A stretch of 64,000 nucleotides of DNA, from positions 1 to 64,000 of the forward strand of contig JBMNHG010000003.1 of the NCBI GenBank assembly GCA_050950285.1. Direction: 5' to 3'. The DNA is from Kiritimatiellia bacterium. GTDB lineage: Bacteria > Verrucomicrobiota > Kiritimatiellia > RFP12 > JBMNHG01. The notes under the pieces are model-generated. The model was not told the origin of the DNA. It saw only the letters and a list, made by a program, of their open reading frames with translations, and did not search any database. The translations under genes were made by a program, and so were the position numbers. Numbering within the stretch: position 1 is the first letter of the stretch; every line of letters begins with the position of its first letter. Below are positions 1 to 64,000 of the stretch, piece after piece.

Positions 1-116
1 GTAATCATGAGTGATTCTGACTATGATTTTGTCTATCGTACAGTAGTGCAACCGCGTATTGAATTGCCAGCGGAATCATCTTTTGTGATTCATGATTCGG
101 GCATGCTTTTAGAAGG

Positions 117-596
117 ATGATTGATATGAACGCTGACCCTCTTTTAAAGATTGTTTGGCAGATTGCAGAAATTGAGGCTCGTGCTTTGGGTTCTCGCACT
201 ATTGAACCTTCGCATTTTCTTCTCGGCGCATTGAAGGTGGTTGATTTGGACTTCCCCAATCAGCTCGAAGAGTTGAACCTTGCTACTGATGAGTGGAAGT
301 CGATGTGTAAGGACGCACTGAAAGTTCGACATTATCTTGATGTGATACCTGATAAGATAGGACAGGTTCGTCGTCGTTTGCGCCATCGCTTGAGGAGAAC
401 GGCGAATTCACCATTGAGCGCTAAAACAAAGATTCATCGGTCACGAAAGTCATGCGCCGCTTTCTTCGATGCGCATTGTCAGCTTCAGAATGATACCATT
501 ACATTGCTTCAGCTCATGCGTTCGATGTTTGAGTTGGACTTTTTGGATGTGGTAGATATGCGATGGAGGGGATTGACGCAATCCCAAGTTCAATAG
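117..596 (+). CDS. Clp amino-terminal (ClpA/B/C N-repeat)-like protein
   Basis: WQIAEIEARALGSRTIEPSHFLLGAL resembles the Clp_N repeat (A..EA..LG...I..EHLLLGL). 10 bp upstream of the kinase gene. Confidence 0.6.
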   Translation: MIDMNADPLLKIVWQIAEIEARALGSRTIEPSHFLLGALKVVDLDFPNQLEELNLATDEWKSMCKDALKVRHYLDVIPDKIGQVRRRLRHRLRRTANSPLSAKTKIHRSRKSCAAFFDAHCQLQNDTITLLQLMRSMFELDFLDVVDMRWRGLTQSQVQ

Positions 597-606
597 GGAG
601 CTTCTC

Positions 607-2913
607 ATGAAAACACAGTCGTTCGACGGATTCCATGTCGGCCAGCAACTTTCAGTGCCGGAGATTGATCAAAATTCGCAGTATCTTGTGGAGGCGATAA
701 TCCCTGGTGGGATGGGCGTTTGCATTAAGCTCGTGAATCTTGACACACGCAAGCCAATTGCGCTCAAAGGGATTCAGAAAGAGCTTCTTTCAGATCGTGA
801 TGCAGTTGAGCGATTTAAGAAAGAGCTGAATATTTGGTATGTGTGCGCATCGCTTGATGGAGTCGTTGATACGCACGGGATTGTGATGATTAACAACATA
901 CCGTATATGGCGTCTGAATGGTGCGCGGGTGGTGACTTGTCATCGCATTTAGGGGATATGACCGCTGCGGAAAAGATTTCTACGTTTCTGTCAATTGCTG
1001 ATGCACTTAAAGCGGTACATGACAAGTATGGCGTTATTCATCGTGACTTGAAGCCGCAGAATGTTCTTGTTGACGAACAACAGCGTCCTTTGATCTCTGA
1101 TTGGGGTTTGGCAAAGATATACGCAGATCATTCTGATCGTACAGCCAATGCAGGTATAGCCGGGCTTGGAGGGACGACGGCTGCTGGCATGGGAACGCTG
1201 TTATACATGTCTCCTGAACAATTGCGTCGAGATCCAAGCATTGATTTTCGCTCTGACATATATGCATTAGGCTGCATTCTGCACGAGTTGGAGACGGGTG
1301 AACCGCCTTATCTCGGTAGAACGCCGAGGGAGGTGGCTAATCGCCATTTTAGTGAACCACCGCCAAAGTTGGGAAGTTTCTTTCGCAGGACAAATCTTGG
1401 TCTTGAGAAGGTGATAACGCGGTGCTTGCAGAAATCCCCGGCAGATAGATATCAGTCTTACGAGGAGCTCTTGAGGGCTGTTAGTGAATGTGCCAAAAAA
1501 CGCGGAGTTGAGGAATATCCTCGCACGCGAGTTCGTTACGAGCGAGTGTTGCCGGGTTCGGGGTATGACCAGATTATCCAAAAAGAAATATCCGCATTGG
1601 ATAAAAGGCGGACAGGAGTTCTTTCCGAACAGAAATATATGGCCGTTCGTGAAGAGGCCGACATGCTTGTTGGAACAGGGCGATATACAGAGGCGATAAA
1701 GTTGTTGCGCCCTCTTATCAATGTTGAGAATGTTAGAGATCACGGACTTGTTTGGCATGTGGGAGCATCGGCCATGGAATCTTATGCCCATGCTTTAATG
1801 TTGAATGGGGAAATAGACGAGGCAGACCGGTGTTATCAAACCCTCGCCCACTTTTCGGATAAGCCTGCGGCATTCTATGTAAATCGTGCCTGCCTTTATC
1901 TGCAAAAGGGTGACTATAAAAGCATGCAGTCTGTTTGCGAGGAAGGCTTAAAGTTTTTTCCCAAAGATAAAGACATACTTGGTAACGCAGTAACGGCCTA
2001 TAGGTTGCAAGCTGATTACGAAGTTGCGTTTTCTATGTTAAAAAGGAGTATGGCATTGGGGGCAGATGTTTATGATTATGAGTGTTTGTACAATATGCTC
2101 AAGGTTCAGAGTGAAGAGTTGCGGTACACGAATCTCAATCGTTTTGCAGAAAATATGAAGAATCGCTATTTGGCGATTTCAAAGGGGTTAGCACTTAATC
2201 GAACTTTCCCAAGTCTATGCATTGCTGAAGTGGAGTTTAGATGTGCGGTGTATGAAAACGATGGCATCGGTGCGTGTGAGCAATTTTTGTCCAATAAGAA
2301 TGTAAAAGGACAGGTGCGTGAGAAGATTGTTTGTGACTTGGTTGATGCATATGTTGAATACGCACGTTTTGGAACGCCAGAGAAGGTTAGTAAGGCCATT
2401 AATGCATTAGTGCCATATTCCAACGATGAGAGTGTTTCTGTGGAAACTCGGGCACATGTACGAGATGCATATTTTTGGTTGTTATTGCAATTTGTGCCAG
2501 ACATTCGAAATGACTTAAAAGGGAAAGGCAGTCAGACGGTTGAGTGGTTGACATTGAAACAGAATGGACGATATCGAAGACCGCTTGCGGCTGTAGAGGT
2601 GCTTCATCGTTTGGGCAGAAAGTCGGAGGCTTTTGATATCCTCAATCAGTTCAAGGATGTACGAAATTGGTATGCCCATTGTTTATGGACTAGGACACTT
2701 ATCGCGGATGGGGAATATGACAAAGCAGTTGCTGTAGCATCGCATGGCACAGAGTTGATGCCAGAACATCGTGAGGTGTGGAGTATTCTTCATCATGCAT
2801 GTCTTAAGGTGAACAACGTGAAAGAGGCAAATCGTGCTTTGGCGATGGCAAAGGATACGTGGTCACGGGAGCAGGCGGTTATTACTTCGTTGCGAAAATT
2901 ATACTCACGTTAG
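607..2913 (+). CDS. Ser/Thr protein kinase with C-terminal TPR-like repeats
   Basis: Hanks-kinase motifs GGMG, IALK, IHRDLKPQN, DWG, GTLLYMSPEQ, SDIYALG; helical TPR-like C-terminal half. Confidence 0.9.
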   Translation: MKTQSFDGFHVGQQLSVPEIDQNSQYLVEAIIPGGMGVCIKLVNLDTRKPIALKGIQKELLSDRDAVERFKKELNIWYVCASLDGVVDTHGIVMINNIPYMASEWCAGGDLSSHLGDMTAAEKISTFLSIADALKAVHDKYGVIHRDLKPQNVLVDEQQRPLISDWGLAKIYADHSDRTANAGIAGLGGTTAAGMGTLLYMSPEQLRRDPSIDFRSDIYALGCILHELETGEPPYLGRTPREVANRHFSEPPPKLGSFFRRTNLGLEKVITRCLQKSPADRYQSYEELLRAVSECAKKRGVEEYPRTRVRYERVLPGSGYDQIIQKEISALDKRRTGVLSEQKYMAVREEADMLVGTGRYTEAIKLLRPLINVENVRDHGLVWHVGASAMESYAHALMLNGEIDEADRCYQTLAHFSDKPAAFYVNRACLYLQKGDYKSMQSVCEEGLKFFPKDKDILGNAVTAYRLQADYEVAFSMLKRSMALGADVYDYECLYNMLKVQSEELRYTNLNRFAENMKNRYLAISKGLALNRTFPSLCIAEVEFRCAVYENDGIGACEQFLSNKNVKGQVREKIVCDLVDAYVEYARFGTPEKVSKAINALVPYSNDESVSVETRAHVRDAYFWLLLQFVPDIRNDLKGKGSQTVEWLTLKQNGRYRRPLAAVEVLHRLGRKSEAFDILNQFKDVRNWYAHCLWTRTLIADGEYDKAVAVASHGTELMPEHREVWSILHHACLKVNNVKEANRALAMAKDTWSREQAVITSLRKLYSR

Positions 2914-2984
2914 ACGGCTGGTCGTTTTGCAGCGTTGTTGTATTTTAGAAACCTGGATTATCCCCGGTTTTTGACCCCTAAAAT

Positions 2985-3025
2985 CGACCGCACCCAATAG
3001 AATCAGGGGTGCGGTCGTGTTTTTG
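2985..3025 (+). terminator. Rho-independent terminator-like hairpin
   Basis: CGACCGCACCC...GGGTGCGGTCG stem followed by a T-run, downstream of the kinase. Confidence 0.55.
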
Positions 3026-3099
3026 TGTTGAAATAAGTGAAATTGGAGATTCCCCAATTTTTGCGGTAATTAGCATTAAACCCAAACCGATTACTCCGA

Positions 3100-4329
3100 A
3101 TGAAGTTTCCTTATGTTGATCAGCAAGCGGTCGCCCGCTTTGCAGCCATGACCGCAGATGAAGTCCGCGCCTACGAAACGGATGTGCTAAGACGCGTTGC
3201 TGATTTAGCATTGATCCCACCCCGGTTGATTCATTCCCCCGGCCCCGAATACGATGACAAAAAACTGGATTACGCCATGAATCAAAGTATCGAGCGAACC
3301 GCCAAAGGCCGACTTTGGGCGGCCTGGGTTTCGGGGGGGGACAGTCCCGATGGGTTTCTGGTTTTGAACGTCAGTGATGATAATGGAGAATCATGGTCCA
3401 AACCACAGCTCATTGTGAGAGGACACTCTGATCGTTTGCCCATCAAACGAACGGTGATGGGAGGGTGTCTTTGGATAGACCCGCTTGGGACGCTACGGCT
3501 CTATTTCTTGCAGGCTATGAACCAACAAGACGGTCGACGTGGGCTATGGTGTACCGTATGTGATAATCCCGATACCGAACAGCCAGTCTGGAGCGTTCCT
3601 CAACGCATCTGGCACGGATCCATGCTCAATAAACCTCTCGTGCTCTCTTCCGGTGAATGGCTCCTCCCCACCCAGTTCGGGGAACCCGACACGGCGCTGT
3701 TTGGGTTTGAAGGAGTATTTCCGGAATTAGCTCCTTATTACGGAGCCAACGTGCTCGTTTCAGTCGATCAGGGCAAATCCGTGTCCTGGAGGGCAACGGT
3801 GAAGCTGCCTGAAGGCATCCGCCCGTCCTGGTATGAACATATGATGGTGGAGAGGAAAGACGGCTCGATCTGGATGCTGATCCGTGCCGATGGAAATAAA
3901 ATCATGGAGAGCCTTTCTCGGGACAAGGGATGTACATGGTCATTGCCCGAAGAGGCCAAGGGCATCCGGCATGTGTACAGCCGGTTCTTCTTACGCAGAC
4001 TGCTGTCCGGACGTTTATTAATGGTAAAACACGGTGAGACCATGGAGGACCTCACGACAACGCGGTGCAAGCTCAAAGCCTTTCTTTCGGAGGATGATGG
4101 ACACACCTGGCAGGGAGGACTGATGCTCGATGAAAGAGACGAACTGGCGTATCCGGACGGGGTGCAGGCGGCTGACGGAACCATCTACATTACCTATGAC
4201 CGCAATCGGGGCCCCGATGCCAAAATCCTACTCGCTCGTTTCACTGAGAAGGATATTATGGTCGGCAAGATCACCGACCCGAATTCCAAATTGCGATTGG
4301 CCCCATGTGATTTGGGAAGCCCAGAGTAA
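3100..4329 (+). CDS. BNR/Asp-box exo-alpha-sialidase-like protein
   Basis: Asp boxes SDDNGESW, SVDQGKS, SRDKGCTW, SEDDGHTW; LAYPD and YITYDRNR motifs. Confidence 0.85.
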   Translation: MKFPYVDQQAVARFAAMTADEVRAYETDVLRRVADLALIPPRLIHSPGPEYDDKKLDYAMNQSIERTAKGRLWAAWVSGGDSPDGFLVLNVSDDNGESWSKPQLIVRGHSDRLPIKRTVMGGCLWIDPLGTLRLYFLQAMNQQDGRRGLWCTVCDNPDTEQPVWSVPQRIWHGSMLNKPLVLSSGEWLLPTQFGEPDTALFGFEGVFPELAPYYGANVLVSVDQGKSVSWRATVKLPEGIRPSWYEHMMVERKDGSIWMLIRADGNKIMESLSRDKGCTWSLPEEAKGIRHVYSRFFLRRLLSGRLLMVKHGETMEDLTTTRCKLKAFLSEDDGHTWQGGLMLDERDELAYPDGVQAADGTIYITYDRNRGPDAKILLARFTEKDIMVGKITDPNSKLRLAPCDLGSPE

Positions 4330-4755
4330 ACTGGCACCGGACTGGAGACGGCACAATAAAGCGGGGCTCATGGGTCAACCCGCCCGCGCGGGCAGGCCGA
4401 CCGCGGGTTACCTGTCGCGTTATGTCAAGCGGCAATGATAAAAAGCAGGACCGCCGGTGAGATCTTCGAAAGTGATTCCGGTTTCCGTGCCCCGGACCGG
4501 GAAGGCTTTGAGCAGCCGGTATTCTTGAGAATCCCGACCTGCTTAACTCGTCCGGGAGCATGCAATTCGATCCTGGATGCCGGTCTCCTAGCCCTAAAAT
4601 AAGGGCTCTACCAAAAAACTGAGGGTAAAAACGGACCAGTTTGATGGGGGTTGTGCACCCCCAAACCCCGCACCGCTCGCCGCGGCAGGCGTTCGGGGGG
4701 AACTTGGGTGAGGCTTGCGTGTGGGTAAAAAACGAGGCTGGCGGAACCTGGAAGG

Positions 4756-5401
4756 GCTCCTGTAAACCAGCCTGTGTTATGTATCAGATAACGATTAAAA
4801 GCGTATTGAAACGGCTGCATCCAATCAAGGGATTTGTGTATCACTCGGTGAGTTGGGATCCGTTTGCGGATGAGGTGCCCCTTCTTGGTGCTTGTCTCGT
4901 CGATCATGATCCGACGAACTTCGCTCCAATCCTTGGCTGCGTGAGCTTCCGTCACATAATGGTCAAGTAGCATCTGGGCCATTCGGGGCAACGAATGGAC
5001 CCGCACGGAACAACAACTCAAAGCCCGCCAACAATTTATTGCCAATTGCCCCAAGCTGGGACGCGCTCTTGGTCTGCGGGACTGCCTTCAGGACGTGCTC
5101 TCTATGAGCGAGGAAGAAAGTCTCAAAGGGTGGTGCAGCTGGGCTGATCGATCCCGACTGGAACCTTTTCGCAAGCTCTCCCGAACCCTCAAAACTCACT
5201 GGGACGGCATCCTCGCCTTCATGGAAACCCGACTCACTAATGCCGCTATGGAAGCCGTCAACGGAATCCTTCAGTTGGCTAAGCGAATGGCTCGTGGTTT
5301 TCGTAACTTTCATTACTTTCGTCTCGCAGCCTACCTCAAAACTGGTGGCCTTCAGCTCAATATTGCCAATGGTTGAACCCACTCAAAACGTCGAAGCGGC
5401 C
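4756..5401 (+). mobile_element. Degenerate ISL3-family IS (internally deleted, one segment inverted)
   Basis: GGCTC left end. N-terminus MYQITIKSVLKRLHPIKGFVY (+); IMIDETSTKKGH catalytic piece on the minus strand; C-terminus HWDGILAF..TNAAMEAVNGILQLAKRMARGFRN (+). Right end ACCCACTCAAAACGTCGAAGCGGCC. Confidence 0.75.
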
Positions 5402-5583
5402 GCATTTTCGGTCGACCGATCCGGCGATATTTTGCCACGACGACCGCGGCAACTAAAAAAGCCCGGGAGCTGGCCGACGAATTCCGAGCGCATGGGAGCC
5501 AGGCGACGGACCTTTCCGACACGCAGCGGGCGGATGCGGTAAAGGCGTTCAAAATGCTCGGGGGAAACGCGGGATCTCTCCTG
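5402..5583 (+). pseudogene. Possible N-terminal fragment of a phage-type tyrosine integrase
   Basis: Reads FGRPIRRYFATTTAATKKARELADEFRAHGSQATDLSDTQRADAVKAFKMLGG..SLL, reminiscent of integrase N-termini. No catalytic domain is present. Confidence 0.3.
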
Positions 5584-5599
5584 GTGGCCTTCAGCTCAA

Positions 5600-5760
5600 T
5601 CAGCAATTCTCAATATGGGATGGTTCATCGGGATCGGGATCGGGATCGGAATCGGGATCGAAATCGCCAGGATCGATGATGAAGTCGACTCCGATTCCGA
5701 TAGCGATAGCGATTTCGATGCCCTGCACGAGGTCGCGGTGGACAAATTGAGAATTGCTGA
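5600..5760. mobile_element. 161-bp MITE-like element
   Basis: Perfect 15-bp terminal inverted repeats TCAGCAATTCTCAAT / ATTGAGAATTGCTGA, CAA on both flanks, internal (GGATCG)n and (CGATAG)n hexamer repeats. Confidence 0.6.
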
Positions 5761-5862
5761 CAATCCTTAGTTGTCGAATGTCGAGACGTGACCCTGAAGC
5801 CACGAAACTTTCTTCAGGGGTATGCCGTTAGATGACACACCCTCTTTTATACACTGGTCGGC

Positions 5863-7236
5863 ATGGTGGATCAAGTCTATCGTCCGCGCCGACCCAAGGC
5901 ATCGCCCCTGTGGCAATGCCTCCAAGAGCATTTCGACCGGTTTCTGGACGCCTACGAGGAACGGTACCAGCCGCGCTACGGCTTCCTGCGCCCCATCATC
6001 CCGGAGGTGGTCAATAAGTTCCTCGACTGCGGCGACCTTGAACGCGGGTTCGCCCGCGTGCGCTGCGACGACTGCAAGCACGAGTACCTACTGGCGTTCT
6101 CCTGCAAGGGGCGCTGGTTCTGCCCGTCATGCCACCAGAAGAAAGTCCAACTCTTCGGCGCGCTGCTGTCCGAGACGATCCTGTTCCCGGTCCCGCACCG
6201 GCATTTCACCTTCGGAATCCCCAAGATGCTGCGCCCGTACTTCCGCTTCGACCGCGACCTGCTCAAGGACCTGTGCCGCCTGGCGCACGAGTGCCTGCTC
6301 GAATACCTGCGCGCCACCCTCGACCTGCCCGAGGGGCTGCCCGGCATCGTCATGGCGATCCACACCTTCGGCGAGTACCTGGACTTCCATCCCCACCTCC
6401 ACGCCTTGGTCGCCGACGGCCTCTTCGCCCGCTCGGGGTTGTTCTACTGCCTGCCCAATGTGAGCATCGAGCCGCTGGAGGAGATGTTCCGGGCGCGGGT
6501 CATCACGTTTCTGGTGGACAAGGGCCTGTTGCCGGTGGAACGGGCCAACATGCTGCGCGGCTGGGTGCATTCCGGGTTCAACGTGCATCGGAGCCGGCGG
6601 GTACTGCCCGACGAGCGCGGGGACATCGAGCGGCTGGCCCAGTACATCATCCGCAACCCCTTCGCCGTCGAAAAGATGCAGGTCACGGAGCCCAACCGCG
6701 CCAATCCGGACGGAGCGGTTATCTACCGTTCCGGCCTCAATCCGAAGATTCAGCGCAACTTCGAGGTCTTCAGTCCGTGCGACTTCATAGCGGCCATCAC
6801 CCAGCACATCCCGGATAAGAGCTTCCAGCTCGTCCGGTATTACGGCTGGTACAGCAACAAGATGCGCGGCCAGCGCGACAAACACGCCGCCGAAGAGGCC
6901 GCAGCCGCGGGCCGGGCCGTGCAGATCATCGATGTCTCCGAACACAAACCTCGCCATATCCCCTCGGCCAAGTGGCGGGAACTCATCAAGAAGGTCTGGG
7001 AAGCCGATCCGCTCTTGTGCCCGAAATGCCGGAAAGAGATGCGCATCGTTTCTCTCATCAACGAGCGCGACGTGATCGAGCGCATCCTGCGCCACATGGG
7101 CCTCTGGGAGCAGGGCGTGCGGGTCTTGCCGGCAAGGGCACCGCCTGAGGTTGCCGAATGGGTCATCGAGCCTTGCTACGATGACCCATTCCCGGACTAT
7201 GACACCGAGCCGGTCATGATGTACGCGAATGGCTGA
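5863..7236 (+). CDS. IS91-family (Y2, HUH) transposase
   Basis: Zn domain CGD..GF..VRC..C..SCKGRWFCPSC, HFTFGIP, HTFG..LDFHPHLH (HUH), LAQYIIR, LVRYYGWYS. Confidence 0.95.
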   Translation: MVDQVYRPRRPKASPLWQCLQEHFDRFLDAYEERYQPRYGFLRPIIPEVVNKFLDCGDLERGFARVRCDDCKHEYLLAFSCKGRWFCPSCHQKKVQLFGALLSETILFPVPHRHFTFGIPKMLRPYFRFDRDLLKDLCRLAHECLLEYLRATLDLPEGLPGIVMAIHTFGEYLDFHPHLHALVADGLFARSGLFYCLPNVSIEPLEEMFRARVITFLVDKGLLPVERANMLRGWVHSGFNVHRSRRVLPDERGDIERLAQYIIRNPFAVEKMQVTEPNRANPDGAVIYRSGLNPKIQRNFEVFSPCDFIAAITQHIPDKSFQLVRYYGWYSNKMRGQRDKHAAEEAAAAGRAVQIIDVSEHKPRHIPSAKWRELIKKVWEADPLLCPKCRKEMRIVSLINERDVIERILRHMGLWEQGVRVLPARAPPEVAEWVIEPCYDDPFPDYDTEPVMMYANG

Positions 7237-7360
7237 GCCCTCGCGACAGGTGCGGTGCGCCTCCAGACGGTGCCGAACTCGCCTTGTCGGGCCGTTTTAC
7301 GGTCACTCGGACTTTTTGCCCGTGGTTTGACTGGCGTTCGAATCGCGTTTGACGTCGGAC

Positions 7361-7390
7361 TTGACATCACCAGCCCGATCCTGCTACATT
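7361..7390 (+). promoter_or_regulatory. Outward-facing sigma70-like promoter inside the IS right end (also at ~10976 and ~18972)
   Basis: TTGACA-N18-TACATT, conserved in all three copies and pointing at the downstream cargo. Confidence 0.5.
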
Positions 7391-7425
7391 TCCACCATGA
7401 AAGCGCTCATTCAGACCGGTTCTAG

Positions 7426-7455
7426 CCTGTCTGCGTGCGGACACGCACAGGCAGG
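7426..7455. repeat. Short imperfect palindrome within the IS right end (all three copies)
   Basis: CCTGTCTGCGTGCGGACACGCACAGGCAGG hairpin about 40 bp inside the oriIS-like end. Confidence 0.5.
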
Positions 7456-7562
7456 CGGGCGGGTGTCCGTGCCCCTGAAAAGCGATTTCTTATCAATAAA
7501 ATTTGCTCTTTTTGTGTTATAATATGCTTACAGATAAATAGTAATTTGTAAAGGAGGTATTT

Positions 7563-8477
7563 ATGGGAATAGAACATTCGCAAAATTATTTACATAGTAA
7601 ACAACTTGTAGCGACTTTGTTATCAAAGAGTAATATTTGTAACGACGATATTATAATTGAGATAGGTCCTGGAAAAGGAATTATTACCATTGAACTTGCA
7701 AAAAAAAGCAAGCAAGTTATAGCAATAGAGTTTGATGCGAAATTAGCGAAAACTTTATCTGAAAAGTATAAAGAATCTAAAAAAGTTCAAATAATAGAGA
7801 TGGATTTTTTAAAATATAAAATATCAGTAAAAGAACCATATAAAGTATGTGCAAATATTCCATTTAACATAACTGCTGATATTGTGAAAAAGGTATTTGA
7901 AGCCGATAATCCTCCTGAAGATATATATTTCATAATGCAGTATGAGGCTTTTCTCAGGTATTCTGGACAGCCCTTTTATAACGAAAGTTTGAGGTCTCTT
8001 TTATACAAACCTTGGTTTTCCGCTGAATTGATTTATGAGTTTAAACCATCAGATTTTTATCCTGTGCCAAATGCACGAATATGTTTTGCTCACTTTCAAA
8101 GAAAAACATCTGCTGATGTTGAGGATGCGATAGACTATAGAAATTTTCTGTCATATATATTTTTAGCATCTGGAAATACTTTCAAAGATAAAACAAAAAA
8201 ATTGTTTACTTATGAGCAACAAAAACGCATTTGCAAGTTTTTAAAAATTAAATTAGAGTCAACGCTTACTGAAATCTCATACGATGGATGGCTGTACCTA
8301 TATGATGTTTTTCTTAAATTTGTTTCCAACGAAAAAAAAGCTATTATATTAAATGCTGAACAAGACATGAAAAACAATCAAAACAAGATTCAAAAAAAAC
8401 ATCGAAATCGTAATCATGGTTATTGGAAATTTGAAGCTAAGCGCCAAAAAAAATTAAAATTTGAAAATGGAAAATAA
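7563..8477 (+). CDS. erm: 23S rRNA adenine-N6 methyltransferase, Erm family (Erm(42)-like)
   Basis: SQNYL, IEIGPGKGIIT, IAIEFD, ANIPFNITA, MQYE, DFYPVP motifs. AAGGAGG RBS and TGnTATAAT upstream. Very AT-rich. Confidence 0.88.
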   Translation: MGIEHSQNYLHSKQLVATLLSKSNICNDDIIIEIGPGKGIITIELAKKSKQVIAIEFDAKLAKTLSEKYKESKKVQIIEMDFLKYKISVKEPYKVCANIPFNITADIVKKVFEADNPPEDIYFIMQYEAFLRYSGQPFYNESLRSLLYKPWFSAELIYEFKPSDFYPVPNARICFAHFQRKTSADVEDAIDYRNFLSYIFLASGNTFKDKTKKLFTYEQQKRICKFLKIKLESTLTEISYDGWLYLYDVFLKFVSNEKKAIILNAEQDMKNNQNKIQKKHRNRNHGYWKFEAKRQKKLKFENGK

Positions 8478-8624
8478 GAATTTTATCAGTAGCTATATTT
8501 CAAATTTCTATATTATTAGCAATAGTGTAAACAAAAAAGTTGACAGAAAAAAGTAATAAGTAAATCATAAATGTTGTATTATGTTAATCTGTTGCCATTA
8601 ACTTTTAAAAAATGCGAGCAGATC

Positions 8625-8938
8625 ATGAAAGAGATTGGGATTATGGATAAGTGTTTTAAGACAGGCGGGTTTTGCTACAGCTCTGATGGGCGCGGTTTGT
8701 GGAGATATGCGCTGCTTGCTGTCGCCTTGCTGGTGTTGTCGCTCGGTTTCTGGGGCTGCGCTTCCAGACAGAAAGTAGCGCGAAGTGAGATGCCAAATAT
8801 TATTTTGGTGCTGTGCGACAATCTGGGTTACGGCGATTTGAAGGTTTACAACCCCAAAGCCAAGCAGAGCACGCCGCGTATATCTCAACTGGCATCGGAA
8901 GGTATGGTCTTTCATCATGCCTATGCCGCAGCCGCAGC
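8625..8938 (+). pseudogene. 5' fragment of a lipoprotein sulfatase
   Basis: Signal peptide with FWGC lipobox, PNIILVLCDNLGYGDL, TPRISQLASEGMVF..AY; cut just before the CxPxR motif. Confidence 0.85.
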
Positions 8939-9412
8939 GATGAAGCCCGCGAGCTGCGCCCACACATCGGGGTCGATCCGCACCCGGTCCTCGGGCAGGA
9001 CGCCGACGTGCTCGCTGAGCCAGTCGGGCTCGATGGTGATTTCGCCCTCCAGCGACTCGGCGATCTTGTCCAGTACCGAGCGCATGTCCAGGTGCAGGGG
9101 CGTGCCCTCGTAGTGGGCCAGCAGCTTGCGGGCGAGACCGAAGCTGAAGGCCTCCTTGCGGCTGATTCTCACCGGCGACAGCGTGTAGGTCTCGTCGGTC
9201 AGCCGGAACCCGTGCCGGGCGTCGTCGTAGGCCAGCGGGGCGCGTTCCTCATCTCGCAGGAAGTCCAGGTCCCGCGCCACCGTGCGGCGCGAGATCTCGA
9301 ACTCGTTCATGAAGTCGCTGCTGTTGGGCAGAGAGCCGGAATCGGCGCCCTCGCGCACCATCTGGACCATGCGCCGGATGCGGTAGTATTGCGGTCTGGA
9401 ACCCGTCTTCAT
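8921..9412 (-). pseudogene. Truncated HTH-WYL transcriptional regulator, divergent from the transposase
   Basis: EFEISRRTVARDLDFLRD..APLAYD...GF is a typical wHTH of WYL/PafBC-type regulators; the sequence ends before the WYL domain. Confidence 0.8.
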
Positions 9413-9477
9413 TTTTCTCAAACTTTCTTCAGGGGTATGCCGTTAGATGACACACCCTCTTTTATACACTGGTCGGC

Positions 9478-10851
9478 ATGGTGGATCAAGTCTATCGTCC
9501 GCGCCGACCCAAGGCATCGCCCCTGTGGCAATGCCTCCAAGAGCATTTCGACCGGTTTCTGGACGCCTACGAGGAGCGGTACCAATCGCGGTTCGGCTTC
9601 CTGCGCCCCATCATCCCGGAGGTGGTCAATAAGTTCCTCGACTGCGGCGACCTTGAACGCGGGTTCGCCCGCGTGCGCTGCGACGACTGCAAGCACGAGT
9701 ACCTACTGGCGTTCTCCTGCAAGGGGCGCTGGTTCTGCCCGTCATGCCACCAGAAGAAAGTCCAACTTTTCGGCGCGCTGCTGTCCGAGACGATCCTGTT
9801 CCCGGTCCCGCACCGGCATTTCACCTTCGGAATCCCCAAGATGCTGCGCCCGTACTTCCGCTTCGACCGCGACCTGCTCAAGGACCTGTGCCGCCTGGCG
9901 CACGAGTGCCTGCTCGAATACCTGCGCGACACCCTCGACCTGCCCGAGGGGCTGCCCGGCATCGTCATGGCGATCCACACCTTCGGCGAGTACCTCGATT
10001 TTCACCCCCATCTGCACGCCCTGGTTGCCGACGGTCTCTTCGTGCGCTCAGGATTGTTTTACGTCTTGCCCGATGTCAGTCTCAAACCGCTGGAAGAGTT
10101 GTTCCGTGCGAGAATCATCACATTTCTGGTCGAGAAGGGTCTGTTGCCAGCCGCCCGCGCCAAGATGTTGCGCAGTTGGGTGCATTCCGGGTTCAATGTC
10201 CATCGCAGTCGCCGCGTGTTGCCCGACGAGCGCGAGGACCTTGAGCGCCTGGCCCAGTACATCATCAGGAACCCCTTTGCTGTCGAGAAGATGCAGGTTG
10301 CGGAGCCCAACCGCGCCAACCCGGACGGATCGGTTATCTACCGTTCCGGTCTCAACCCCAAGATTCAGCGCAACTTCGAGGTCTTCAGTCCGTGCGACTT
10401 CATAGCGGCCATCACCCAGCACATCCCGGACAAGAGTTTCCAGCTCGTTCGCTACTACGGCTGGTATTCAAATAAGATGCGCGGCCAGCGCGACAAACAC
10501 GCCGCCGAAGAGGCCGCAGCCGCGGGCCGGGCCGTGCAGATCATCGATGTCTCCGAACACAAACCTCGCCGTATCCCCTCGGCCAAGTGGCGGGAACTCA
10601 TCAAGAAGGTCTGGGAAGCCGATCCGCTCTTGTGCCCGAAATGCCGGAAAGAGATGCGCATCGTTTCTCTCATCAACGAGCGCGACGTGATCGAGCGCAT
10701 CCTGCGCCACATGGGCCTCTGGGAGCAGGGCGTGCGGGTCTTGCCGGCAAGGGCACCGCCTGAGGTTGCCGAATGGGTCATCGAGCCTTGCTACGATGAC
10801 CCATTCCCGGACTACGATACCGAACCGGTCATGATGTACGCGAACGGCTGA
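9478..10851 (+). CDS. IS91-family transposase, copy 2
   Basis: 457 aa with the same motifs as copy 1; divergent central patch. Confidence 0.95.
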   Translation: MVDQVYRPRRPKASPLWQCLQEHFDRFLDAYEERYQSRFGFLRPIIPEVVNKFLDCGDLERGFARVRCDDCKHEYLLAFSCKGRWFCPSCHQKKVQLFGALLSETILFPVPHRHFTFGIPKMLRPYFRFDRDLLKDLCRLAHECLLEYLRDTLDLPEGLPGIVMAIHTFGEYLDFHPHLHALVADGLFVRSGLFYVLPDVSLKPLEELFRARIITFLVEKGLLPAARAKMLRSWVHSGFNVHRSRRVLPDEREDLERLAQYIIRNPFAVEKMQVAEPNRANPDGSVIYRSGLNPKIQRNFEVFSPCDFIAAITQHIPDKSFQLVRYYGWYSNKMRGQRDKHAAEEAAAAGRAVQIIDVSEHKPRRIPSAKWRELIKKVWEADPLLCPKCRKEMRIVSLINERDVIERILRHMGLWEQGVRVLPARAPPEVAEWVIEPCYDDPFPDYDTEPVMMYANG

Positions 10852-11128
10852 TCCATCGCGACGGGTGCGGTGCGCCTCCAGACGGTGCCGAACTCGCCTT
10901 GTCGGGCCGTTTTACGGTCACTCGGACTTTTTGCCCGTGGTTTGACTGGCGTTCGAATCGCGTTTGACGTCGGACTTGACATCACCAGCCCGATCCTGCT
11001 ACATTTCCACCATGAAAGCGCTCATTCAGACCGGTTCTAGCCTGTCTGCGTGCGGACACGCACAGGCAGGCGGGCGGGTGCCCGTGCCCCTGAAAAGCGA
11101 TTTCTTATCAATCGATCAAATCTATGGG

Positions 11129-12136
11129 ATGCGAGTGAGAAAAAATAATTTACAGGCTGCAAATGATGTGGAGTTCAATATTCGGTCACAAGAGCAACAA
11201 CAGCTCCTTGAAATTCTGTTGCTTGACAGAACAAAGTCATCGATAAACGACCCCCAAAACATCATTTGGGCTAATGACAACTACAAAGAATATGATGCTG
11301 TTTCCTACGCAGCAAAGGCTCAAATAAGACCCGATCTGATTACCGGCAAGCAAAGTTCGTTGATTATGCCGCGGGCCCTGAAAGCGGCTGCTCTGCAGAA
11401 AAAGCGCACCAAAACAAAAGCCGAGGTTTTCACCCCGACCTGGATAGTCAAAAAACAAATTGATGCGGTGGAAAGTGATTACAAAGCCGATGACCTGCAA
11501 ACATACGTCAGCCGGAAATGGCTCGAAATTACCTGCGGCGAAGCCCCGTATATGGCGACCCGCTACGATATGGAAACAGGTGAACTTGTCCCGCTTGCCG
11601 AGCGTTGCGGTTTTGTTGACCGGAAACTTGCCCGTATCAATGCCGAAGTCAAAGACAAAGCCGAGTGGCAGTGCTTGGTTGAACTGGCTTACCAATCAAG
11701 CTACGGTTTTGAATGGAACGGCGATTCGCTCCTGCTCGCCCGGGAGAACCTTCTTTACACATATCGTGACTATTACATCAAAAAGTGGAGAAAGCAGCCG
11801 ATGCCGATCCTGTTAAATGTAATCGCCAAAATCATCAGCTACAATGTTTTTCAGATGGACGGCTTGACATATACGATCCCGCTTTCCCAAACAAAAGTAA
11901 AAAAGAAAATCGTCCAAACATTTTTTCCCTTAAACGGCACGAGTGAACCGGAAACCGATGAGTGGGAAATAACACAGGGGATGGGTGTCAAGATCATGAA
12001 CTGGAATGCACTTGAAATGGAGCTATTTGAGACCATTGCCAAACCCAACGCCAACTTTGCGGTTCGCGAGAACGCTCTTGCTCCAGCCCAGTGTTCCGAT
12101 CCCTTGTCAGAATTTGGTGGCGAACGTCCACGTTAG
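11129..12136 (+). CDS. Restriction-modification methyltransferase-like subunit
   Basis: LLEILLLDRT..NIIWA, KAEVFTPTW, LEITCGEAPY, SYGFEWNGDSLLLARENL, NVFQMDGL. Likely ATG at 11129; the ORF extends upstream into IS sequence. Confidence 0.75.
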   Translation: MRVRKNNLQAANDVEFNIRSQEQQQLLEILLLDRTKSSINDPQNIIWANDNYKEYDAVSYAAKAQIRPDLITGKQSSLIMPRALKAAALQKKRTKTKAEVFTPTWIVKKQIDAVESDYKADDLQTYVSRKWLEITCGEAPYMATRYDMETGELVPLAERCGFVDRKLARINAEVKDKAEWQCLVELAYQSSYGFEWNGDSLLLARENLLYTYRDYYIKKWRKQPMPILLNVIAKIISYNVFQMDGLTYTIPLSQTKVKKKIVQTFFPLNGTSEPETDEWEITQGMGVKIMNWNALEMELFETIAKPNANFAVRENALAPAQCSDPLSEFGGERPR

Positions 12137-12166
12137 CCGCAGTCGGTCAAAACAAAAGGATACTTC

Positions 12167-15100
12167 ATGAGCAACAATACGGTCATCAAAACCACCCGAA
12201 CTGTCTATCCGCAAATCTACGCTTACGTTCTCCCTGAATATGCCCCTAAAGAAGGATGGATAAAAATCGGCTATACCGAACGTCGCAATGTCGATGACCG
12301 TATCCGCGAGCAGACGCGCACCGCCGGAATCCGTTATGACAAGCTCTGGTCGGAACCCGCCAAGTTTCATAACTCTGACGAGTGGTTTTTCGACAAGCAG
12401 TTGCACTCTTACTTGCATAAATTCAAGCAAGTGAAGCGACTCCCAAACACCGAATGGTTTTACTATGACGGAAAACCTGCGCAGGCGCGCGCTGACTTCG
12501 ACGATTTTCGGTGCAGGGATGTAAGGCAGGTGGGCAAGGAACTCGATTACAAGCTGCGTGCCGAGCAGGAAAAAGCTGTCCAGATGACCATGGAGTACGC
12601 CACATCGCACAAGGGTGGCGAGTTCCTCTGGAACGCCAAGCCCCGTTTCGGCAAAACCCTCACCGCCTATGACCTGGCCCGCCGCCTAGAGGCGACAAAT
12701 GTCCTGATCGTCACAAACCGCCCGGCAATCGCCAACTCGTGGTTTGATGACTTTGAAACCTTTATCGCGTGGCAGACTGATTACCGCTTTGTCTCCACAA
12801 CCGACTCCCTGAAGGAGCGCCCTGTTCTCACGCGTGAAGATTTTCTTGGAGTTCTCGGCACACCGGGCGGGAAAGACGCCAAGTGCATTACCTTTATCTC
12901 GCTGCAAGATTTGAAAGGTGCGATCTGTTTCGGCGGGTTCATCAACAAACTCCAATGGGTTAAAGAATTGAACTGGGATCTGCTCGTTATCGACGAAGCG
13001 CACGAAGGCGTGGACACCTTCAAGACAGATGTGGCTTTCAAAAACATTACCCGAAAATTCACCCTGCACTTGTCGGGTACGCCCTTTAAGGCGGTGGCCA
13101 GCGGCAAATTTTCGGAAAAGCAAATTTTCAACTGGACCTACGCCGACGAGCAAGACGCCAAAGCCGCCTGGCCGGAAGATAGCGAAGAGAACAACCCCTA
13201 TGAAGGACTGCCGCGGCTGAATCTTTTTTCGTACCAGATGAGCCGGATGATCACCGACGAGGTCAACAAAGGCGCTGAAATCGACGGCAAAGACATCGAT
13301 TTCGCCTTTGATTTGAATGAGTTTTTCGCCACAGGCGATAACGGCAAGTTTATTCACGAGGCCGAGGTCAGTAAATGGCTAGATACTCTGACGCGCAATG
13401 AGAAATACCCCTTTTCAACCGATCAACTCAGATCTGAATTGAAGCATACGTTCTGGTTACTGAACCGTGTGGCGAGTGCGAAGGCTCTGGAAAAACTGCT
13501 AAGAGAACATCGCGTCTTTCAACACTACGAGGTTGTTCTGGCTGCCGGCGACGGCCGAAGCGATGAAGACGATCCGGCTGCCACAGAAAAAGCACTCAAC
13601 AGAGTGCGGAAGGCCATAAAAGAGAACGAAAGAACGATCACCCTCTCCGTAGGCCAACTGACTACCGGGGTCACCGTGCCGGAGTGGAGCGGCGTCATGA
13701 TGCTCTCCAACGTCAAGTCGCCCAGCCTCTACATGCAGGCGGCATTCCGCGCGCAAAACCAATGGAGCTACGCTGCCGGCGGCGAAAAGCAGCGTAAGGA
13801 GAATGCCTACGTCTTTGACTTCGCGCCGGAGCGCACCCTCATTATCTACGACGAGTTTGCCAACAACCTGAACCGCAGAACCGCGGGCGGAGGCGGCACG
13901 ACCGATGACCGCGAAAAGAACATCGGATTGTTGCTCAACTTTTTTCCCGTGATCGCCGAAGACAGCGACGGCAAAATGATCGAGCTGGATGTCAGGCAGG
14001 TGCTGACCATCCCCAAGACCATTAAAGCGCAGGAGGTTGTCAAACGCGGCTTCATGTCCAATCTGCTGTTTCAGAATATCTCCGGCATATTCGCTTCAGC
14101 CGAGGCGCGTGAAATCCTTGAGCAGCTCAACCCGGTCGCGCCGGGAAAAGTAACGCCGGGCCAGAAAAACAGCTCCATCGATACGCAAGGGGTGGAGGTG
14201 GATGATGCTGGCAGCGCGGTTGTCGCCCCAGCGATTGTCCTGGCAACTACAGATGCCCGATTTGGCGCAAAGCTCTATGGTGATCTTGCCACCGCCGCTA
14301 CTGAAGCAGCCGAAGAGAAATCCGCAAGCCTGACAAGCACGATTGCCGCCTCTTTTACTCACGGCGTTATGGAGACGGCCAAAGAGATCGCCAAAGAAAA
14401 CGCTGTAACTGTTGCCCAGGCTGAACAGGTTGTGAAGCAAAACGCGAATGTCCTGGCCCGCGAGGTTGAAATCGTACAGAGGCAAGCTGAAATAAAGAAA
14501 GCTGAGGCGGAGGTTGAATTGAAAAAAGAAGTCGCGGCTGCCGCAAACAATGTAGACGCGATTGTCCAAGCCAAAGCAAGATATGAGGAAACGCAGCGGG
14601 AAATCGACAGGACATTTAAAAAAGACCTTGCCGACAAGGTTTCGGAAAAAACAACGGAACTGATACAAAAAACGACAGGGGAGATACTCCAGAAAGCCGA
14701 GGAAAAGAAGAAAACTTCGGTTGAGGATGATATTCGTTCCCGTCTGCGCGGCTTCGCGCGCACGATTCCGTCGTTCCTTATGGCTTACGGCGATTTAGAG
14801 ACAACCCTGGCAACTTTCGATGACAACATCAAAGACGCGGTTTTCAAGGAAGTCACGGGCATCACCCTCGACCAGTTCAGAGCGTTGCGCGACACCTACA
14901 ACTTCTTCGACCCGGTTGTTTTCGACGAATCGGTTCAGGAGTTTCTACGCAAGAAAGCGGAGCTGGCCAATTACTTCGACGACAGCCAGGAAGAGGACAT
15001 CTTCGATTACATCCCGCCGCAGAAGACCAACCAGATTTTCACGCCCAAATGGGTCGTGAAGATGATGATCGACAAACTGGAGGAAGAAAACCCCGGTTTG

Positions 15101-16414
15101 TTTGCTGACAAAACCAAAACCTTTGCCGATTTGTACGTCAAGTCAGGCCTCTACCTGACCGAAATCGTCGCACGCCTTTACAAAGGGCTTGAAGACACCA
15201 TTCCAGACAAAAAGGCGCGGCTCAAGCACATCCTTGAAAACCAGGTGCACGGCTTCGCACCAAGCGAGATCATCCACGCGATCGCAAAAAACTTTGTTTA
15301 CGGCAATTTTGCCGATATTGACAATTCAAACCTGCAGTGCCGCGACCTGACCGAAGTGGCCAAAAACGGAGGATGTTTAGATATGAAATTTGATGTTGTG
15401 GTGGGCAACCCGCCGTATCAGGAGGAAACTAAAGACACCAGCGACTTACCGGTTTACCCCCTGTTTTATAACTTGGCGGAAAAAGTGGCTGCGAAATACT
15501 GCTTAATTTCACCGGCTAGGTTCCTGTTTAATGCCGGGAAAACTCCTGCCGTCTGGAATAATAAAATGCTGAATGACGAACACATTAAGGTGTTGTTTCA
15601 TGAGCAAATTTCCAGCAAGGTTTTTACGAATACCGACATTCCTGGTGGAGTTGCTGTTTTGTATCGTGATTCGCAAGCCAACTTCGGGAAAATCGGTACA
15701 TACACCATTTTTGACGATCTGAATACGATTGTAAAAAAGGTCGAAAATAATGCTGATTTTGAGAGTATTGTGCCTATCATTTATTTGCAGGAAAAACTTA
15801 ATCTCGACGCGCTGTATACGGATTTTCCAGAAGCGAAAAGTAAGGTGGGTAGTCAAGGCAGGGAAAAGCGTTTAACTACTTCGATCTTTGACACTTTAGA
15901 CATTTTCTCTGACAGACCATCAGGTTCTGCTGATGTTCGTGTTTTAGGATTGATTAGAAATCAAAGACTTTACAAATATATAAATCGAAAATACTTGGAA
16001 AGTCATCCAAATTTCGAAAAATATAAAGTTGTATTGCCGAAATCAAATGGTTCTGGCGCGATAGGTGAAGTTTTTAGTACACCCCTTGTGGGGGAACCTC
16101 TTGTGGGGGGACCCCTTGTGGGTCACACTCAGAGTTTTATTTCTTTTGGAGCATTCGACAACGAAAGCGAGGCGCAGAATTGCCTCAAATACATCAAATC
16201 AAAGTTCGCCCGGACACTGCTCGGCGTGCTGAAAGTAACGCAAGATAACAATCCCGAAACTTGGTCAAAAGTTCCCATGCAGGACTTCACGCCGCAGAGT
16301 GACATTGACTGGACGAAGTCCATTCCCGAAATTGACCGTCAGCTTTACGCCAAATACGGGCTTGACGAGCAGGAGATTGCCTTCATCGAAGAGAAGGTAA
16401 AGGCAATGGAGTAA
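12167..16414 (+). CDS. Fused GIY-YIG/T5orf172 nuclease - SF2 helicase - Eco57I-type adenine methyltransferase
   Basis: IYAY..WIKIGYT..EWF; AKPRFGKT; IDEAH; LSGTP; QIFTP; FDVVVGNPPY. Confidence 0.88.
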   Translation: MSNNTVIKTTRTVYPQIYAYVLPEYAPKEGWIKIGYTERRNVDDRIREQTRTAGIRYDKLWSEPAKFHNSDEWFFDKQLHSYLHKFKQVKRLPNTEWFYYDGKPAQARADFDDFRCRDVRQVGKELDYKLRAEQEKAVQMTMEYATSHKGGEFLWNAKPRFGKTLTAYDLARRLEATNVLIVTNRPAIANSWFDDFETFIAWQTDYRFVSTTDSLKERPVLTREDFLGVLGTPGGKDAKCITFISLQDLKGAICFGGFINKLQWVKELNWDLLVIDEAHEGVDTFKTDVAFKNITRKFTLHLSGTPFKAVASGKFSEKQIFNWTYADEQDAKAAWPEDSEENNPYEGLPRLNLFSYQMSRMITDEVNKGAEIDGKDIDFAFDLNEFFATGDNGKFIHEAEVSKWLDTLTRNEKYPFSTDQLRSELKHTFWLLNRVASAKALEKLLREHRVFQHYEVVLAAGDGRSDEDDPAATEKALNRVRKAIKENERTITLSVGQLTTGVTVPEWSGVMMLSNVKSPSLYMQAAFRAQNQWSYAAGGEKQRKENAYVFDFAPERTLIIYDEFANNLNRRTAGGGGTTDDREKNIGLLLNFFPVIAEDSDGKMIELDVRQVLTIPKTIKAQEVVKRGFMSNLLFQNISGIFASAEAREILEQLNPVAPGKVTPGQKNSSIDTQGVEVDDAGSAVVAPAIVLATTDARFGAKLYGDLATAATEAAEEKSASLTSTIAASFTHGVMETAKEIAKENAVTVAQAEQVVKQNANVLAREVEIVQRQAEIKKAEAEVELKKEVAAAANNVDAIVQAKARYEETQREIDRTFKKDLADKVSEKTTELIQKTTGEILQKAEEKKKTSVEDDIRSRLRGFARTIPSFLMAYGDLETTLATFDDNIKDAVFKEVTGITLDQFRALRDTYNFFDPVVFDESVQEFLRKKAELANYFDDSQEEDIFDYIPPQKTNQIFTPKWVVKMMIDKLEEENPGLFADKTKTFADLYVKSGLYLTEIVARLYKGLEDTIPDKKARLKHILENQVHGFAPSEIIHAIAKNFVYGNFADIDNSNLQCRDLTEVAKNGGCLDMKFDVVVGNPPYQEETKDTSDLPVYPLFYNLAEKVAAKYCLISPARFLFNAGKTPAVWNNKMLNDEHIKVLFHEQISSKVFTNTDIPGGVAVLYRDSQANFGKIGTYTIFDDLNTIVKKVENNADFESIVPIIYLQEKLNLDALYTDFPEAKSKVGSQGREKRLTTSIFDTLDIFSDRPSGSADVRVLGLIRNQRLYKYINRKYLESHPNFEKYKVVLPKSNGSGAIGEVFSTPLVGEPLVGGPLVGHTQSFISFGAFDNESEAQNCLKYIKSKFARTLLGVLKVTQDNNPETWSKVPMQDFTPQSDIDWTKSIPEIDRQLYAKYGLDEQEIAFIEEKVKAME
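16082..16122 (+). repeat. 15-bp in-frame tandem repeat (PLVGE-PLVGG-PLVG)
   Basis: CCYCTTGTGGG repeated three times at a 15-nt period in the C-terminal specificity region. Confidence 0.8.
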
Positions 16415-16620
16415 TAGCACCCTGAGTGAAAAATAAAGCCTGGCACTAAATCCGCCATGATTTTTAAGCACTTGTATATAATTTGCAATGACCTTTCTTC
16501 TTCGCCGGACAAGCTGGTCTCTGATGAAAATCACACTTGATTTGTTGAAAAACGCAATCAGCGAATTTGTTGTATTATGTTAATCTGTTGCCATTAACTT
16601 TTAAAAAATGCGAGCAGATC

Positions 16621-16934
16621 ATGAAAGAGATTGGGATTATGGATAAGTGTTTTAAGACAGGCGGGTTTTGCTACAGCTCTGATGGGCGCGGTTTGTGGAG
16701 ATATGCGCTGCTTGCTGTCGCCTTGCTGGTGTTGTCGCTCGGTTTCTGGGGCTGCGCTTCCAGACAGAAAGTAGCGCGAAGTGAGATGCCAAATATTATT
16801 TTGGTGCTGTGCGACAATCTGGGTTACGGCGATTTGAAGGTTTACAACCCCAAAGCCAAGCAGAGCACGCCGCGTATATCTCAACTGGCATCGGAAGGTA
16901 TGGTCTTTCATCATGCCTATGCCGCAGCCGCAGC
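16621..16934 (+). pseudogene. Sulfatase 5' fragment (duplicate)
   Basis: Same as 8625-8938. Confidence 0.85.
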
Positions 16935-17408
16935 GATGAAGCCCGCGAGCTGCGCCCACACATCGGGGTCGATCCGCACCCGGTCCTCGGGCAGGACGCC
17001 GACGTGCTCGCTGAGCCAGTCGGGCTCGATGGTGATTTCGCCCTCCAGCGACTCGGCGATCTTGTCCAGTACCGAGCGCATGTCCAGGTGCAGGGGCGTG
17101 CCCTCGTAGTGGGCCAGCAGCTTGCGGGCGAGACCGAAGCTGAAGGCCTCCTTGCGGCTGATTCTCACCGGCGACAGCGTGTAGGTCTCGTCGGTCAGCC
17201 GGAACCCGTGCCGGGCGTCGTCGTAGGCCAGCGGGGCGCGTTCCTCATCTCGCAGGAAGTCCAGGTCCCGCGCCACCGTGCGGCGCGAGATCTCGAACTC
17301 GTTCATGAAGTCCGTGCTGTTGGGCAGAGAGCCGGAATCGGCGCCCTCGCGCACCATCTGGACCATGCGCCGGATGCGATAGTACTGCGGTCTGGAACCC
17401 GTCTTCAT
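16917..17408 (-). pseudogene. Truncated HTH-WYL regulator (duplicate)
   Basis: Same as 8921-9412 with a few SNPs (NSS to NST). Confidence 0.8.
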
Positions 17409-17473
17409 TTTTCTCAAACTTTCTTCAGGGGTATGCCGTTAGATGACACACCCTCTTTTATACACTGGTCGGC

Positions 17474-18847
17474 ATGGTGGATCAAGTCTATCGTCCGCGC
17501 CGACCCAAGGCATCGCCCCTGTGGCAATGCCTCCAAGAGCATTTCGACCGGTTTCTGGACGCCTACGAGGAGCGGTACCAATCGCGGTTCGGCTTCCTGC
17601 GCCCCATCATCCCGGAGGTGGTCAATAAGTTCCTCGACTGCGGCGACCTTGAACGCGGGTTCGCCCGCGTGCGCTGCGACGACTGCAAGCACGAGTACCT
17701 GCTGGCGTTCTCCTGCAAGGGGCGCTGGTTCTGCCCGTCATGCCACCAGAAGAAAGTCCAACTCTTCGGCGCGCTGCTGTCCGAGACGATCCTGTTCCCG
17801 GTCCCGCACCGGCATTTCACCTTCGGAATCCCCAAGATGCTGCGCCCGTACTTCCGCTTCGACCGCGACCTGCTCAAGGACCTGTGCCGCCTGGCGCACG
17901 AGTGCCTGCTCGAATACCTGCGCGACACCCTCGACCTGCCCGAGGGGCTGCCCGGCATCGTCATGGCGATCCACACCTTCGGCGAGTACCTGGACTTCCA
18001 CCCCCACCTCCACGCCCTGGTCGCCGACGGCCTCTTCGCGCGCTCGGGGTTGTTCTACTGCCTGCCCAATGTGAGTCTCAAGCCGCTGGAGGAGATGTTC
18101 CGGGCGCGGGTCATCACGTTTCTGGTGGACAAGGGCCTGTTGCCGGCGGCACGGGCCAACATGCTGCGCGGCTGGGTGCATTCCGGGTTCAACGTGCATC
18201 GGAGCCGGCGCGTGCTGCCCGACGAGCGCGAGGACATCGAGCGGCTGGCCCAGTACATCATCCGCAACCCCTTCGCCGTCGAGAAGATGCAGGTCACGGA
18301 GCCCAACCGCGCCAACCCGGACGGATCGGTTATCTACCGTTCCGGCCTCAACCCCAAGATTCAGCGCAACTTCGAGGTCTTCAGTCCGTGCGACTTCATA
18401 GCGGCCATCACCCAGCACATCCCGGACAAGAGCTTCCAGCTCGTCCGGTATTACGGCTGGTACAGCAACAAGATGCGCGGCCAGCGCGACAAACACGCCG
18501 CCGAAGAGGCCGCAGCCGCGGGCCGGGCCGTGCAGATCATCGATGTCTCCGAACACAAACCTCGCCGTATCCCCTCGGCCAAGTGGCGGGAACTCATCAA
18601 GAAGGTCTGGGAAGCCGATCCGCTCTTGTGCCCGAAATGCCGGAAAGAGATGCGCATCGTTTCTCTCATCAACGAGCGCGACGTGATCGAGCGCATCCTG
18701 CGCCACATGGGCCTCTGGGAGCAGGGCGTGCGGGTCTTGCCGGCAAGGGCACCGCCTGAGGTTGCCGAATGGGTCATCGAGCCTTGCTACGATGACCCAT
18801 TCCCGGACTACGATACCGAACCGGTCATGATGTACGCGAACGGCTGA
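17474..18847 (+). CDS. IS91-family transposase, copy 3
   Basis: 457 aa; HUH and Zn motifs intact. Confidence 0.95.
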   Translation: MVDQVYRPRRPKASPLWQCLQEHFDRFLDAYEERYQSRFGFLRPIIPEVVNKFLDCGDLERGFARVRCDDCKHEYLLAFSCKGRWFCPSCHQKKVQLFGALLSETILFPVPHRHFTFGIPKMLRPYFRFDRDLLKDLCRLAHECLLEYLRDTLDLPEGLPGIVMAIHTFGEYLDFHPHLHALVADGLFARSGLFYCLPNVSLKPLEEMFRARVITFLVDKGLLPAARANMLRGWVHSGFNVHRSRRVLPDEREDIERLAQYIIRNPFAVEKMQVTEPNRANPDGSVIYRSGLNPKIQRNFEVFSPCDFIAAITQHIPDKSFQLVRYYGWYSNKMRGQRDKHAAEEAAAAGRAVQIIDVSEHKPRRIPSAKWRELIKKVWEADPLLCPKCRKEMRIVSLINERDVIERILRHMGLWEQGVRVLPARAPPEVAEWVIEPCYDDPFPDYDTEPVMMYANG

Positions 18848-19108
18848 TCCATCGCGACGGGTGCGGTGCGCCTCCAGACGGTGCCGAACTCGCCTTGTCG
18901 GGCCGTTTTACGGTCACTCGGACTTTTTGCCCGTGGTTTGACGGGCGTTCGAATCGCGTTTGACGTCGGACTTGACATCACCAGCCCGATCCTACTACAT
19001 TTCCACCATGAAAGCGCTCATTCAGACCGGTTCTAGCCTGTCTGCGTGCGGACACGCACAGGCAGGCGGGCGGGTGCCCGTGCCCCTGAAAAGCGATTTC
19101 TTATCAAT

Positions 19109-19510
19109 ATCAATAAATGCGCAATATGCGGATGCCCGATCCACCGCGATGGCGACTACGCGAAGCCAACCGTCCGCGGTAGGTCGCACGCGACCCGGCA
19201 TCACCACGTTGCGAAACGCTTTTTCGGTCGCTCCGCTAACCGCCGTGGCACCACCCGAGACGCCATCTTTGCCAAATGCCCGTGGGATGCCGAGTGTACC
19301 ACCTCCACCTTCTGTTACGAGTGTCACGAGGAACTGATTCATAACCCGGTCTTCCTGCCCGAAGACATCCACGGATTTGCAGAGCTCGTCAAAGCCCGTG
19401 GCCTTGATGAGCCAGAGAAAACGGATGAGCGAAGCCGTCTTGCAGGACGCATCAAGTTACTCCATGAAGTCATCAAAACTGGGCTGAAAGAGATGAACAA
19501 AATAACTTGA
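19109..19510 (+). pseudogene. HNH-like Zn-finger protein, 5' end replaced by the IS
   Basis: KCAICG...HHHV...CYECHE pattern begins right at the oriIS junction with no native start codon. Confidence 0.5.
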
Positions 19511-19574
19511 ACCTACTTAAGTACAACTTCCTGAAAAGGTTCAAGTACGCGTTCGGCAAACAGGATGAGATGAT

Positions 19575-19778
19575 ATGAGAAAACGTTCAGTGGGACGCTG
19601 CCCAAAGTGCGGATCAACCGATACCATCCGCATCGTCTACGGAATGCCAACGGAAGAAGACTTTGCCGCGGCCGAAAAAGGTGAACTATCGATTGGAGGG
19701 TGTTGCCAAGAGATTGATGCCCCTGACGCTAAATGCAAGGGTTGTGGTCACACATGGCTGAAGGGTGGCTCGAATTAA
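19575..19778 (+). CDS. Small Zn-ribbon protein
   Basis: CPKCGS..IVYGMP..GGCC...CKGCGHTW. Confidence 0.75.
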   Translation: MRKRSVGRCPKCGSTDTIRIVYGMPTEEDFAAAEKGELSIGGCCQEIDAPDAKCKGCGHTWLKGGSN

Positions 19779-19823
19779 GCAAATATATCTGCTGGCGCTG
19801 CCTGCCATGCTGCAGAGGGAAAC

Positions 19824-20186
19824 ATGAATGACTCCCTGATGACGAAAACCGTATCGGACCGGTTGCGCGACGCCGGGGCCGTCGTGGTCGGATTCGCCGA
19901 CCTGGCACCGTTGGACGAAACAACCCGGCAGGGCTTCCCCCGGGCCGTCTCGTTCGCGATGCCGCTCAGCCCCTCCATCGTAGCGGGGATCGCCGAGGGG
20001 CCAACCGAGGCCTACGCCGGGGAATACAGCCGCCTCAATTCCCTGCTGACGCAAACGGCACAGGATATCGCCGCCTTCATCGAGACTCGGGGCTGGCGGG
20101 CGCAGGCACGCCCTGCCACCGGCGACTGGTCCACCGCCACCTTGCGGGCGCCGTTTCAGCACAAGACCGCCGCCACGCTGGCCGGC
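19824..20186 (+). pseudogene. Epoxyqueuosine reductase-like (QueG/4Fe-4S family) 5' fragment
   Basis: VVGFADL, RAVSFAM.L, EYSRLNSLL, FQHKTAATLAG; then fused to unrelated DNA, Fe-S cluster motifs lost. Confidence 0.7.
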
Positions 20187-20294
20187 CGCGATCTGGTCGG
20201 CCAGCGCGTGCTGCTCGATGCTGCCCGAGTCGCCGGTCGCCTTCTTCGGCCCGGCGGCGTTCTCGCTGATCTGGGTGTCGAGGTTCTCTGCCAC
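20185..20294 (-). pseudogene. 5' fragment of a small prophage-cluster gene
   Basis: GTG-AENLDTQISENAAGPKKATGDSGSIEQHALADQIAA, a type of gene normally found downstream of GpA terminase (recalled). Confidence 0.55.
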
Positions 20295-20482
20295 GGTGTT
20301 CTCTCGCTGGCGGCCGACCATCGGCCGTCTACGGGTTATATACGCGGCGAGAGAGCAAAGTGGCGGGAGAAAAGTGAAGATTTCTGCGGCGGGTTCTACA
20401 GGTAGAACATGCGGACAAAAAACCGTGCGCCGATCTTGTCGACGCACGGTTCAGAATGATTGACGGCTCGTGCGTCAGCGCA

Positions 20483-21091
20483 TCAACGAGCGTATGTCTC
20501 GATGGCGCGGCGACCGTCTTTGATCTCGAGAACACCGAACCCGATATGCGCGTCCGGCAAGTTCACATGCGTCATGGCACGATACCATCGCGGCACCTTG
20601 CCCCTGCGCCCCATGAAGATGGTGTCATCGGGAAGGTTACCGATGAGCGAAAACGCGTCTTCGACCCGGCTCGCACTTTGACCCGCCACGCCCAGGCAGG
20701 CACTCTTGACGGAATCCAGCCCCTCCTGAAGTCGAGCGAGCGACTCCTGGATTTCATACACAGCAAATGGATTCCAAATCATGCACGTCGGCGGCCCCAT
20801 GTGCCCGCTGATAGTGAAATCCGCCCCCGTCCTGGCTCCGATGAGTTCCACGAATGGTTCCTTCCCAGGGCTGACATGCGAGACGAAGAGGCGCGGCCCG
20901 GGCCAATCGCCAGCGTTGTCGACGGTTCGCACAAGATCGGTGTACTGGGAAAGCGTGGTCCAGACCTTCCCGCCTCCACCGGCGATAGGACTCTGCATCA
21001 TCTTTGATCCTGGCAGTAGGTTTCCGCCGAGCCCATAGACAAGCACAGAACCGAGTTTCCCGTGGGTGTCGCTTATCAGCAAAAGTCGCAT
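20483..21091 (-). pseudogene. Metallophosphoesterase with an internal deletion
   Basis: LLISDTHG is joined directly to VYGLGG; the GD and GNHE motifs are missing; VSHVSP and ISGHMG are retained. Confidence 0.7.
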
Positions 21092-21101
21092 GCCTATCCC
21101 T

Positions 21102-22634
21102 CTACGGTTCCTCCGCTTCGCCATGGCCGTACGCGGATCGGATTGATTTCTCCATGCGCGCGGCCTCCTCGTCCGACAAGAATTCGAAGTGGCTGGTGCG
21201 CTTCCGCGCGGAGAGCCGACCGTTGTTCTGCAAGCACGCCTGGATGAAAAGATCAATCTTGCGGTCCGGCATGTCAACGATCTCCTGGATGGCCTTCCTG
21301 GTCTCGTCGTAGCGCGCCAGGAATGCCAGTTCTTCCACAAGTTCGGTGTCGATGGTCCGCTCGACAAATCTGGACAGGGCTTCCGCTTGCGGCGTCATGT
21401 CGATGAACCTGTACCAGTGGGCCGTTTCGTTCTGCACGGTCATCCGTCCTTGCTCATCCATCGCGTACTCCACGAGCGTCATCAGCGGACGGGAGAACGA
21501 CTCCAGCGATACGTCGTAGTCGGCAAGGTTCTTCAGCATGGCCGCAGACACGGGGAAAATCAGGCCTGCGGGGGTGAACCCGCGCCGGGCCAGGATGTTG
21601 TGGATCAGGAACCGGTGAATGCGGCCGTTACCATCCTCGAAGGGATGCAGAAAGACAAAGCCATACGCCACGGCGGCGGCATGGACCACGGCGGGGACGT
21701 CGCCCGCGTCCATCCGTTTGTGGGCGGCAATCAGTCCCTCCATCATCCCGGCCAGGTCTTCGGGTTTTGGGCAGACGAAATGCACCTTCTCCTTCTGCGG
21801 CCCGACAGTCTCTCCCACGTAGTTCTGTTCGGTTCGATAATCCGTGTCCCGGAAACGCGGATCGACGATGCGGTTCTGAAGGTCGAGCAAACGGCCCTTG
21901 TCGCAGAAGTCTTCCTTTTCGGCCAGTTGAAGCAGCGCAATGAACCGTTCCGTTCGCGTCGAGTTGGGCTTGATGTGTTCGATCTCGAAGGACGATTTGG
22001 TCTCCTTTGTGTAGAGGTAACTCATGGCCCGCTTCAGCAACTGGGGCGAATAGCCCAACACGATCTTCCGGCATCGTGCAGGCAGGTCGGCCTTTTCAAA
22101 TCCACGCAACGCGTCGGTTCGCCGGATCGTGGGACAAAACCGGGCATCACCCAGCAGGTTGTCGTTGATTCGCTGACGGCGCACCGGATGAGGGCGAACG
22201 GCCGTATAGTATTCATCAGTATCAAGGAGATCGACGTAGTTCCCCTTCGTCAAATCACTCACAGGCAGTTGCCTGCCCATCAGAAGCTCGTACAGAAACC
22301 ACGCCCGGCGGGCGTACTTCCCAAGGGGTTTCGATTTGATGTAGTCGAGGACATCATCCATCGCGATGGCCCGGAACAGGCTGGCAAGAATGGCGAGATT
22401 CGTACCGTCGTACTTGAGTGCGAACTCAAGATGATCTCCCACCTTGTCGCCCGGCCAGTACTTTGCAGGATAGATCTCCTCAACGATCCCTGCGGTCGAG
22501 TTGACTCTGTGGGTACTACCTGGCGCGATCATGGACACATGCCAGTTCGAGATCACATCCAGGCCGAATCGCTCTGCCAGAGCGGCGTACCCAGCTGGCC
22601 TCGCCAATGGCTCCTTAATTGTGCTTTCGTTCAT
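21102..22634 (-). CDS. Fic family protein
   Basis: Canonical HPFEDGNGRIHR motif. Confidence 0.92.
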   Translation of the reverse strand: MNESTIKEPLARPAGYAALAERFGLDVISNWHVSMIAPGSTHRVNSTAGIVEEIYPAKYWPGDKVGDHLEFALKYDGTNLAILASLFRAIAMDDVLDYIKSKPLGKYARRAWFLYELLMGRQLPVSDLTKGNYVDLLDTDEYYTAVRPHPVRRQRINDNLLGDARFCPTIRRTDALRGFEKADLPARCRKIVLGYSPQLLKRAMSYLYTKETKSSFEIEHIKPNSTRTERFIALLQLAEKEDFCDKGRLLDLQNRIVDPRFRDTDYRTEQNYVGETVGPQKEKVHFVCPKPEDLAGMMEGLIAAHKRMDAGDVPAVVHAAAVAYGFVFLHPFEDGNGRIHRFLIHNILARRGFTPAGLIFPVSAAMLKNLADYDVSLESFSRPLMTLVEYAMDEQGRMTVQNETAHWYRFIDMTPQAEALSRFVERTIDTELVEELAFLARYDETRKAIQEIVDMPDRKIDLFIQACLQNNGRLSARKRTSHFEFLSDEEAARMEKSIRSAYGHGEAEEP

Positions 22635-22819
22635 GGCGCTCCTCCGAAAAACGGTTACGAGGAGATATATATAGTTACTGGGCGGCCATAGTCAAGAAAA
22701 ACGTTTACCAGCCATCGTGTGCTCTTCGTCTCGAGTCACAAACGGAAAAACGCTTACACATTGTGCAAAACACTTACTACATCCACTCATCGCGGAAAAC
22801 CACTTACGGCGCCTATCTC

Positions 22820-22999
22820 CTATGCTTGGCATTCATACGTCGTCACCCGCCGGCCGCAGTGGCGGCACTCCCGGCGGCGCAGCAGGCGGCCGCCCGGGGC
22901 ACGCCGGGTGTAGAGCACCCGGAAATGCCTGCAACCGCAGGCCGGACACGTGATTCCCCGGCTCTCGCTACGTTCTCCCGTCCTGTCCGCCGTGTCCAT
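22820..22999 (-). CDS. NrdR/Ogr-like Zn-ribbon protein
   Basis: CPACG...RRRECRHCGRRVTTYE; its ATG overlaps the terminase stop. Confidence 0.75.
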   Translation of the reverse strand: MDTADRTGERSESRGITCPACGCRHFRVLYTRRAPGGRLLRRRECRHCGRRVTTYECQA

Positions 23000-24919
23000 C
23001 ACCGCTTGCTCCTTCGCAGTTCTGAAAGCCGAATCGGCGGCCGGGCCGGCGCGGCCCTGGCATCCGTTCCCGGCAGCACCGCCCCCTGGATCGACGCTGC
23101 CACGGCGCACCCAACCAGACCGTCGAGCCAGTGGTTGTCCTGGGCCTCCGGCCGCATGCGCCACTCGTCGACCACGCGGCCGCGCCCCTCGGTCCGCACC
23201 CGGTACTCGGCGGTGAGCTGCTCCGCCAGGAGCCGGTGCGCCCCGGCATCCCGCCCGAAGAGCGAGAGACAGCCCCGATCGCCCATCGGGACCGCCAGCC
23301 GGGCGTGGACAAAACTCTTCCAGTAGTTCGTATCGATCAGGACATGGCGCACCTGGCGTCGGCCCTGGACGGTGGGCACGCGCCAGTGGAGCCCCACGCG
23401 CTCGCCCTTCTTGCGCTTGTACTCGCTGAAGGGGACGCTCGACGCGCCCACGTAGCGGCCGTGGCTCGGCATGATGAGCCCCGCGTGGGCGCTCTGGCGG
23501 CAGAACTGGTAGACCACGTCCGTGGACTGGCCCCAGTTGGCGTCGATCAGGCAGCGCTCGATCCGCAACTCGGCCCCGTCGTCGCGCCGCCAGCGTTTGG
23601 CCAGGTACGCGTCGGTCAGCGTCTCCAGACCGGCGTAGATCGAGCCTTCCAGCCCGGTGCCCGGCGCGACGCGGGCGAGAGTCTTCTGCACCTCGCGCAG
23701 GGCGAAGACCGGACGTTGCTGGTCGGGATAGGTGCCATAGTCGACGACGTAGCCGGTAAAGTCGTCCTCCCAGGCGACGACGGCGTGGAAGAGCAGCTTG
23801 CCCTGCACGTCGATGAACATGGTCAGATGGCTGGCCCCGATGGGCACCACGCCGCGCGGCAGGCCGTTGGTCTTGGCGGCAATGGCGTCGGCGTTGAGCT
23901 GGTCGCTCTCGCCCTCCTCCTGCGGCAGGGGCTGGTTCTGGTACTCGGCCCAGAACGCCCGCTCGTCCTGGAGGCGCAGGTTCATTGCGTGCTGGATCGC
24001 CGATAGCTCGTCCTCGTTGTGGCGCTCGGGCCAGGCGATCACCGCGCCCGCGTCCATCTCCTTGCGGTACTTGCCGTAGAACTCGGTCGCCTCGTGGCCG
24101 TCGCCGTCGTTGCGGAAGCTGTCGGCGCGGATCTGGGCGTACTTGTCCCAGAGCTTCTCGTTCGACGGGAAGACATAAACCAGCCGGGTGCGTTCGCCCT
24201 GCCAGGCCGGGTGCTTGTCGCGGTCGAGAATCTGGTCGGCCATGTCGCCGGGACGGATCACCGTGCAGGGCATGATGCCCGAAATCTTCTGGCCTGGCCC
24301 TGCCAGGTTCAGGATCGCGCCGTTCAAGGTCTCCAACCGGGCCCGCACCTGCTGATCGCTGCGGGCCGACTCGTCGGTCTGCGGGTCGTCCAGTACCACC
24401 AGCGACGGGCGGACCGCGCGCCCGTCGGCACGCTTGAACTTCATGCCGCGAATCCGGCTCTCGATTCCCGCCACGCGAATGATCGCACCCGACGCCTTGC
24501 TGCCCGGAACCGTCGGCAGCACGATCTCGTCCGCCGTCCAGACAATGCGCGTGGGCTTGCCGCCGCAGAGCTGGCCCTTGGCCCGGTTGTGAATCCGCTC
24601 GAGCGCGTGGATCGGGAAGACCGCCTCGGGGAAATCGTCGAGCAGCCGCTCGTTGGTCTCGAACTCGACCTTGATGCTCTCCAGCATGCTGCGGGCATGC
24701 CCGGCGTCCGAGCCGATCAGGCAGACGAACTGCTGGGCCCCGGTCAGCATCGCCCAGATGCATGCCGTCTCCGCCAACGTGGTCTTGCCGCTGCCGCGCG
24801 GCATCGCCATCGCAAAGAGCCCGCCGCGCAACACGGCGGTCTCGATCTTGGCGATCACCTTCAGGTGGTCGTCCGACCACGGCAGGCTGAAGGTCTCGGG
24901 GAAGTACGCCTCGCAGAAG
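22999..24919 (-). pseudogene. Phage terminase large subunit (GpA-like), 5'-truncated
   Basis: Walker A MPRGSGKT, VLDDPQ, AEYQNQP, MFIDVQ, CLIDANWG, NHWLDGLVG; the sequence upstream of FCEAYF is replaced. Confidence 0.85.
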
Positions 24920-25292
24920 TTTACCCGTCAGATGAAGGTGGGCTTCCGCTGGGAGGCGGGGCGAGTGGTTGACGCAGAATGATCGACGGGGCGGTCAGGC
25001 GACCTGCTTCGTGCCCAGGATCATCGCTTCCACGTCAGCCTTGGTTCATGGCCTCATCACTCGCAGCAGGGACAGCACGAAGAACAGGCGAACGGCCCGA
25101 CAAAGGCGACGTACAGGACGGGCGAGACAGCCAGTCCAAAGACGGTCCCATGGGGGTCGTTCGTCCCAGCGCCGTGAGACAGTCACAGCACGGCCAGGGC
25201 GGACACAGCCGTCAAGCACCCGAATACGACGTTTCCGAAGTGGTTCATCGTGTTCCCATGATGTTAGGCAGGAGGTGTGCTAGGACGCAGAA

Positions 25293-27014
25293 CTACTCGT
25301 CATCTGCACGCTTACGTTCAACAGGGCTGACGACAACAGCCGTGAACTTCCATAGCCCGTTTGTCTGAACAACGGCAATGTCGTATTTCTCGTTCCTGGT
25401 CATCTTTCCACGGGATGAACTTACCACTGCGACGATTTGCGTCGGCGACGTTTCAGGAATAGCTTGAAAGCTCTCCAGCTTGAATTTGCCAAACCCTGCC
25501 TTCCTGAATGCCTCCTCGATATCGCGCGATTTCTCGTCTGAAATCTCGGTCTCGTCCTCAACCCCGGCAATGGCTTTCTTCGCCTGGGAAGTGAGATAGA
25601 ACAAGTAGTCCTTCAGATTTCCCTGAGCGTTGCTCCTCAGGAAACCGAGGAACGCCTTCTGCGGCGTCGAGCAGTCTCGATGGGGCAGGGTCTTCGTCAA
25701 CTCGGGGGTGATGTCCTTGCCCAGGATCGAGTCTGCCGTCGCGGGTTCTCCAGCAGACACCCAACCGACAGGGCTCGCGATAGCGATCATCAACACGACA
25801 CTGAACTGCAGAGCATTTACCATGTTCCACCTGACTTCACGACGTTGGTCCGCCCCGTTGTCGCCGGTCGCGTCCAGCGGATCGAGCCCGTAATGCACCT
25901 CCCATCCGTCGGGAAGCCCGTCTCCGTCCGAGTCGGCATTCAGCGCGGATGTGCCGTGAACGAAAAGCTCGGCAGAGTCGGACAGGCCGTCTCCATCGGT
26001 ATCCCAGTTGTGGGGATCGGTGCCGTAGAGCCGCACTTCGCGGCCGTCGGGGATGCCGTCGCCGTCGCTGTCATGGTGCGTCCAGGCGTCGTAGAAGCGC
26101 GTCACGCGGTTCGTCGATACCGCATCCACCCAGACCACGCGATTAGTTTGCATGTCCAGCGTGAGGGTGTCGGCGAGCGCCCAGTCCCTGGCGCAGAGGT
26201 CGGTGCAGGCGAAGATGTCGACGACATTCGTGCTCAGTCCTTCGTCCGGCCAGGCCAGCGTCAATCCGATGGTGCCGTTGGGGGTCGTGCCGATGGCCGT
26301 GAGCTGGAGATTCGAGACGCTGCCGCCCTCCTCGCCGAAGCGCATCATCGCGGCGGCCTCCCGCTCCTTTGCCAGCCGCGCGGCTTCGATGGAACGCGCC
26401 CGGACGTACTCGATCAGGTTGTCCTCGCCGACCAGCAGGTCGTAGCGCATACAGACGCGGGCGGGATCGTAGCAGGCGGTCAGCCAGTCCCGCCGCCACT
26501 CGTCGTAGGTGTCAAGCGCCGGGTATAGGGCGCGGACGAACCATTCCGGCGAATAGTCCCAGTCGCGCCCGATCCGGGCGATGACCTTCTGCTCCAGGCT
26601 TTCGATGACGATCTCGCGCCCCGGACTGCCCGCGTCCTCGTATATCCAGACCCGAAAGCGCACCACGCCGTCCGCGCCGATCTCGCCCGCGAGGCTGTCG
26701 ATGAAGGAGGCCGGGAAGGCTTTCAGGTCGAGGATGGGGAACGTCTCGCCAGGCTGAAAGAGGATGAAATCGGGGTCGGGCGGCGATATCCAAAGATAGA
26801 GTTCCTGATGCATGAGGAAGCGTTCAGCCAGGTCCTGCAAGCCGGTCGCCTGCCGTTCGACAAGACCCCGATGCAGCCGCCAGTTGTAGATATCCTCGGC
26901 ATTCTCGTCCTCCCCGAGCAGCGCCGCTACGACCCATGTGGCGCAGGCCATCGCAAGGGCCAAAGGCAGAAGCCGGAATCGCCGCGATTTCAGCAGGAAT
27001 CGCATCGAATGCAT
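25293..27014 (-). CDS. Polymorphic-toxin paralogue 1: conserved N-terminus fused in frame to an immunity-like ORF (toxin domain deleted)
   Basis: Matches paralogues 2 and 3 up to ...DPLDATGDNGAD (~25848), then runs into a second signal peptide MVNALQFSVVLMIAIA (ATG at 25823). Confidence 0.7.
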   Translation of the reverse strand: MHSMRFLLKSRRFRLLPLALAMACATWVVAALLGEDENAEDIYNWRLHRGLVERQATGLQDLAERFLMHQELYLWISPPDPDFILFQPGETFPILDLKAFPASFIDSLAGEIGADGVVRFRVWIYEDAGSPGREIVIESLEQKVIARIGRDWDYSPEWFVRALYPALDTYDEWRRDWLTACYDPARVCMRYDLLVGEDNLIEYVRARSIEAARLAKEREAAAMMRFGEEGGSVSNLQLTAIGTTPNGTIGLTLAWPDEGLSTNVVDIFACTDLCARDWALADTLTLDMQTNRVVWVDAVSTNRVTRFYDAWTHHDSDGDGIPDGREVRLYGTDPHNWDTDGDGLSDSAELFVHGTSALNADSDGDGLPDGWEVHYGLDPLDATGDNGADQRREVRWNMVNALQFSVVLMIAIASPVGWVSAGEPATADSILGKDITPELTKTLPHRDCSTPQKAFLGFLRSNAQGNLKDYLFYLTSQAKKAIAGVEDETEISDEKSRDIEEAFRKAGFGKFKLESFQAIPETSPTQIVAVVSSSRGKMTRNEKYDIAVVQTNGLWKFTAVVVSPVERKRADDE

Positions 27015-27100
27015 CCCTCCGAATGAACCAGCAGACTCAGGGGCACAGAATCCTAATAATTCTGCGTGTATGCGAATCGTTGAAGATGATTACGGAAACT

Positions 27101-27652
27101 CTATCGGGCAGATTCAGAACTAGGGGCAAGCCTCGCTGGTGTCGAACGTTCGGCAGGCTCTACCACCACCCACTTCATTTTCCGATCAACGCGCACCAAG
27201 TCGGAACGTGCAACTAGTTCCAAGCCTTCCGAGTTGTAGCGATACTTATGGACCGAGCGAAGTCCACCTTGCCCAGGGTGACGCCATCGCACCAGTATCT
27301 CGGCCTCGTTTGCACCCGGCAGCACGTCAATACCTTCGAGCACCGGAACGACACCTTTAAGGTTTGTGTCTGCCTCTCGAAGCAAGCGAAGAGAACCTTC
27401 CGAGGCGGCAGATGCGAAGTCGACCAAAGTCCCCTCATTCCCTCTTTTGCGATAGATAAGAATGTGTAAATCGGTTTGACCTTCAATGCTTACGATCTGT
27501 TCATCGGAAAAAACATACGGCCCTTCCCAAGATTGATGTGCCCGTACTGTCATTTCTTCGCGATCAATGATGCGCGTTGGATTCTGCGCGTAAATGAACT
27601 CGGACAACGCGAAGAGCACAAGAGCGGTCACAGTGTATAAGCGGGTGTTCAT
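27101..27652 (-). CDS. Exported protein, putative immunity protein for paralogue 2
   Basis: Signal peptide MNTRLYTVTALVLFALSEFIYA; starts 8 bp after the toxin stop; AT-richer like the toxin tip. Confidence 0.65.
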   Translation of the reverse strand: MNTRLYTVTALVLFALSEFIYAQNPTRIIDREEMTVRAHQSWEGPYVFSDEQIVSIEGQTDLHILIYRKRGNEGTLVDFASAASEGSLRLLREADTNLKGVVPVLEGIDVLPGANEAEILVRWRHPGQGGLRSVHKYRYNSEGLELVARSDLVRVDRKMKWVVVEPAERSTPARLAPSSESAR

Positions 27653-27660
27653 GGTCTCTC

Positions 27661-30231
27661 CTAGTCTATTTCGCCGCATACGATATCAACGTAGGCGCGA
27701 TGTGTGTCTCGGATTTGCCAGCTACCTGGTTCGGTGGGGGTTTTGTTCTTCCAGTAAATCACCCACAAGGCTGCACCATTGTAGCGCTGAATGGTGCATG
27801 CATCGATAGGTGTCCGATCTGTTCCTTTTCGGAAATCCACCCCATTAAATGTGAAGATGTAATTTTCAAGCGGCATGCCAGGTTCTTCGGCCTGTTGCTG
27901 CGCCTCCTGATTGGCTATCCACGCCACTGCGGCCGTGCGACATGGATTGGCAAGATGAGCTTTCCCATCAGCAATATTCTGCTTCCAATTCCAAAGTGCC
28001 TCATCACTCGGCGGGGGATCGAGTTGCATTATCCCCCATCCATTCGGAGCTCCGAAATTGGGGCAATGCTTGAAGTCGGCGGGGTTGGGCCCAAGAGTGC
28101 CAACCTCGTTGAACTGAATATATGTGCGACCGTTCTGGGTGCCTGACTCATGCCGAGCAATGGGTATTGCGTACCACGGATTGTTCCCGATTTCAGCTTC
28201 TGCTGCTGCTTCCGTTGGATTGTTCCCCCTGATATGAAATACGTGTTCGAACTCCAGACCCTGATATTCGCAGTAAAGAGTCGCCTTCCCGCCTCGGAAG
28301 TCCGCTGCAAACTCATCCGCGATATTCCAAACTTCTCCTGCTAAAAGCGTTTTCCAAGATGCTGCCGTCGGCCCTGGGTAATACGCATCATCATTTCGCG
28401 GGTTCCGTTTGTATTCGATGTGAAGCCGCCACTTGGCATTTCCCGGCAAGTTGGCTGGTTTGAGGGCCGCCGTGATCTGTGGCATTTGAGGTGTAGAGTT
28501 GATGTAAACATAGCCATTATCGTTGACGATGTTTGCCCCATCCTTTAACTCAACTTCAAGGACATCCACAAATGCCGCCGCCGTGATCTCGGCATAGGCG
28601 TCGGTATGGTACAACCCGTCGGCGGTATCGTACCGCAGCCGGACCGAACCGTTACTCCAGAACCAGACATTGGTGGTGGCCTGTTCGTCGACCATCGCGC
28701 AGCCGTTGCCGTTGTTGTGCCCTTCAAAGAAAGGGAGTTCCGACTGAAGCTCGGTGGCGGTATAGGCACGGACGGACACCTTGTCGTACCCGGAGTTGTG
28801 GTCCTCCACCCGGCCTTCGACGGTGAGCGAAAGCAGATAGCCGCAATGCATGAGCGGGCCGACACTGAAGATGTCTTCGATTTCCTGCCGGTTCGGATTG
28901 GTTCCGCCGCAGTTTTCCGAGTCCTCGACGTCCACCCGCAGGCTTGAGGTTCCCCGGCAGTGCATCAGGCGATGGATCAGCTGAGTCGCGTTGATGGCCG
29001 GATTGGCGGGGTCGCCGCCCATTTGGAATTCCTGAAGATTGGTGAACCCGTCGCCGTCGGGGTCGCCGTCCGCCCCGTTGTCGTCGGTCGCGTCCAGCGG
29101 ATCGAGTCCGTACTGGACCTCCCAGCCGTCGGGAAGCCCATCGCCGTCCGAGTCGGCATTCAACGCGGAAGTGCCGTGAACGAAAAGCTCGGCAAAGTCG
29201 GACAAGCCGTCCCCGTCGGTATCCCAGTCGTGCGCGTCGGTGCCGTAGAGTCGCACTTCGCGTCCATCGGGAATGCCGTCGCCGTCGCTGTCATGGTGCG
29301 TCCAGGCGTCGTAGAAGCGCGTCACGTGGTTCGTCGAGTCCGCATCCACCCAGACCACGCGATTGGTCTGCATGTCCAGCGTCAGGGTGTCGGCGAGCAC
29401 CCAGTCCCTGGCGCAAAGATCGGTGCAGACGAAGATGTCGACGACGTTGGTGCTCAGTCCTTCGTCCGGCCAGGCCAGCGTCAGTCCGATGGTGCCGTTG
29501 GTGGTCGGGCCGATGGCCGTGAACTGGAGATTCGAGACGCTGCCTCCCTCGCCGGATCGCATCATGGCGGCGGCTTCCCGCTCCTCGGCCAGCCGCGCCG
29601 CTTCGATGGATCGCGCCCAGACGTACTCGATCAGGTTGTCCTCGCCGACCAGCAGGTCGTAACGCATGCAGACGCGGGCGGGATCGTAGCAGGCGCTCAG
29701 CCAGTCCCGCCGCCACTCATCGTAGGTGTCAAGCGCCGGGTACAGGGCGCGGACGAACCACTCCGGCGAGTACTCGCGGTCACGCCCGATCCGGGCGATG
29801 ACCTTCCGCTCCAGGCTCTCGATGACGATCTCGCGGCCCGGGCTGTCCGCGTCCTCGTATATCCAGACCGGGAAGCGCACCACGCCGTCCGCGCCGATCT
29901 CGCCCGCAAGGTTGTCGATAAAGGACGCCGGAAAGGCTTTCAGATCGAGAATGGGGATCGTCTCGCCGGGCTGAAAGAGGATGAAATCGGGGTCGGGCGG
30001 CGCGATCCAGAGATAACTCTCCTGATCCCTCAGAAAACGTTCGGCCAAGTCATGCAAGCCGGTCGCCTGGCGCTCTACAAGAACCTGATGCAGCCGCTGG
30101 TTGTAGATATCCTCGGCGTTCTCGTCCTCCCCGAGCAGCGCCGCGATGGCCCATGTGGCACAGGCCATCGCAAGGGCCACAGGCAGAAGCCAGAATCGCC
30201 GCGCTTCGAGCAGTTTTCGCATCGAATGCAT
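27661..30231 (-). CDS. Polymorphic-toxin paralogue 2: signal/TM, Ig-like domain, DxDxDG repeats, C-terminal lysozyme/lytic transglycosylase-like domain
   Basis: Start MHSMRKLL. DSDGDGIPDG/DTDGDGLSD repeats. C-terminus has IARHES...GWGIMQL...NIADG..HL...IQRYNG (SLT motifs). Confidence 0.75.
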   Translation of the reverse strand: MHSMRKLLEARRFWLLPVALAMACATWAIAALLGEDENAEDIYNQRLHQVLVERQATGLHDLAERFLRDQESYLWIAPPDPDFILFQPGETIPILDLKAFPASFIDNLAGEIGADGVVRFPVWIYEDADSPGREIVIESLERKVIARIGRDREYSPEWFVRALYPALDTYDEWRRDWLSACYDPARVCMRYDLLVGEDNLIEYVWARSIEAARLAEEREAAAMMRSGEGGSVSNLQFTAIGPTTNGTIGLTLAWPDEGLSTNVVDIFVCTDLCARDWVLADTLTLDMQTNRVVWVDADSTNHVTRFYDAWTHHDSDGDGIPDGREVRLYGTDAHDWDTDGDGLSDFAELFVHGTSALNADSDGDGLPDGWEVQYGLDPLDATDDNGADGDPDGDGFTNLQEFQMGGDPANPAINATQLIHRLMHCRGTSSLRVDVEDSENCGGTNPNRQEIEDIFSVGPLMHCGYLLSLTVEGRVEDHNSGYDKVSVRAYTATELQSELPFFEGHNNGNGCAMVDEQATTNVWFWSNGSVRLRYDTADGLYHTDAYAEITAAAFVDVLEVELKDGANIVNDNGYVYINSTPQMPQITAALKPANLPGNAKWRLHIEYKRNPRNDDAYYPGPTAASWKTLLAGEVWNIADEFAADFRGGKATLYCEYQGLEFEHVFHIRGNNPTEAAAEAEIGNNPWYAIPIARHESGTQNGRTYIQFNEVGTLGPNPADFKHCPNFGAPNGWGIMQLDPPPSDEALWNWKQNIADGKAHLANPCRTAAVAWIANQEAQQQAEEPGMPLENYIFTFNGVDFRKGTDRTPIDACTIQRYNGAALWVIYWKNKTPTEPGSWQIRDTHRAYVDIVCGEID

Positions 30232-30288
30232 CTCTCTCAATGAACCAGCGGACTCAGGGCATAGACCCGCACGATCAAACACGAAGCC

Positions 30289-30317
30289 CTTGTACACAGA
30301 GGGAGCGGAATCGTCAA
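30289..30317 (-). promoter_or_regulatory. Putative sigma70 promoter for the toxin gene (equivalent at ~41203-41231)
   Basis: Minus strand TTGACG-N17-TACAAG; copy B has TTGACG-N17-TAAAAA. Confidence 0.45.
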
Positions 30318-30601
30318 GGATGGATTTGTCCGGCGAACTTTTTTCGCCAACCGTCCGCCACTTTCGCCCGCCGCCGGGTATGTATCTCGTAGAGGTGCGG
30401 CGAAGGGCGACCGGCGGTAAACCCGAAATAAGTTGTTCCGCTGGGAGCCCCCCCCTTACCTGTTGGATGCCGCTCGACAACCGGGAAAACGGGTACTGAA
30501 GCACTATATGTGTAACCAGCGGATGCCGCCAGTAAAGCCCTTTTGACCAGCCGATGTTTGAAGGCGACTCTCCGCATGGTGCGGAAATCTGGCGCACGGC
30601 C

Positions 30602-30632
30602 TTGACAATCGTAAGCACATCGGATATACATT
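30602..30632 (+). promoter_or_regulatory. Promoter of the AbrB/Doc pair (equivalent at ~41517)
   Basis: TTGACA-N17-TATACATT in both copies. Confidence 0.6.
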
Positions 30633-30658
30633 GTGTCATGACATGTAAGAGGTGAACC

Positions 30659-30886
30659 ATGATCAAGACACTGACCAAACACGGCAACAGCTACGCGATG
30701 GTGATCGACAAGCCGATCCTCGAGCTGCTCCACACCACGCCGGACACGCCATTCGAGATCATCTCGGACGGTCGCTCGCTCGTGCTGACGCCGGTACGCG
30801 ATGACGCGACCGGGAGGAAGTTCGACGCTGCCGTCGCCATGCTGCACAAGCGGTTCGGAAAAGCCATGAAGCGTCTGGCCGAGTAA
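30659..30886 (+). CDS. AbrB/MazE/SpoVT-family antitoxin, copy A
   Basis: LTKHGNSYAMVIDKPILELL...MKRLAE, directly upstream of a doc remnant. Confidence 0.88.
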   Translation: MIKTLTKHGNSYAMVIDKPILELLHTTPDTPFEIISDGRSLVLTPVRDDATGRKFDAAVAMLHKRFGKAMKRLAE

Positions 30887-30889
30887 TCC

Positions 30890-31067
30890 ATGGGCGCGCC
30901 CCTCTTTCTCAGTCTCTGGCCAAGTCATCCGCATCGTCTTCCTGGCGGTCAACGACATCGAGATCAAGGCGGACGAGGACAGCCTCGCGAGCCTGACGCT
31001 GGCGGTTGCCGATGGGAAATCCGGCAAACGCGAGATTGCCGGGTTCTTTCGCGCGCGCGCTCATTGA
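30890..31067 (+). pseudogene. Doc (death-on-curing) toxin with its centre deleted
   Basis: MGAPLFLSL is joined to IVFLAVNDIEIKADEDSL..LAVADGKSGKREIAGFFR; the Fic motif is absent. Confidence 0.75.
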
Positions 31068-31385
31068 GCGACACCCTTGGTGACTAACTCCACGGCAGCC
31101 CCGGCCTCGGTCGGGGCTGCCTCAGTCATGGACTCGAACTCAGAAGAGGCCGCACCGGATCGATTGGCCGCGTACACCGCTCGCGCGAAACCCATAGGCG
31201 TGGCGCTGCGGAGATGGCCGCGTTCGGGCGACGGCGGGAACCGGAGCGTCCAGTTGCCCGGCATCGGTTCGATCCGTTGTTTCGGGGGCATCACGAATCC
31301 GCCGCCACTCCACAGGCATGTCCGTTTCGCCCACGGGTCGCCGTAATCGCACGGATCGAACACATGGTCCGGCTTGCGGTCATGT
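31061..31385 (-). pseudogene. C-terminal fragment of a phage cytosine-methyltransferase-like gene
   Basis: RKPDHVFDPCDYGDPWAKRTCLW...RSATPMGFARAV. Confidence 0.5.
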
Positions 31386-31424
31386 TGCCGGTGAAATCGC
31401 AGAGGCTGAGGACGATGCCTTTCA

Positions 31425-32840
31425 TTATTCGGCCCCCTTAACCGGCGCTGCCGCATCAGGGCCTTCGCTGGTAACGTTCTCGTCACCAGTGATTGCTCCT
31501 GATAAAGAATCCTTTACCAGGAGTCTTTCGGCCTTCCTGCCCGTGAACTCCTCCCAGCGCTTCACGATCACGTCGCAGTACGGCGGGTCGAGTTTCATCA
31601 GGAACGCCCGCCTGCCGGTCTGCTCGCACGCGATCAGCGTCGAGCCGCTCCCGCCGAACAGGTCCAGGACATTCTGGCCCGGCAGCGACGAGTACTGGAT
31701 CGAACGCACCGCCAACTCGACGGGCTTCTCGGTCAGGTGGATCATCGCCTGCGGGCTGACCTTCTTGACGTGCCAGAGGTCCGTGGCGTTGTTGGGGCCG
31801 TAGTACTTGTGGCCCGCGCCTTCCTTCCAGCCGTAGAAGCAGATCTCGAACGCGCCCATGAAGTCCTTGCGCGTCAGCACTGGATGCTGCTTGTCCCAGA
31901 CGATCCCCTGGCTGAAGTAGAATCCGGCTGCGGCCAGCGGCGCGGGATAGTTGCCGATGTTGGCGTAGCCGCCCCAGATGTAGAACGAGCCGCCCGGCTT
32001 GAGCACCCGCGAGGCGTTGCCGAACCACGCCAGGAGCATCGCGTCGAATGCGTCGGCGGTCACGAAGTCGTTCTCGAGCGGGCGGTCCTTGGCCCGCATC
32101 TTCTTCCGAGCCTTCTTCGGATCGACCACGCCCCGCGCCTGGTCGAAGCCCTGGTGGTGGGCGATCTTCTGCCAGTCCCGACCCCACGCGCCGCTCGTGC
32201 CCGCCGCAATGGCCGTGGCGCTGCGCGGCTCGACCTTGACGTTGTACGGCGGGTCCATGTTCACGAGGTCGATGGTCGCGCCGTCGAGCAGGCGGTCGAG
32301 GTCCTCGACGCTCCCGCTGTCGCCGCACATCAGGCGGTGGTTGCCGAGCACCCAGACGTCGCCGCGCTGGGTGACGGGCGTGTCCGGCGGTTCCGGCACA
32401 TGGTCGGGATCGGTGAGCCCCTCGGCCACGTCGCCGTCGAGCAGGTGCGCCAGTTCCTCCTCGCCAAATCCCAGCAGGCTCAAGTCGTAGTCGGCCCGCT
32501 GGAGGTCCTTCAGCTCGATAGGCAGCAGCTCGAAGTCCCACTCGGCCAGCGTCGCGGTCTGGTTGTCGGCGATCCGGTACGCCTTGACCTTCTCCGGCGG
32601 CAGATCGGTCGCCACATGAACCGGCACCTGGGCCAGGCCGAGCTTCTTCGCCGCCTTCCAGCGGGTGTGCCCGACGATGATGACGCCCTCGGCGTCAACC
32701 ACGATGGGCTGGCGGAACCCGAACTCCTTCAGGCTGGCCGCCACGGCGTCCACCGCGTCGTCGTTGACGCGCGGGTTGCCGGGATAGGGTTTGATGGCCT
32801 CGATAGGCCGCAATTCGACATCGAACGTCCTGGTCGTCAT
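31425..32840 (-). CDS. ParB-N domain plus N4/N6 DNA methyltransferase (prophage type)
   Basis: PYPGNPR..IIVGHTR (ParB); DPPY; HLTEKPVEL; VLDLFGGSGST. Confidence 0.9.
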   Translation of the reverse strand: MTTRTFDVELRPIEAIKPYPGNPRVNDDAVDAVAASLKEFGFRQPIVVDAEGVIIVGHTRWKAAKKLGLAQVPVHVATDLPPEKVKAYRIADNQTATLAEWDFELLPIELKDLQRADYDLSLLGFGEEELAHLLDGDVAEGLTDPDHVPEPPDTPVTQRGDVWVLGNHRLMCGDSGSVEDLDRLLDGATIDLVNMDPPYNVKVEPRSATAIAAGTSGAWGRDWQKIAHHQGFDQARGVVDPKKARKKMRAKDRPLENDFVTADAFDAMLLAWFGNASRVLKPGGSFYIWGGYANIGNYPAPLAAAGFYFSQGIVWDKQHPVLTRKDFMGAFEICFYGWKEGAGHKYYGPNNATDLWHVKKVSPQAMIHLTEKPVELAVRSIQYSSLPGQNVLDLFGGSGSTLIACEQTGRRAFLMKLDPPYCDVIVKRWEEFTGRKAERLLVKDSLSGAITGDENVTSEGPDAAAPVKGAE

Positions 32841-33174
32841 GGTCTCATCTCCTCGTGCGTTGTGGGTTGAACTGAACAAGCGGACACTGAAAACAAACTT
32901 TGCCTATGCTCGGAGCTGTTCCCGCCGCCATCAGGAGGCTCCTGGGCCGCCAAGTACCTATTCTGGAGTTTCACCTTTTCACCCACCCTCACACGTACAC
33001 GCGCAAAAACACGCGGGCGGGCATCGTGCGCGGGGGTATGGGTGAATAGGTGAAACATGAAGAGAGAGTTGTTGTTTTCCTTTATATTTAGCGCTTTTAC
33101 GCGTTTCCCAAGTTTCACCCTGCGGGGGTGAATCTTGGGTGAACCTTGGGGAATCTTCAGCGGGGTCAGGGCGT

Positions 33175-33810
33175 TCATGTTTCACCCCCCGGTGAAGTTT
33201 CACCCTGGAGATTCACCCCTCCCGCCAAGCGGTACGAGCGAATCGGCCAGCCCGGTTTGGCTGTGGTCGAGATCTCGATGTCTCCCTGCTGGACGAGCGT
33301 CTCGATCAGCATGGAGAAGCTCTTCGAGTCCATCTTCATGCGCTTGAGGAGCACGCTGTGCGGCAACTCCCCGCCTGGCGCGGCACGCAGCTTCTCCACC
33401 GCCTTGAGGCATTCGGCATGGAACGGGTTGTCGGCAACGTGACCTGCCGCCATGAACAGCATCCGCCTGGTCTGGTGCATGACGAACGCGGACGCCCACT
33501 CGACGGCGGCCAGGCCGATGCGCGGGGCGAGGTGGTCCTCGCTGACGGCGTAAAGGAGCGCCAGCTTGCGGGTCTGCTCGCTGACACGTCCCCAGACCGT
33601 GGTGCCGACCGAATCGCCTTTGGCCTCGGCGGCCGTGTATTCGGCCTCGGCCTGCTCGCGGCACGCAATCAGCCGCCGCCTGGCCTCGTCGGTGTGGTCG
33701 ATCACCGTGGGCACTGGGGTCCAGTTCTCCAGGTTGCCCGTGCCCGGGCGGTAGTCGGCCCACCACTTGGCCGCCGCGAGCACGCTTGGCGGCAGATCCC
33801 GGATGATCGG
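33175..33810 (-). pseudogene. C-terminal fragment of a phage primase/helicase-associated (DUF3987-like) protein
   Basis: WGRVSEQTRKLALLYA..AVEWA..wHTH tail; no 5' part. Confidence 0.55.
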
Positions 33811-33903
33811 CCATCCTCGAAGCGGCCTTGAAATACGGGATTGATTTTGCGATCATGCTGTCCCACGCATCAAATCACCTGCTGACATATGGAAAAAGCA
33901 TTC

Positions 33904-34806
33904 ATGGGAACGAACAAAAGACGGACGCGGGCGCAGGATCCGCTGCTGGCGGAGATCGAGCGGGAACTCGGCCTGGGCCGATTCATCCGCTACGGGGACA
34001 TGTTCGATTTCGTCGCCGGTCTTGAGCAGGTTGAGCAGAAGCTGGCGACGCTGGTTTCCGGCGGAAACGCCGAACGCGCGGTGGGCCTTTATGAGGCTTT
34101 TCTAGCCGGTTGCTACGAGAAGATCGAGGAATGTGACGATTCCGGCGGCTACCTGGGCATGTTCTGGGACGACCTTTTTTGCGGATGGGTAAAAGCGCGA
34201 CAGGCGGCAGGGCGTCCGTCCTCCGAAACGGTTCAGCAGATCCTGAAGTGGCAAGAGCGCGATGACTACGGCTTCTGCTACGACATCGAAAAGGATGTGG
34301 CGAAGGTTCTGAATCCGGAGGCGTATGAAGCGCTTGTTGCGCATTACCGCAAGACGGTCGAGAACGGTCTGGCCGGTCTTTCGGGTCAGAAGCCCTGCGC
34401 GATCTTCGAATACGACAACAGCATCCGGCTTCCGGCCATGACACTGAAGGAAATGTACCGGGCGCGCGGAGATATTGCGTCGTATGCGGCGGTGTGCGAG
34501 CGGGACGACGCGGCGGCCGCGAAGCTGTACCGGGCGATGGGGTTTCGCATCCTGAATGCCAAGAAGAGCAAATACTACGAGAACGCCCTCGCGAACTTCG
34601 AGAACGCCCGCGATCTCTATAGGAAAGCGGGGCTGGAAAGCGAATGGGCCGCGCTGGTGGAGACCGTTCGGGCTGAACACGCGCGGAAATACGGTTTCAT
34701 GCCGGGCTTTGAGAAAATCACCTCGGGCGGGTCCCTCGAGGGGCCTTCCTTTGCCGAGCGCGCAAGAGCCCGATGGGCCAGGCAGATGGGAACTGGAGGC
34801 TCTTGA
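33904..34806 (+). CDS. Helical hypothetical protein (SWIM-associated type), probably internally deleted
   Basis: DDSGGYLG and RILNAKKSKYY..AL motifs; abrupt join at AVCER|DDAAAAKLYR. Confidence 0.5.
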   Translation: MGTNKRRTRAQDPLLAEIERELGLGRFIRYGDMFDFVAGLEQVEQKLATLVSGGNAERAVGLYEAFLAGCYEKIEECDDSGGYLGMFWDDLFCGWVKARQAAGRPSSETVQQILKWQERDDYGFCYDIEKDVAKVLNPEAYEALVAHYRKTVENGLAGLSGQKPCAIFEYDNSIRLPAMTLKEMYRARGDIASYAAVCERDDAAAAKLYRAMGFRILNAKKSKYYENALANFENARDLYRKAGLESEWAALVETVRAEHARKYGFMPGFEKITSGGSLEGPSFAERARARWARQMGTGGS

Positions 34807-34834
34807 GCAACATGAAGACCGTGCGAGACAACCC

Positions 34835-36397
34835 ATGAACAAACAGCATTTCAGGCCGGCCGGTCCTCCCGGCAGGGGCGACAAGTACCTGCGCGATGTC
34901 GCGCGTGACGTGCAACGCGCGATCCGGGCCGCCCAGCACGACTATCATGACGAGTCGCTCCGGTTGCGCCCGGCGGACCTTGCGGAACTGAGCCTCATTC
35001 TGGCGGAATTCGCCGAGGACCTGCACAACGACATCGGCATCTGGCGAACGTTCGAAGACTACAACCGGCAGTGGTTCGGAGTCCCGCTGCCGATTGCGGA
35101 GGGATGTGAAGGCGCGGATGGCGCCGTAATCACCGCCGACCGGGTCCGCCATCTGCTCTGGGTGCTGTTTGCGGTTCTGAACCCCGATCTGACCTTGGGA
35201 CCGGAACATCCCGACTTGCAATATCTCGCCGAAGCCGCGGCGAATGCGCTGGCGGCGCGCATGTCGCCCATTCCACGCGATTCGGGCGTAAAACGTTTTC
35301 TGGACACCCCCAACGAGCATGGGTGGGATATCAAGAAGAAGCTCGTTTGGCTCGGAACCCGGTCCTATCTTTTCCGCACAGCCTGCCGTCAATACCTCGC
35401 CGAACAGGAGGCGGACGTTGGGAACGACAAGATTGGGCCTACGGACGACTTCATCTGCCAGGAATGTACGCAGTGGTCGGGCCTCGGCGTCCTGGATGTT
35501 CTGGCCGGGGTCCTGCCGCTGACGGCGGACCAACGCGTCACGTTGCGCGGCTGGCACGAGCGCCATGCCGCGTTGTACCGGATAGACGCGGCGGAGGCGG
35601 ACGTCCTGGAGGTTACGAATCTGATCAGCGATCGGCCTTACCGGGTCATGATGGGCTCGGGGCCACAGCCGTTCCGGCCGGGCTCCATGGTTTTCGGCAG
35701 CCTCGTTCCCTGGGGGGACTACTGGTATTGGTCTGGGGCGCAGCGACAATACCCGGCCATGGACGCTGCCGCGGTCGAAGACATTCGGCAATCGATGATC
35801 GCCCGCTCGCCGTCCATCGTCTATCGTTACCGCAAGGACTTGTTGGCCCAGGCCGTGGCCGGCAACGAACGGCAATATCGGGAGTTCCTCGATTACCACG
35901 GGGGCAAGCAACTGGTCGTGTATCCGGATGGCCTGAGCATGGCCGCCGACGAACAGCGGCGATTCCGGCTGATGTACGAGGCGCGGTCCCGGAAGGACGT
36001 TGACCGGGTCATGGCGGAGCGGGGCCTGAAAAACCCCTGGCCGAACATGAAGTATCCGGACCACATCCTGAACTGTGTGAACGGAATCGGATTGCACTAC
36101 GATCCTCAACAAGGCGTGGAGATGATGGCCAACTTCAACGACGTGGCGGGCGGGTTCGCCAAGCAGGGCCGCGAGTTGACCGAGAACGAAATGGAGGCCA
36201 TCCGGGCCTTCATCCAGTCGCACTCGATATCGCCCTCGTTCGTCCGAAGTATCGTGCGGGAGCATGGCGATGCGTCCGCCCGCGCCGCATTCCTGCTGCG
36301 GGACCGGGGCCGGGCCTATGCGCTTGAGTACCTTTTGAGGCGGTACAAGGGATCCGCGTTTCGCAAGGTCTACCCGAACATGTCCATCGTGCCGTGA
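34835..36397 (+). CDS. Hypothetical protein (DUF3843-like)
   Basis: 520-aa ORF with WLGTRSYLFR and EYLLRRYKG motifs. Confidence 0.55.
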   Translation: MNKQHFRPAGPPGRGDKYLRDVARDVQRAIRAAQHDYHDESLRLRPADLAELSLILAEFAEDLHNDIGIWRTFEDYNRQWFGVPLPIAEGCEGADGAVITADRVRHLLWVLFAVLNPDLTLGPEHPDLQYLAEAAANALAARMSPIPRDSGVKRFLDTPNEHGWDIKKKLVWLGTRSYLFRTACRQYLAEQEADVGNDKIGPTDDFICQECTQWSGLGVLDVLAGVLPLTADQRVTLRGWHERHAALYRIDAAEADVLEVTNLISDRPYRVMMGSGPQPFRPGSMVFGSLVPWGDYWYWSGAQRQYPAMDAAAVEDIRQSMIARSPSIVYRYRKDLLAQAVAGNERQYREFLDYHGGKQLVVYPDGLSMAADEQRRFRLMYEARSRKDVDRVMAERGLKNPWPNMKYPDHILNCVNGIGLHYDPQQGVEMMANFNDVAGGFAKQGRELTENEMEAIRAFIQSHSISPSFVRSIVREHGDASARAAFLLRDRGRAYALEYLLRRYKGSAFRKVYPNMSIVP

Positions 36398-36564
36398 ACA
36401 GCCGGACCCGCCGCCCGGATCGTGGCATCGGCGACTTGGGACACGTCCGCGCCAACGGCGACGAGTTCAACGACGTCTCGCCATTTTCGCGTTCGCGGCA
36501 GTTGTCCAAGTCGGATGTGTCCCACGCGTCACCCCATCATGTTGCCCCATCGAAGATGCCACAT

Positions 36565-37615
36565 CTATTGCTCCTCGAATCCGAACGTGTCGAAACGCAG
36601 CGTGCGGCAGTTCTCGGTGACGTCCCGGATGGTCTTCTCCGTCGCTCCGTCAGGAATCTCGGCACGGATTTCCAGGGTTACCTCGACGTTGGCTCCGACA
36701 TGCTTCGACAGGTGTTGAATGACCTCGTCGGCGATGCGGCTTGCGTCCCGTCCGACCCGCAGCGAATCAAGCTGCACCGATCCGTGGAACCGCCGGTAGG
36801 TGGCTACGACCGGCTGCGTAGGCGGCGTTACGGCATCGGTTCTGCCCGTTGTGTTCGTGCCGGTTGTCTGGCCCTGTTCACCAGTGCGCTCGCCCTGCCA
36901 GGCCGGGTGCTTGTCGCGGTCGAGAATCTGGTCGGCCATGTCGCCAGGCCGGATGACCGTGCAGGGCATGATGCCAGAAATCTTCTGCCCCGGCCCGGCC
37001 AGGTTCAGGATCGCGCCGTTCAGGGTCTCCATGCGGGCCCGCACCTGCATGTCGCTGCGGGCCGACTCGTAGGTCTGCGGGTCGTCGAGCACCACCAGCG
37101 ACGGGCGCACCGCCCGACCGTCGGCACGCTTGAACTTCATGCCGCGAATCCGGCTCTCGATTCCCGCCACGCGGATGATCGTACCCGACGCCTTGCTGCC
37201 CGGAATCGTCGGCAGCACGATCTCGTCCGCCGTCCAGACAATGCGCGTGGGCTTGCCGCCGCAGAGCTGGCCCTTGGCCCGGTTGTGAATCCGCTCGAGC
37301 GCGTGGATCGGGAAGACCGCCTCGGGGAAATCGTCGAGCAGCCGCTCGTTGGTCTCGAACTCGACCTTGATGCTCTCCAGCATGCTGCGGGCATGCCCGG
37401 CGTCCGAGCCGATCAGGCAGACGAACTGCTGGGCCCCGGTCAGCATCGCCCAGATGCAGGCCGTCTCCGCCAGCGTGGTCTTGCCGCTGCCGCGCGGCAT
37501 CGCCATCGCAAACAGTCCGCCGCGCAGCACGGCGGTCTCGATCTTGGCGATCACCTTCAGGTGGTCGGGCGACCACGGCAGGCTGAAGGTCTCGGGGAAG
37601 TAGGCCTCGCAGAAG
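36565..37615 (-). pseudogene. Second GpA terminase fragment fused in frame to the C-terminus of a DUF499-type AAA ATPase
   Basis: Terminase sequence up to HPAWQGERT (~36883), then RFHGSVQLD..RVGRDASRIADEVIQHL..VTLEI.AEIPDG..ENCRTLRF. Confidence 0.75.
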
Positions 37616-37843
37616 CTTACCCGTCTGAAGAAGGCGGCGTTCCGCTGGGAGGCGGGGCGGGTGGTTGACGCGAGGTGACCGAGTTCCGGCGCGAGGCCGT
37701 GCCGTTTATGAGACCGGCTGAGTGCCTAGGATCATCGATTCCAATTCCTTCACATCCGCCCCATCGCCAAGGCGGGTCACTCCATCCATTCCGAGATGGC
37801 AAATGGCTGACTCCAATGTTCACCGCCGGGGAGAACTTGGCGC

Positions 37844-38707
37844 TCAAGGGCGAGGGGTGCGCCACGACTCAGTCGCTGCCTCCTCAGCCGAAGAAGGGCC
37901 CAGTTGTTGGGTACGGTGCGACGGTTGACGATCCCCGCCTATAATTCGACCCCGCATTGACCAGTCATACACATTGCTCGATAGCACATTCCCAGTATAG
38001 TCACGGCGTATATTGAGCCATGTCTGTCCCTCAAGCCTTCTTGCATATTCGACACACGATTTGTCCTGGTGATTCCGGAAAATCTCATGCTTGTCTTTCC
38101 ACCAAAACTTGCGCAGGGTTCCATCAAGGTCGAACTGCGCTTCAAAGCTGCGCACATCATCTCTCTCCAGCATCGCCGCATCCGCAAAGACAACGGCTTC
38201 CACCGATCCGACCACACTATTTGTGCCATGCGGGAAGACTCGCCAAGTTGTTGACCGCGACCTATCCTCGGCAGTGAGCCAAATGGAAGGACCGTGGGTA
38301 TGAATCTGGTAGTGTCGGTCTTTCAGTATTCCATCGATAGCCAAGGTGGCATCCTGCACAACGGCCAGAATAGACTGCATCTCCGGCCCTGCAGCAGCCG
38401 TGATCGGCGCGACGGTAGTGAACGCAGACGGGACGGGGGGCGGCCGGCGCAACACATGAGCTTGGGTTGATGCTTCCGCTGTTTCCTGTCTTGACTGCTC
38501 GGCCACTGGCAATCGATCGCGTTCTGTCGGGCGCATTGAAAATGGAAAGGAGTCTGCCATCAAGCCATCGCTCACGGCTGGAGTCCCATTTCGTCGGCGG
38601 GGCTCGTTGACGTCTGCCTTTCGTGCCACGAAAAACAGCAAAGTCAGCAACACTGAAGCGGCCAACGTTGCGGCAGTAATTGTCACGCCTCGCTTCATAG
38701 AGATCAT
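37844..38707 (-). CDS. Membrane-anchored exported protein, putative immunity protein for paralogue 3
   Basis: N-terminal TM segment and Pro/Ala linker; starts 1 bp after the toxin stop; unrelated to the other immunity-like ORFs. Confidence 0.6.
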   Translation of the reverse strand: MISMKRGVTITAATLAASVLLTLLFFVARKADVNEPRRRNGTPAVSDGLMADSFPFSMRPTERDRLPVAEQSRQETAEASTQAHVLRRPPPVPSAFTTVAPITAAAGPEMQSILAVVQDATLAIDGILKDRHYQIHTHGPSIWLTAEDRSRSTTWRVFPHGTNSVVGSVEAVVFADAAMLERDDVRSFEAQFDLDGTLRKFWWKDKHEIFRNHQDKSCVEYARRLEGQTWLNIRRDYTGNVLSSNVYDWSMRGRIIGGDRQPSHRTQQLGPSSAEEAATESWRTPRP

Positions 38708-38708
38708 C

Positions 38709-41144
38709 TCAATGGTTGTTCAGCCATGCGGAAAATTCCCAGGGCGTACTCACGCCATCCGGGTCCATTGTATAAACGTAGACGATTTCGCCAATGCCAA
38801 TTGCATAGTCCGTGCAGTTGTAGTTGAAAAGGTGATACCAAGGAGGGCTGTCATCACTCGCCTTGACTTGGGATAGAGCGAATGCAAGAGGAGCAAACCG
38901 GATAGGATACATCTTCTGACCTGAAGGCCAGTGTGCATCGACAGCAGCAACCCCCAGACGCACATCACCAACACAGCTCGGATTGCCTGCTATCGAAGGC
39001 CAGAACCCAATATAGTCAATGTAGTCCCGATGCTCTTCAGGCACGAGTTCCTGCGCGAATGCATCCAGCGAGTACTGGCCCCAGCTGTGTCCAACTTCCA
39101 GATTCTGCAAATCGCCTTCATCCGCGAAGAGTCCAACTTTGGCATCGTAGACATAGACGGTGGTGGTGAACCCGACGTTCGTACCTCCGCACGAGAATGT
39201 GAATTCGGTTTTGGAGGGTCCGGCCTGGGTTGTGCGACTGACGTACCGGGTGAGTTTGTCTCCGCCACTGCCGCCCTGAAGGGACATGCAGTCGGGAAGA
39301 TCGCTTTCGTCCATGTTGGGACTGATCAGCGCGCGAACGACGACGGAATCAACGGGCCACTCCAGCGCTTGCGCGATCGGAACCACGAAAACACGCGTCC
39401 GGGGGTTGCCGTCGCCATCCTCAATCTCGTGGAGATTCGTCATAGCGTCAGGCTCGATGGCCAGGACCTCGAATGTAGACACCTCTGAAGCGGAAACGAT
39501 TTCGGCATAGGCGTCGGTATGGTACAATCCATCGCCGGTATCGTACCGCAGCCGGACCGAGCCGTTGCTCCAGAACCAGACGTTGGTGGTGGCCTGCTCG
39601 TCCACCATCGCGCAGCCGTTGCCGTTGTTGTGGCCCTCGAAGAACGGGACTTCCGACTGGAGTTCGGTGGCGGTATATGCCCGCACGGACACCTTGTCGA
39701 ACCCGGAATTGTGGTCCTCCACACGGCCTTCGACGGTCAGCGAAAGCAGATAGCCGCAGTGCATGAGCGGGCCGACGCTGAAGACGTCCTCGACTTCCTG
39801 CCGGTTCGGGTTGGTCCCGCCGCAGTTCTCCGAGTCCTCGACGTCCACCCGCAAGCTGGAGTCGCCCCGGCAGTGCATCAGGCGATGGATCAGCTGCGTC
39901 GCGTTGATGGCCGGGTTGGCAGGATCGCCGCCCATTTGGAATTCCTGAAGATTGGTGAACCCGTCGCCGTCGGGGTCGCCATCGGCCCCGTTGGCGCCGG
40001 TCGCGTCCAGAGGATCGAGCCCGTACTGCACCTCCCAGCCGTCGGGAAGCCCGTCGCCGTCCGAGTCGGCATTGAGCGCGGATGTGCCGTGAACGAAAAG
40101 CTCGGCAGAGTCGGACAGGCCGTCTCCATCGGTATCCCAGTTGTGGGGATCGGTGCCGTAGAGCCGCACTTCGCGACCGTCGGGGATGCCGTCGCCGTCA
40201 CTGTCATGGTGCGTCCAGGCGTCGTAGAAGCGCCTCACGCGGTTCGTCGATTCCGCATCCACCCAGACCACGCGATTGGTCTGCATGTCCAGCGTCAAGG
40301 TGTCGGCGAGCGTCCAGTCCCTGGCGCAGAGGTCGGTGCAGGCAAAGATGTCGACGACGTTGGTGCCCAGTCCTTCGTCCGGCCAGGCCAGCGTCAGTCC
40401 GATGGTGCCGTTGATGGTCGTGCCGATGGCCGTGAACTGGAGATTCGAGACGCTGCCTCCCTCGCCGGATCGCATCATGGCGGCGGCTTCCCGCTCCTCG
40501 GCCAGCCGCGCGGCTTCGATGGAACGTGCCCAGACGTATTGGATCAGGTTGTCCTCGCCGACCAGCAGGTCGTAGCGCATGCAGACGCGGGCGGGATCGT
40601 AGCAGGCGGTCAGCCAGTCCCGCCGCCACTCTTCGTAGGTGTCAAGTGCCGGGTATAGGGCGCGGACGAACCATTCCGGCGAGTACTCTTGGTCGCGCCC
40701 GATCCGGGCGATGACCTTCTGCTCCAGGCTTTCGATGACGATCTCGCGTCCCGGACTGTCCGCGTCCTCGTATATCCAGACCGGAAAGCGCACCACGCCG
40801 TCCGCGCCGATCTCGCCCGCAAGGTTGTCGATGAAGGACGCCGGAAAGGCTTTCAGATCGAGAATGGGGATCGTCTCGCCGGGCTGAAAGAGGATGAACT
40901 CGGGGTCGGGTGGCGATATCCAGAGATAGAGTTCCTGATCCCTCAGAAAGCGTCCGGACAGATCCTGGAGGTCGGTCGCCTGGCGCTCGAGGAGGGCATG
41001 GTGCAGCCACCGGTTGTAGATATCCTCGGCGTCTTCGTTCTCCCCGAGCATCGCCGCGACGACCCATGTGGCGCAGGCCATCGCAAGGGCCAAAGGCAGC
41101 AGCCAGAATCGCCGCGATTTGAGCAGGTAACGCATCGAATGCAT
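38709..41144 (-). CDS. Polymorphic-toxin paralogue 3: same N-terminus, C-terminal permuted papain-like (NlpC/P60-fold) domain
   Basis: Colinear with paralogue 2 up to DAYAEI (~39498). The tip has VGHSW...IGFWP...YHLFNYNCTDYA (His before Cys). Confidence 0.72.
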   Translation of the reverse strand: MHSMRYLLKSRRFWLLPLALAMACATWVVAAMLGENEDAEDIYNRWLHHALLERQATDLQDLSGRFLRDQELYLWISPPDPEFILFQPGETIPILDLKAFPASFIDNLAGEIGADGVVRFPVWIYEDADSPGREIVIESLEQKVIARIGRDQEYSPEWFVRALYPALDTYEEWRRDWLTACYDPARVCMRYDLLVGEDNLIQYVWARSIEAARLAEEREAAAMMRSGEGGSVSNLQFTAIGTTINGTIGLTLAWPDEGLGTNVVDIFACTDLCARDWTLADTLTLDMQTNRVVWVDAESTNRVRRFYDAWTHHDSDGDGIPDGREVRLYGTDPHNWDTDGDGLSDSAELFVHGTSALNADSDGDGLPDGWEVQYGLDPLDATGANGADGDPDGDGFTNLQEFQMGGDPANPAINATQLIHRLMHCRGDSSLRVDVEDSENCGGTNPNRQEVEDVFSVGPLMHCGYLLSLTVEGRVEDHNSGFDKVSVRAYTATELQSEVPFFEGHNNGNGCAMVDEQATTNVWFWSNGSVRLRYDTGDGLYHTDAYAEIVSASEVSTFEVLAIEPDAMTNLHEIEDGDGNPRTRVFVVPIAQALEWPVDSVVVRALISPNMDESDLPDCMSLQGGSGGDKLTRYVSRTTQAGPSKTEFTFSCGGTNVGFTTTVYVYDAKVGLFADEGDLQNLEVGHSWGQYSLDAFAQELVPEEHRDYIDYIGFWPSIAGNPSCVGDVRLGVAAVDAHWPSGQKMYPIRFAPLAFALSQVKASDDSPPWYHLFNYNCTDYAIGIGEIVYVYTMDPDGVSTPWEFSAWLNNH

Positions 41145-41573
41145 CTCTCCGAATGAACCAGCAGACTCAGGGGCACAGACCCGCATGATCGAACACGAAA
41201 CCCTTTTACATCAGAGGGCCGGAATCGTCAAGGACGGTTTTGTCCGGCGAACTTTTTTCGCCAACCGTCCGCCACTTTCGCCCGCCGCCGGGGATGTATC
41301 TCGTAGAGGTGCGGCGAAGGGCGACCGGCGGTAAACCCGAAATAAGTTGTTCCGCTGGGAGCCCCCCCCCTTACCTGTTGGATGCCGCTCGACAACCGGG
41401 AAAACGGGTACTGAAGCACTATATGTGTAACCAGCGGATGCCGCCAGTAAAGCCCTTTTGACCAGCCGATGTTTGAAGGCGACTCTCCGCATGGTGCGGA
41501 AATCTGGCGCACGGCCTTGACAATCGTACTCACATGGGATATACATTGTGTCATCCAAAGAGAGAGGCGCGCC

Positions 41574-41801
41574 ATGATCAAAACCCTGACCAAGCACGGC
41601 AACAGCTACGCGATGGTGATCGACAAGCCGATCCTCGAGCTGCTCCATACCACGCCGGAAACGCCGTTTGAGATTATCTCGGACGGCCGCTCGCTCGTGC
41701 TGACGCCGGTGCGGGATGACGCCGCCGAGAAAAAGTTCGACGATGCCGTCGCCATGCTGCACAAGCGGTTCGGCAAGGCCATGAAGCGACTCGCCGAGTA
41801 G
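41574..41801 (+). CDS. AbrB/MazE-family antitoxin, copy B
   Basis: Near-identical to 30659-30886. Confidence 0.88.
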   Translation: MIKTLTKHGNSYAMVIDKPILELLHTTPETPFEIISDGRSLVLTPVRDDAAEKKFDDAVAMLHKRFGKAMKRLAE

Positions 41802-41804
41802 TCC

Positions 41805-41948
41805 ATGGTCACACCGCTCTTTCTTGATCTCGACCAGATCATACGCCTGCACGGCGAACTGATTGCGCGCCATGGCGGGATCGACGGCACGCGCGACATC
41901 GGCCTGCTGCATTCCGCCATTGCTATGCCCCAGGCGTCCTACGGCGGC
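41805..41948 (+). pseudogene. Doc toxin 5' fragment
   Basis: LFLDLDQIIRLHGELIARHGGIDGTRDIGLLHSAIAMPQASYGG, then unrelated sequence. Confidence 0.8.
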
Positions 41949-42501
41949 TGCGCGTCACGCGCCAGGGAAAATGGTCCCACCCCGGCCATTCGGTCGCGAG
42001 TTCCGCCAGCCGCGCTTCAAGGGCATCGACCGTGCAGGTCTCCCGGTAGTCGAACTCGTAACCGACCGGCCACATCTGCTGGTGTGTCCATGGTTGGTGG
42101 TGTCGGGAGAGTCCAGAAAGTGTGCGCCGCGCGCCGGTGCTGTCCGCAGCCTGACGGTCATCCCGAGAGGGATTCACCCCGCCCGCCGGTATCCTGCCGG
42201 CACGCCTCGCGGCCCGGAAGACGGCACCATGCCATCCCGCCGAACCATGGAAAGCGTAGCAGATTATCCGGGCGGGAATCAACCCAATCGGGCGTTTTGT
42301 GAATAACTTTTTGGCTTCCCTGGGCGCAACGAGAAGTGATAATCTTTTTGATTAATAACTTCAGCCGCTGCGTGCGAGTTGCTCGGTCAGCACATTATAT
42401 CCCTTGATAGGGGCCGCGCCAACGGCGACGAGTTCAGCGACGTCTCGCCATTTGCGCGTTCGCGGCAGTTGCCCAAGTCGGATGTGCCCCATCGGTGCAC
42501 T

Positions 42502-45213
42502 TCACACATCACTTTTCGCCCGAACTTCGTGCCGCGCGGCCAGCCCGGCAAGGGTCATCTGATTTTGTATCTGATCGTGCGGAATCAGCAGGTATCGCCA
42601 GGGCTTGCCGCCGTTGTCGTTGGCGTGGGCCGTGGCGTGTTTACTCCAGGTAGCTGCCGCGTCGGCCTTGGCCAGCACGACCTCGTCAGTCATCTCGTTT
42701 GCCCGCTTCGGCTCGCAGAGGAACTTTTCCGTTGTCGTCTCCACGACGAAGTCGGGTTCGTAGGATTCCTCGTGGCTGTAGTGAATCTGGAAGTCGCCCT
42801 TAGCGGGCTTGAACCACTTCAGCACGTCGGCATCGTTCTCCAGGATCACCGCGAACCGGCGCTCCGGGTCAGAATCGAACTTCTGGATCGGATACAGGCA
42901 CTTGCCGAAACCGCCGAAGACCATTGTACCGATACGATTGCGCTGACCCTCCGGAATCGTTGCCCGGAAGTCCCGCACGTTCTCGTCGGCAGCCGCCGAG
43001 TAATTGTTTGCCCGCAAGGTGTGGAAGCCCCGCGTTACGTGGGCTTCATAGGCGCTCGCGGATTCGACGTAGTGCTGCTGCATCTGGGCATGGATCAGGT
43101 TCACGAGCGCCTGCTGGTGGAACTGGAGGACATTGATTACGTCATCTTCTTCCGACAGATACGACCGCAGCCGCGCCACGACCTGCCCGGCAAGCTTGTA
43201 CAGAAGCGCTGCGTGCTCGTCGTAGCTGACATCGTCGAAGTCGATCAGGCCGCGCACCAGATAGTCCTCGGGACGTTTCTCCGCGATGATACCGCTGCCG
43301 TCCATGAGCCGATAAAGTCCTTGGTCGTGCAGTTGCTTGATGAGTATGCTCTGCTCGACGGGTTGCTGGTTGACGTTACGAACGTCCAGGTCGAAGTCTT
43401 CGTAGCCGCACGTGACCTCGCCCTTGGGAACGACCACGATCTTCGGCACGTCGATGGAGAGCGCCCGGTACAGTTCCGTGGTTTCGCGCACCACCTCGGC
43501 TACGTTCACGACTTCGTTAATGCCTTCCAGCATTCCTTGAGCGGGTCGGACGATCTCCTGCACCTTCTGCACGATCTCCGCCTGGACGGCCGAGTCCTGG
43601 AGTTGATCGCTGCCCTTGAGTCGCTCGTACTGTTTGATGACTTGATAGGTTGCCTTGGCAACTGCCTGCTCCTCGGGCTTCTCGAAGAGCTTTCGCTGCT
43701 CGACCGCTGGCTGTCCGGCAGCCGCTGGCCGCGCGGGGACAGTGCCTCCGGAGATAGCGTGCTCGAAGGCGCTCTTCACTTCCACGGCCTTCCGTCCGGC
43801 CTCCGGAATATCCCGTCCGATCACCACACCCGCCCGAATGATGGAATCCGGATCATTGGCGTGGTCGACGATCTCCTGGAACTTGTCGTGCGAAACAATC
43901 GTCAGGCGATCCACAGCCGGAACACCCACCCGCTTGCCGTAGGGGAGGCGCAGGCCGCGACCGATGCACTGCTCGACCAGGATACGCGAGTTCGCTGCCC
44001 GCAACGGAACAATCGTGTAGAGGTTCGTCACATCCCATCCTTCCTTGAGCATGTTGACGTGGATCACGATTTCTACCGGGTTGTCCGCGTGCTCGACAGT
44101 GAGAAGCTGCTGGATGACCTCGTCGTATTCTTCTCCCCGTACTTTGGAGTGAACCTGGATAACCTTGCCCTTGTAGCGCCCCTCGAAAAACGTATCGCCC
44201 TCGATGACCTGTTGAAGGGCATTGGCGTGCGTCGTGTCGGTCGCCACGACCAGCATGAACGGCTTGACGATGGGCTTGTCGTTGTTGCGGGAGTAGACCT
44301 CCAATTCGACCTTCGTGTTCTCGTGAATCCGCACGCCGTCTTCGAGTTTTACCTTCTCCAGTCCCTCGGGAGAGTAGGCGTTGGGATCGAAGTTTTCGCG
44401 GGTCGCCACGGCGGGTTCTTTTACAAAGCCGTCCGTCATGGCCGACGAGAGAGGATAGCTGTATATCACGTTCTTGAAGTCGTTGCCACCCGGCTCCTTG
44501 GGTGTAGCGGTCAGTTCGAGGCCGAGAATCGGCTTCAACTCGTTGATCGCCCGCACGCCAGCCGTGGCCCGGTAGCGATGGCTCTCGTCCATCAGCATGA
44601 CAAGGTCTTCCAGTCCGGCGAGATAATCGAAGTAGCTCTGGCCGATGTACTCGCTGAGTCGCTTGATCCGGGGAGCGCTGCCGCCCCGCACCTCGCTGTT
44701 GATCTTCGAGATGTTGAAGATGTTGATGTGGACATCGTGGCCCCAGTCCACGCCAGGAAGTTGATCGTCGCGCCGCACGCCGCGCCCGTCCTCGTAGGTG
44801 TCGCCGGTGATGACGAGAGGGGGATGCACGTTAAATTCGCCGATTCCCTTGAAGACATACTTCGGCGTGTTGGGCGTGAAGTCGGCGATCAGCTTGTTGT
44901 AGATCGTGAGGTTCGGAGCCAGCACGAAGAAGTTGCGGATGCCCTCGGACTGGTATAGGTAGGCGATGAACGCGCCCATGAGGCGTGTTTTCCCGACGCC
45001 TGTGGCAATCGCGAAGCACAGCGATGGAAACTCCCGTTCAAAGTCCTCAACCGTGGGAAACTCGCTCTTGATCGCCGTCAGAGCCGCGACGGGATCGGCG
45101 TCTTTCGACAACTCGATGATCTCGCAGACGCGGGCCAGGATTTCGAGAGAGTCCCGCTGGGGAGGCCGGAGACTCAGGCGATTGCTGATGGAATTGATGT
45201 GTTGAATGCTCAT
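42502..45213 (-). CDS. res: Type III restriction enzyme Res subunit
   Basis: LSLRPPQ, ATGVGKT, DESH, LTATP, MLKEGWDV, YEPDFVVE..CEPK. Confidence 0.92.
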   Translation of the reverse strand: MSIQHINSISNRLSLRPPQRDSLEILARVCEIIELSKDADPVAALTAIKSEFPTVEDFEREFPSLCFAIATGVGKTRLMGAFIAYLYQSEGIRNFFVLAPNLTIYNKLIADFTPNTPKYVFKGIGEFNVHPPLVITGDTYEDGRGVRRDDQLPGVDWGHDVHINIFNISKINSEVRGGSAPRIKRLSEYIGQSYFDYLAGLEDLVMLMDESHRYRATAGVRAINELKPILGLELTATPKEPGGNDFKNVIYSYPLSSAMTDGFVKEPAVATRENFDPNAYSPEGLEKVKLEDGVRIHENTKVELEVYSRNNDKPIVKPFMLVVATDTTHANALQQVIEGDTFFEGRYKGKVIQVHSKVRGEEYDEVIQQLLTVEHADNPVEIVIHVNMLKEGWDVTNLYTIVPLRAANSRILVEQCIGRGLRLPYGKRVGVPAVDRLTIVSHDKFQEIVDHANDPDSIIRAGVVIGRDIPEAGRKAVEVKSAFEHAISGGTVPARPAAAGQPAVEQRKLFEKPEEQAVAKATYQVIKQYERLKGSDQLQDSAVQAEIVQKVQEIVRPAQGMLEGINEVVNVAEVVRETTELYRALSIDVPKIVVVPKGEVTCGYEDFDLDVRNVNQQPVEQSILIKQLHDQGLYRLMDGSGIIAEKRPEDYLVRGLIDFDDVSYDEHAALLYKLAGQVVARLRSYLSEEDDVINVLQFHQQALVNLIHAQMQQHYVESASAYEAHVTRGFHTLRANNYSAAADENVRDFRATIPEGQRNRIGTMVFGGFGKCLYPIQKFDSDPERRFAVILENDADVLKWFKPAKGDFQIHYSHEESYEPDFVVETTTEKFLCEPKRANEMTDEVVLAKADAAATWSKHATAHANDNGGKPWRYLLIPHDQIQNQMTLAGLAARHEVRAKSDV

Positions 45214-45695
45214 GAATGGGCTCCGATTTGAACCGCAGATGACGCAGATTCACGCAGATAGTGATTTACGAAACGCTTATGCTCAAGACGCGGGGTGGCG
45301 AAGTTGAACAGAAGCGCCCGATCGAGGTCCGTGGCTTTGAGATAGTGCAGCACTTGCGCGTCTTCGATTTCCGTTAGCTTCTTGATGGCCTTCAGCTCTA
45401 CAATGATGCCGTCATAGCAGACGAAATCAGCCCTATAGGGCGTGGACAGTTGGCATCCCTTGTACAAGACCGGGATGGGTTGCTCACGCTGATACGGAAT
45501 GCCGCGCATGACAAACTCTCGTTCAAGAGCGTCCTGATAAACAGCTTCAAGAAAGCCGTTACCGAGGACACTGTGAACTTCCATTGCAGCGCCAATGATG
45601 GCAAACGTCTCCGGGTCGCGGGAAACCACGGATGGCGCAGAGTCTTGGTGAACCGCAGATGGCGCAGATTGTCGCAGAAGATGGTCAGAACTCAT
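45210..45695 (-). CDS. GxxExxY protein (PD-(D/E)XK-like)
   Basis: IIGAAMEVHSVLGNGFLEAVYQ, YRADF, IIVELKA, QVLHYLKAT. Confidence 0.92.
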   Translation of the reverse strand: MSSDHLLRQSAPSAVHQDSAPSVVSRDPETFAIIGAAMEVHSVLGNGFLEAVYQDALEREFVMRGIPYQREQPIPVLYKGCQLSTPYRADFVCYDGIIVELKAIKKLTEIEDAQVLHYLKATDLDRALLFNFATPRLEHKRFVNHYLRESASSAVQIGAHS

Positions 45696-45803
45696 GATGA
45701 TGTGTCCTCGGCAAAATCAAACAGCATAGGCCCTAAATCCTTGCCTTTCCCAAACTTTCTAACCCGCTTTCCCAATCTGCGTTCATCTGCGTCATCTGCG
45801 GTT
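45231..45803. repeat. AACCGCAGAT 9-nt-periodic arms flanking the GxxExxY gene
   Basis: Arms at 45231-45259, 45624-45642 and 45651-45678; inverted arm at 45775-45803. Confidence 0.8.
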
Positions 45804-47503
45804 AATCTCTCTTCGATTCTCACCGGTAGGTTGCGGATCTCCAACGAGTAGTCGTCGTGGCCCCACTCGCACTTCTTGAGGACTGCCTTTGGGATCTTCT
45901 TCACGGTCAGGTTCTCGAACTGGCTTACATCGCAACGGAACGCTCCACAGCAGATCAGCAGACTCCGGTTCGGGCCGACCTCGTCGCTGAGCTTCGTCAG
46001 CATCTCCTTCGTCATCATCTGTGTGGTCACATAGATGAAGTCCGTCTCGGAACTGCGGCCCTGCTGCCAGTAAACATCCGCGTTCGGCTCAAAGGTGAAG
46101 CCTTCCAGCTTGCACATCGCCTCGGCCAGCATCGCGGCGTTGAAATCAGGGTTGATGACCGGATTTTCCCACTCGTCTTTGACGATCAGTGACGGTCCGA
46201 GCTTGTAGTAACGGAACCCGCCGCCGCCCTTCCAATTCACCGCCTTACTGATTCCCCCCTGATCCTCGCCGTCAATAACCTTCTTCATTCGCGGAATTAT
46301 GTGGGTATGGCAGTGCTCACCAAGTTCCACCATGATCCACCGGCGGCCCATCTTGTGGGCGACTGCGCCGGTCGTTCCAGACCCTGCAAACGAGTCAAGA
46401 ACCCAATCACCGGCATCCGTCGCCATGTCGAGAATGCGGCGGATGAGTTTCTCAGGCTTCTTGCTCTTTGGAAACTCTACGCCCCCCTCTCGAGCTATGC
46501 CCTGCCAGGGAATGTCGTCCCACCAATTGGTCAAAGGTTCCACAAGACCCGCCTCGTCGCCATCGCCATCCACCTTATCCGAGAGAAACAGAATTCGATT
46601 GCCTTCCTTGAAGAACATGTCGCTATAGCCATCACGCTCCAGTCGAAGTATTTTGCCGCCGTTTGCCTTCGATTCATCGATGAGGTTTCTCGCGGCTTGA
46701 CTGACCCCCGCGTAGTTGGGTTGCGCGTAGCGGATGACTTCCTGCGGATGGGATATCGCATAGGAAACGAACTGTTCGTCAAATGCCTTCTTCCCAAGTT
46801 CCTTCCGAGCTTGTCTTGAAGACTCATACCCGAGCGTCCGAGCCACATGGTCGGCCAGGGACTCAAAACGCCACTTTTCAAATGAGTCTGACGGGTTAAT
46901 CAGCCGTATTGTATATGCCCAATCGTAGTCGCCTCGCGCAACATACGTGGGTCTGTATCGCCACTGAGACTTATCCTTCGCGTATATATGAATATACTCA
47001 GTCACATTCACGGGCGTTGGATTAATCGTCTTGTGGCCAGTGGCCGCGCTTCGCTTGATCGACACCGTCAGGACGCGATTTTTCCGGCCGAAGATCTCGT
47101 CAAGCAACACCTGCAGATAGCTGCTCTCCGTGTCATCGATTTCCACGAACAAAGCGCCATCCGAAGAAAGCAGCGAATGAAGAAGCGTTAGGCGGTCGCG
47201 CATGAGCGATAGCCAGAGGGAATGCTCTACGCCGTCGTCGTAGTGCTCAAAAGCCTGTCCAGTGTTAAAGGGTGGGTCTATGTAGATGCACTTGATCCGA
47301 CCGTGGAACTCCTGTTCGAGCGCCTTGAGGGCCAGGAGGTTGTCGCCAAAGATCAGGCGATTATCGAAGATGTCGTTGTCAGTCACCCGCTGGGCGGCGT
47401 GATACGACTTCTCCGGGTCCTCGAGCAGGATGCGCGGCTCCAGTTTGGGCCGATTCTCCTTGCCGATCCAGGTCAGCTCCAGACGTGTGTTGCTCTTTGC
47501 CAT
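45692..47503 (-). CDS. mod: Type III R-M DNA methyltransferase (Mod)
   Basis: GDNLLALK, IYIDPPFNTG, KPEKLI, VLDSFAGSGTT. Confidence 0.93.
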   Translation of the reverse strand: MAKSNTRLELTWIGKENRPKLEPRILLEDPEKSYHAAQRVTDNDIFDNRLIFGDNLLALKALEQEFHGRIKCIYIDPPFNTGQAFEHYDDGVEHSLWLSLMRDRLTLLHSLLSSDGALFVEIDDTESSYLQVLLDEIFGRKNRVLTVSIKRSAATGHKTINPTPVNVTEYIHIYAKDKSQWRYRPTYVARGDYDWAYTIRLINPSDSFEKWRFESLADHVARTLGYESSRQARKELGKKAFDEQFVSYAISHPQEVIRYAQPNYAGVSQAARNLIDESKANGGKILRLERDGYSDMFFKEGNRILFLSDKVDGDGDEAGLVEPLTNWWDDIPWQGIAREGGVEFPKSKKPEKLIRRILDMATDAGDWVLDSFAGSGTTGAVAHKMGRRWIMVELGEHCHTHIIPRMKKVIDGEDQGGISKAVNWKGGGGFRYYKLGPSLIVKDEWENPVINPDFNAAMLAEAMCKLEGFTFEPNADVYWQQGRSSETDFIYVTTQMMTKEMLTKLSDEVGPNRSLLICCGAFRCDVSQFENLTVKKIPKAVLKKCEWGHDDYSLEIRNLPVRIEERLTADDADERRLGKRVRKFGKGKDLGPMLFDFAEDTSS

Positions 47504-47520
47504 ATCAAATCATCTCCTTG

Positions 47521-47599
47521 AACCGCCAAGACGCCAAGGTCGCCAAGAACAGGATCCTTTGCATCTTCTCGCTTGGTGCCTTTGGCATTCTTGGTGGTT
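47521..47599. repeat. Intergenic AACC...GGTT palindromic element
   Basis: AACCGCCAAG-ACGCCAAG-GTCGCCAAG ... CTTGGTGC-CTTTGGCATT-CTTGGTGGTT. Confidence 0.8.
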
Positions 47600-47601
47600 A
47601 T

Positions 47602-49221
47602 TCATTTCCCTGTCTCCATTTTCGCCTGTCGCAACGCTGCCCGTCCTTTGTCGGTAAGACGATACTTTTGCAGACGGCTAGTTGGTTTGTCCGGGACCGT
47701 CATTTCGATAAGGCCATCTTCCAGCGCCGGATGAATATACGTTTCCCTCAGTCGCCGACGGCTTTTCAGTTCAAACGATTGCAGGATTTCTGCGTTTCCA
47801 AGCGCTTTATCGGCCTCTAGCAGGCCGAGGAGGCGGCTGACATAGTTACTGACTGGTGCCGCGACTGGTGCCGTAACTGGTGCCGTAACTGGTGCCGTAA
47901 CTGGTGCCGTAACTGGTGCCGTAACTGGTGCCGCAACTGGTGCCGTAACTGGTGCCGTGACTTCCGGGGTGACTTGCTCACCGATCTCGGTTTTCGTCGT
48001 GCCAGCCACCACCAAGGGCACGGTCACCTTGAACATGTCGCCATCCTCGAACACCGGTTTGCCCGCACCGGGGGCGTAGTGCGGCAGGTACAGATTCACC
48101 TTGCGGACGCCGGAGCCGAGTTCCTCGTAACGGCCAATCTGGATCATAAACTTGCAGATGGTCGGGTTCTTGGGAAACGGCGTGAAATTGCCGGGATCTA
48201 TACGGCCGTGATAATGCGGCACATTCGGGTTCTTGAACTCGACACGGTCGGTGTAGATCATCATCGTGGCCGGCGCGGCGCTGGTGTATTCGCGGTGGGC
48301 AATGATGTTGGCAACCAGTTCACGGAAAATGATCGAGCGCAAGCTGATACTCGTGGTGCCTTCCATGTAGAACGGATCGTTCAGGTGCTTGTCGACGAAG
48401 CCCATGAGCAGATCGAACGCGTCAATCAAGTTGCCCCGGACAATCAGGCGGTCGTCGTAGCGTTCGGTGTCGCGGCGGCGCAGGAGCGCATCGAACTTGT
48501 AGCCGGGCACAATGCTCTGGATCGTCGTGTCATAGCCGAACATCAGGGCGGCGGCCAGGGTGTAGCCGGGCTTGCCGGTGGAATAGTCCTGCCGCACAAA
48601 ACCGGCGACCTTGAGTAGTTCCTCTGGCGGCAGATTCGCCCATGGGTGTTGCGGCTGACGCCCCAGCATCAGTTTCTTCGCCTTCTCAAATAGGGCGGGA
48701 TCGAGATCTTTGATGCCCAAATAGGGATAGACGCGCTGTTCGGTGAAGAAACTCAGCTTGCGGTTCATCAGACCGGCCAGGCGGTTGACATCCTTGATTT
48801 TGTAGTCGCCATCCTCGCTGCGCAGAAAGACGCTGCCGCCCACCTGATGCACCTGCGAACTGGCGGGCACGAGCACCTTGATGACCCACTTGTCGCCAGC
48901 CTGCTCTTCGTGCGGAAACAGAAGATGCGGCGGATCGAGCTTCTGCGGGTTGTTCGACAGGTTGGCAATGTCCGCCTTGATCCGTTCGATGGCATCCTCG
49001 TTCACCCCGGAGACCGTACCATCGTCGTCCACGCCGAGCACAATCAGTCCGCCATCCATGTTGAGAAAGGCGCAAACGGTATCGAAGAAATTGACCGGCA
49101 GCCGATCCGTCGCCCGCTTGAACTCCAATGCCAGCCCCTCCTTCTCACCAAATGGCTTCTTCGATGTCTTGCCCTTCTTTGCGTTCTCTGCGCTCTTTGC
49201 GGTTAATCTCTTCTCGGTCAT
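47602..49221 (-). CDS. AlbA_2/Schlafen + HATPase_c_4 + HTH protein
   Basis: LEFKRA, CAFLN..GG.IVLGVDDDG, RELVANIIAHREY, EELGSG, PDKPTSRLQKYRLT. Confidence 0.88.
   Translation of the reverse strand: MTEKRLTAKSAENAKKGKTSKKPFGEKEGLALEFKRATDRLPVNFFDTVCAFLNMDGGLIVLGVDDDGTVSGVNEDAIERIKADIANLSNNPQKLDPPHLLFPHEEQAGDKWVIKVLVPASSQVHQVGGSVFLRSEDGDYKIKDVNRLAGLMNRKLSFFTEQRVYPYLGIKDLDPALFEKAKKLMLGRQPQHPWANLPPEELLKVAGFVRQDYSTGKPGYTLAAALMFGYDTTIQSIVPGYKFDALLRRRDTERYDDRLIVRGNLIDAFDLLMGFVDKHLNDPFYMEGTTSISLRSIIFRELVANIIAHREYTSAAPATMMIYTDRVEFKNPNVPHYHGRIDPGNFTPFPKNPTICKFMIQIGRYEELGSGVRKVNLYLPHYAPGAGKPVFEDGDMFKVTVPLVVAGTTKTEIGEQVTPEVTAPVTAPVAAPVTAPVTAPVTAPVTAPVTAPVAAPVSNYVSRLLGLLEADKALGNAEILQSFELKSRRRLRETYIHPALEDGLIEMTVPDKPTSRLQKYRLTDKGRAALRQAKMETGK
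47851..47958 (-). repeat. 12-bp VNTR, 9 units (TAPV/AAPV)
   Basis: ACTGGTGCCGTA tandem array, in frame. Confidence 0.92.
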
Positions 49222-52151
49222 GCCACCCTCCATCGGATCGCAAACAGCGCTTTCACGCCATAGGTGTGCTTCAACTGCTTCTCGATCTTGCCGATCAGGT
49301 CTTCCCGTTGCTGGTCAATGGCGTCCTGGGCGTCGAATAGCTCGCGCCGCTTGCCGTTGCGGCGGCGTTCGAGATCGCGCAGTTGTTTCTGGTGGGCGAG
49401 CTTGTCCTGCAACGACTGCGCGAGGGCGGCGGAGCGCCGCAACTCTCGAATCTGTTTGTCGAGTTCCTTGATCTCGTGTTCGAGCGAGAGCTTCAAGTCT
49501 TCGCTCCATCGGTCTAGCTTCTGCACCTCTTCATCGAAGAACTGCCCGTTGCGGGTGTCGATCTCGCCCAGTTTCTCTTGAACCGCCGCGTCACGCAATT
49601 TTTTCAGATGAGGGGAATTAACCGCAAAGATCGCAGAGATCGCAGAGGAATTGGCTTCACTTTCCCTCTCTGCGTTCTTTGCGTTCTCTGCGGTTACATC
49701 TTCTTTGATGCGTGCTGGCAGCGTCAGCAACTTGCGGCAAATCTCGTCGTCGAGAATCTGGTTGTGATCCGTGCGGGCGGCGAAGACGAGAAACTCGTCG
49801 ACCTCGACGGCCTCGACCGTGAGTCTGGAGACCTCCAGCCAGCCGGACTGGCCCACCAGTGGTTCGATCACGCTGATCTTGGCCGGATGGTTCGTGTAAT
49901 CGAGGGTGACCTCGGCAACGGGCAAACGGCGGGCGATGGCGCGCTCGATGAGACGATGGGCCAAAGGATGGTCCGGACGGTAGAAGTGCTCGTCAGCGGC
50001 CTCGGCCGCCTTCCAGTCGAGGTTATACCAGCCTTGGCGGATGCCCGCCGGGGTGTCGCCGCTGTAAAGGAAACGCGGCATCTGCGGGTCGAACTGGGCC
50101 TGTCCGTCGAGCTCGACACGCGTCAGGTCGAGCAGCCATCGTTCCCGCTGGGACAGGCATTCGAGCGTTTTCTCCCTGCTGATCTTGAGGCGCGACCGCA
50201 CGTCCTCGTCGAAGTTCTCCATGAGCGCCTGGCGCGTGGCCGCCAGGCGGGCCTGAATCTTGGCGTCCAGTTCGGCTTGGAGGGCGTCGAATGCCGCCTG
50301 TATCTCGGCGTTCGTGCGGCAGGTCTGGTACACGTCGGCAATGCGGCGCTCGATGTCCACGCCGGACTCCAAGGCCCCGAGGACCTCGTCCGACGCGCCA
50401 AAGACACCGTCAAAGAGCCTGAACTTCTCACTGAGGAGTTCGTAAACGCGCTTGTCGGCCTCATTGCGGCGGTTCAGGAAGTTGACCACGACCACGTCAT
50501 GCTTCTGGCCGTACCGATGGCAACGACCGATGCGCTGCTCGATCCGCTGAGGGTTCCACGGCAGGTCGAAGTTGACGACCAGCGAGCAGAACTGAAGGTT
50601 GACACCCTCGGCGGCCGCCTCCGTGGCGACCAGAATCGTGGCTTCATCGCGGAAATGCTCGACGATGGCGGCCTTCATGTCCACGGCGCGAGAGCCGGAG
50701 AGGCGATCCGTTCCCTCGTGCTTGGCTTGCCATCGTTGGTAGATGTCGGCGTGATGCGGCTGGTTGTTCGTTCCGTTGATCGTGGCGACTTGGCCCTCGT
50801 ACCCGTTGGCGCTCAGCAGATCGTAGAGGTAGGTCTGGGTCTCGCGTGATTCGGTGAAGATGACGGCCTTGCGGGGTGCTCCCAGCGCCTCGGCCTTGGC
50901 AAACGCGGTCTTGAGTGCGGGGAGCAATGCGTCGCCCTTGGCATTGCGTCCGATGCAAGACGCCAGATCAGCGTAGCGTCGCAGATCGGCCAACTCACCC
51001 TTCAGTTGTTCGGGGTCGATCTTCGCGTCACCTTCCTCTTCGGCGTCCTCGGCATACTCGTCCGCGAGTTCGGTCACGCCCTCGATGTCGTCATCGTCCA
51101 GGAGTTCCATGTCGTCGCGGAGGTTCTCCAGGCGAGCCGCAAGACTGCGGAGCGTGCGAGCGATGGCAAAGGTGGACGACGCCAGGAGCTTCCGCAGCAC
51201 CATCGTGATGAGTTGCCGTTGGCTGGCGGGCAAAGCATAGAGCACGTCACGTTGCAGGTAAGTCGTGATGGAATCGTACAGGTTCTGCTCCTGCTCCGAC
51301 GGCAGAAACTCTTGCGTGATCGGCACCCGGTTGGTGAAAGGGATGTACTCGGTCACCTGCTTGCGCAACGCACGGGTGCAGACCGGCGCGATCCGTTGCT
51401 TGAGCTGGACGTTGCGGGACAGTTCGTCGGTGCTGTTGACGAACTGCTCCCGAAAAGAGGCCGCATCCCCGAAGACATGCGGGTCGATGACACTGACCAG
51501 GCTGAACAACTCCAACAGGGAGTTTTGAAGCGGCGTGGCCGTCAGAAGGAGCTTCGGTGCCTTGCCAACCGCGTCCGTAATCTGGTGGGCCATCGTCTTC
51601 CGTGCGGCCGGGTTGTTCTGCAAACGTGTCCGGGACCGGTGAACATTCCGCAGTCGGTGCGCTTCGTCAATGACCACCATATCCCACGGCACCTGGGCAA
51701 CCGAGGATGCCCGGGCCGCCGCGAAGTTGTAGGAGCAGATGACGGCCTTGTTCTTCTGGTCGAACGGGTTTCCACCGCCGTTCTTGCGGAGACGAGCGGT
51801 CACCTGCGTGTCCAGGACCTCCGACGGGATGAAGAACTTCTCGCTCAACTCCTGCTGCCACTGCTTCCGCAGCATGGCGGGAACGACGATGAGAATACGC
51901 CGCCGCCGTTCGGCCCATTTCTGGGACAGGACGATGCCCGCCTCCACGGTCTTGCCCAGTCCGACCTCGTCCGCCAGGATCGCGCCATTCGTGAATGGCG
52001 AACGAAGCGCGAACAGCGCCGCGTCGATCTGATGGGGGTTGAGATCTACCCTAGCGTTGGCGATGGAACGAGACAGCGCAGCAATGTCGCCGCCAGACCC
52101 GCGAAGGGTCAGAGCGTGCGCCCAGTACTGGCTGTGGTAGGCAGTGCTCAT
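49218..52151 (-). CDS. SNF2-family helicase (defence-operon type)
   Basis: LADEVGLGKT, IDEAH, LTATP, EGVNLQ, WNPQRIEQRIGR. Start MSTAYHS. Confidence 0.93.
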   Translation of the reverse strand: MSTAYHSQYWAHALTLRGSGGDIAALSRSIANARVDLNPHQIDAALFALRSPFTNGAILADEVGLGKTVEAGIVLSQKWAERRRRILIVVPAMLRKQWQQELSEKFFIPSEVLDTQVTARLRKNGGGNPFDQKNKAVICSYNFAAARASSVAQVPWDMVVIDEAHRLRNVHRSRTRLQNNPAARKTMAHQITDAVGKAPKLLLTATPLQNSLLELFSLVSVIDPHVFGDAASFREQFVNSTDELSRNVQLKQRIAPVCTRALRKQVTEYIPFTNRVPITQEFLPSEQEQNLYDSITTYLQRDVLYALPASQRQLITMVLRKLLASSTFAIARTLRSLAARLENLRDDMELLDDDDIEGVTELADEYAEDAEEEGDAKIDPEQLKGELADLRRYADLASCIGRNAKGDALLPALKTAFAKAEALGAPRKAVIFTESRETQTYLYDLLSANGYEGQVATINGTNNQPHHADIYQRWQAKHEGTDRLSGSRAVDMKAAIVEHFRDEATILVATEAAAEGVNLQFCSLVVNFDLPWNPQRIEQRIGRCHRYGQKHDVVVVNFLNRRNEADKRVYELLSEKFRLFDGVFGASDEVLGALESGVDIERRIADVYQTCRTNAEIQAAFDALQAELDAKIQARLAATRQALMENFDEDVRSRLKISREKTLECLSQRERWLLDLTRVELDGQAQFDPQMPRFLYSGDTPAGIRQGWYNLDWKAAEAADEHFYRPDHPLAHRLIERAIARRLPVAEVTLDYTNHPAKISVIEPLVGQSGWLEVSRLTVEAVEVDEFLVFAARTDHNQILDDEICRKLLTLPARIKEDVTAENAKNAERESEANSSAISAIFAVNSPHLKKLRDAAVQEKLGEIDTRNGQFFDEEVQKLDRWSEDLKLSLEHEIKELDKQIRELRRSAALAQSLQDKLAHQKQLRDLERRRNGKRRELFDAQDAIDQQREDLIGKIEKQLKHTYGVKALFAIRWRVA
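49620..49695. repeat. AACC...GGTT palindromic element lying in frame in the helicase gene
   Basis: AACCGCAAAG-ATCGCAGAG-ATCGCAGAG ... CTCTGCGTT-CTTTGCGTT-CTCTGCGGTT; a half element also at 49177-49204. Confidence 0.82.
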
Positions 52152-52161
52152 GCGGTGGTCT

Positions 52162-53208
52162 CTATTCCTCTTCCTCGTCCTCTGTCGACGCAACGGTCCA
52201 GATGCGCTTCAGGGGTAGCTCTGCGCGGATGTCTTCGTCGAGTTTGTCATAGTTGAGCAGGACCTGATCTATCAGATCGTTCTGATCCCAAAGTCGAACC
52301 GTGAAGAACAGACGGCTCGCCTCGCGCTTGATCGTGGGTTTGAAGCCACCCCAACAGACGAGGAGTCCCTGATCGGCTTGGACGTTCTGCATCGTCCCCA
52401 GGAGTTGGTCGAGTACTGGCCGTTCCAACGGCGCGTCCTGACTCTTGACCTGAACGCAAATGCGAGGCCGTCCGAACCCCAGCGTATCCGGTGCAGCAAG
52501 GATGTCCTTGCCGCCGTCCGCGCCCTTGTCGCTGTGGTAGGTGGAGAAACCTTGGGCCTGAAGCAACGCCTTAACCAGTTCCTCCAAGCCGTGGCCGCTG
52601 TACTTGCTGATGATCAACCGGGCAATCTGGTCTCTGGCGATCTGCTCGATGTCGAGATCGCTCCCAGAACCGTCGTCGGGCGCGTTGTCTTCATCCTTGC
52701 CGGGCTTGATCTTGATACCAACGGATTTCCATCCGTTCGCCTGCATGGCGCGGACCCTCTTCTCGGCATCATGGCGACTCACCTGGCAGACGGTCGTGAA
52801 CGCCCCCAGCGAGTAGAGGATGTCCTTGTCGAAACTGGTGCGCGGGATGTCGGTCTCGATCCATTTGACCGTGCGGAAGTGGTAGTACGGGTTCTCGGCC
52901 TTTGGATCGAAGGTGTACGGCCCCGTGATCTCGCCGATGTGGATCGTCTTGCGCTTGCTCGGAACGCAAACCCAGTCGCCAGGCGACATGCGGTGGGTGA
53001 ATGCCCATATCTGACCTGAGTTCTGCACACGGTGGAAGTGCTTGAACTTCGGGTAAACCTCCTCCAGTACCGCCATGAGATCCTTGCGTTCCTTCAGCTT
53101 GCCGAGGTCGCGGTTGAGGCCGCCCCAGGTGAGGTAGATGCGATTGTCTTTGAGGAACTTGTCCTCATGCTCGCAGTGCCGTCCCGATCTGTTCAGCCAG
53201 AGTGCCAT
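52162..53208 (-). CDS. Mrr-like (type IV) restriction endonuclease
   Basis: LEELVKALL.AQG, GADGGKDI, VQVKS, VRLWD; N-terminal W..R.G..GW..HFRTVKW domain. Confidence 0.88.
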   Translation of the reverse strand: MALWLNRSGRHCEHEDKFLKDNRIYLTWGGLNRDLGKLKERKDLMAVLEEVYPKFKHFHRVQNSGQIWAFTHRMSPGDWVCVPSKRKTIHIGEITGPYTFDPKAENPYYHFRTVKWIETDIPRTSFDKDILYSLGAFTTVCQVSRHDAEKRVRAMQANGWKSVGIKIKPGKDEDNAPDDGSGSDLDIEQIARDQIARLIISKYSGHGLEELVKALLQAQGFSTYHSDKGADGGKDILAAPDTLGFGRPRICVQVKSQDAPLERPVLDQLLGTMQNVQADQGLLVCWGGFKPTIKREASRLFFTVRLWDQNDLIDQVLLNYDKLDEDIRAELPLKRIWTVASTEDEEEE

Positions 53209-53213
53209 GATGG

Positions 53214-53417
53214 TTACTCCTGTGGTTGGTCTTTCGACTTTTCAAGGCCATGCGTCACCCAGGCATCGATGGCGTCCTTGTGGAACCGCCAGCGCTTGCC
53301 GATCTTCTGGCCCGGCAACTTTCCGTCGACGGCCAGCTTGTAGAGCGTGGACTTCGAAATCTTCAGGTACGCCGCCAACTCGTCCATGGTCAGTATCTCA
53401 TCATGTTTGGCGTTCAT
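53214..53417 (-). CDS. Excisionase-like HTH_17 regulator
   Basis: ILTMDELAAYLKISKSTLYKLA..KIGKRWRF..IDAW. Confidence 0.9.
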   Translation of the reverse strand: MNAKHDEILTMDELAAYLKISKSTLYKLAVDGKLPGQKIGKRWRFHKDAIDAWVTHGLEKSKDQPQE

Positions 53418-53826
53418 AGGCTACTCCAGGCCTCCATCTTACCGGTTGAACGCGAAGACAGACAACCAGCAGCGAGCATTATCCATATTTTGCCGGTGTT
53501 CACAATGCCAAAATAGTGCCGATCCGGGGGATCGCTACCCGCCTCCGAAATCGGGCCGCGCTGGCCGTGCAGAGGACAGCGGGCTGGATCGGCCCCGCCG
53601 CCGGTCTGGAACCGGCAGGCGGTAGGTCCTGCGCACGATGATCGCCCCGGCGGCGTGGTCAAACCAGGCATCTGGGACGACCGTCCGGCGACTCTCTGGT
53701 GGGTTCATGTTGGCGGGCTGGGCCGGTCTGGCGGCCAGAATGCCGCCGGAACAGGCCAACCGGGTCGCGCCGAAGGCCGTAGGCGGGTGCGATGACCGAG
53801 AGTGGTTCGAGTGGGGTTGTTCCTGG
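53244..53826. repeat. Duplicated HTH plus leader block (second copy ~55142-55741)
   Basis: The HTH gene, its upstream ~110 bp and a further ~230-bp block (53598-53826 / 55513-55741) are near-identical. Confidence 0.85.
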
Positions 53827-54186
53827 GGAAATTTCGGGACAAGCCAGTTAACCCCGGCCATGAGGTTCGCCCAGGGTTCGTCTCGACCACCATTTTGGCA
53901 TGAGGAATGACTGTCTGATGGGTCATACCTCAGCCGTCTAGCATTACATACGCGGCGCACGCATGAAGTGGCGGAAGAATGTCTTGGTCAGTCGTGGCAG
54001 ATGTTTGCGGGTGACTGCCCCGGTCATTCCGAGACTCTCTGGCAGGGGTTGCGGAAGCCGGGTCAACCACCTGCGAGGAACTGGTTAACAGCTCATGCTT
54101 CGCGAGCGAGCAGCGGCACCCCGGTGCTCAGAGAGAACGCCTCGCGCAGTAGCCGGTGGGATTCATCGAGGGGTTGTCCATCGTCG

Positions 54187-55106
54187 TCACTCTCCTTTGA
54201 TCTTGCGCCTTGAAGTCGGCCGCCGAGCCGTTTGCGGGCCGTTTCTCGTGGTCTGCGATGTCCGGTTTGTCCGATTTATGGCCGATTCCTCATCGCCTGC
54301 CGATGGCCCGTTTGGCCCCTTTGGCCCCTTTGCGGCCCCTTTGCCAAGCACATTGACAGTGCCCTTGCCCGTGGTTCCGACCCGATCAACAACGCCTTTG
54401 GCGACGAGATCGGCCAATTCACGATGCGCTGTTCGCTTGGATACACCGAGTATGGCTTGATACTCCGAATTACCAATCGTGCCAGCGATCTTCAAATGGG
54501 TTACTGCCCGCTGTTGTCGGTCGTTGAGCCCCAGCCCGACCATGACCTTTTCCGTCAGCCAATTGCGCCAGAGCGTTGCGGAGAACTCGCCTTCACGCTG
54601 ATCGAAGTCTGGTTCGGGCAAGGCTGTTCGTCAAACGGACGGTTTTGAATGACGCCCGCCTGTTCGAGGTGGTTTACCAGGCTGGCATAAACGGCGGGGA
54701 TTAGTTCGGACACGCTGTTGAAGCGTCGCCGGATGAGTTGGCCGCCCGCCTTGCGCACGAGGGCCTGCATCTTCGGATGGCGGGCGTCGTCGTTCTCGCC
54801 CTTGACGAAGATCAGCCGCTCTATCCCGGCGGCGGTAGCCCGGTCGAACTCGCGCTCGGTGGGCGAGACGCCCTGGGCGTCCTCGTAGCCGTAGTCGTTG
54901 CCCAGAAGACCAAGGTACACGTCGCACCGATCCACCTGATCCAGATAGACCTTGTCGGCGCGACGATCAGCGGCGGGCATGTCCTCGAACAGGAACACAT
55001 CGAAGAACCGGCCCAAGAGGGCGTCGCCGATGATGTAGCTCTTCAGCGCCCGGCGTTCCTCGGCCAGTTCCTTCTGCACGCTGCTGATGAATATCAATTG
55101 CTTCAT
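54187..55106 (-). pseudogene. DUF4062 - (ATPase deleted) - HTH gene
   Basis: IFISSVQKELAEERR..SPTEREF N-terminus is joined out of frame near 54620 to PEPDF..LNDRQ..SKRTAHREL. Confidence 0.75.
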
Positions 55107-55315
55107 TTCCGGGCCTTATGCGAGTCGGCAGGGCGGTTCCCAAGCCCGTGTGTCACCCAGGCATCGATGGCGTGCTTGTGGAACCGCCAGCGCTTGCCTA
55201 TCTTCTGGCCCGGCAGCTTCTCGTCGACGGCCAGCTTGTAGAGCGTGGACTTCGAAAGTTTCAGGTACGCCGCCAACTCGTCCATGGTCAGTATCTCACC
55301 ATGTTTGGCGTTCAT
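55103..55315 (-). CDS. Excisionase-like HTH_17 regulator, second copy
   Basis: Near-identical to 53214-53417. Confidence 0.9.
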   Translation of the reverse strand: MNAKHGEILTMDELAAYLKLSKSTLYKLAVDEKLPGQKIGKRWRFHKHAIDAWVTHGLGNRPADSHKARK

Positions 55316-55755
55316 AGGCTACTCCAGGCCTCCATCTTACCGGTTGAACGCGAAGACAGACAACCAGCTGCGAGCATTATCCATATTTTGCCGGTGTTCA
55401 CAATGCCAAAATAGCGCCGATCCCGCCGGGCGCTATGGCCCTTATGTCCGGTTTGTCCGATTCATGGCCGATTCGTTGCACCTGCCGATGTCGTCGGGCA
55501 CTCATGGGCCACGCCGGTCTGGAACCGGCAGGCGGTAGGTCTTCCGGACGATGATCACCCCGGCGGCGTGGTCAAACCAGGCATCTGGGACGACAGCCCG
55601 GCGACTCTCTGGCGGGTTCATGCTGGCGGCCTTGGCTGCTCCGGCGGCCAGGATACCGCCGGAACAGGCCAACCGGGTCGCGCCGAAGGCCGTAGGCGGG
55701 TGCGATGACTGAGAGTGGTTCGAGTGGGGTTGTTCCTGGGGAGCCATTTTATTCC

Positions 55756-55790
55756 AACGCCCGCCCAGATATCGGCCGGGCGTTTTTTTG
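55756..55790 (+). terminator. Terminator-like hairpin
   Basis: AACGCCCG...CGGGCGTT followed by a T-run. Confidence 0.5.
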
Positions 55791-56003
55791 TTTGTCGTTG
55801 TTTTTCACGCCAAGCCGCAAAGGATCACGGGGCATCTGGCAGTCCGTCGACGATCCGCATGATTCCATCAAAACCCCTCGCGTTCGTTGCGTCTTACCTT
55901 TGCGAGAGCAACGAAGCCCAAGGCCTGGCGGCATCCGGCTTCCATCCGTCAAGAGTCGGTGCAAGGTGGATGGGGTCGATCGGGAACCCAGCCTGCCGCG
56001 AGA

Positions 56004-58142
56004 TCATTCCACCACAATCCGGTAGAAGAGTGGGCCGGGGCCGATGGCGGTTTCGTCCACATACTCCGCAGTCCCCTCCACGCCCAGCAGGCCGCTTGCG
56101 CCTTGCAAGGGATGGAAGACCGGGCTGGCGGCGAGATCGGAGCTGCGCTCGATCCGGTAGGTGCGCGTCGGCACGCTGCGCCAACGGATCGCATGGCCTT
56201 GCGCCTGCCCGATTGGCGGAGCGGTGATGCGCAGGTCCGTATCGCGGTTGTGGGGATCGGTTCCGGCGCGCCAATGCTGCCATACGGTGAAGCTGCTGCC
56301 GAAGAGCCGCTGGTGATCCACCGAGCCATCGGTCGGCAAATCATGGAGCTGCAGCCACCCGAAGGGGATTCCGCTGGCGGTCTGCGCTCCTGCGCCTGTC
56401 GTAAAACGCCATGCCGCGGGCACGGAGATGCCGGGATGGCAGGCGCCGGACGCGGACCGGAAACAGGTTGCATCAAAAACCACGTAGTAGCACACGCCCG
56501 ATGCCAGCACCCCGGCGGGGTCCACGATCGCCTGCGACCCCGCGACGGTGATGCGGGAGTCCGTGATCGGGATGGACTCGAATACCGCATGGTTGGAGGC
56601 CTGTTGGATGGTCACGCTTCCCGTGGTGCCTTTCGAGATGTCGGCATTGAAGGTGATGACGAGGTTGGTGGAAGCATCGACACCCTCGGCCAAATGTCCA
56701 GGCGCCAGCCCCGTGGCCGAGAGGAAGAGCAGCGGCGACATGTAGTCGTACGAGTAATACTGGAAGCCGGGCACGCCGGCCGCATACGTGCGGGGATCCG
56801 TGTCGTCATGATAGGCGGCCATGAAGCTCTCTTCGGCCTCGTTCAGGCTGTGCGCCGCAAGCCAGTCCCCCATGAACGGCTGATCCGCGTAATGATCCGA
56901 AGACTCCGCCGAAAAAATGGGCCAGACCACCAGGTTCGTCGTGGCCGCACCGAGCGCATGGAGCCGGGACTTGGCGTAGGCGTAGGCGTTCGCGGGGTTG
57001 CCGACATAGCAATGCAGCAGAAGCCGGTCAACAAGTCCCGCCAGCTCCCCGATCTCGGCGTCGGTGGGCCACCCGACATAGGTCTCCACTTTCGCGCCCG
57101 AGGGGGCGGCCGCCGTCCGCATGTGCTGGAGAATGGCCTTGCACGGATCGAAATCGCGCGGCTGGTGATTCCAGAACTCATACTCGAGGTTGAAGACGTC
57201 GGCCTTGCCAGGATAGGCGCTGTTGTAGCTCTGAAAGGCGTCAAAGTCCGCCGCAGAGCCGCCGATGAAGCCAATCTCCTCCACGCCATACGCCGATTTT
57301 GCAAGCTGCACGAAGGCGTCCACATCCGCTCCCATCGGATAGCTCCCCAAATAGAGCGCCAGATAGGCGATGGAGTTGCGCTTGGCGTATTCCAGTACGG
57401 ACAAGGCCAGGCCACGGTTGCGGAGAATTTGATGGACCTTGTCCACATACATGCCGCGCGAGCGCGGCTGAAGGGTCACGGTCCACCGGGCGGCCGGGCT
57501 GGAATAGGCGCCTTGCCAGTCGAACACGCTGGCCTCGATGGTGTACGTGCCCGCCTCCGGGAACGTGTGGCTCCAGACATCCTGCGCCTCGCTGCCGGAC
57601 AGCGTGAAGCGACTGGCCTGGTGCTCGCCATTCACGTACCACTCCACGCCGCGCAGGTCGCTGTTGACATCCGTCGCGCACACCGTGAAGGCCTGCGTCG
57701 CCCCCGGCGGAACGAACACGTTGGCGCCCGCCGGAGAAGCGCGCGAGGCAACCGGAGGGGCGCTGTCATACGCCACGACGTCCCAGCGCACGCTGTCGTG
57801 TTTCCATGCGGTATCGTACACGATCGCAACAACCGTGCGGCTGCCTGGCGTGGCGAAGGTGTACGACCAGCTGTCCGTGGCGTTGGTTCCGGAGATCGGA
57901 TGGGATTCGATGTAATCCCCGTCCAGGTACCACTCGGTTACGTGAAGAGCGCCAGTCGCATCCATGCCGCGCACGACAAAAGTCCGCTGCGTTCCTGGGG
58001 CGAGCGATACCGTGGCATCCGCAGGCGACTCCCGCAAGGCTGTGGGGGCCGCCATCGCATCGGGCACGAAACACGACACGGCCAGACAGATGCCCACGAC
58101 AAGGAGGTTTTTGCCTTTCTCGATCACTACTAACTCGGCCAC
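56004..58142 (-). CDS. Secreted protein: two PKD/Ig-like repeats, TIM-barrel-like domain, Ig-like domain, C-terminal GTDP...FYRIVVE module
   Basis: Signal peptide; repeated EWY.DG/NG..WS.TF...G..T; FNLEYEFWN; ASTNLVITFNADI. The start codon is uncertain. Confidence 0.7.
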   Translation of the reverse strand: MAELVVIEKGKNLLVVGICLAVSCFVPDAMAAPTALRESPADATVSLAPGTQRTFVVRGMDATGALHVTEWYLDGDYIESHPISGTNATDSWSYTFATPGSRTVVAIVYDTAWKHDSVRWDVVAYDSAPPVASRASPAGANVFVPPGATQAFTVCATDVNSDLRGVEWYVNGEHQASRFTLSGSEAQDVWSHTFPEAGTYTIEASVFDWQGAYSSPAARWTVTLQPRSRGMYVDKVHQILRNRGLALSVLEYAKRNSIAYLALYLGSYPMGADVDAFVQLAKSAYGVEEIGFIGGSAADFDAFQSYNSAYPGKADVFNLEYEFWNHQPRDFDPCKAILQHMRTAAAPSGAKVETYVGWPTDAEIGELAGLVDRLLLHCYVGNPANAYAYAKSRLHALGAATTNLVVWPIFSAESSDHYADQPFMGDWLAAHSLNEAEESFMAAYHDDTDPRTYAAGVPGFQYYSYDYMSPLLFLSATGLAPGHLAEGVDASTNLVITFNADISKGTTGSVTIQQASNHAVFESIPITDSRITVAGSQAIVDPAGVLASGVCYYVVFDATCFRSASGACHPGISVPAAWRFTTGAGAQTASGIPFGWLQLHDLPTDGSVDHQRLFGSSFTVWQHWRAGTDPHNRDTDLRITAPPIGQAQGHAIRWRSVPTRTYRIERSSDLAASPVFHPLQGASGLLGVEGTAEYVDETAIGPGPLFYRIVVE

Positions 58143-58277
58143 AATTCATACTGCAAAACAGGGGCACGGGTTTCCCAACCCGTGACACGGACAGGAATGT
58201 CCGTGCCCCTTTCCCAACTCCAAATTCCAGCTCCCAATGCCTGAATCCCCGCGCGCAGCGCTATTTGTGGCCGGGTT

Positions 58278-58460
58278 AGTAGCATCCCATAGGATTCGCC
58301 GACAACTAAAACACGTTGGCTTCGTGGCTGTCCGCCTGTAACCTACAGGCATTATGAAAAAGAAAGCGACCAAGGCGCGCGACCGCGCAACCACGAGGCC
58401 AGCAAGGACAGCATACACCACCCTGCGCCAGATCGTCCAGTGGATCCCCGCAGGGTTGCC
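58278..58460 (+). mobile_element. Left-end remnant of an IS4-family element
   Basis: AGTAGCATCCCATAG end-like sequence and a short ORF MKKKATK...YTTLRQIVQWIPAG resembling IS4 transposase N-termini. Confidence 0.4.
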
Positions 58461-58584
58461 GGACACCTCACTTTGACCTCACCTCACTTCGACAAGTGAG
58501 GCCCCAAAAAATCCCCCGAAAAATCCGAGTGCCAGGACGCGTCCCTTTTACTATACTGCTTTCCCTGTTCCGAGGAGGACCACA

Positions 58585-59484
58585 ATGAAGAAAACGGCAA
58601 AAGCAAAAACGGGAACCTGGACCGAGAAAACGGGCTTGGCGCAGAGGTTGAAGGGGGGCGTGATCATGGACGTCGTGACCGCCGACCAAGCCAAGATCGC
58701 CGAGGACGCGGGCGCGTGCGCCGTGATGGCGCTCGAACGCGTGCCGGCCGACATCCGCGCGCAGGGCGGCGTGGCGCGCATGTCCGACCCCGACCTGATC
58801 GAAAAAATCATGGCGGCCGTGACCATCCCCGTGATGGCGAAATGCCGCATCGGCCACTTTGTCGAGGCGCAGATTCTCCAGGCGATCGGAATCGACTTCA
58901 TCGACGAGTCCGAGGTGCTGACTCCCGCAGACGAAGCGAACCATATCGACAAGAATCTCTTCAAAGTCCCCTTCGTGTGCGGCTGCCGCAATCTCGGCGA
59001 GGCGCTGCGCCGCGTCGGCGAGGGCGCCGCGATGATCCGTACCAAGGGCGAGGCGGGCACGGGCGACGTAGTCGAGGCGGTCCGCCACGCGCGGACGGTG
59101 CTCGGCGACATCCGCCGCCTCACGGCGATGGCCGACGAAGAGCTGATGGCCTTTGCCAAGGAGATCGGCGCACCGCTTGACCTGGTCAAGGAGACCAAGC
59201 GTCTCGGCCGTCTGCCGGTCGTCAACTTCGCCGCCGGCGGCGTGGCCACCCCGGCCGACGCGGCGCTGATGATGCAGCTCGGCGTGGATGGCGTGTTCGT
59301 CGGCTCCGGCATCTTCAAGAGCGGCGACCCGGCCAAGCGCGCCGCGGCGATCGTCAAGGCGGTGGCCCACTACACGGATGCCGCCATGCTGGCGAAGGTG
59401 AGCCGCAACCTCGGCGAAGCGATGGTCGGCCGCACGGTGGCGACGATGCCCGAGGCGGAACGAATCGCGAACCGCGGCTGGTAG
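58585..59484 (+). CDS. pdxS: Pyridoxal 5'-phosphate synthase lyase subunit
   Basis: [46 protein letters not shown]. Confidence 0.98.
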
Positions 59485-59731
59485 CCTGTGAACCGGTGTC
59501 CCGGCCCGGCGGCGCGCCGCGGAATATGCGGCGCGCCGCTTTCGCCCCGGCCCGATCCGGCGCCCCATGCGTAGCGGTCACGCCGTGGTGTGGGCCCAAT
59601 TCACGCAAGGCAAGGAAGACAAGGCTCGGGCCCCAAAAATTTTTGAAAATTTGCATTGACAAGCATGGGAGCCTGGTTGTACGGTTCACGCGTCCCTGAA
59701 AATTGTGTTTTGCTTTTGATAGGACACGACC

Positions 59732-59830
59732 TTGTACAGCAACTTAAGCAGCCTGGCAATTAGCATCCTTGGCGGCGTTATCGTCCTTCTTGGCGGTATC
59801 GCCTCCCGTGCTTTGCCAAAGCCCTCTTAA
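59732..59830 (+). CDS. Putative ilv operon leader peptide (32 aa)
   Basis: AGGA then a TTG start; MYSNLSSLAISILGGVIVLLGGIASRALPKPS, with an Ile/Leu/Val cluster. Confidence 0.75.
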   Translation: MYSNLSSLAISILGGVIVLLGGIASRALPKPS

Positions 59831-59861
59831 GTTTTGTACCATACAAAGGCAGAAGTTAAGA

Positions 59862-59897
59862 AAACCCGCGGCGAAGCAAAGCCCGCGGGTTTTTTTG
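59862..59897 (+). terminator. Attenuator terminator upstream of ilvB
   Basis: AAAACCCGCGG...CCGCGGGTTTTTTT between the leader peptide and the ilvB RBS. Confidence 0.85.
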
Positions 59898-59923
59898 TTT
59901 GTCCCTGGCGAATGGAGAACAGC

Positions 59924-61591
59924 ATGAAAATCAAAGGAGCAGAAAGGGTCATCCGCGTCCTCGTCGAAGAGGGTGTGGACACTGTTTTCGGTTATCCTGG
60001 CGGTGCAGTTCTGGACATTTACGATGAACTGTACAAGTACGGCAACCGGATCCACCATTACACCACCTGCCATGAACAGGCTGCGGCGCACGCAGCGGAT
60101 GCGTATGCCAGGGTGACCGGGAAGGTCGGCGTCGTGATCGCGACTTCCGGGCCTGGCGCGACGAACCTGGTCACCGGGATCGCGAATGCGTATCTCGACT
60201 CCTCGCCCGTGGTTGCCATTACCGGGAATGTGGCCTGTGACGCGATCGGCAAGGACAGCTTCCAGGAGGTCGACATCACCGGGATCACGATGCCGATCAC
60301 CAAGCACAACTACATCGTCAAGGATGTGACGCGTCTGGCGGATGTGCTGCGGGAGGCCTTTGAGATTGCCCGCAGCGGCCGTCCGGGGCCGGTGCTCGTG
60401 GACATCCCGAAGGACATCCAGCAGGCCGACTGCGACGATGGGCCCAGGGCTGCCGCAACGCCCCAGAAGGCCTATCGCAATGGCAAGGAGGCGTTTGCGC
60501 AGGCGGTGAAGCTGATCCGGGAGTGCCGGCGCCCCTACATTTACACCGGCGGCGGCACGATTGGCTCGAATGCCACCAAGGAGTTGCTCGAACTGGCCGA
60601 GAAGATCGATTCGCCGATCGGCAGCAGCATGATGGGCCTGTCGGCCGTCAGCCACGATCATCCCCGCTTCCTGGGCATGACCGGGATGCACGGCAAATTT
60701 GCCGCCGGCCAGGTGATGGCGAAGGCGGATCTGCTGATCGCCGTCGGCACCCGTTTCTCGGATCGCGCCACCGGCAACAAGGTTGCCTTCATCCAGGACA
60801 AGAAGGTCATCCATATCGACATCGACCCGTCCGAGATCGGCAAAAACATCCCGGCCTATGTGTCGCTGGTCGGGGACGTCCGGTGTGTTCTGGAAAAGCT
60901 GCTCGCGGAGTTGCCGGAGGGCGACCGCGCCGCCTGGCATCAGGAAGTCGAGGCCATCCGGAATGGTCCGGACAATCATCTGGAGATGCCGGAGGACACG
61001 CTGAATCCGGAGACGGTCATCCGTGCGGTGAACCGCCATGCCCCGAAGGACACGGTGGTTTGCACGGATGTCGGCCAGCATCAGATGTGGACGGCGCAGT
61101 ACTATCACTTTTCCAAGCCGCGCTCCTTCATCACGTCCGGCGGTTTGGGGACGATGGGCTTCGGCATGGGCGCGGCGATCGGCGCCTGCATCGGCAACGG
61201 CAAGAAGAAGACCGTGCTGTTTACCAGCGACGGCAGTTTCCACATGAACATGAACGAGATGGCCACGGCGGTGTCCAATCAGCTGCCGCTGGTGATCGTC
61301 CTGCTGAACAACAATGCGCTGGGCATGGTGCGGCAGTGGCAGTCCCTGTTCTTCGCGAAGCGCTACTCCCATACCAGCCTGGAGCGCCATACCGATTACG
61401 TCAAGCTGGCGGAAGCCTTTGGCGCCCAAGGGATCCGGATCAAGAAGCTGGACGAACTCGATGCCGCGGTCAAAGCCGCCTTTGCCACCCAAGGGCCGGT
61501 GCTGATCGAAGTGGCGATCAACGAAGACGAAAAGGTCCTGCCCATGATCCCGCCAGGCGGCACCATCCAGGACATCATCCTCAAAGCATGA
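59924..61591 (+). CDS. ilvB: Acetolactate synthase large subunit
   Basis: VFGYPGG, HEQ, TSGPGATN, TDVGQHQMW, SGGLGTMGFG; ATG 59924 with a GGAG RBS. Confidence 0.97.
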   Translation: MKIKGAERVIRVLVEEGVDTVFGYPGGAVLDIYDELYKYGNRIHHYTTCHEQAAAHAADAYARVTGKVGVVIATSGPGATNLVTGIANAYLDSSPVVAITGNVACDAIGKDSFQEVDITGITMPITKHNYIVKDVTRLADVLREAFEIARSGRPGPVLVDIPKDIQQADCDDGPRAAATPQKAYRNGKEAFAQAVKLIRECRRPYIYTGGGTIGSNATKELLELAEKIDSPIGSSMMGLSAVSHDHPRFLGMTGMHGKFAAGQVMAKADLLIAVGTRFSDRATGNKVAFIQDKKVIHIDIDPSEIGKNIPAYVSLVGDVRCVLEKLLAELPEGDRAAWHQEVEAIRNGPDNHLEMPEDTLNPETVIRAVNRHAPKDTVVCTDVGQHQMWTAQYYHFSKPRSFITSGGLGTMGFGMGAAIGACIGNGKKKTVLFTSDGSFHMNMNEMATAVSNQLPLVIVLLNNNALGMVRQWQSLFFAKRYSHTSLERHTDYVKLAEAFGAQGIRIKKLDELDAAVKAAFATQGPVLIEVAINEDEKVLPMIPPGGTIQDIILKA

Positions 61592-61658
61592 TCTGTCGGG
61601 CTGGTCGGACAGAGCCATCCCCCTGCCCCCTGCCCCCTCTCAATAAGGAGCAAGCCAA

Positions 61659-63220
<1,562 letters not shown>

Positions 63221-63307
63221 CGGACGAGTGGCCGGGCGTTGCGCGGCGATGCAGGCTCGCCGCGCAACGCCCCCCGTCCTCCCTGCGCCCTCCCCCGAGG
63301 AACCACC

Positions 63308-64000
63308 ATGAATTCAGATCACGTAAAACAAGGCATCGAGCGCGCGCCGCACCGTTCGCTGATGAAGGCGATGGGCATGACCCAGAAGGAGATTGACCGT
63401 CCGCTGATCGGCATTGTCAACTCCTTCAATGAAGTTGTTCCGGGGCATGTCCACCTTCAGGAGATCGCCCGTGCGGTGAAATATGGCGTGCTCAGTGCCG
63501 GCGGCAGCCCGATGGAATTCAACACGATCGGCGTTTGCGACGGCATCGCCATGGGACACAGCGGCATGAAATACTCGCTGTGCACCCGCGAACTGATCGC
63601 CGACAGCGTCGAGTGCATGGTGCGGGCGCACCGTTTCGACGGGCTGGTCTTCATCCCCAACTGCGACAAGATCGTGCCGGGCATGATCATGGCGGCGGCA
63701 CGCCTGAACCTGCCCTCGATCTTTGTCAGCGGCGGCGCGATGTTGTCGCTCGAAGACGAAGAGGGCAGCCGTTGTCTGGACCTGAACAGCGTGTTCGAAG
63801 GCGTTGGCGCCTTCAAGGCCGGCACGATCACCGAAGAGGAGTTGGCCCGCCTCGAGGAAAGCGCCTGTCCGGGCTGCGGTTCCTGCTCCGGCATGTTCAC
63901 GGCCAATTCGATGAACTGCCTGACCGAAGCGATTGGCCTGGCGCTCGAAGGCAACGGCACCATCCCGGCGGTTTTCGCGGCGCGAACCCGCCTGGCCAAA
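63308..64000 (+). CDS. ilvD: Dihydroxy-acid dehydratase (runs off the window)
   Basis: [45 protein letters not shown]. Confidence 0.97.

Follow-up and report, generated by a model that had tools for sequence, protein, structure and literature searches.

Introduction

The closest described systems are IS91 and the ISCR elements. For IS91, the available part of one account (PMC13181058) describes the two ends, a bottom-strand circle from oriIS to terIS as the functional intermediate, and one-ended transposition in 1–14% of events, in which DNA beyond terIS, i.e. upstream of tnpA, is carried along. The features of ISCR elements are set out in PMC13393415, and two-oriIS 'sandwich' capture by ISCR28 in PMC12772301, both likewise available in part.

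We analysed a 64,000-nucleotide stretch of DNA from a Kiritimatiellia bacterium (contig JBMNHG010000003.1; hereafter the window) in which copies of an IS91-family element alternate with an erm gene and a restriction-modification (RM) system. The locus probably consists of three ISCR-like derivatives, all without terIS, of an IS91-family rolling-circle element of 2.76 kb, arranged head to tail.

Results

Anatomy of the array

A preliminary description of the locus had reported three intact transposases in direct orientation with identical ends, each followed by different cargo of different base composition, and neither terminal inverted repeats nor target duplications. The array as a whole was confirmed, these particulars included: three direct copies of the element, each about 1.69 kb, were found. 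terIS is absent from all three, which are therefore all ISCR-like. The features are as follows.

5805..7498, forward strand: core of IS copy A, truncated 58 bp ahead of the tnpA start, without WYL gene or terIS
5863-7236, forward strand: tnpA-A, 457 aa, Zn-binding domain plus Y2 HUH transposase, HPHLH at 176, RYYGWYSNKMRG
7399..7498, forward strand: oriIS of copy A, subterminal hairpins and conserved terminal motif ...GCGATTTCTTATCAAT
7499..8571, forward strand: captured erm segment, 28% GC; erm ORF 7563-8477, 304 aa
8572..8945, forward strand: sulfatase gene fragment on the copy B side, about 125 codons and the region before them; the 2541-bp module begins here
8921..9421, reverse strand: truncated WYL-regulator gene, 166-aa ORF, N-terminal DNA-binding part only, divergent from tnpA-B
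9420..11112, forward strand: core of IS copy B; tnpA-B 9478-10851; oriIS end 11112
11113..16567, forward strand: RM cargo, two ORFs
11129-12136, forward strand: RM ORF 1, 335 aa, PADLOC MTase_II-like, without NPPY motif or Pfam domain
12167-16414, forward strand: RM ORF 2, 1415 aa, T5orf172 plus ResIII helicase (GKT, DEAH) plus N6 methylase (NPPY) plus C-terminal part
16568..17415, no single strand: second sulfatase fragment plus truncated WYL gene (WYL ORF 16917-17417, reverse strand)
17416..19108, forward strand: core of IS copy C; tnpA-C 17474-18847; oriIS end 19108
19109..19510, forward strand: Cys/His-rich gene, first ~3 codons including the start codon lost to the IS end

With starts at 5805, 9420 and 17416, the copies lie 3615 and 7996 bp apart, and the two cargo units of these lengths proposed earlier do reach from each oriIS end precisely to the following one. 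By BLAST, A and C are 97.9% identical over 1694 bp (5805-7498 versus 17416-19109) and A and B 94.5% over 1693 bp (5805-7497 versus 9420-11112), with pairwise differences at 35 to 93 positions among the three; copies diverged to this degree are not fresh duplicates. No further copy was found in the 4.05-Mb genome beyond A, B and C. Copies B and C share a longer module (8572-11112 and 16568-19108; 2541 bp, 97.3% by BLAST), and the repeat unit is therefore larger than the 1.69-kb core alone. The additional 848 bp upstream consist of the start of a sulfatase gene and, joined to it, the first half of a WYL gene, 16568..17415 being 99.5% identical to 8572-9419, and the left end of the module is identical beside erm (8572) and beside the RM genes (16568). 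The sulfatase fragment covers positions 1-47 of 301 in the Pfam Sulfatase profile, with matches to NCBIfam sulfatases as well, and the truncated WYL gene covers positions 20-107 of 229 in the PADLOC WYL profile (1.8e-13).

Identity is unevenly distributed along the copies. Copy B has a divergent patch at IS positions 577-1054; in alignment columns 601-900 its identity to each copy compared is 77-86%, and to C it is 99-100% elsewhere, while copy A has a divergent patch of its own in columns 1351-1500; all three are mosaics whose blocks match different relatives. GC content is 58-65% within the IS, 28% over erm, ~39-57% over the RM part and 56-57% beyond copy C. No terminal inverted repeats or target duplications were seen at the array junctions, and the left end of copy A lacks a fold (z 0.35). 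An imperfect match of 11-13 nt was noted by eye between CTTTCTTCAGGGG on the left and the complement of CCCCTGAAAAG on the right. The WYL/sulfatase extension, the divergence and mosaicism of the copies, the missing terIS and the full-length relatives of ~2.76 kb go beyond the preliminary description.

The transposase and the oriIS end

Each tnpA gene encodes 457 aa, is free of stop codons and matches Pfam Zn_Tnp_IS91 and Y2_Tnp; the HPHLH and YxxxY motifs are present in 3/3 copies. The NCBIfam IS91 profile scores 178.8 bits (cutoff 125). Synonymous codon differences outnumber non-synonymous ones in every pair (58 vs 20 for A-B, 19 vs 10 for A-C, 45 vs 10 for B-C). The closest plasmid-borne transposase is 42.8% identical, and that of the ISCR linked to rmtE2, which we take to be ISCR20, 31.9%. 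On these comparisons the array element is an IS91-family, ISCR-like and unnamed element, in agreement with the type and the lack of a name proposed earlier.

Copies A, B and C all terminate in ...GCGATTTCTTATCAAT and run into unrelated sequence each time. The oriIS folds as DNA at -25.7 kcal/mol (z -4.6, 0/200 shuffles), and relatives have kept the IS end, for which a stricter pattern matched 51 times and gave 49 distinct pairs of end and flank. The terminal motif also occurs in the proteobacterial ISCR beside rmtE2, where two plasmids with the same rmtE2-type ISCR part directly after ...AGTTCCTATCAGT, and in ISPps1, whose terminus is ...ATTTCCTATCCGT. Inspection of the listed flanks by eye revealed no consensus target tetranucleotide adjoining oriIS, such as IS91, IS801 and IS1294 possess, and the surrogate left ends 7499, 8572 and 11113 have no obvious common motif. 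Copies at least 94.5% alike are found with at least seven different right flanks (A, B and C of the window, L001 twice, L018 and L099/L100). We count these flanks of near-identical copies as recent mobility. A candidate outward sigma-70-like promoter (consensus match only) lies at 7361-7390.

Full-length relatives

Full-length relatives of ~2.76 kb consist of a 60-nt terIS palindrome, a divergent HTH-WYL-WCX regulator gene (327-329 aa where complete), tnpA and an oriIS ending ...TTCYTATCANN. Almost all come from Verrucomicrobiota, Kiritimatiellia and Lentisphaerae MAGs, groups in which the 2.76-kb element is, by all appearances, at home. In L001, L003, L050 and L100 the left end is sharp, lying directly after (C/G)AAC and opening the terIS palindrome, which has a pronounced fold (z -5.2, 0/200 shuffles). 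Of the tnpA 5' ends, 43 are preceded by 1150 bp or more of sequence, and among these the WYL gene is full in 15, partial in 3 and absent from 25. The left junctions of WYL-less relatives are spread from -46 to -109 relative to tnpA, which looks like varied deletions rather than a single defined alternative end. At least 15 loci show homology to B/C that extends upstream to about 8927-8960 and from there into a WYL gene. Copies B and C evidently descend from a single ancestor that lost terIS through a deletion, by which half of the WYL gene became joined to the sulfatase start.

Cargo of the array

The erm product matches Pfam RrnaAD (2e-43), a fold it has in common with the 23S rRNA methyltransferases Erm(53) and Erm(42), and is a predicted methyltransferase. 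Its amino-acid identity is 67.1% with Erm(53) and 47% with Erm(42); its NCBIfam scores reach none of the allele-specific cutoffs and miss that of the broad Erm model by 2 bits (209.7 vs 212). For the predicted family UGF20, with members in Firmicutes and Proteobacteria, the accessible part of Lund et al. 2022 (PMC8914350) gives 66.7-67.5% identity to Erm(53), and the array Erm would presumably belong to this family. A TGnTATAAT-like -10 box and RBS belonging to erm itself were picked out by eye as candidates.

Window positions 7498-8572 are 99.9% identical in nucleotide sequence to L096/L097, and these two loci continue past both borders; L097 also carries two large serine recombinases, a Tet(M/W/O/S)-family gene and ANT(6). 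On the left, contigs of sequencing runs X3 and X4 pass into the AT-rich sequence of these loci precisely ahead of 7498; on the right, those of X4 do so behind 8572. These matches show that erm, by type a macrolide-resistance gene, entered the array from an AT-rich multiresistance region of the Firmicutes type, as carried by gut-type bacteria. A second and evidently independent IS-erm joint is present on further metagenome contigs, L099/L100, where a full-length IS meets the donor sequence 132 bp farther upstream than in the window and erm breaks off at 8455. The exact joint of copy A with erm (7498|7499) was found in 0/77 erm loci and in none of the listed contig pieces from four runs.

The first RM ORF begins 16 nt past the IS end. 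The 1415-aa product of the second matches PADLOC REase_MTase_IIG (4e-41); it occurs in exact form on six contigs, and its cluster (n = 9) lies mostly on contigs of 5.9-6.8 kb. With its nuclease-like N-terminus, SF2 helicase, gamma-type N6A methylase and C-terminal part, it resembles single-chain RM enzymes of Type ISP/IIG. The N-terminal domain of the latter is Mrr, whereas here it is T5orf172, and the 1415-aa protein further differs from them in having a partner, the 335-aa PADLOC 'MTase_II' protein.

Beyond copy C, the flank from 19109 opens with a repeat of the last 6 IS letters. The Cys/His-rich gene in this flank had been labelled HNH', but it matched nothing in Pfam (E<=1) or PHROGs (E<=0.01), and only M-x-E, about three codons, is missing from its alignment. 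It has 400 relatives at E<=0.001, of which the 120 listed are 131-202 aa long and lack a Pfam domain. Of the earlier overall reading, the ISCR-like family, the oriIS and the imported erm stand; the HNH label is unconfirmed.

Discussion

Formation of the array

Strand displacement would start at oriIS and run back through tnpA, as established for IS91. A terIS-less copy would read on into upstream DNA until a surrogate site or the next oriIS brought displacement to a halt, and with read-through of this kind the movable units would be oriIS-to-oriIS segments, namely erm plus module B (7499-11112) and the RM genes plus module C (11113-19108). Each unit would have been made elsewhere and then placed precisely at the oriIS end of a resident copy, whether through transposase activity at this end or through recombination of one IS copy with another; the SNP pattern fits both routes alike. 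We infer the direction of capture, oriIS-to-oriIS termination and the manner in which the units were inserted; the array may still be active. The preliminary description proposed that the units can excise or amplify as circles; in assembled contigs from four runs, a form of data that hides such events, no circle junction and no loss or amplification of a unit was seen.

Given the block-wise mosaicism, homologous recombination is apparently frequent in the family and could build such an array without recent transposase action. It is possible, though unlikely, that the IS copies no longer transpose, and that the array was built and is kept by homologous recombination alone (circles formed and re-inserted as for IS26-type units) or was imported as a block by another mobile element. 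The block-wise mosaic identity of A and B, the loss of terIS from 3/3 copies and the truncation or absence of the WYL regulator are consistent with this. However, the exact oriIS-cargo joints need transposase action at some time, all three tnpA genes are intact with mostly synonymous differences, near-identical copies occupy at least seven flanks, and there are two independent IS-erm joints.

It is quite improbable that the assembler crossed the 1.7-2.5 kb repeats and joined erm, RM genes and flanks from separate community genomes. Such an error would account for erm at 28% GC in a genome of 66%, for the position of the array 5.8 kb from the start of the contig, for unequal depths in X1 (2.9 over the left flank, 17-20 over erm, ~8.5 over the RM genes, 4.9-7.6 over the right flank) and for IS-family words 10-90 times deeper than the flanks. 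Yet the copies differ at 35-93 positions, so that copy-specific letters anchor each joint; this also speaks against a collapsed-repeat artefact, which the preliminary description had named as a possible refutation. In X1, possibly the source sample, a 5897-nt contig covers 11086-16982 (3 mismatches), bridging the end of B, the RM genes and the left part of C, and another spans 19085-20186, bridging the end of C and its flank. The genome (12 contigs, largest 1.08 Mb) is 99.35% complete with 0.16% contamination, and IS-erm linkage recurs independently in L099/L100.

It is highly improbable that the cargo instead belongs to the left-hand copy, as units A+erm, B+RM and C+HNH-like mobilised downstream of oriIS. 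In favour of this, erm follows the IS in L099/L100 with no second copy visible within 1.26 kb downstream, a promoter-like site near the IS end points outward, and the first RM ORF starts 16 nt past that end. Against it, the functional IS91 intermediate is the bottom-strand circle from oriIS to terIS, and one-ended events take along DNA beyond terIS, upstream of tnpA (PMC13181058, available part); the upstream extension that B and C have in common, joined to two different cargos, fits a single unit of cargo, extension and IS.

Comparison with known elements

If the array was indeed formed by terIS-less rolling-circle copies, a mode of gene capture already known from ISCR would be found here in a different bacterial group. 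Like ISCR elements (ISCR1, ISCR2, the rmtE2-linked ISCR, ISCR28), the array element encodes an HUH/Y2 transposase whose N-terminus is Zn-binding, ends precisely at an oriIS that has hairpins and the motif TTCCTATC(A/C)(G/A)T (L155, L156, L158), lacks terIS, inverted repeats and target duplication, and is followed right after oriIS by varied cargo, including resistance genes. A tandem or 'sandwich' arrangement with two oriIS is likewise described for ISCR in the available part of PMC12772301. Unlike ISCR, the array element is at most 31.9% identical in amino acids to the rmtE2-linked ISCR, scores 115 bits against a cutoff of 925 with NCBIfam ISCR_clade_Ia, has hosts in the PVC group rather than the Proteobacteria of the ISCR 'common regions', derives from a parent with a WYL regulator on board, and has an RM system among its cargo.

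With IS91, IS801 and IS1294, the family shares an oriIS with two subterminal palindromes, one-ended transposition as the putative capture route and, in full-length relatives, a terIS with one palindrome by a GTTC-like tetranucleotide, here (C/G)AAC on the tnpA strand. It differs from them in that no GTTC/CTTG target is evident by eye beside oriIS in the listed flanks, in that the array copies have lost terIS altogether, and in its accessory gene, a divergent WYL regulator in place of the co-directional orf121 of IS91.

Three directly repeated IS copies share one end and carry different cargo

A repeat finder placed three direct copies of an IS91-family core, each with a transposase gene (tnpA), at 5805, 9420 and 17416, with spacings of 3615 and 7996 bp.

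Features of the array (window coordinates)
5805-7498: copy A; left end 58 bp upstream of the start of tnpA and immediately beyond the WYL start codon; intergenic palindrome kept, no regulator
5818-5842, 9433-9457 and 17429-17453: palindrome GGGTRTGCCGTTAGATGACACACCC in copies A, B and C
7499-8571: erm segment
7563-8477: erm open reading frame (RrnaAD, 2e-43)
about 8927-8945: fusion point in the B/C extension, WYL part joined to a sulfatase upstream region plus its first ~125 codons
upstream of copies B and C: WYL remnant of about 475-490 bp with a 166-aa N-terminal open reading frame (PADLOC WYL profile positions 20-107 of 229)
9420-11112: copy B
11113-16567: RM unit genes
17416-19108: copy C
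19103-19114: own-end repeat at the right end (oriIS) of copy C (ATCAAT/ATCAAT)

When the region was compared with itself by BLAST, copy A matched copy C (5805-7498 versus 17416-19109) at 97.9% over 1694 bp and copy B (5805-7497 versus 9420-11112) at 94.5% over 1693 bp, and a longer repeat common to copies B and C only (8572-11112 versus 16568-19108) was 97.3% identical over 2541 bp. The left end of this 2541-bp module is the same beside erm (8572) and beside the RM genes (16568). The preliminary description had reported three intact, direct transposases with the same end, each followed by different cargo of differing base composition, and neither terminal inverted repeats nor target duplications, and all of this held. 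Three open 457-aa frames are present, the copies end identically in ...GCGATTTCTTATCAAT with unrelated sequence beyond each, and GC content is 28% in erm, about 39-57% in the RM part and 58-65% in the IS (genome, about 66%). As is characteristic of the IS91 family, no inverted repeat or target-site duplication was seen in the junction sequences or in a repeat comparison of the ends of each copy.

Codon differences in tnpA, synonymous versus non-synonymous, number 58 versus 20 between A and B, 19 versus 10 between A and C, and 45 versus 10 between B and C. In alignment columns 601-900, copy B shows 77-86% identity to each of the copies compared; outside these columns B and C are nearly identical, and copy A has a divergent patch of its own in columns 1351-1500. 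Identity between copies is block-wise, and recombination is therefore common in this IS family; for the same reason the SNP pattern was dropped as a discriminator between recombination and oriIS-targeted insertion. With this block-wise identity to be weighed on one side and the three open frames on the other, we consider it unlikely that the array is of purely recombinational origin and transpositionally dead. That it is an assembly chimera is very unlikely. Contigs of metagenome run X1 bridge 11086-16982 and 19085-20186. X1 is possibly the source sample, so these contigs are not independent; the array lies 5.8 kb from the contig start, and the joint 7498/7499 was seen in no other data set.

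The data from metagenome runs X1, X3, X4 and X8 are assembled contigs, and stretches without cover in X3, X4 and X8 are uninformative. As signs of circles or of copy number, the contig joints 11116 to 17038 (side 28) and 7497 to 7569 (side 22) were set aside as too short, and the X8 joint from 16558 back to 8655 as a variant RM-to-extension junction. When 200 class-mates were searched with 19109-21000 for an empty site, 2 short, partial matches came up, and no locus was uninterrupted. Apart from the three in the window, the genome has no copy of the IS. Another of its contigs starts partway through a related WYL gene (C10:1-549), of which it has the C-terminal two thirds, at 89% identity to the gene of the Kiritimatiellae locus L001, and no tnpA adjoins it; this piece is a remnant, or else a fourth IS copy that was not assembled.

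The array is probably the work of a new IS91 lineage of the ISCR type

All three copies match Pfam Y2_Tnp (5e-22 to 9e-23) and Zn_Tnp_IS91 (about 4-7e-19), and the transposase scores 178.8 bits against NCBIfam IS91 (cutoff 125). The HUH motif, YxxxY and N-terminal Zn-binding domain that mark the IS91 family are present, with HPHLH at 176 and RYYGWYSN (RYYGWYSNKMRG) at 326 in each transposase.

The right end carries the subterminal palindromes and conserved terminal sequence of an oriIS (fold z -4.6). Among relatives, 49 distinct end-plus-flank pairs share ...GCRAxxTCYTATCNNN (stricter pattern), and the same core occurs in the plasmid elements L155, L156 and L158. Two plasmids with the same IS91-family element, one of them beside rmtE2, part directly after ...AGTTCCTATCAGT, and ISPps1 has the terminus ...ATTTCCTATCCGT; the end motif is therefore common to proteobacterial ISCR and IS91 elements. 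At 5 of the 49 distinct ends (copy C and the relatives L008, L031, L046 and L065), the flank opens with a repeat of the last 5-6 letters of the IS itself, a number reached in just 2 of 2000 trials when flanks were shuffled among ends; in the relative L033 a second oriIS-like end lies in the flank, 4 nt further. The own-end repeats hint at insertion of the element next to sequences similar to its terminus. Compared by eye, the distinct right flanks showed no consensus in their first 4 letters for a target tetranucleotide (GTTC/CTTG type) next to oriIS. CTTG precedes the capture border in one erm locus (L097), but another (L096) has CGTG, and this motif, seen at a single site, was rejected as target.

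As in the ISCR group, the window copies are IS91-like elements without a functional terIS (the left end, upstream of tnpA in full-length relatives), and varied cargo lies directly past oriIS: three cargos in the window, a dihydropteroate synthase (DHPS) gene in L001, and erm again in the metagenome loci L099/L100. The curated ISCR clades do not include the transposase (ISCR_clade_Ia, 115 bits; cutoff 925), which is 31.9% identical to the rmtE2-linked ISCR and 42.8% to its best plasmid match. Neither the IS nor the erm-to-IS stretch had a megablast match among 72,556 plasmids; matches there were at protein level only. In comparison with this clade model and with the plasmid elements, the earlier suggestion of an unnamed ISCR-like element was supported. 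We conclude that the locus is a real gene-capture array of the ISCR type, and that an IS91 lineage from PVC bacteria, new and as yet without a name, built it. Arrays of this kind were known before; what is new is the lineage, its host group, the RM cargo and the fact that the donor of erm is documented.

Full-length relatives encode a WYL regulator and retain terIS

A search with the transposase in one genome per prokaryote species gave 77 loci with relatives of 49-99% aa identity, almost all in Verrucomicrobiota, Kiritimatiellia and Lentisphaerae MAGs. At 15 or more of these loci, homology to copies B and C extends past 9420 upstream to about 8927-8960 (window coordinates), and among the relatives themselves it reaches further upstream still. 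The stretch there is a divergent regulator gene of 327-329 aa with WYL (L001) or WYL plus WCX (L100). Where at least 1150 bp lie upstream of the tnpA 5' end (n=43), the WYL gene is full in 15 cases, partial in 3 and missing in 25. The left end of the full element, which measures about 2.76 kb, is sharp in four relatives (L001, L003, L050 and L100): flanks differ up to (C/G)AAC, and common sequence with a roughly 60-nt hairpin follows (z -5.2, 0/200 shuffles). This terIS, present in these full-length relatives, is absent from all three window copies (fold z 0.35).

Of the HTH, WYL and WCX parts that make up a PafBC/DriD-type regulator, the window copies keep at most the N-terminal part, and the sulfatase gene of the extension is not found elsewhere in this genome. 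In WYL-less relatives (the second copy in L001, and L007, L009, L012, L020 and L043) the left junctions lie at -46 to -109; they look like independent truncations. The position -58 was rejected as an alternative terIS on account of this scatter and because the stretch has no fold. In nearly all relatives, palindrome GGGTRTGCCGTTAGATGACACACCC lies between the two start codons, that of WYL and that of tnpA; it is retained even in WYL-less copies and is likely to be the operator of the WYL regulator. Judged by title or the start of the abstract, none of the papers listed deals with the pairing of WYL and IS91, and among those listed for Kiritimatiellae, Lentisphaerae and related groups none names ISCR.

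In L001 (7777-8586), a 98%-identical IS copy is followed by the DHPS gene and a T4SS-pilin-like gene, and the second, WYL-less IS copy comes after, making another two-copy 'sandwich' of the same family. The DHPS was rejected as a sul gene; it is generic and falls below the Sul1-4 cutoffs (Sul4 model, 186 versus 600).

The erm segment was cut from a multiresistance region

With Erm(53) of a Psychrobacter plasmid the erm protein shares 67.1% identity, with Erm(42) 47%. The window protein scores 209.7 against the broad NCBIfam Erm model (cutoff 212, 2 bits under) and 268.8 against the Erm(42) model (cutoff 600), and lies under all curated Erm cutoffs. The exact protein occurs on at least 1000 contigs, and its 90% cluster has 1693 members. 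A passage of Lund et al. (PMC8914350) describes UGF20, a predicted family with 66.7-67.5% identity to Erm(53), in Firmicutes and Proteobacteria; by its own identity to Erm(53) the window erm is a putative member. A literature search for 'erm 53' with macrolide found nothing.

In 77 metagenome loci the erm gene lies in AT-rich DNA. Window 7498-8572 is 99.9% identical to two of them, L096/L097, where donor sequence continues past both borders; in contigs of X3 and X4 this sequence likewise continues before 7498, and in those of X4 also behind 8572. Segment 7499-8571 was so cut out of such a context, which in L097 consists, in order, of two large serine recombinases, erm, a glyoxalase, a PadR regulator, a Tet(M/W/O/S)-family gene and ANT(6). 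In L099/L100, a full-length IS (terIS, WYL, tnpA, oriIS) adjoins the donor sequence at a point 132 bp upstream of the window joint, with erm truncated at 8455; this is a second, independent joint of this IS family with this erm gene. The two joints lend indirect support to the mobilisation of adjacent DNA by such elements.

Across the erm loci (L078-L154; window 7537-8572), the gene recurs in AT-rich contigs from gut and wastewater as a discrete module, about 1.04 kb long, which starts ...TAGTAATTTGTAAAGGAGG and ends ...ATAAAT, then TACAA(T/G). Among 60 loci there are 30 distinct left and 21 distinct right flanks in 38 combinations; many left flanks finish in a TATAAT-like box, and some right flanks open the next gene with the same 5' motif. 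The module looks like a promoterless cassette, shuffled by a site-specific mechanism of some kind. The DNA behind the truncated erm of L099/L100 (L100:5894-7152) is GC-rich, contains GTTGTCTTTAT-like words repeatedly and includes the beginning of a tyrosine recombinase gene; this region may be another kind of recombination site beside the same erm segment.

A putative type IIG system and a Cys/His-rich gene follow copies B and C

The first gene of the RM unit begins 16 nt past the IS end and encodes a 335-aa protein (PADLOC MTase_II, 2.5e-73) that lacks both an NPPY motif and any Pfam domain. The second encodes a 1415-aa fusion of T5orf172 (8e-5), a ResIII helicase (GKT, DEAH; 3e-13) and an Eco57I/N6 methylase (NPPY; Eco57I 2e-15, N6_Mtase 2e-6), with PADLOC REase_MTase_IIG at 4e-41. 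Its domains place it with the type IIG / ISP enzymes: a single polypeptide is predicted to combine nuclease, helicase motor, methylase and target recognition. The cluster to which this protein belongs counts 9 members, most of them on 5.9-6.8 kb contigs, as expected if repeats bound the RM unit in other places as well.

Downstream of copy C lies a gene that is complete except for its first ~3 codons; its family consists of Cys/His-rich proteins, most of them 131-160 aa long. This gene had been labelled HNH', a name that no HNH profile in Pfam or PHROGs backs: the gene has no Pfam family save a sub-threshold CTU2 and no PHROGs match, none of 120 relatives among the matches listed has a precomputed Pfam domain, and its invariant Cys/His/Asn pattern is HNH-like by eye only.

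The array sits in a defence-island-like stretch (607-2913, 21102-22634 and 42502-53208) with a PD-T4-6-like Ser/Thr kinase with TPR repeats, a Fic protein (PADLOC PDC-S24, 2.6e-188), a type III-like set of ResIII, PD-(D/E)XK and methylase, a Schlafen/AlbA-Fic_C protein, an SNF2 helicase and Mrr pair, and a DUF4062 protein.

Sequences of the erm-to-IS stretch occur in digester, manure and wastewater metagenomes

Near-identical parts of 7300-11300 (erm, extension and IS) were found in 21 runs from 13 studies of digester, bioreactor, manure, wastewater and biogas metagenomes, and at least half of the sampled words of this stretch in 19 of the 24 runs listed, a measure of word presence per run and not of linkage. 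Depth in X1 was 2.9-7.6 over the flanks, about 8.5 over RM and 17-20 over erm, all being present; in X4 it was about 63 over erm and near zero over the RM part and flanks. Among 400 sampled phylum-mates, 39 carry the oriIS end and none carries erm (a sample, no proof of absence).

Discussion

To our knowledge, reports of ISCR-type capture have until now come almost exclusively from Proteobacteria. A passage of Lund et al. (2022, PMC8914350) likewise states that, as far as its authors knew, ISCR2 had not been identified outside Proteobacteria. An unrelated IS91 lineage of Verrucomicrobiota, Kiritimatiellia and Lentisphaerae has lost its stop signal likewise, and took a widespread putative erm from a Firmicutes-type multiresistance region, apparently twice. 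The locus is a concrete route for resistance genes across phylum borders in engineered anaerobic habitats, and the same vehicle carries a predicted restriction system too.

A copy without terIS would always read on. The next oriIS to the left in the array would present the same nick site, and the displaced unit would then run exactly from oriIS to oriIS (7499-11112 and 11113-19108); its placement exactly at the end of a resident copy could come about if the transposase joins it to its own nick site, or through IS-IS recombination. We tentatively propose, as possible if still improbable, that a resident oriIS is the preferred landing site, to whose nick the HUH transposase would join an incoming oriIS-bounded unit, that terIS-less copies would in this way stack captured genes in ordered arrays, and that in the intact parent the DriD/PafBC-like WYL regulator would make the process respond to single-stranded DNA or DNA damage. 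If this were true, PVC bacteria in digesters and wastewater would own a capture platform for Firmicutes resistance genes and defence genes.

According to passages of PMC13181058, IS91 transposition begins at oriIS and finishes at terIS with a bottom-strand circle as functional intermediate, and termination failure takes along DNA past terIS, that is, upstream of tnpA. Passages there and in PMC13393415 describe palindromes in the oriIS of the family, a single palindrome at terIS by the cleavage tetranucleotide, and the lack of inverted repeats and of target duplication; in its end structures the full-length WYL element matches these published accounts. The full-length element, with regulator and terIS, and its truncated derivatives form a natural pair for how terIS loss makes an IS a gene collector. 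For ISCR28, a 'sandwich' of two oriIS that captures the intervening gene is mentioned in PMC12772301. In our proposal, oriIS would be joined to oriIS in the manner of relaxases acting between two oriT sites, and the ordered stacking would resemble that of an integron, but without an integrase.

Follow-up and report, generated by a model that had tools for sequence, protein, structure and literature searches.

The window, a 64,000-nucleotide stretch of DNA from an uncultured sludge bacterium, contains three minus-strand paralogues of an exported-type protein, specifically P1 (25293-27014, an ORF of 573 aa), P2 (27661-30231, 856 aa from the ATG named in the preliminary description), and P3 (38709-41144, 811 aa), the latter two being full-length toxin candidates. 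When the window was compared with itself by blastn, the front parts of the three genes were mutually 90-92% identical (28585-30932 against 39498-41846, 91.5% over 2351 bp; 25849-27049 against 39982-41179, 92.2%; 25848-27042 against 29068-30259, 90.3%), a similarity far above chance expectation. The common N-terminus previously proposed for all three is borne out by this front part, which in P2 spans 28585-30231; however, P1 is a truncated or decayed copy and not a full paralogue, as the homology of its constant region (25848-27014) stops at aa 389, ahead of the last repeat, the jelly-roll module, and any tip. The P1 frame then reads on through a 176-aa ORF that has a Met of its own (25823) and a hydrophobic leader; this ORF, now fused in frame to P1, may be an orphan immunity gene. 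An intact relative of P1, P0012 (front 94% identical), bears both module and tip. P2 and P3 are colinear over 549 aa up to the motif DAYAEI (28585/39498) and unalignable after it. Identity between them, taken in 150-bp steps, is 0.83-0.99 down to ∼28684/39597 and 0.30-0.41 past 28543/39447, so that the switch is abrupt, as first described. The C-termini are also AT-richer, as had been noted: GC falls from 0.636/0.641 in the constant parts of P2/P3 to 0.518/0.553 in the tips, and the genes downstream of P2/P3 have a GC of 0.525/0.559.

The constant part begins with a hydrophobic, leader-like segment in P1-P3, as read from the sequence, and its hydrophobicity suggests that P2 and P3 are exported; the leader could also be an uncleaved anchor holding the protein in the producer's own envelope. 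The DxDxDG repeats reported earlier correspond to three TSP3_bac repeats at aa ∼315-385 (E about 1e-18), the only Pfam matches of the paralogues, and a putative Ig-like domain at ∼224-312 was recognised solely from weak Atlas structure rows. Together, these give P3 (38709-41144, minus strand) a predicted architecture of hydrophobic leader, unknown N-domain, Ig-like domain, TSP3 repeats, jelly-roll module, Ig-like linker, and TseH-like tip. No Pfam or NCBIfam family covers the chassis, which is rare (82 clusters in 1.84 billion). The N-domain is also joined to LamG-like, Calx-beta, FG-GAP, and RCC1 ends, none of them toxin-flavoured, and therefore appears to be a general exported chassis.

The last constant domain, a 141-aa module ending in DAYAEI (39498-39920, minus strand, in P3), had no sequence match in Pfam or PDB. 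In its alignment 27 columns are invariant, two Cys, ED, YDT, and two His among them, and its model is all-beta (pLDDT 92.4), resembling MAM-Ig (2c9a, E 5e-5 by Foldseek) and jelly-roll domains (Z about 7, VIA). The same module is placed behind the signal peptide of RHS-repeat proteins (L003, L103, L105, and L121), the Ig+TSP3 part has matches within two Rhs giants of the same genome, and a 2065-aa transglutaminase-Rhs gene immediately follows a fourth paralogue.

The variable cassette of P2 (307 aa, 27661-28584, minus strand) is modelled (pLDDT 83.7) as an Ig-like sandwich (tip aa 10-120) followed by a lysozyme-like domain (123-307). Structural similarity was found to MltF (5aa1_A, Z 6.8), g-type lysozyme (4g9s_A, Z 6.6), and MltC (4c5f_A, Z 6.5), and residues 123-307 were covered by rows for these GH23 members only; the likeness is only middling by Z, and Pfam SLT was not matched even at E 10. 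Conserved in the alignment are a Glu-Ser pair, a GxMQ-like motif (GWGxMQ), QFN, and Glu146 (protein 695), which is invariant in all 25 aligned sequences. The candidate immunity gene for P2, P0004 (27101-27679, minus strand, 192 aa from the longest start, probable start 27652), encodes a signal-peptide-like leader, judging by its sequence, and either overlaps P2 by 19 nt (longest start) or trails it by 8 nt (MNTRLY start). Homologues of P0004 follow P2-like tips at L108 (52% identity) and L126 (26%, E 3e-13).

The P3 cassette (262 aa, 38709-39497, minus strand) is likewise predicted to begin with an Ig-like sandwich, here followed by a permuted papain/NlpC-P60-like hydrolase. The model superposes on TseH (6v98_A) with Z 11.2, rmsd 3.2, and 128 aligned residues, the next structure row has Z 8.3, and the rows after it are also permuted papain-like proteins; the Atlas lead was TseH/IcsB_M (0.78-0.79). 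A Cys-His hydrolase signature is retained, with His (tip 137, protein 686) and Cys (tip 228, protein 777) invariant in 14/14 aligned sequences, whereas sequence identity to TseH is 12% and Pfam TseH was not matched even at E 10. P0005 (37844-38707, minus strand, 287 aa), the immunity candidate for P3, starts 1 nt past the P3 stop and is predicted to have an N-terminal membrane anchor and then an exported domain, so the different genes earlier reported close downstream of P2 and P3 are indeed present. P0005 homologues occur directly after TseH-like tips at L139 (43% identity) and L141 (82%), and a further copy lies at G000:C2:811137-811846. The L139 pair (tip 65%, partner 43%) is borne on a module-less scaffold of the same genome as P3, and the L141 pair (tip 94%, partner 82%) on a 478-aa frame in another genus. 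RNA-library contigs show 0 differences from tip-specific P3 sequence and run across the P0005/P3 boundary, although DNA carry-over is possible and the contigs lend weak support to P3 expression.

Across the family, C-termini vary as the preliminary description had predicted, with at least eight unrelated tip classes among the 11 closest metagenomic relatives (front 56-100% identical), 14 among 22 module-bearing proteins, and 13 short-tip classes among 26 complete module ORFs in loci. Other tips include DUF6973, PAD, and a weak Ntox44 match. Of the complete ORFs, 23/26 (17/20 distinct loci) are followed at -43 to +18 nt by an ORF whose product has a hydrophobic N-terminus, and such a coupled ORF also follows all seven P2-like and all four P3-like tip homologues in genomes of the phylum. 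The further claim that the downstream gene co-varies with the tip holds in that no partner cluster common to different tip classes was found in the family loci and that pairs travel together, with identities of 63-69% (tip) and 52% (partner) for P2/L108, 48% and 31% for L098/L100, and 48% and 26% for L126 versus P2; on the other hand, partner homology vanishes once tip identity falls below about 45%. Partners are unrelated at six of seven P2-like and three of four P3-like genome homologues, and L109/L112 show a weak tip match without a partner match. The same tip types also occur on non-phage scaffolds, including PKD and Rhs-type proteins, and behind the second locus there are orphan fragments of both tips and partners.

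The best explanation, which we hold to be probable, is that P2 and P3 belong to a Kiritimatiellia family of polymorphic toxins, exported, modular, and antibacterial, and that the downstream genes provide immunity; the polymorphic toxin/immunity reading proposed at the outset is largely supported. The constant front (leader, unknown domain, Ig-like domain, calcium-binding TSP3, and MAM/CBM-like jelly-roll) would serve as a delivery and adhesion chassis, and the swappable cassette would comprise the Ig-like linker and a peptidoglycan-cutting enzyme, GH23 lysozyme-like in P2 and a TseH-like Cys-His hydrolase in P3. Once exported by Sec, released by the producer, and taken into the periplasm of the target, the enzyme would be toxic; the exported or membrane-anchored downstream protein would bind and neutralise it in the producer's periplasm and shield sister cells. 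The suggested action outside the cytoplasm is supported, since both tips are predicted to resemble peptidoglycan hydrolases. In line with the toxin reading, six secretins but no TssC (T6SS sheath gene) were found in the genome (99.35% complete); against it, no dedicated secretion genes adjoin the cassettes, and no route across the outer membranes of producer and target is evident. Recombination where the jelly-roll module ends may swap cassettes of tip and immunity gene, and these may travel between scaffolds and genomes, in part on temperate phages; P1 would be a deletion derivative retaining only a possible orphan immunity gene.

The novelty is in the chassis, not the principle. A distinct Sec-exported class, as first claimed, is overstated, because Sec/'T2SS'-dependent polymorphic toxins with lineage-specific N-terminal domains (MafB-N, MicroscillaN, and APD1/2) are a category listed by Zhang et al. 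(2012) (PMC3482391), and because the module is common to signal-peptide Rhs proteins. Like P2/P3 as predicted here, the T2SS-type toxins set out there combine a signal peptide with an N-terminal region restricted to certain lineages and with C-terminal toxin domains that vary, are encoded just ahead of an immunity gene, and exchange cassettes by recombination; some bear adhesion domains, e.g., laminin-G (PMC3482391). In contrast, the N-domain, TSP3 block, and jelly-roll of P2/P3 are absent from the leader and pre-toxin domains in that list (PMC3482391), the Ig-like linker is part of the swapped cassette, and the immunity candidates are predicted to be exported, not cytoplasmic. MuF-type phage-borne polymorphic toxins, as described in the same source (PMC3482391), likewise lie beside prophage terminase and capsid genes, but P1-P3 have no MuF domain (Pfam), and their signal-type leader favours Sec export over phage-head packaging. 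The Vibrio cholerae type VI effector TseH exerts its lethal effect from the periplasm, and TsiH, encoded downstream, blocks it (PMC4453574), an arrangement matching P3/P0005 in putative periplasmic target and immediately downstream candidate immunity gene; unlike TseH, a small T6SS cargo, the P3 tip is fused to a 690-aa exported chassis. The lack of Rhs hallmarks had also been taken to indicate a distinct class; P1-P3 do lack RHS repeats (Pfam), and their tips are joined directly to the module and not enclosed in an Rhs shell, but the module and the Ig+TSP3 part are common to Rhs proteins. For P2, an exported partner is as expected of a periplasmic inhibitor of a GH23-type toxin. In pesticin-like bacteriocins a lysozyme is coupled to parts for receptor binding and translocation, and a periplasmic protein confers immunity; these and the muramidase-type interbacterial effectors are presumably near comparators of P2.

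A less likely reading is that the proteins are non-weapon exported hydrolases acting in envelope remodelling, cell-cell cohesion, or wall-debris scavenging, with the partners as producer-only inhibitors or chaperones. It would suit the adhesion-type domains of the chassis, its weak local NCBIfam matches, far under cut-off, to the cohesion/gliding proteins MtsD and CglD only, and the other ends joined to the N-domain. It would also suit the genome, in which no delivery machine was found. However, tips that are replaced rapidly while the chassis stays 90% identical, cassettes of low GC, and tip and partner pairs moving across scaffolds and genera are signatures of conflict systems, not of housekeeping; the orphan fragments, the module shared with Rhs toxins, and the closest structural match, a proven antibacterial effector, also favour toxins.

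The cassettes adjoin prophage remnants, a setting that, like the decay of P1, the preliminary description had missed. A terminase large-subunit gene (22999-24858, minus strand; Pfam GpA_nuclease 1.4e-28, PHROG terminase large subunit 8e-30) lies downstream of P1 and a truncated second copy (36565-37554, minus strand; 36884-37671 is 95% identical to 24188-24975) downstream of P0005, and a 91% identical relative sits on an IMG/VR viral contig, with capsid/cement genes on one side and a tail gene on the other. In many phages the lysis genes come just before the terminase genes, and SAR endolysins have an N-terminal anchor. P2 and P3 might accordingly be oversized signal-anchored prophage endolysins with spanin- or holin-like partners, both full cassettes and P1 being upstream of terminase genes and both tips resembling peptidoglycan hydrolases, but this is improbable: the 550-aa chassis, with its TSP3 repeats and jelly-roll, is unlike known endolysins, PAD, DUF6973, and other non-lytic tips occupy it in sister proteins, and the tips recur on non-phage scaffolds. 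Moreover, the 58 genes neighbouring more distant family loci gave no match to phage head, tail, or terminase families, the viral-contig cassette points opposite to the structural genes, like cargo, and partners co-vary with the tip, not the host. Slightly less probable still is that the cassettes are functionless duplicated cargo, unexpressed remnants of repeated prophage insertions, as the truncated P1 and terminase copies and the IS91 copies and toxin-antitoxin remnants around the region might suggest, given that the long ORFs of P2, P3, and both partners are intact and free of stops, that identical copies of the P2 and P3 cassettes turn up in 20 run rows drawn from 13 studies, and that the RNA-library contigs match the P3 tip exactly (DNA carry-over possible). 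The toxin-antitoxin genes include a MazE/AbrB-like antitoxin gene divergent from P2 within the shared repeat (30659-30886, plus strand; Pfam MazE_antitoxin 1.3e-4, under cut-off), where minus-strand ORFs of 233/237 aa are spurious, as well as a second copy divergent from P3 (41577-41801, plus strand) and, after it, a Fic/Doc-like remnant (41805-∼41950), both weak matches under cut-off. A 78-bp direct repeat (36447-36524, 95% identical to 42414-42491) lies on either side of the stretch that holds the terminase fragment, P0005, P3, and the antitoxin gene.

The window comprises the initial 64 kb of a contig (C3) from a genome of 4.05 Mb that is 99.35% complete. Three minus-strand open reading frames (ORFs), P1 (25293–27014), P2 (27661–30231), and P3 (38709–41144), start at positions 27014, 30231, and 41144 and share a constant front, here called the chassis, consisting of a leader, an N-terminal domain, an Ig-like domain, TSP3 repeats, and, in P2 and P3, a 141-aa jelly-roll module ending in DAYAEI; the variable C-terminal cassette beyond it is called the tip. 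Self-blastn of the window aligned 28585–30932 with 39498–41846 (91.5% over 2351 bp) and the first 1.2 kb of P1 with both P2 and P3 (90–92% identity). The P2 and P3 proteins were 92% identical across 549 aa and unalignable beyond; in 150-bp steps, identity was 0.83–0.99 and dropped to 0.30–0.41 just beyond DAYAEI, and the GC content was 0.64 in the constant parts versus 0.52–0.55 in the tips and downstream genes. The self-blastn, stepwise identity, and GC drop thus confirm what the preliminary description had seen in the sequence, namely three paralogues with a common front, two of them colinear for ~550 aa to DAYAEI before an abrupt switch to AT-richer tips. P1, by ORF calls and self-blastn, is such a paralogue in its front part only; its homology ends at aa 389, making it a deletion derivative, and the frame then runs into an ORF of 176 aa that has a Met and a hydrophobic leader of its own. 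An intact counterpart of P1 (P0012), 94% identical in the front, has both module and tip. An immunity role for the C-terminal ORF of P1 is only a guess because neither the retrieved loci nor the rest of the genome contained a homologue of it.

Searches of P1–P3 against Pfam returned three TSP3_bac repeats and nothing more, and NCBIfam gave sub-threshold local matches, again of TSP3 repeats alone. For the N-terminal ~190 aa, no relative of known function was found, the best Atlas (language-model look-up) score being 0.86, to unnamed clusters. The shared repeat extends past the start codons by ~700 bp on the upstream side, where it contains a divergent MazE/AbrB-like gene; minus-strand ORFs of 233 and 237 aa upstream of P3 and P2, respectively, were rejected as a conserved gene because their translations are Arg-rich and the plus-strand MazE-like ORF lies inside them.

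When the constant 549 aa served as query in a word-index search, relatives of 771–944 aa were recovered that were 76–100% identical in the front. Clustering of the sequence after the module divided the 11 closest proteins into eight tip classes and a set of 22 into 14, so that the C-termini of homologues are variable rather than invariant, as expected from the preliminary description; a common N-terminus with unrelated C-termini is the combination by which polymorphic toxins are recognized (Zhang et al., 2012). Named tips on these relatives were DUF6973, PAD, and a zincin-like HELGH end, and the short tips of complete module-bearing frames formed 13 classes by their last 180 aa. In the 401 genomes of the phylum, P2-type tips occurred in 13 and P3-type tips in eight, in frames of 291 to 2113 aa. 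The open-access literature yielded no paper joining “polymorphic toxin” with “Kiritimatiellae” and none on DUF6973, and TSP3 was unmentioned in the open-access papers retrieved by another search.

The last constant domain and the P3 tip were modeled together from a 33-row alignment (pLDDT 92.4, pTM 0.86), and the predicted structure comprised an all-beta module domain (model residues 1–141), an Ig-like sandwich (about 145–265), and an alpha/beta domain (256–403). The module has 27 invariant columns, among them two Cys, Glu-Asp, Tyr-Asp-Thr, and two His, and matched neither a Pfam family nor a PDB sequence; Foldseek likened it to MAM-Ig structures (2c9a, E 5e-5; 8a1f, E 3e-5), and VIA to other jelly-roll binding domains (Z about 7). 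An autoprotease, considered on account of the conserved His, Cys, and Glu-Asp, was rejected, the model being an all-beta jelly-roll like MAM and CBM domains with no protease fold; processing at the module may nonetheless occur. Exhaustive phmmer with the module against 1.84 billion representatives retrieved 82 clusters at E ≤ 1e-3 and 35 at E ≤ 1e-10, most with the module at about aa 400–600 of 800–1100-aa proteins. A profile search of genome contigs with the full-length alignment gave 80 loci, most matching only aa ~310–410 and many of them archaeal; because this search was swamped by generic TSP3 repeats, the query for related loci was rebuilt from the module alone.

The closest structural relative of the P3 catalytic domain among 48,161 chains was TseH (6v98_A; Z 11.2, rmsd 3.2, 128 residues aligned; VIA), followed by a second-best row at Z 8.3; further rows were 2wp7, 7zot, 2if6, and 7zv6, several of them permuted papain/NlpC-P60-like proteins. 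Tip residues His137 and Cys228 were invariant in 14 of 14 homologues, and the model places the His at the start of a strand (278) and the Cys at the start of a helix (369), an arrangement consistent with a papain-like fold. Atlas returned TseH and IcsB_M clusters as weak leads (0.78), and the P3 tip matched no Pfam family at E up to 10, including TseH (PF25218) and NLPC_P60, and nothing in a PDB profile search. TseH, a Vibrio type VI effector, is reported to lyse cells from the periplasm and to be neutralized by the protein that the following gene encodes (PMC4453574).

The P2 tip was modeled (pLDDT 83.7) as an Ig-like sandwich followed by a helical domain. Tip residues 123–307 were covered by three VIA rows only, MltF (Z 6.8), salmon g-type lysozyme (6.6), and MltC (6.5), with 119–121 residues aligned and Z scores in the common range. 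Across 25 sequences, Glu146 was invariant, Ser147 nearly so, and Gln-Phe-Asn and Gly-Trp-Gly-x-Met-Gln were conserved; we take Glu146 and these two motifs to be GH23-like. No Pfam family, SLT included, matched the P2 tip at E up to 10, and comparison of both tips and the module with PDB chains by sequence gave nothing useful. Foldseek with both models matched the front domains alone (Ig and jelly-roll), and the catalytic domains surfaced solely in the wide VIA search. The P2 and P3 tips are thus predicted to work like GH23 and TseH enzymes, and because neither reaches any Pfam model they are described as like these families, with no claim of membership.

A module profile scan of the fetched loci identified 36 module-bearing frames, of which 26 were complete, 20 of these distinct. 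A downstream ORF at −43 to +18 nt with a strongly hydrophobic stretch in its first 40 residues accompanied 23 of the 26 (17 of the 20 distinct), the exceptions being loci L003, L110, and L111; in the window, the candidate immunity genes P0004 (27101–27679) and P0005 (37844–38707), both on the minus strand, follow P2 and P3, respectively. The complete tip homologues examined in genomes of the phylum had a leader-bearing ORF downstream in all cases (7/7 P2-type, 4/4 P3-type). No partner cluster spanned two tip classes. A shared tip meant a shared partner in five pairs, formed by P2 with L108 and L126, P3 with L139 and L141, and L098 with L100; among the three non-identical module-bearing pairs sharing a tip class, the partner was common in P2/L108 (52%) and L098/L100 (31%) but not in L109/L112. 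In L126, the tip was 48% and the partner 26% identical to P2 and P0004, and only closer tips kept a recognizable partner, homology being undetectable for tips below about 45% identity. Judged from these sequences, the downstream gene changes with the toxin domain, as in polymorphic toxins, and the proposed co-variation of tip and partner holds for the closer tips; in L109/L112 and for tips below about 45% no partner homology was seen.

The most telling case of such co-travel comes from another polymorphic family of this genome (L139; contig C2, 801500–814300; locus positions 2553–15348). Its two paralogues, 1266 and 1192 aa long, have in common an N-terminus of a different type, which lacks the module and matches no Pfam family, and their C-termini differ. 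A leader-bearing ORF lies downstream of each; one paralogue ends in a TseH-like tip 65% identical to that of P3, its gene sharing 4 nt with the gene of a P0005 homologue (43%), and behind this tip gene lie an extra P0005-like copy and fragments that, read by eye, resemble other tip ends. In another genus of the same class, a 478-aa frame (L141; genome G291, contig C7, 87962–91903) combines a P3-type tip (94%) with a P0005-type partner (82%), suggesting recent lateral transfer of the P3 cassette onto a different front part.

The swapped tips and co-varying partners argue for the polymorphic toxin/immunity reading, according to which P2 and P3 probably encode exported toxins with periplasmic immunity partners and exchange cassettes at the end of the module. 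Given their likeness to the TseH and GH23 folds and their conserved catalytic residues, the tips may be toxic toward cells without the immunity protein. An alternative is envelope enzymes that are not weapons and have private inhibitors, which we regard as unlikely beside so many tip classes on one chassis.

The part of the preliminary interpretation that is not supported is the suggestion of a distinct class. As the preliminary description had stated, filamentous hemagglutinin, PAAR, LXG, and MafB hallmarks are absent: Pfam found TSP3_bac alone in P1–P3, with no PAAR/VgrG, TPS/FHA, LXG/WXG, MafB-N, or MuF leader. RHS_repeat and an Rhs/YD repeat shell are likewise absent from P1–P3, although relatives that have nothing but the module in common with them do carry the repeats, and the family is tied to Rhs toxins in several ways. 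In four loci (L003, L103, L105, and L121), the module stands straight after the signal peptide, followed by an RHS-repeat protein of ~1,700 aa, and the Ig and TSP3 stretch matched inside two Rhs giants of this genome. A fourth chassis paralogue (contig C2, 941000–951600; 43% identical, with a LamG-like end) lies directly upstream of a 2065-aa transglutaminase-DUF6531-RHS gene and small RHS-repeat ORFs, and may be an accessory of the adjacent Rhs toxin. Because of these links, the chassis is best placed in a local repertoire of Sec-type toxin leaders. RHS_repeat had 117 matches genome-wide, spread across many long frames, and the type VI sheath protein VipB/TssC had none in this 99.35% complete genome, which appears to encode many Rhs proteins unable to serve as T6SS cargo. 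Zhang et al. (2012; PMC3482391) already list a Sec/“T2SS” route whose N-terminal domains are lineage-specific, as well as adhesion domains on toxins of this type; the principle is therefore known, and the chassis and module are what is new here.

Prophage remnants and defense genes are interspersed in the P1–P3 region, which also includes a ParB-methylase, a primase fragment, Fic genes, restriction systems, and three IS91 copies. Behind P1 lies a complete gene for the terminase large subunit, and behind P0005 a truncated copy that is 95% identical; a 78-bp direct repeat (36447–36524 and 42414–42491; 95% identical) brackets the truncated terminase, P0005, P3, and an antitoxin remnant, and may be a trace left when recombination duplicated the P3 block. 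On a 6.8-kb IMG/VR contig, a 91% identical chassis is joined to a DUF6973 tip and accompanied by two leader-bearing ORFs; this cassette is flanked by capsid/cement genes on one side and a tail gene on the other, and its orientation is opposite to theirs. A general phage linkage was rejected, none of 58 neighbor ORFs of 19 more distant loci being a head, tail, or terminase gene (PHROGs; two were transposases and two DNA polymerases); because these distant loci lack phage structural neighbors, phages carry the family occasionally and do not belong to its mechanism. A role in phage lysis is very improbable. The adjacent terminase genes and the viral-contig relative point toward a small lytic enzyme of the signal-anchored endolysin type, but P2 and P3 are 811–856 aa long, and P2, P3, P0004, and P0005 matched no PHROG lysis family. 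Least probable of all is decaying cargo. The leftover ORF of P1 is the only candidate in the window for an orphan cassette near the full-length genes.

For the toxin/immunity reading, release by a type II-like system, vesicles, or phage lysis is possible (the genome encodes six secretins), and the jelly-roll and TSP3 repeats are obvious candidates for surface binding. We regard as unlikely an extension in which the constant region (N-domain, Ig, TSP3, and Cys-bearing jelly-roll) would be a self-contained, undescribed delivery device of PVC bacteria that, after Sec export, binds a glycan or receptor on a competitor’s surface and takes a folded peptidoglycan hydrolase across its outer membrane, the same module serving signal-peptide Rhs toxins and temperate phages spreading the weapon and perhaps releasing it on lysis. 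Such outer-membrane crossing would resemble that of colicin-type bacteriocins, with unrelated parts.

Digesters and sediments commonly contain Kiritimatiellia and other PVC bacteria, whose interbacterial weapons are, to our knowledge, almost unexplored. What the family offers is a chassis that is both defined and rare (82 clusters among 1.84 billion representatives), two tips whose chemistry can be predicted, and two candidates for periplasmic immunity proteins, so that the toxin/antidote claim is testable in E. coli by simple constructs. If it is true, the questions become how a Sec-exported cell-wall hydrolase exits a diderm producer and enters the periplasm of a diderm target, and whether the jelly-roll module, shared with Rhs toxins, is the part responsible; the phage link would add a case of temperate phages with competition cargo outside the well-studied phyla.

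The P3 stretch was matched in 20 run rows from 13 studies of digesters, bioreactors, and wastewater, and contigs from three metatranscriptome libraries matched parts of it, one inside the tip (38764–38992, with no differences) and one across the P0005/P3 boundary (38342–38853). Because contigs cannot prove transcription, these are only a hint that P3 is transcribed, and parts of P3 without such cover do not count as evidence of silence.

Elsewhere in the window, the three IS91-family transposase genes (Y2_Tnp and Zn_Tnp_IS91; 5805–7498, 9420–11112, and 17416–19109) are 94–98% identical, with 8572–11119 repeated at 16568–19113 and two copies accompanied by a 166-aa companion ORF. IS91 copies bracket a 1415-aa T5orf172-ResIII-Eco57I methylase fusion gene (12167–16414), and the whole looks like a composite transposon with a defense gene. 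A dense defense island on the minus strand (42502–53208) encodes a ResIII helicase, PD-(D/E)XK nuclease, N6_N4 methylase, Schlafen/AlbA_2-Fic-like protein, SNF2 helicase, and Mrr-type endonuclease, and beyond it lies a 600-bp repeat pair (53243–53829 and 55141–55742; 87.6% identity).
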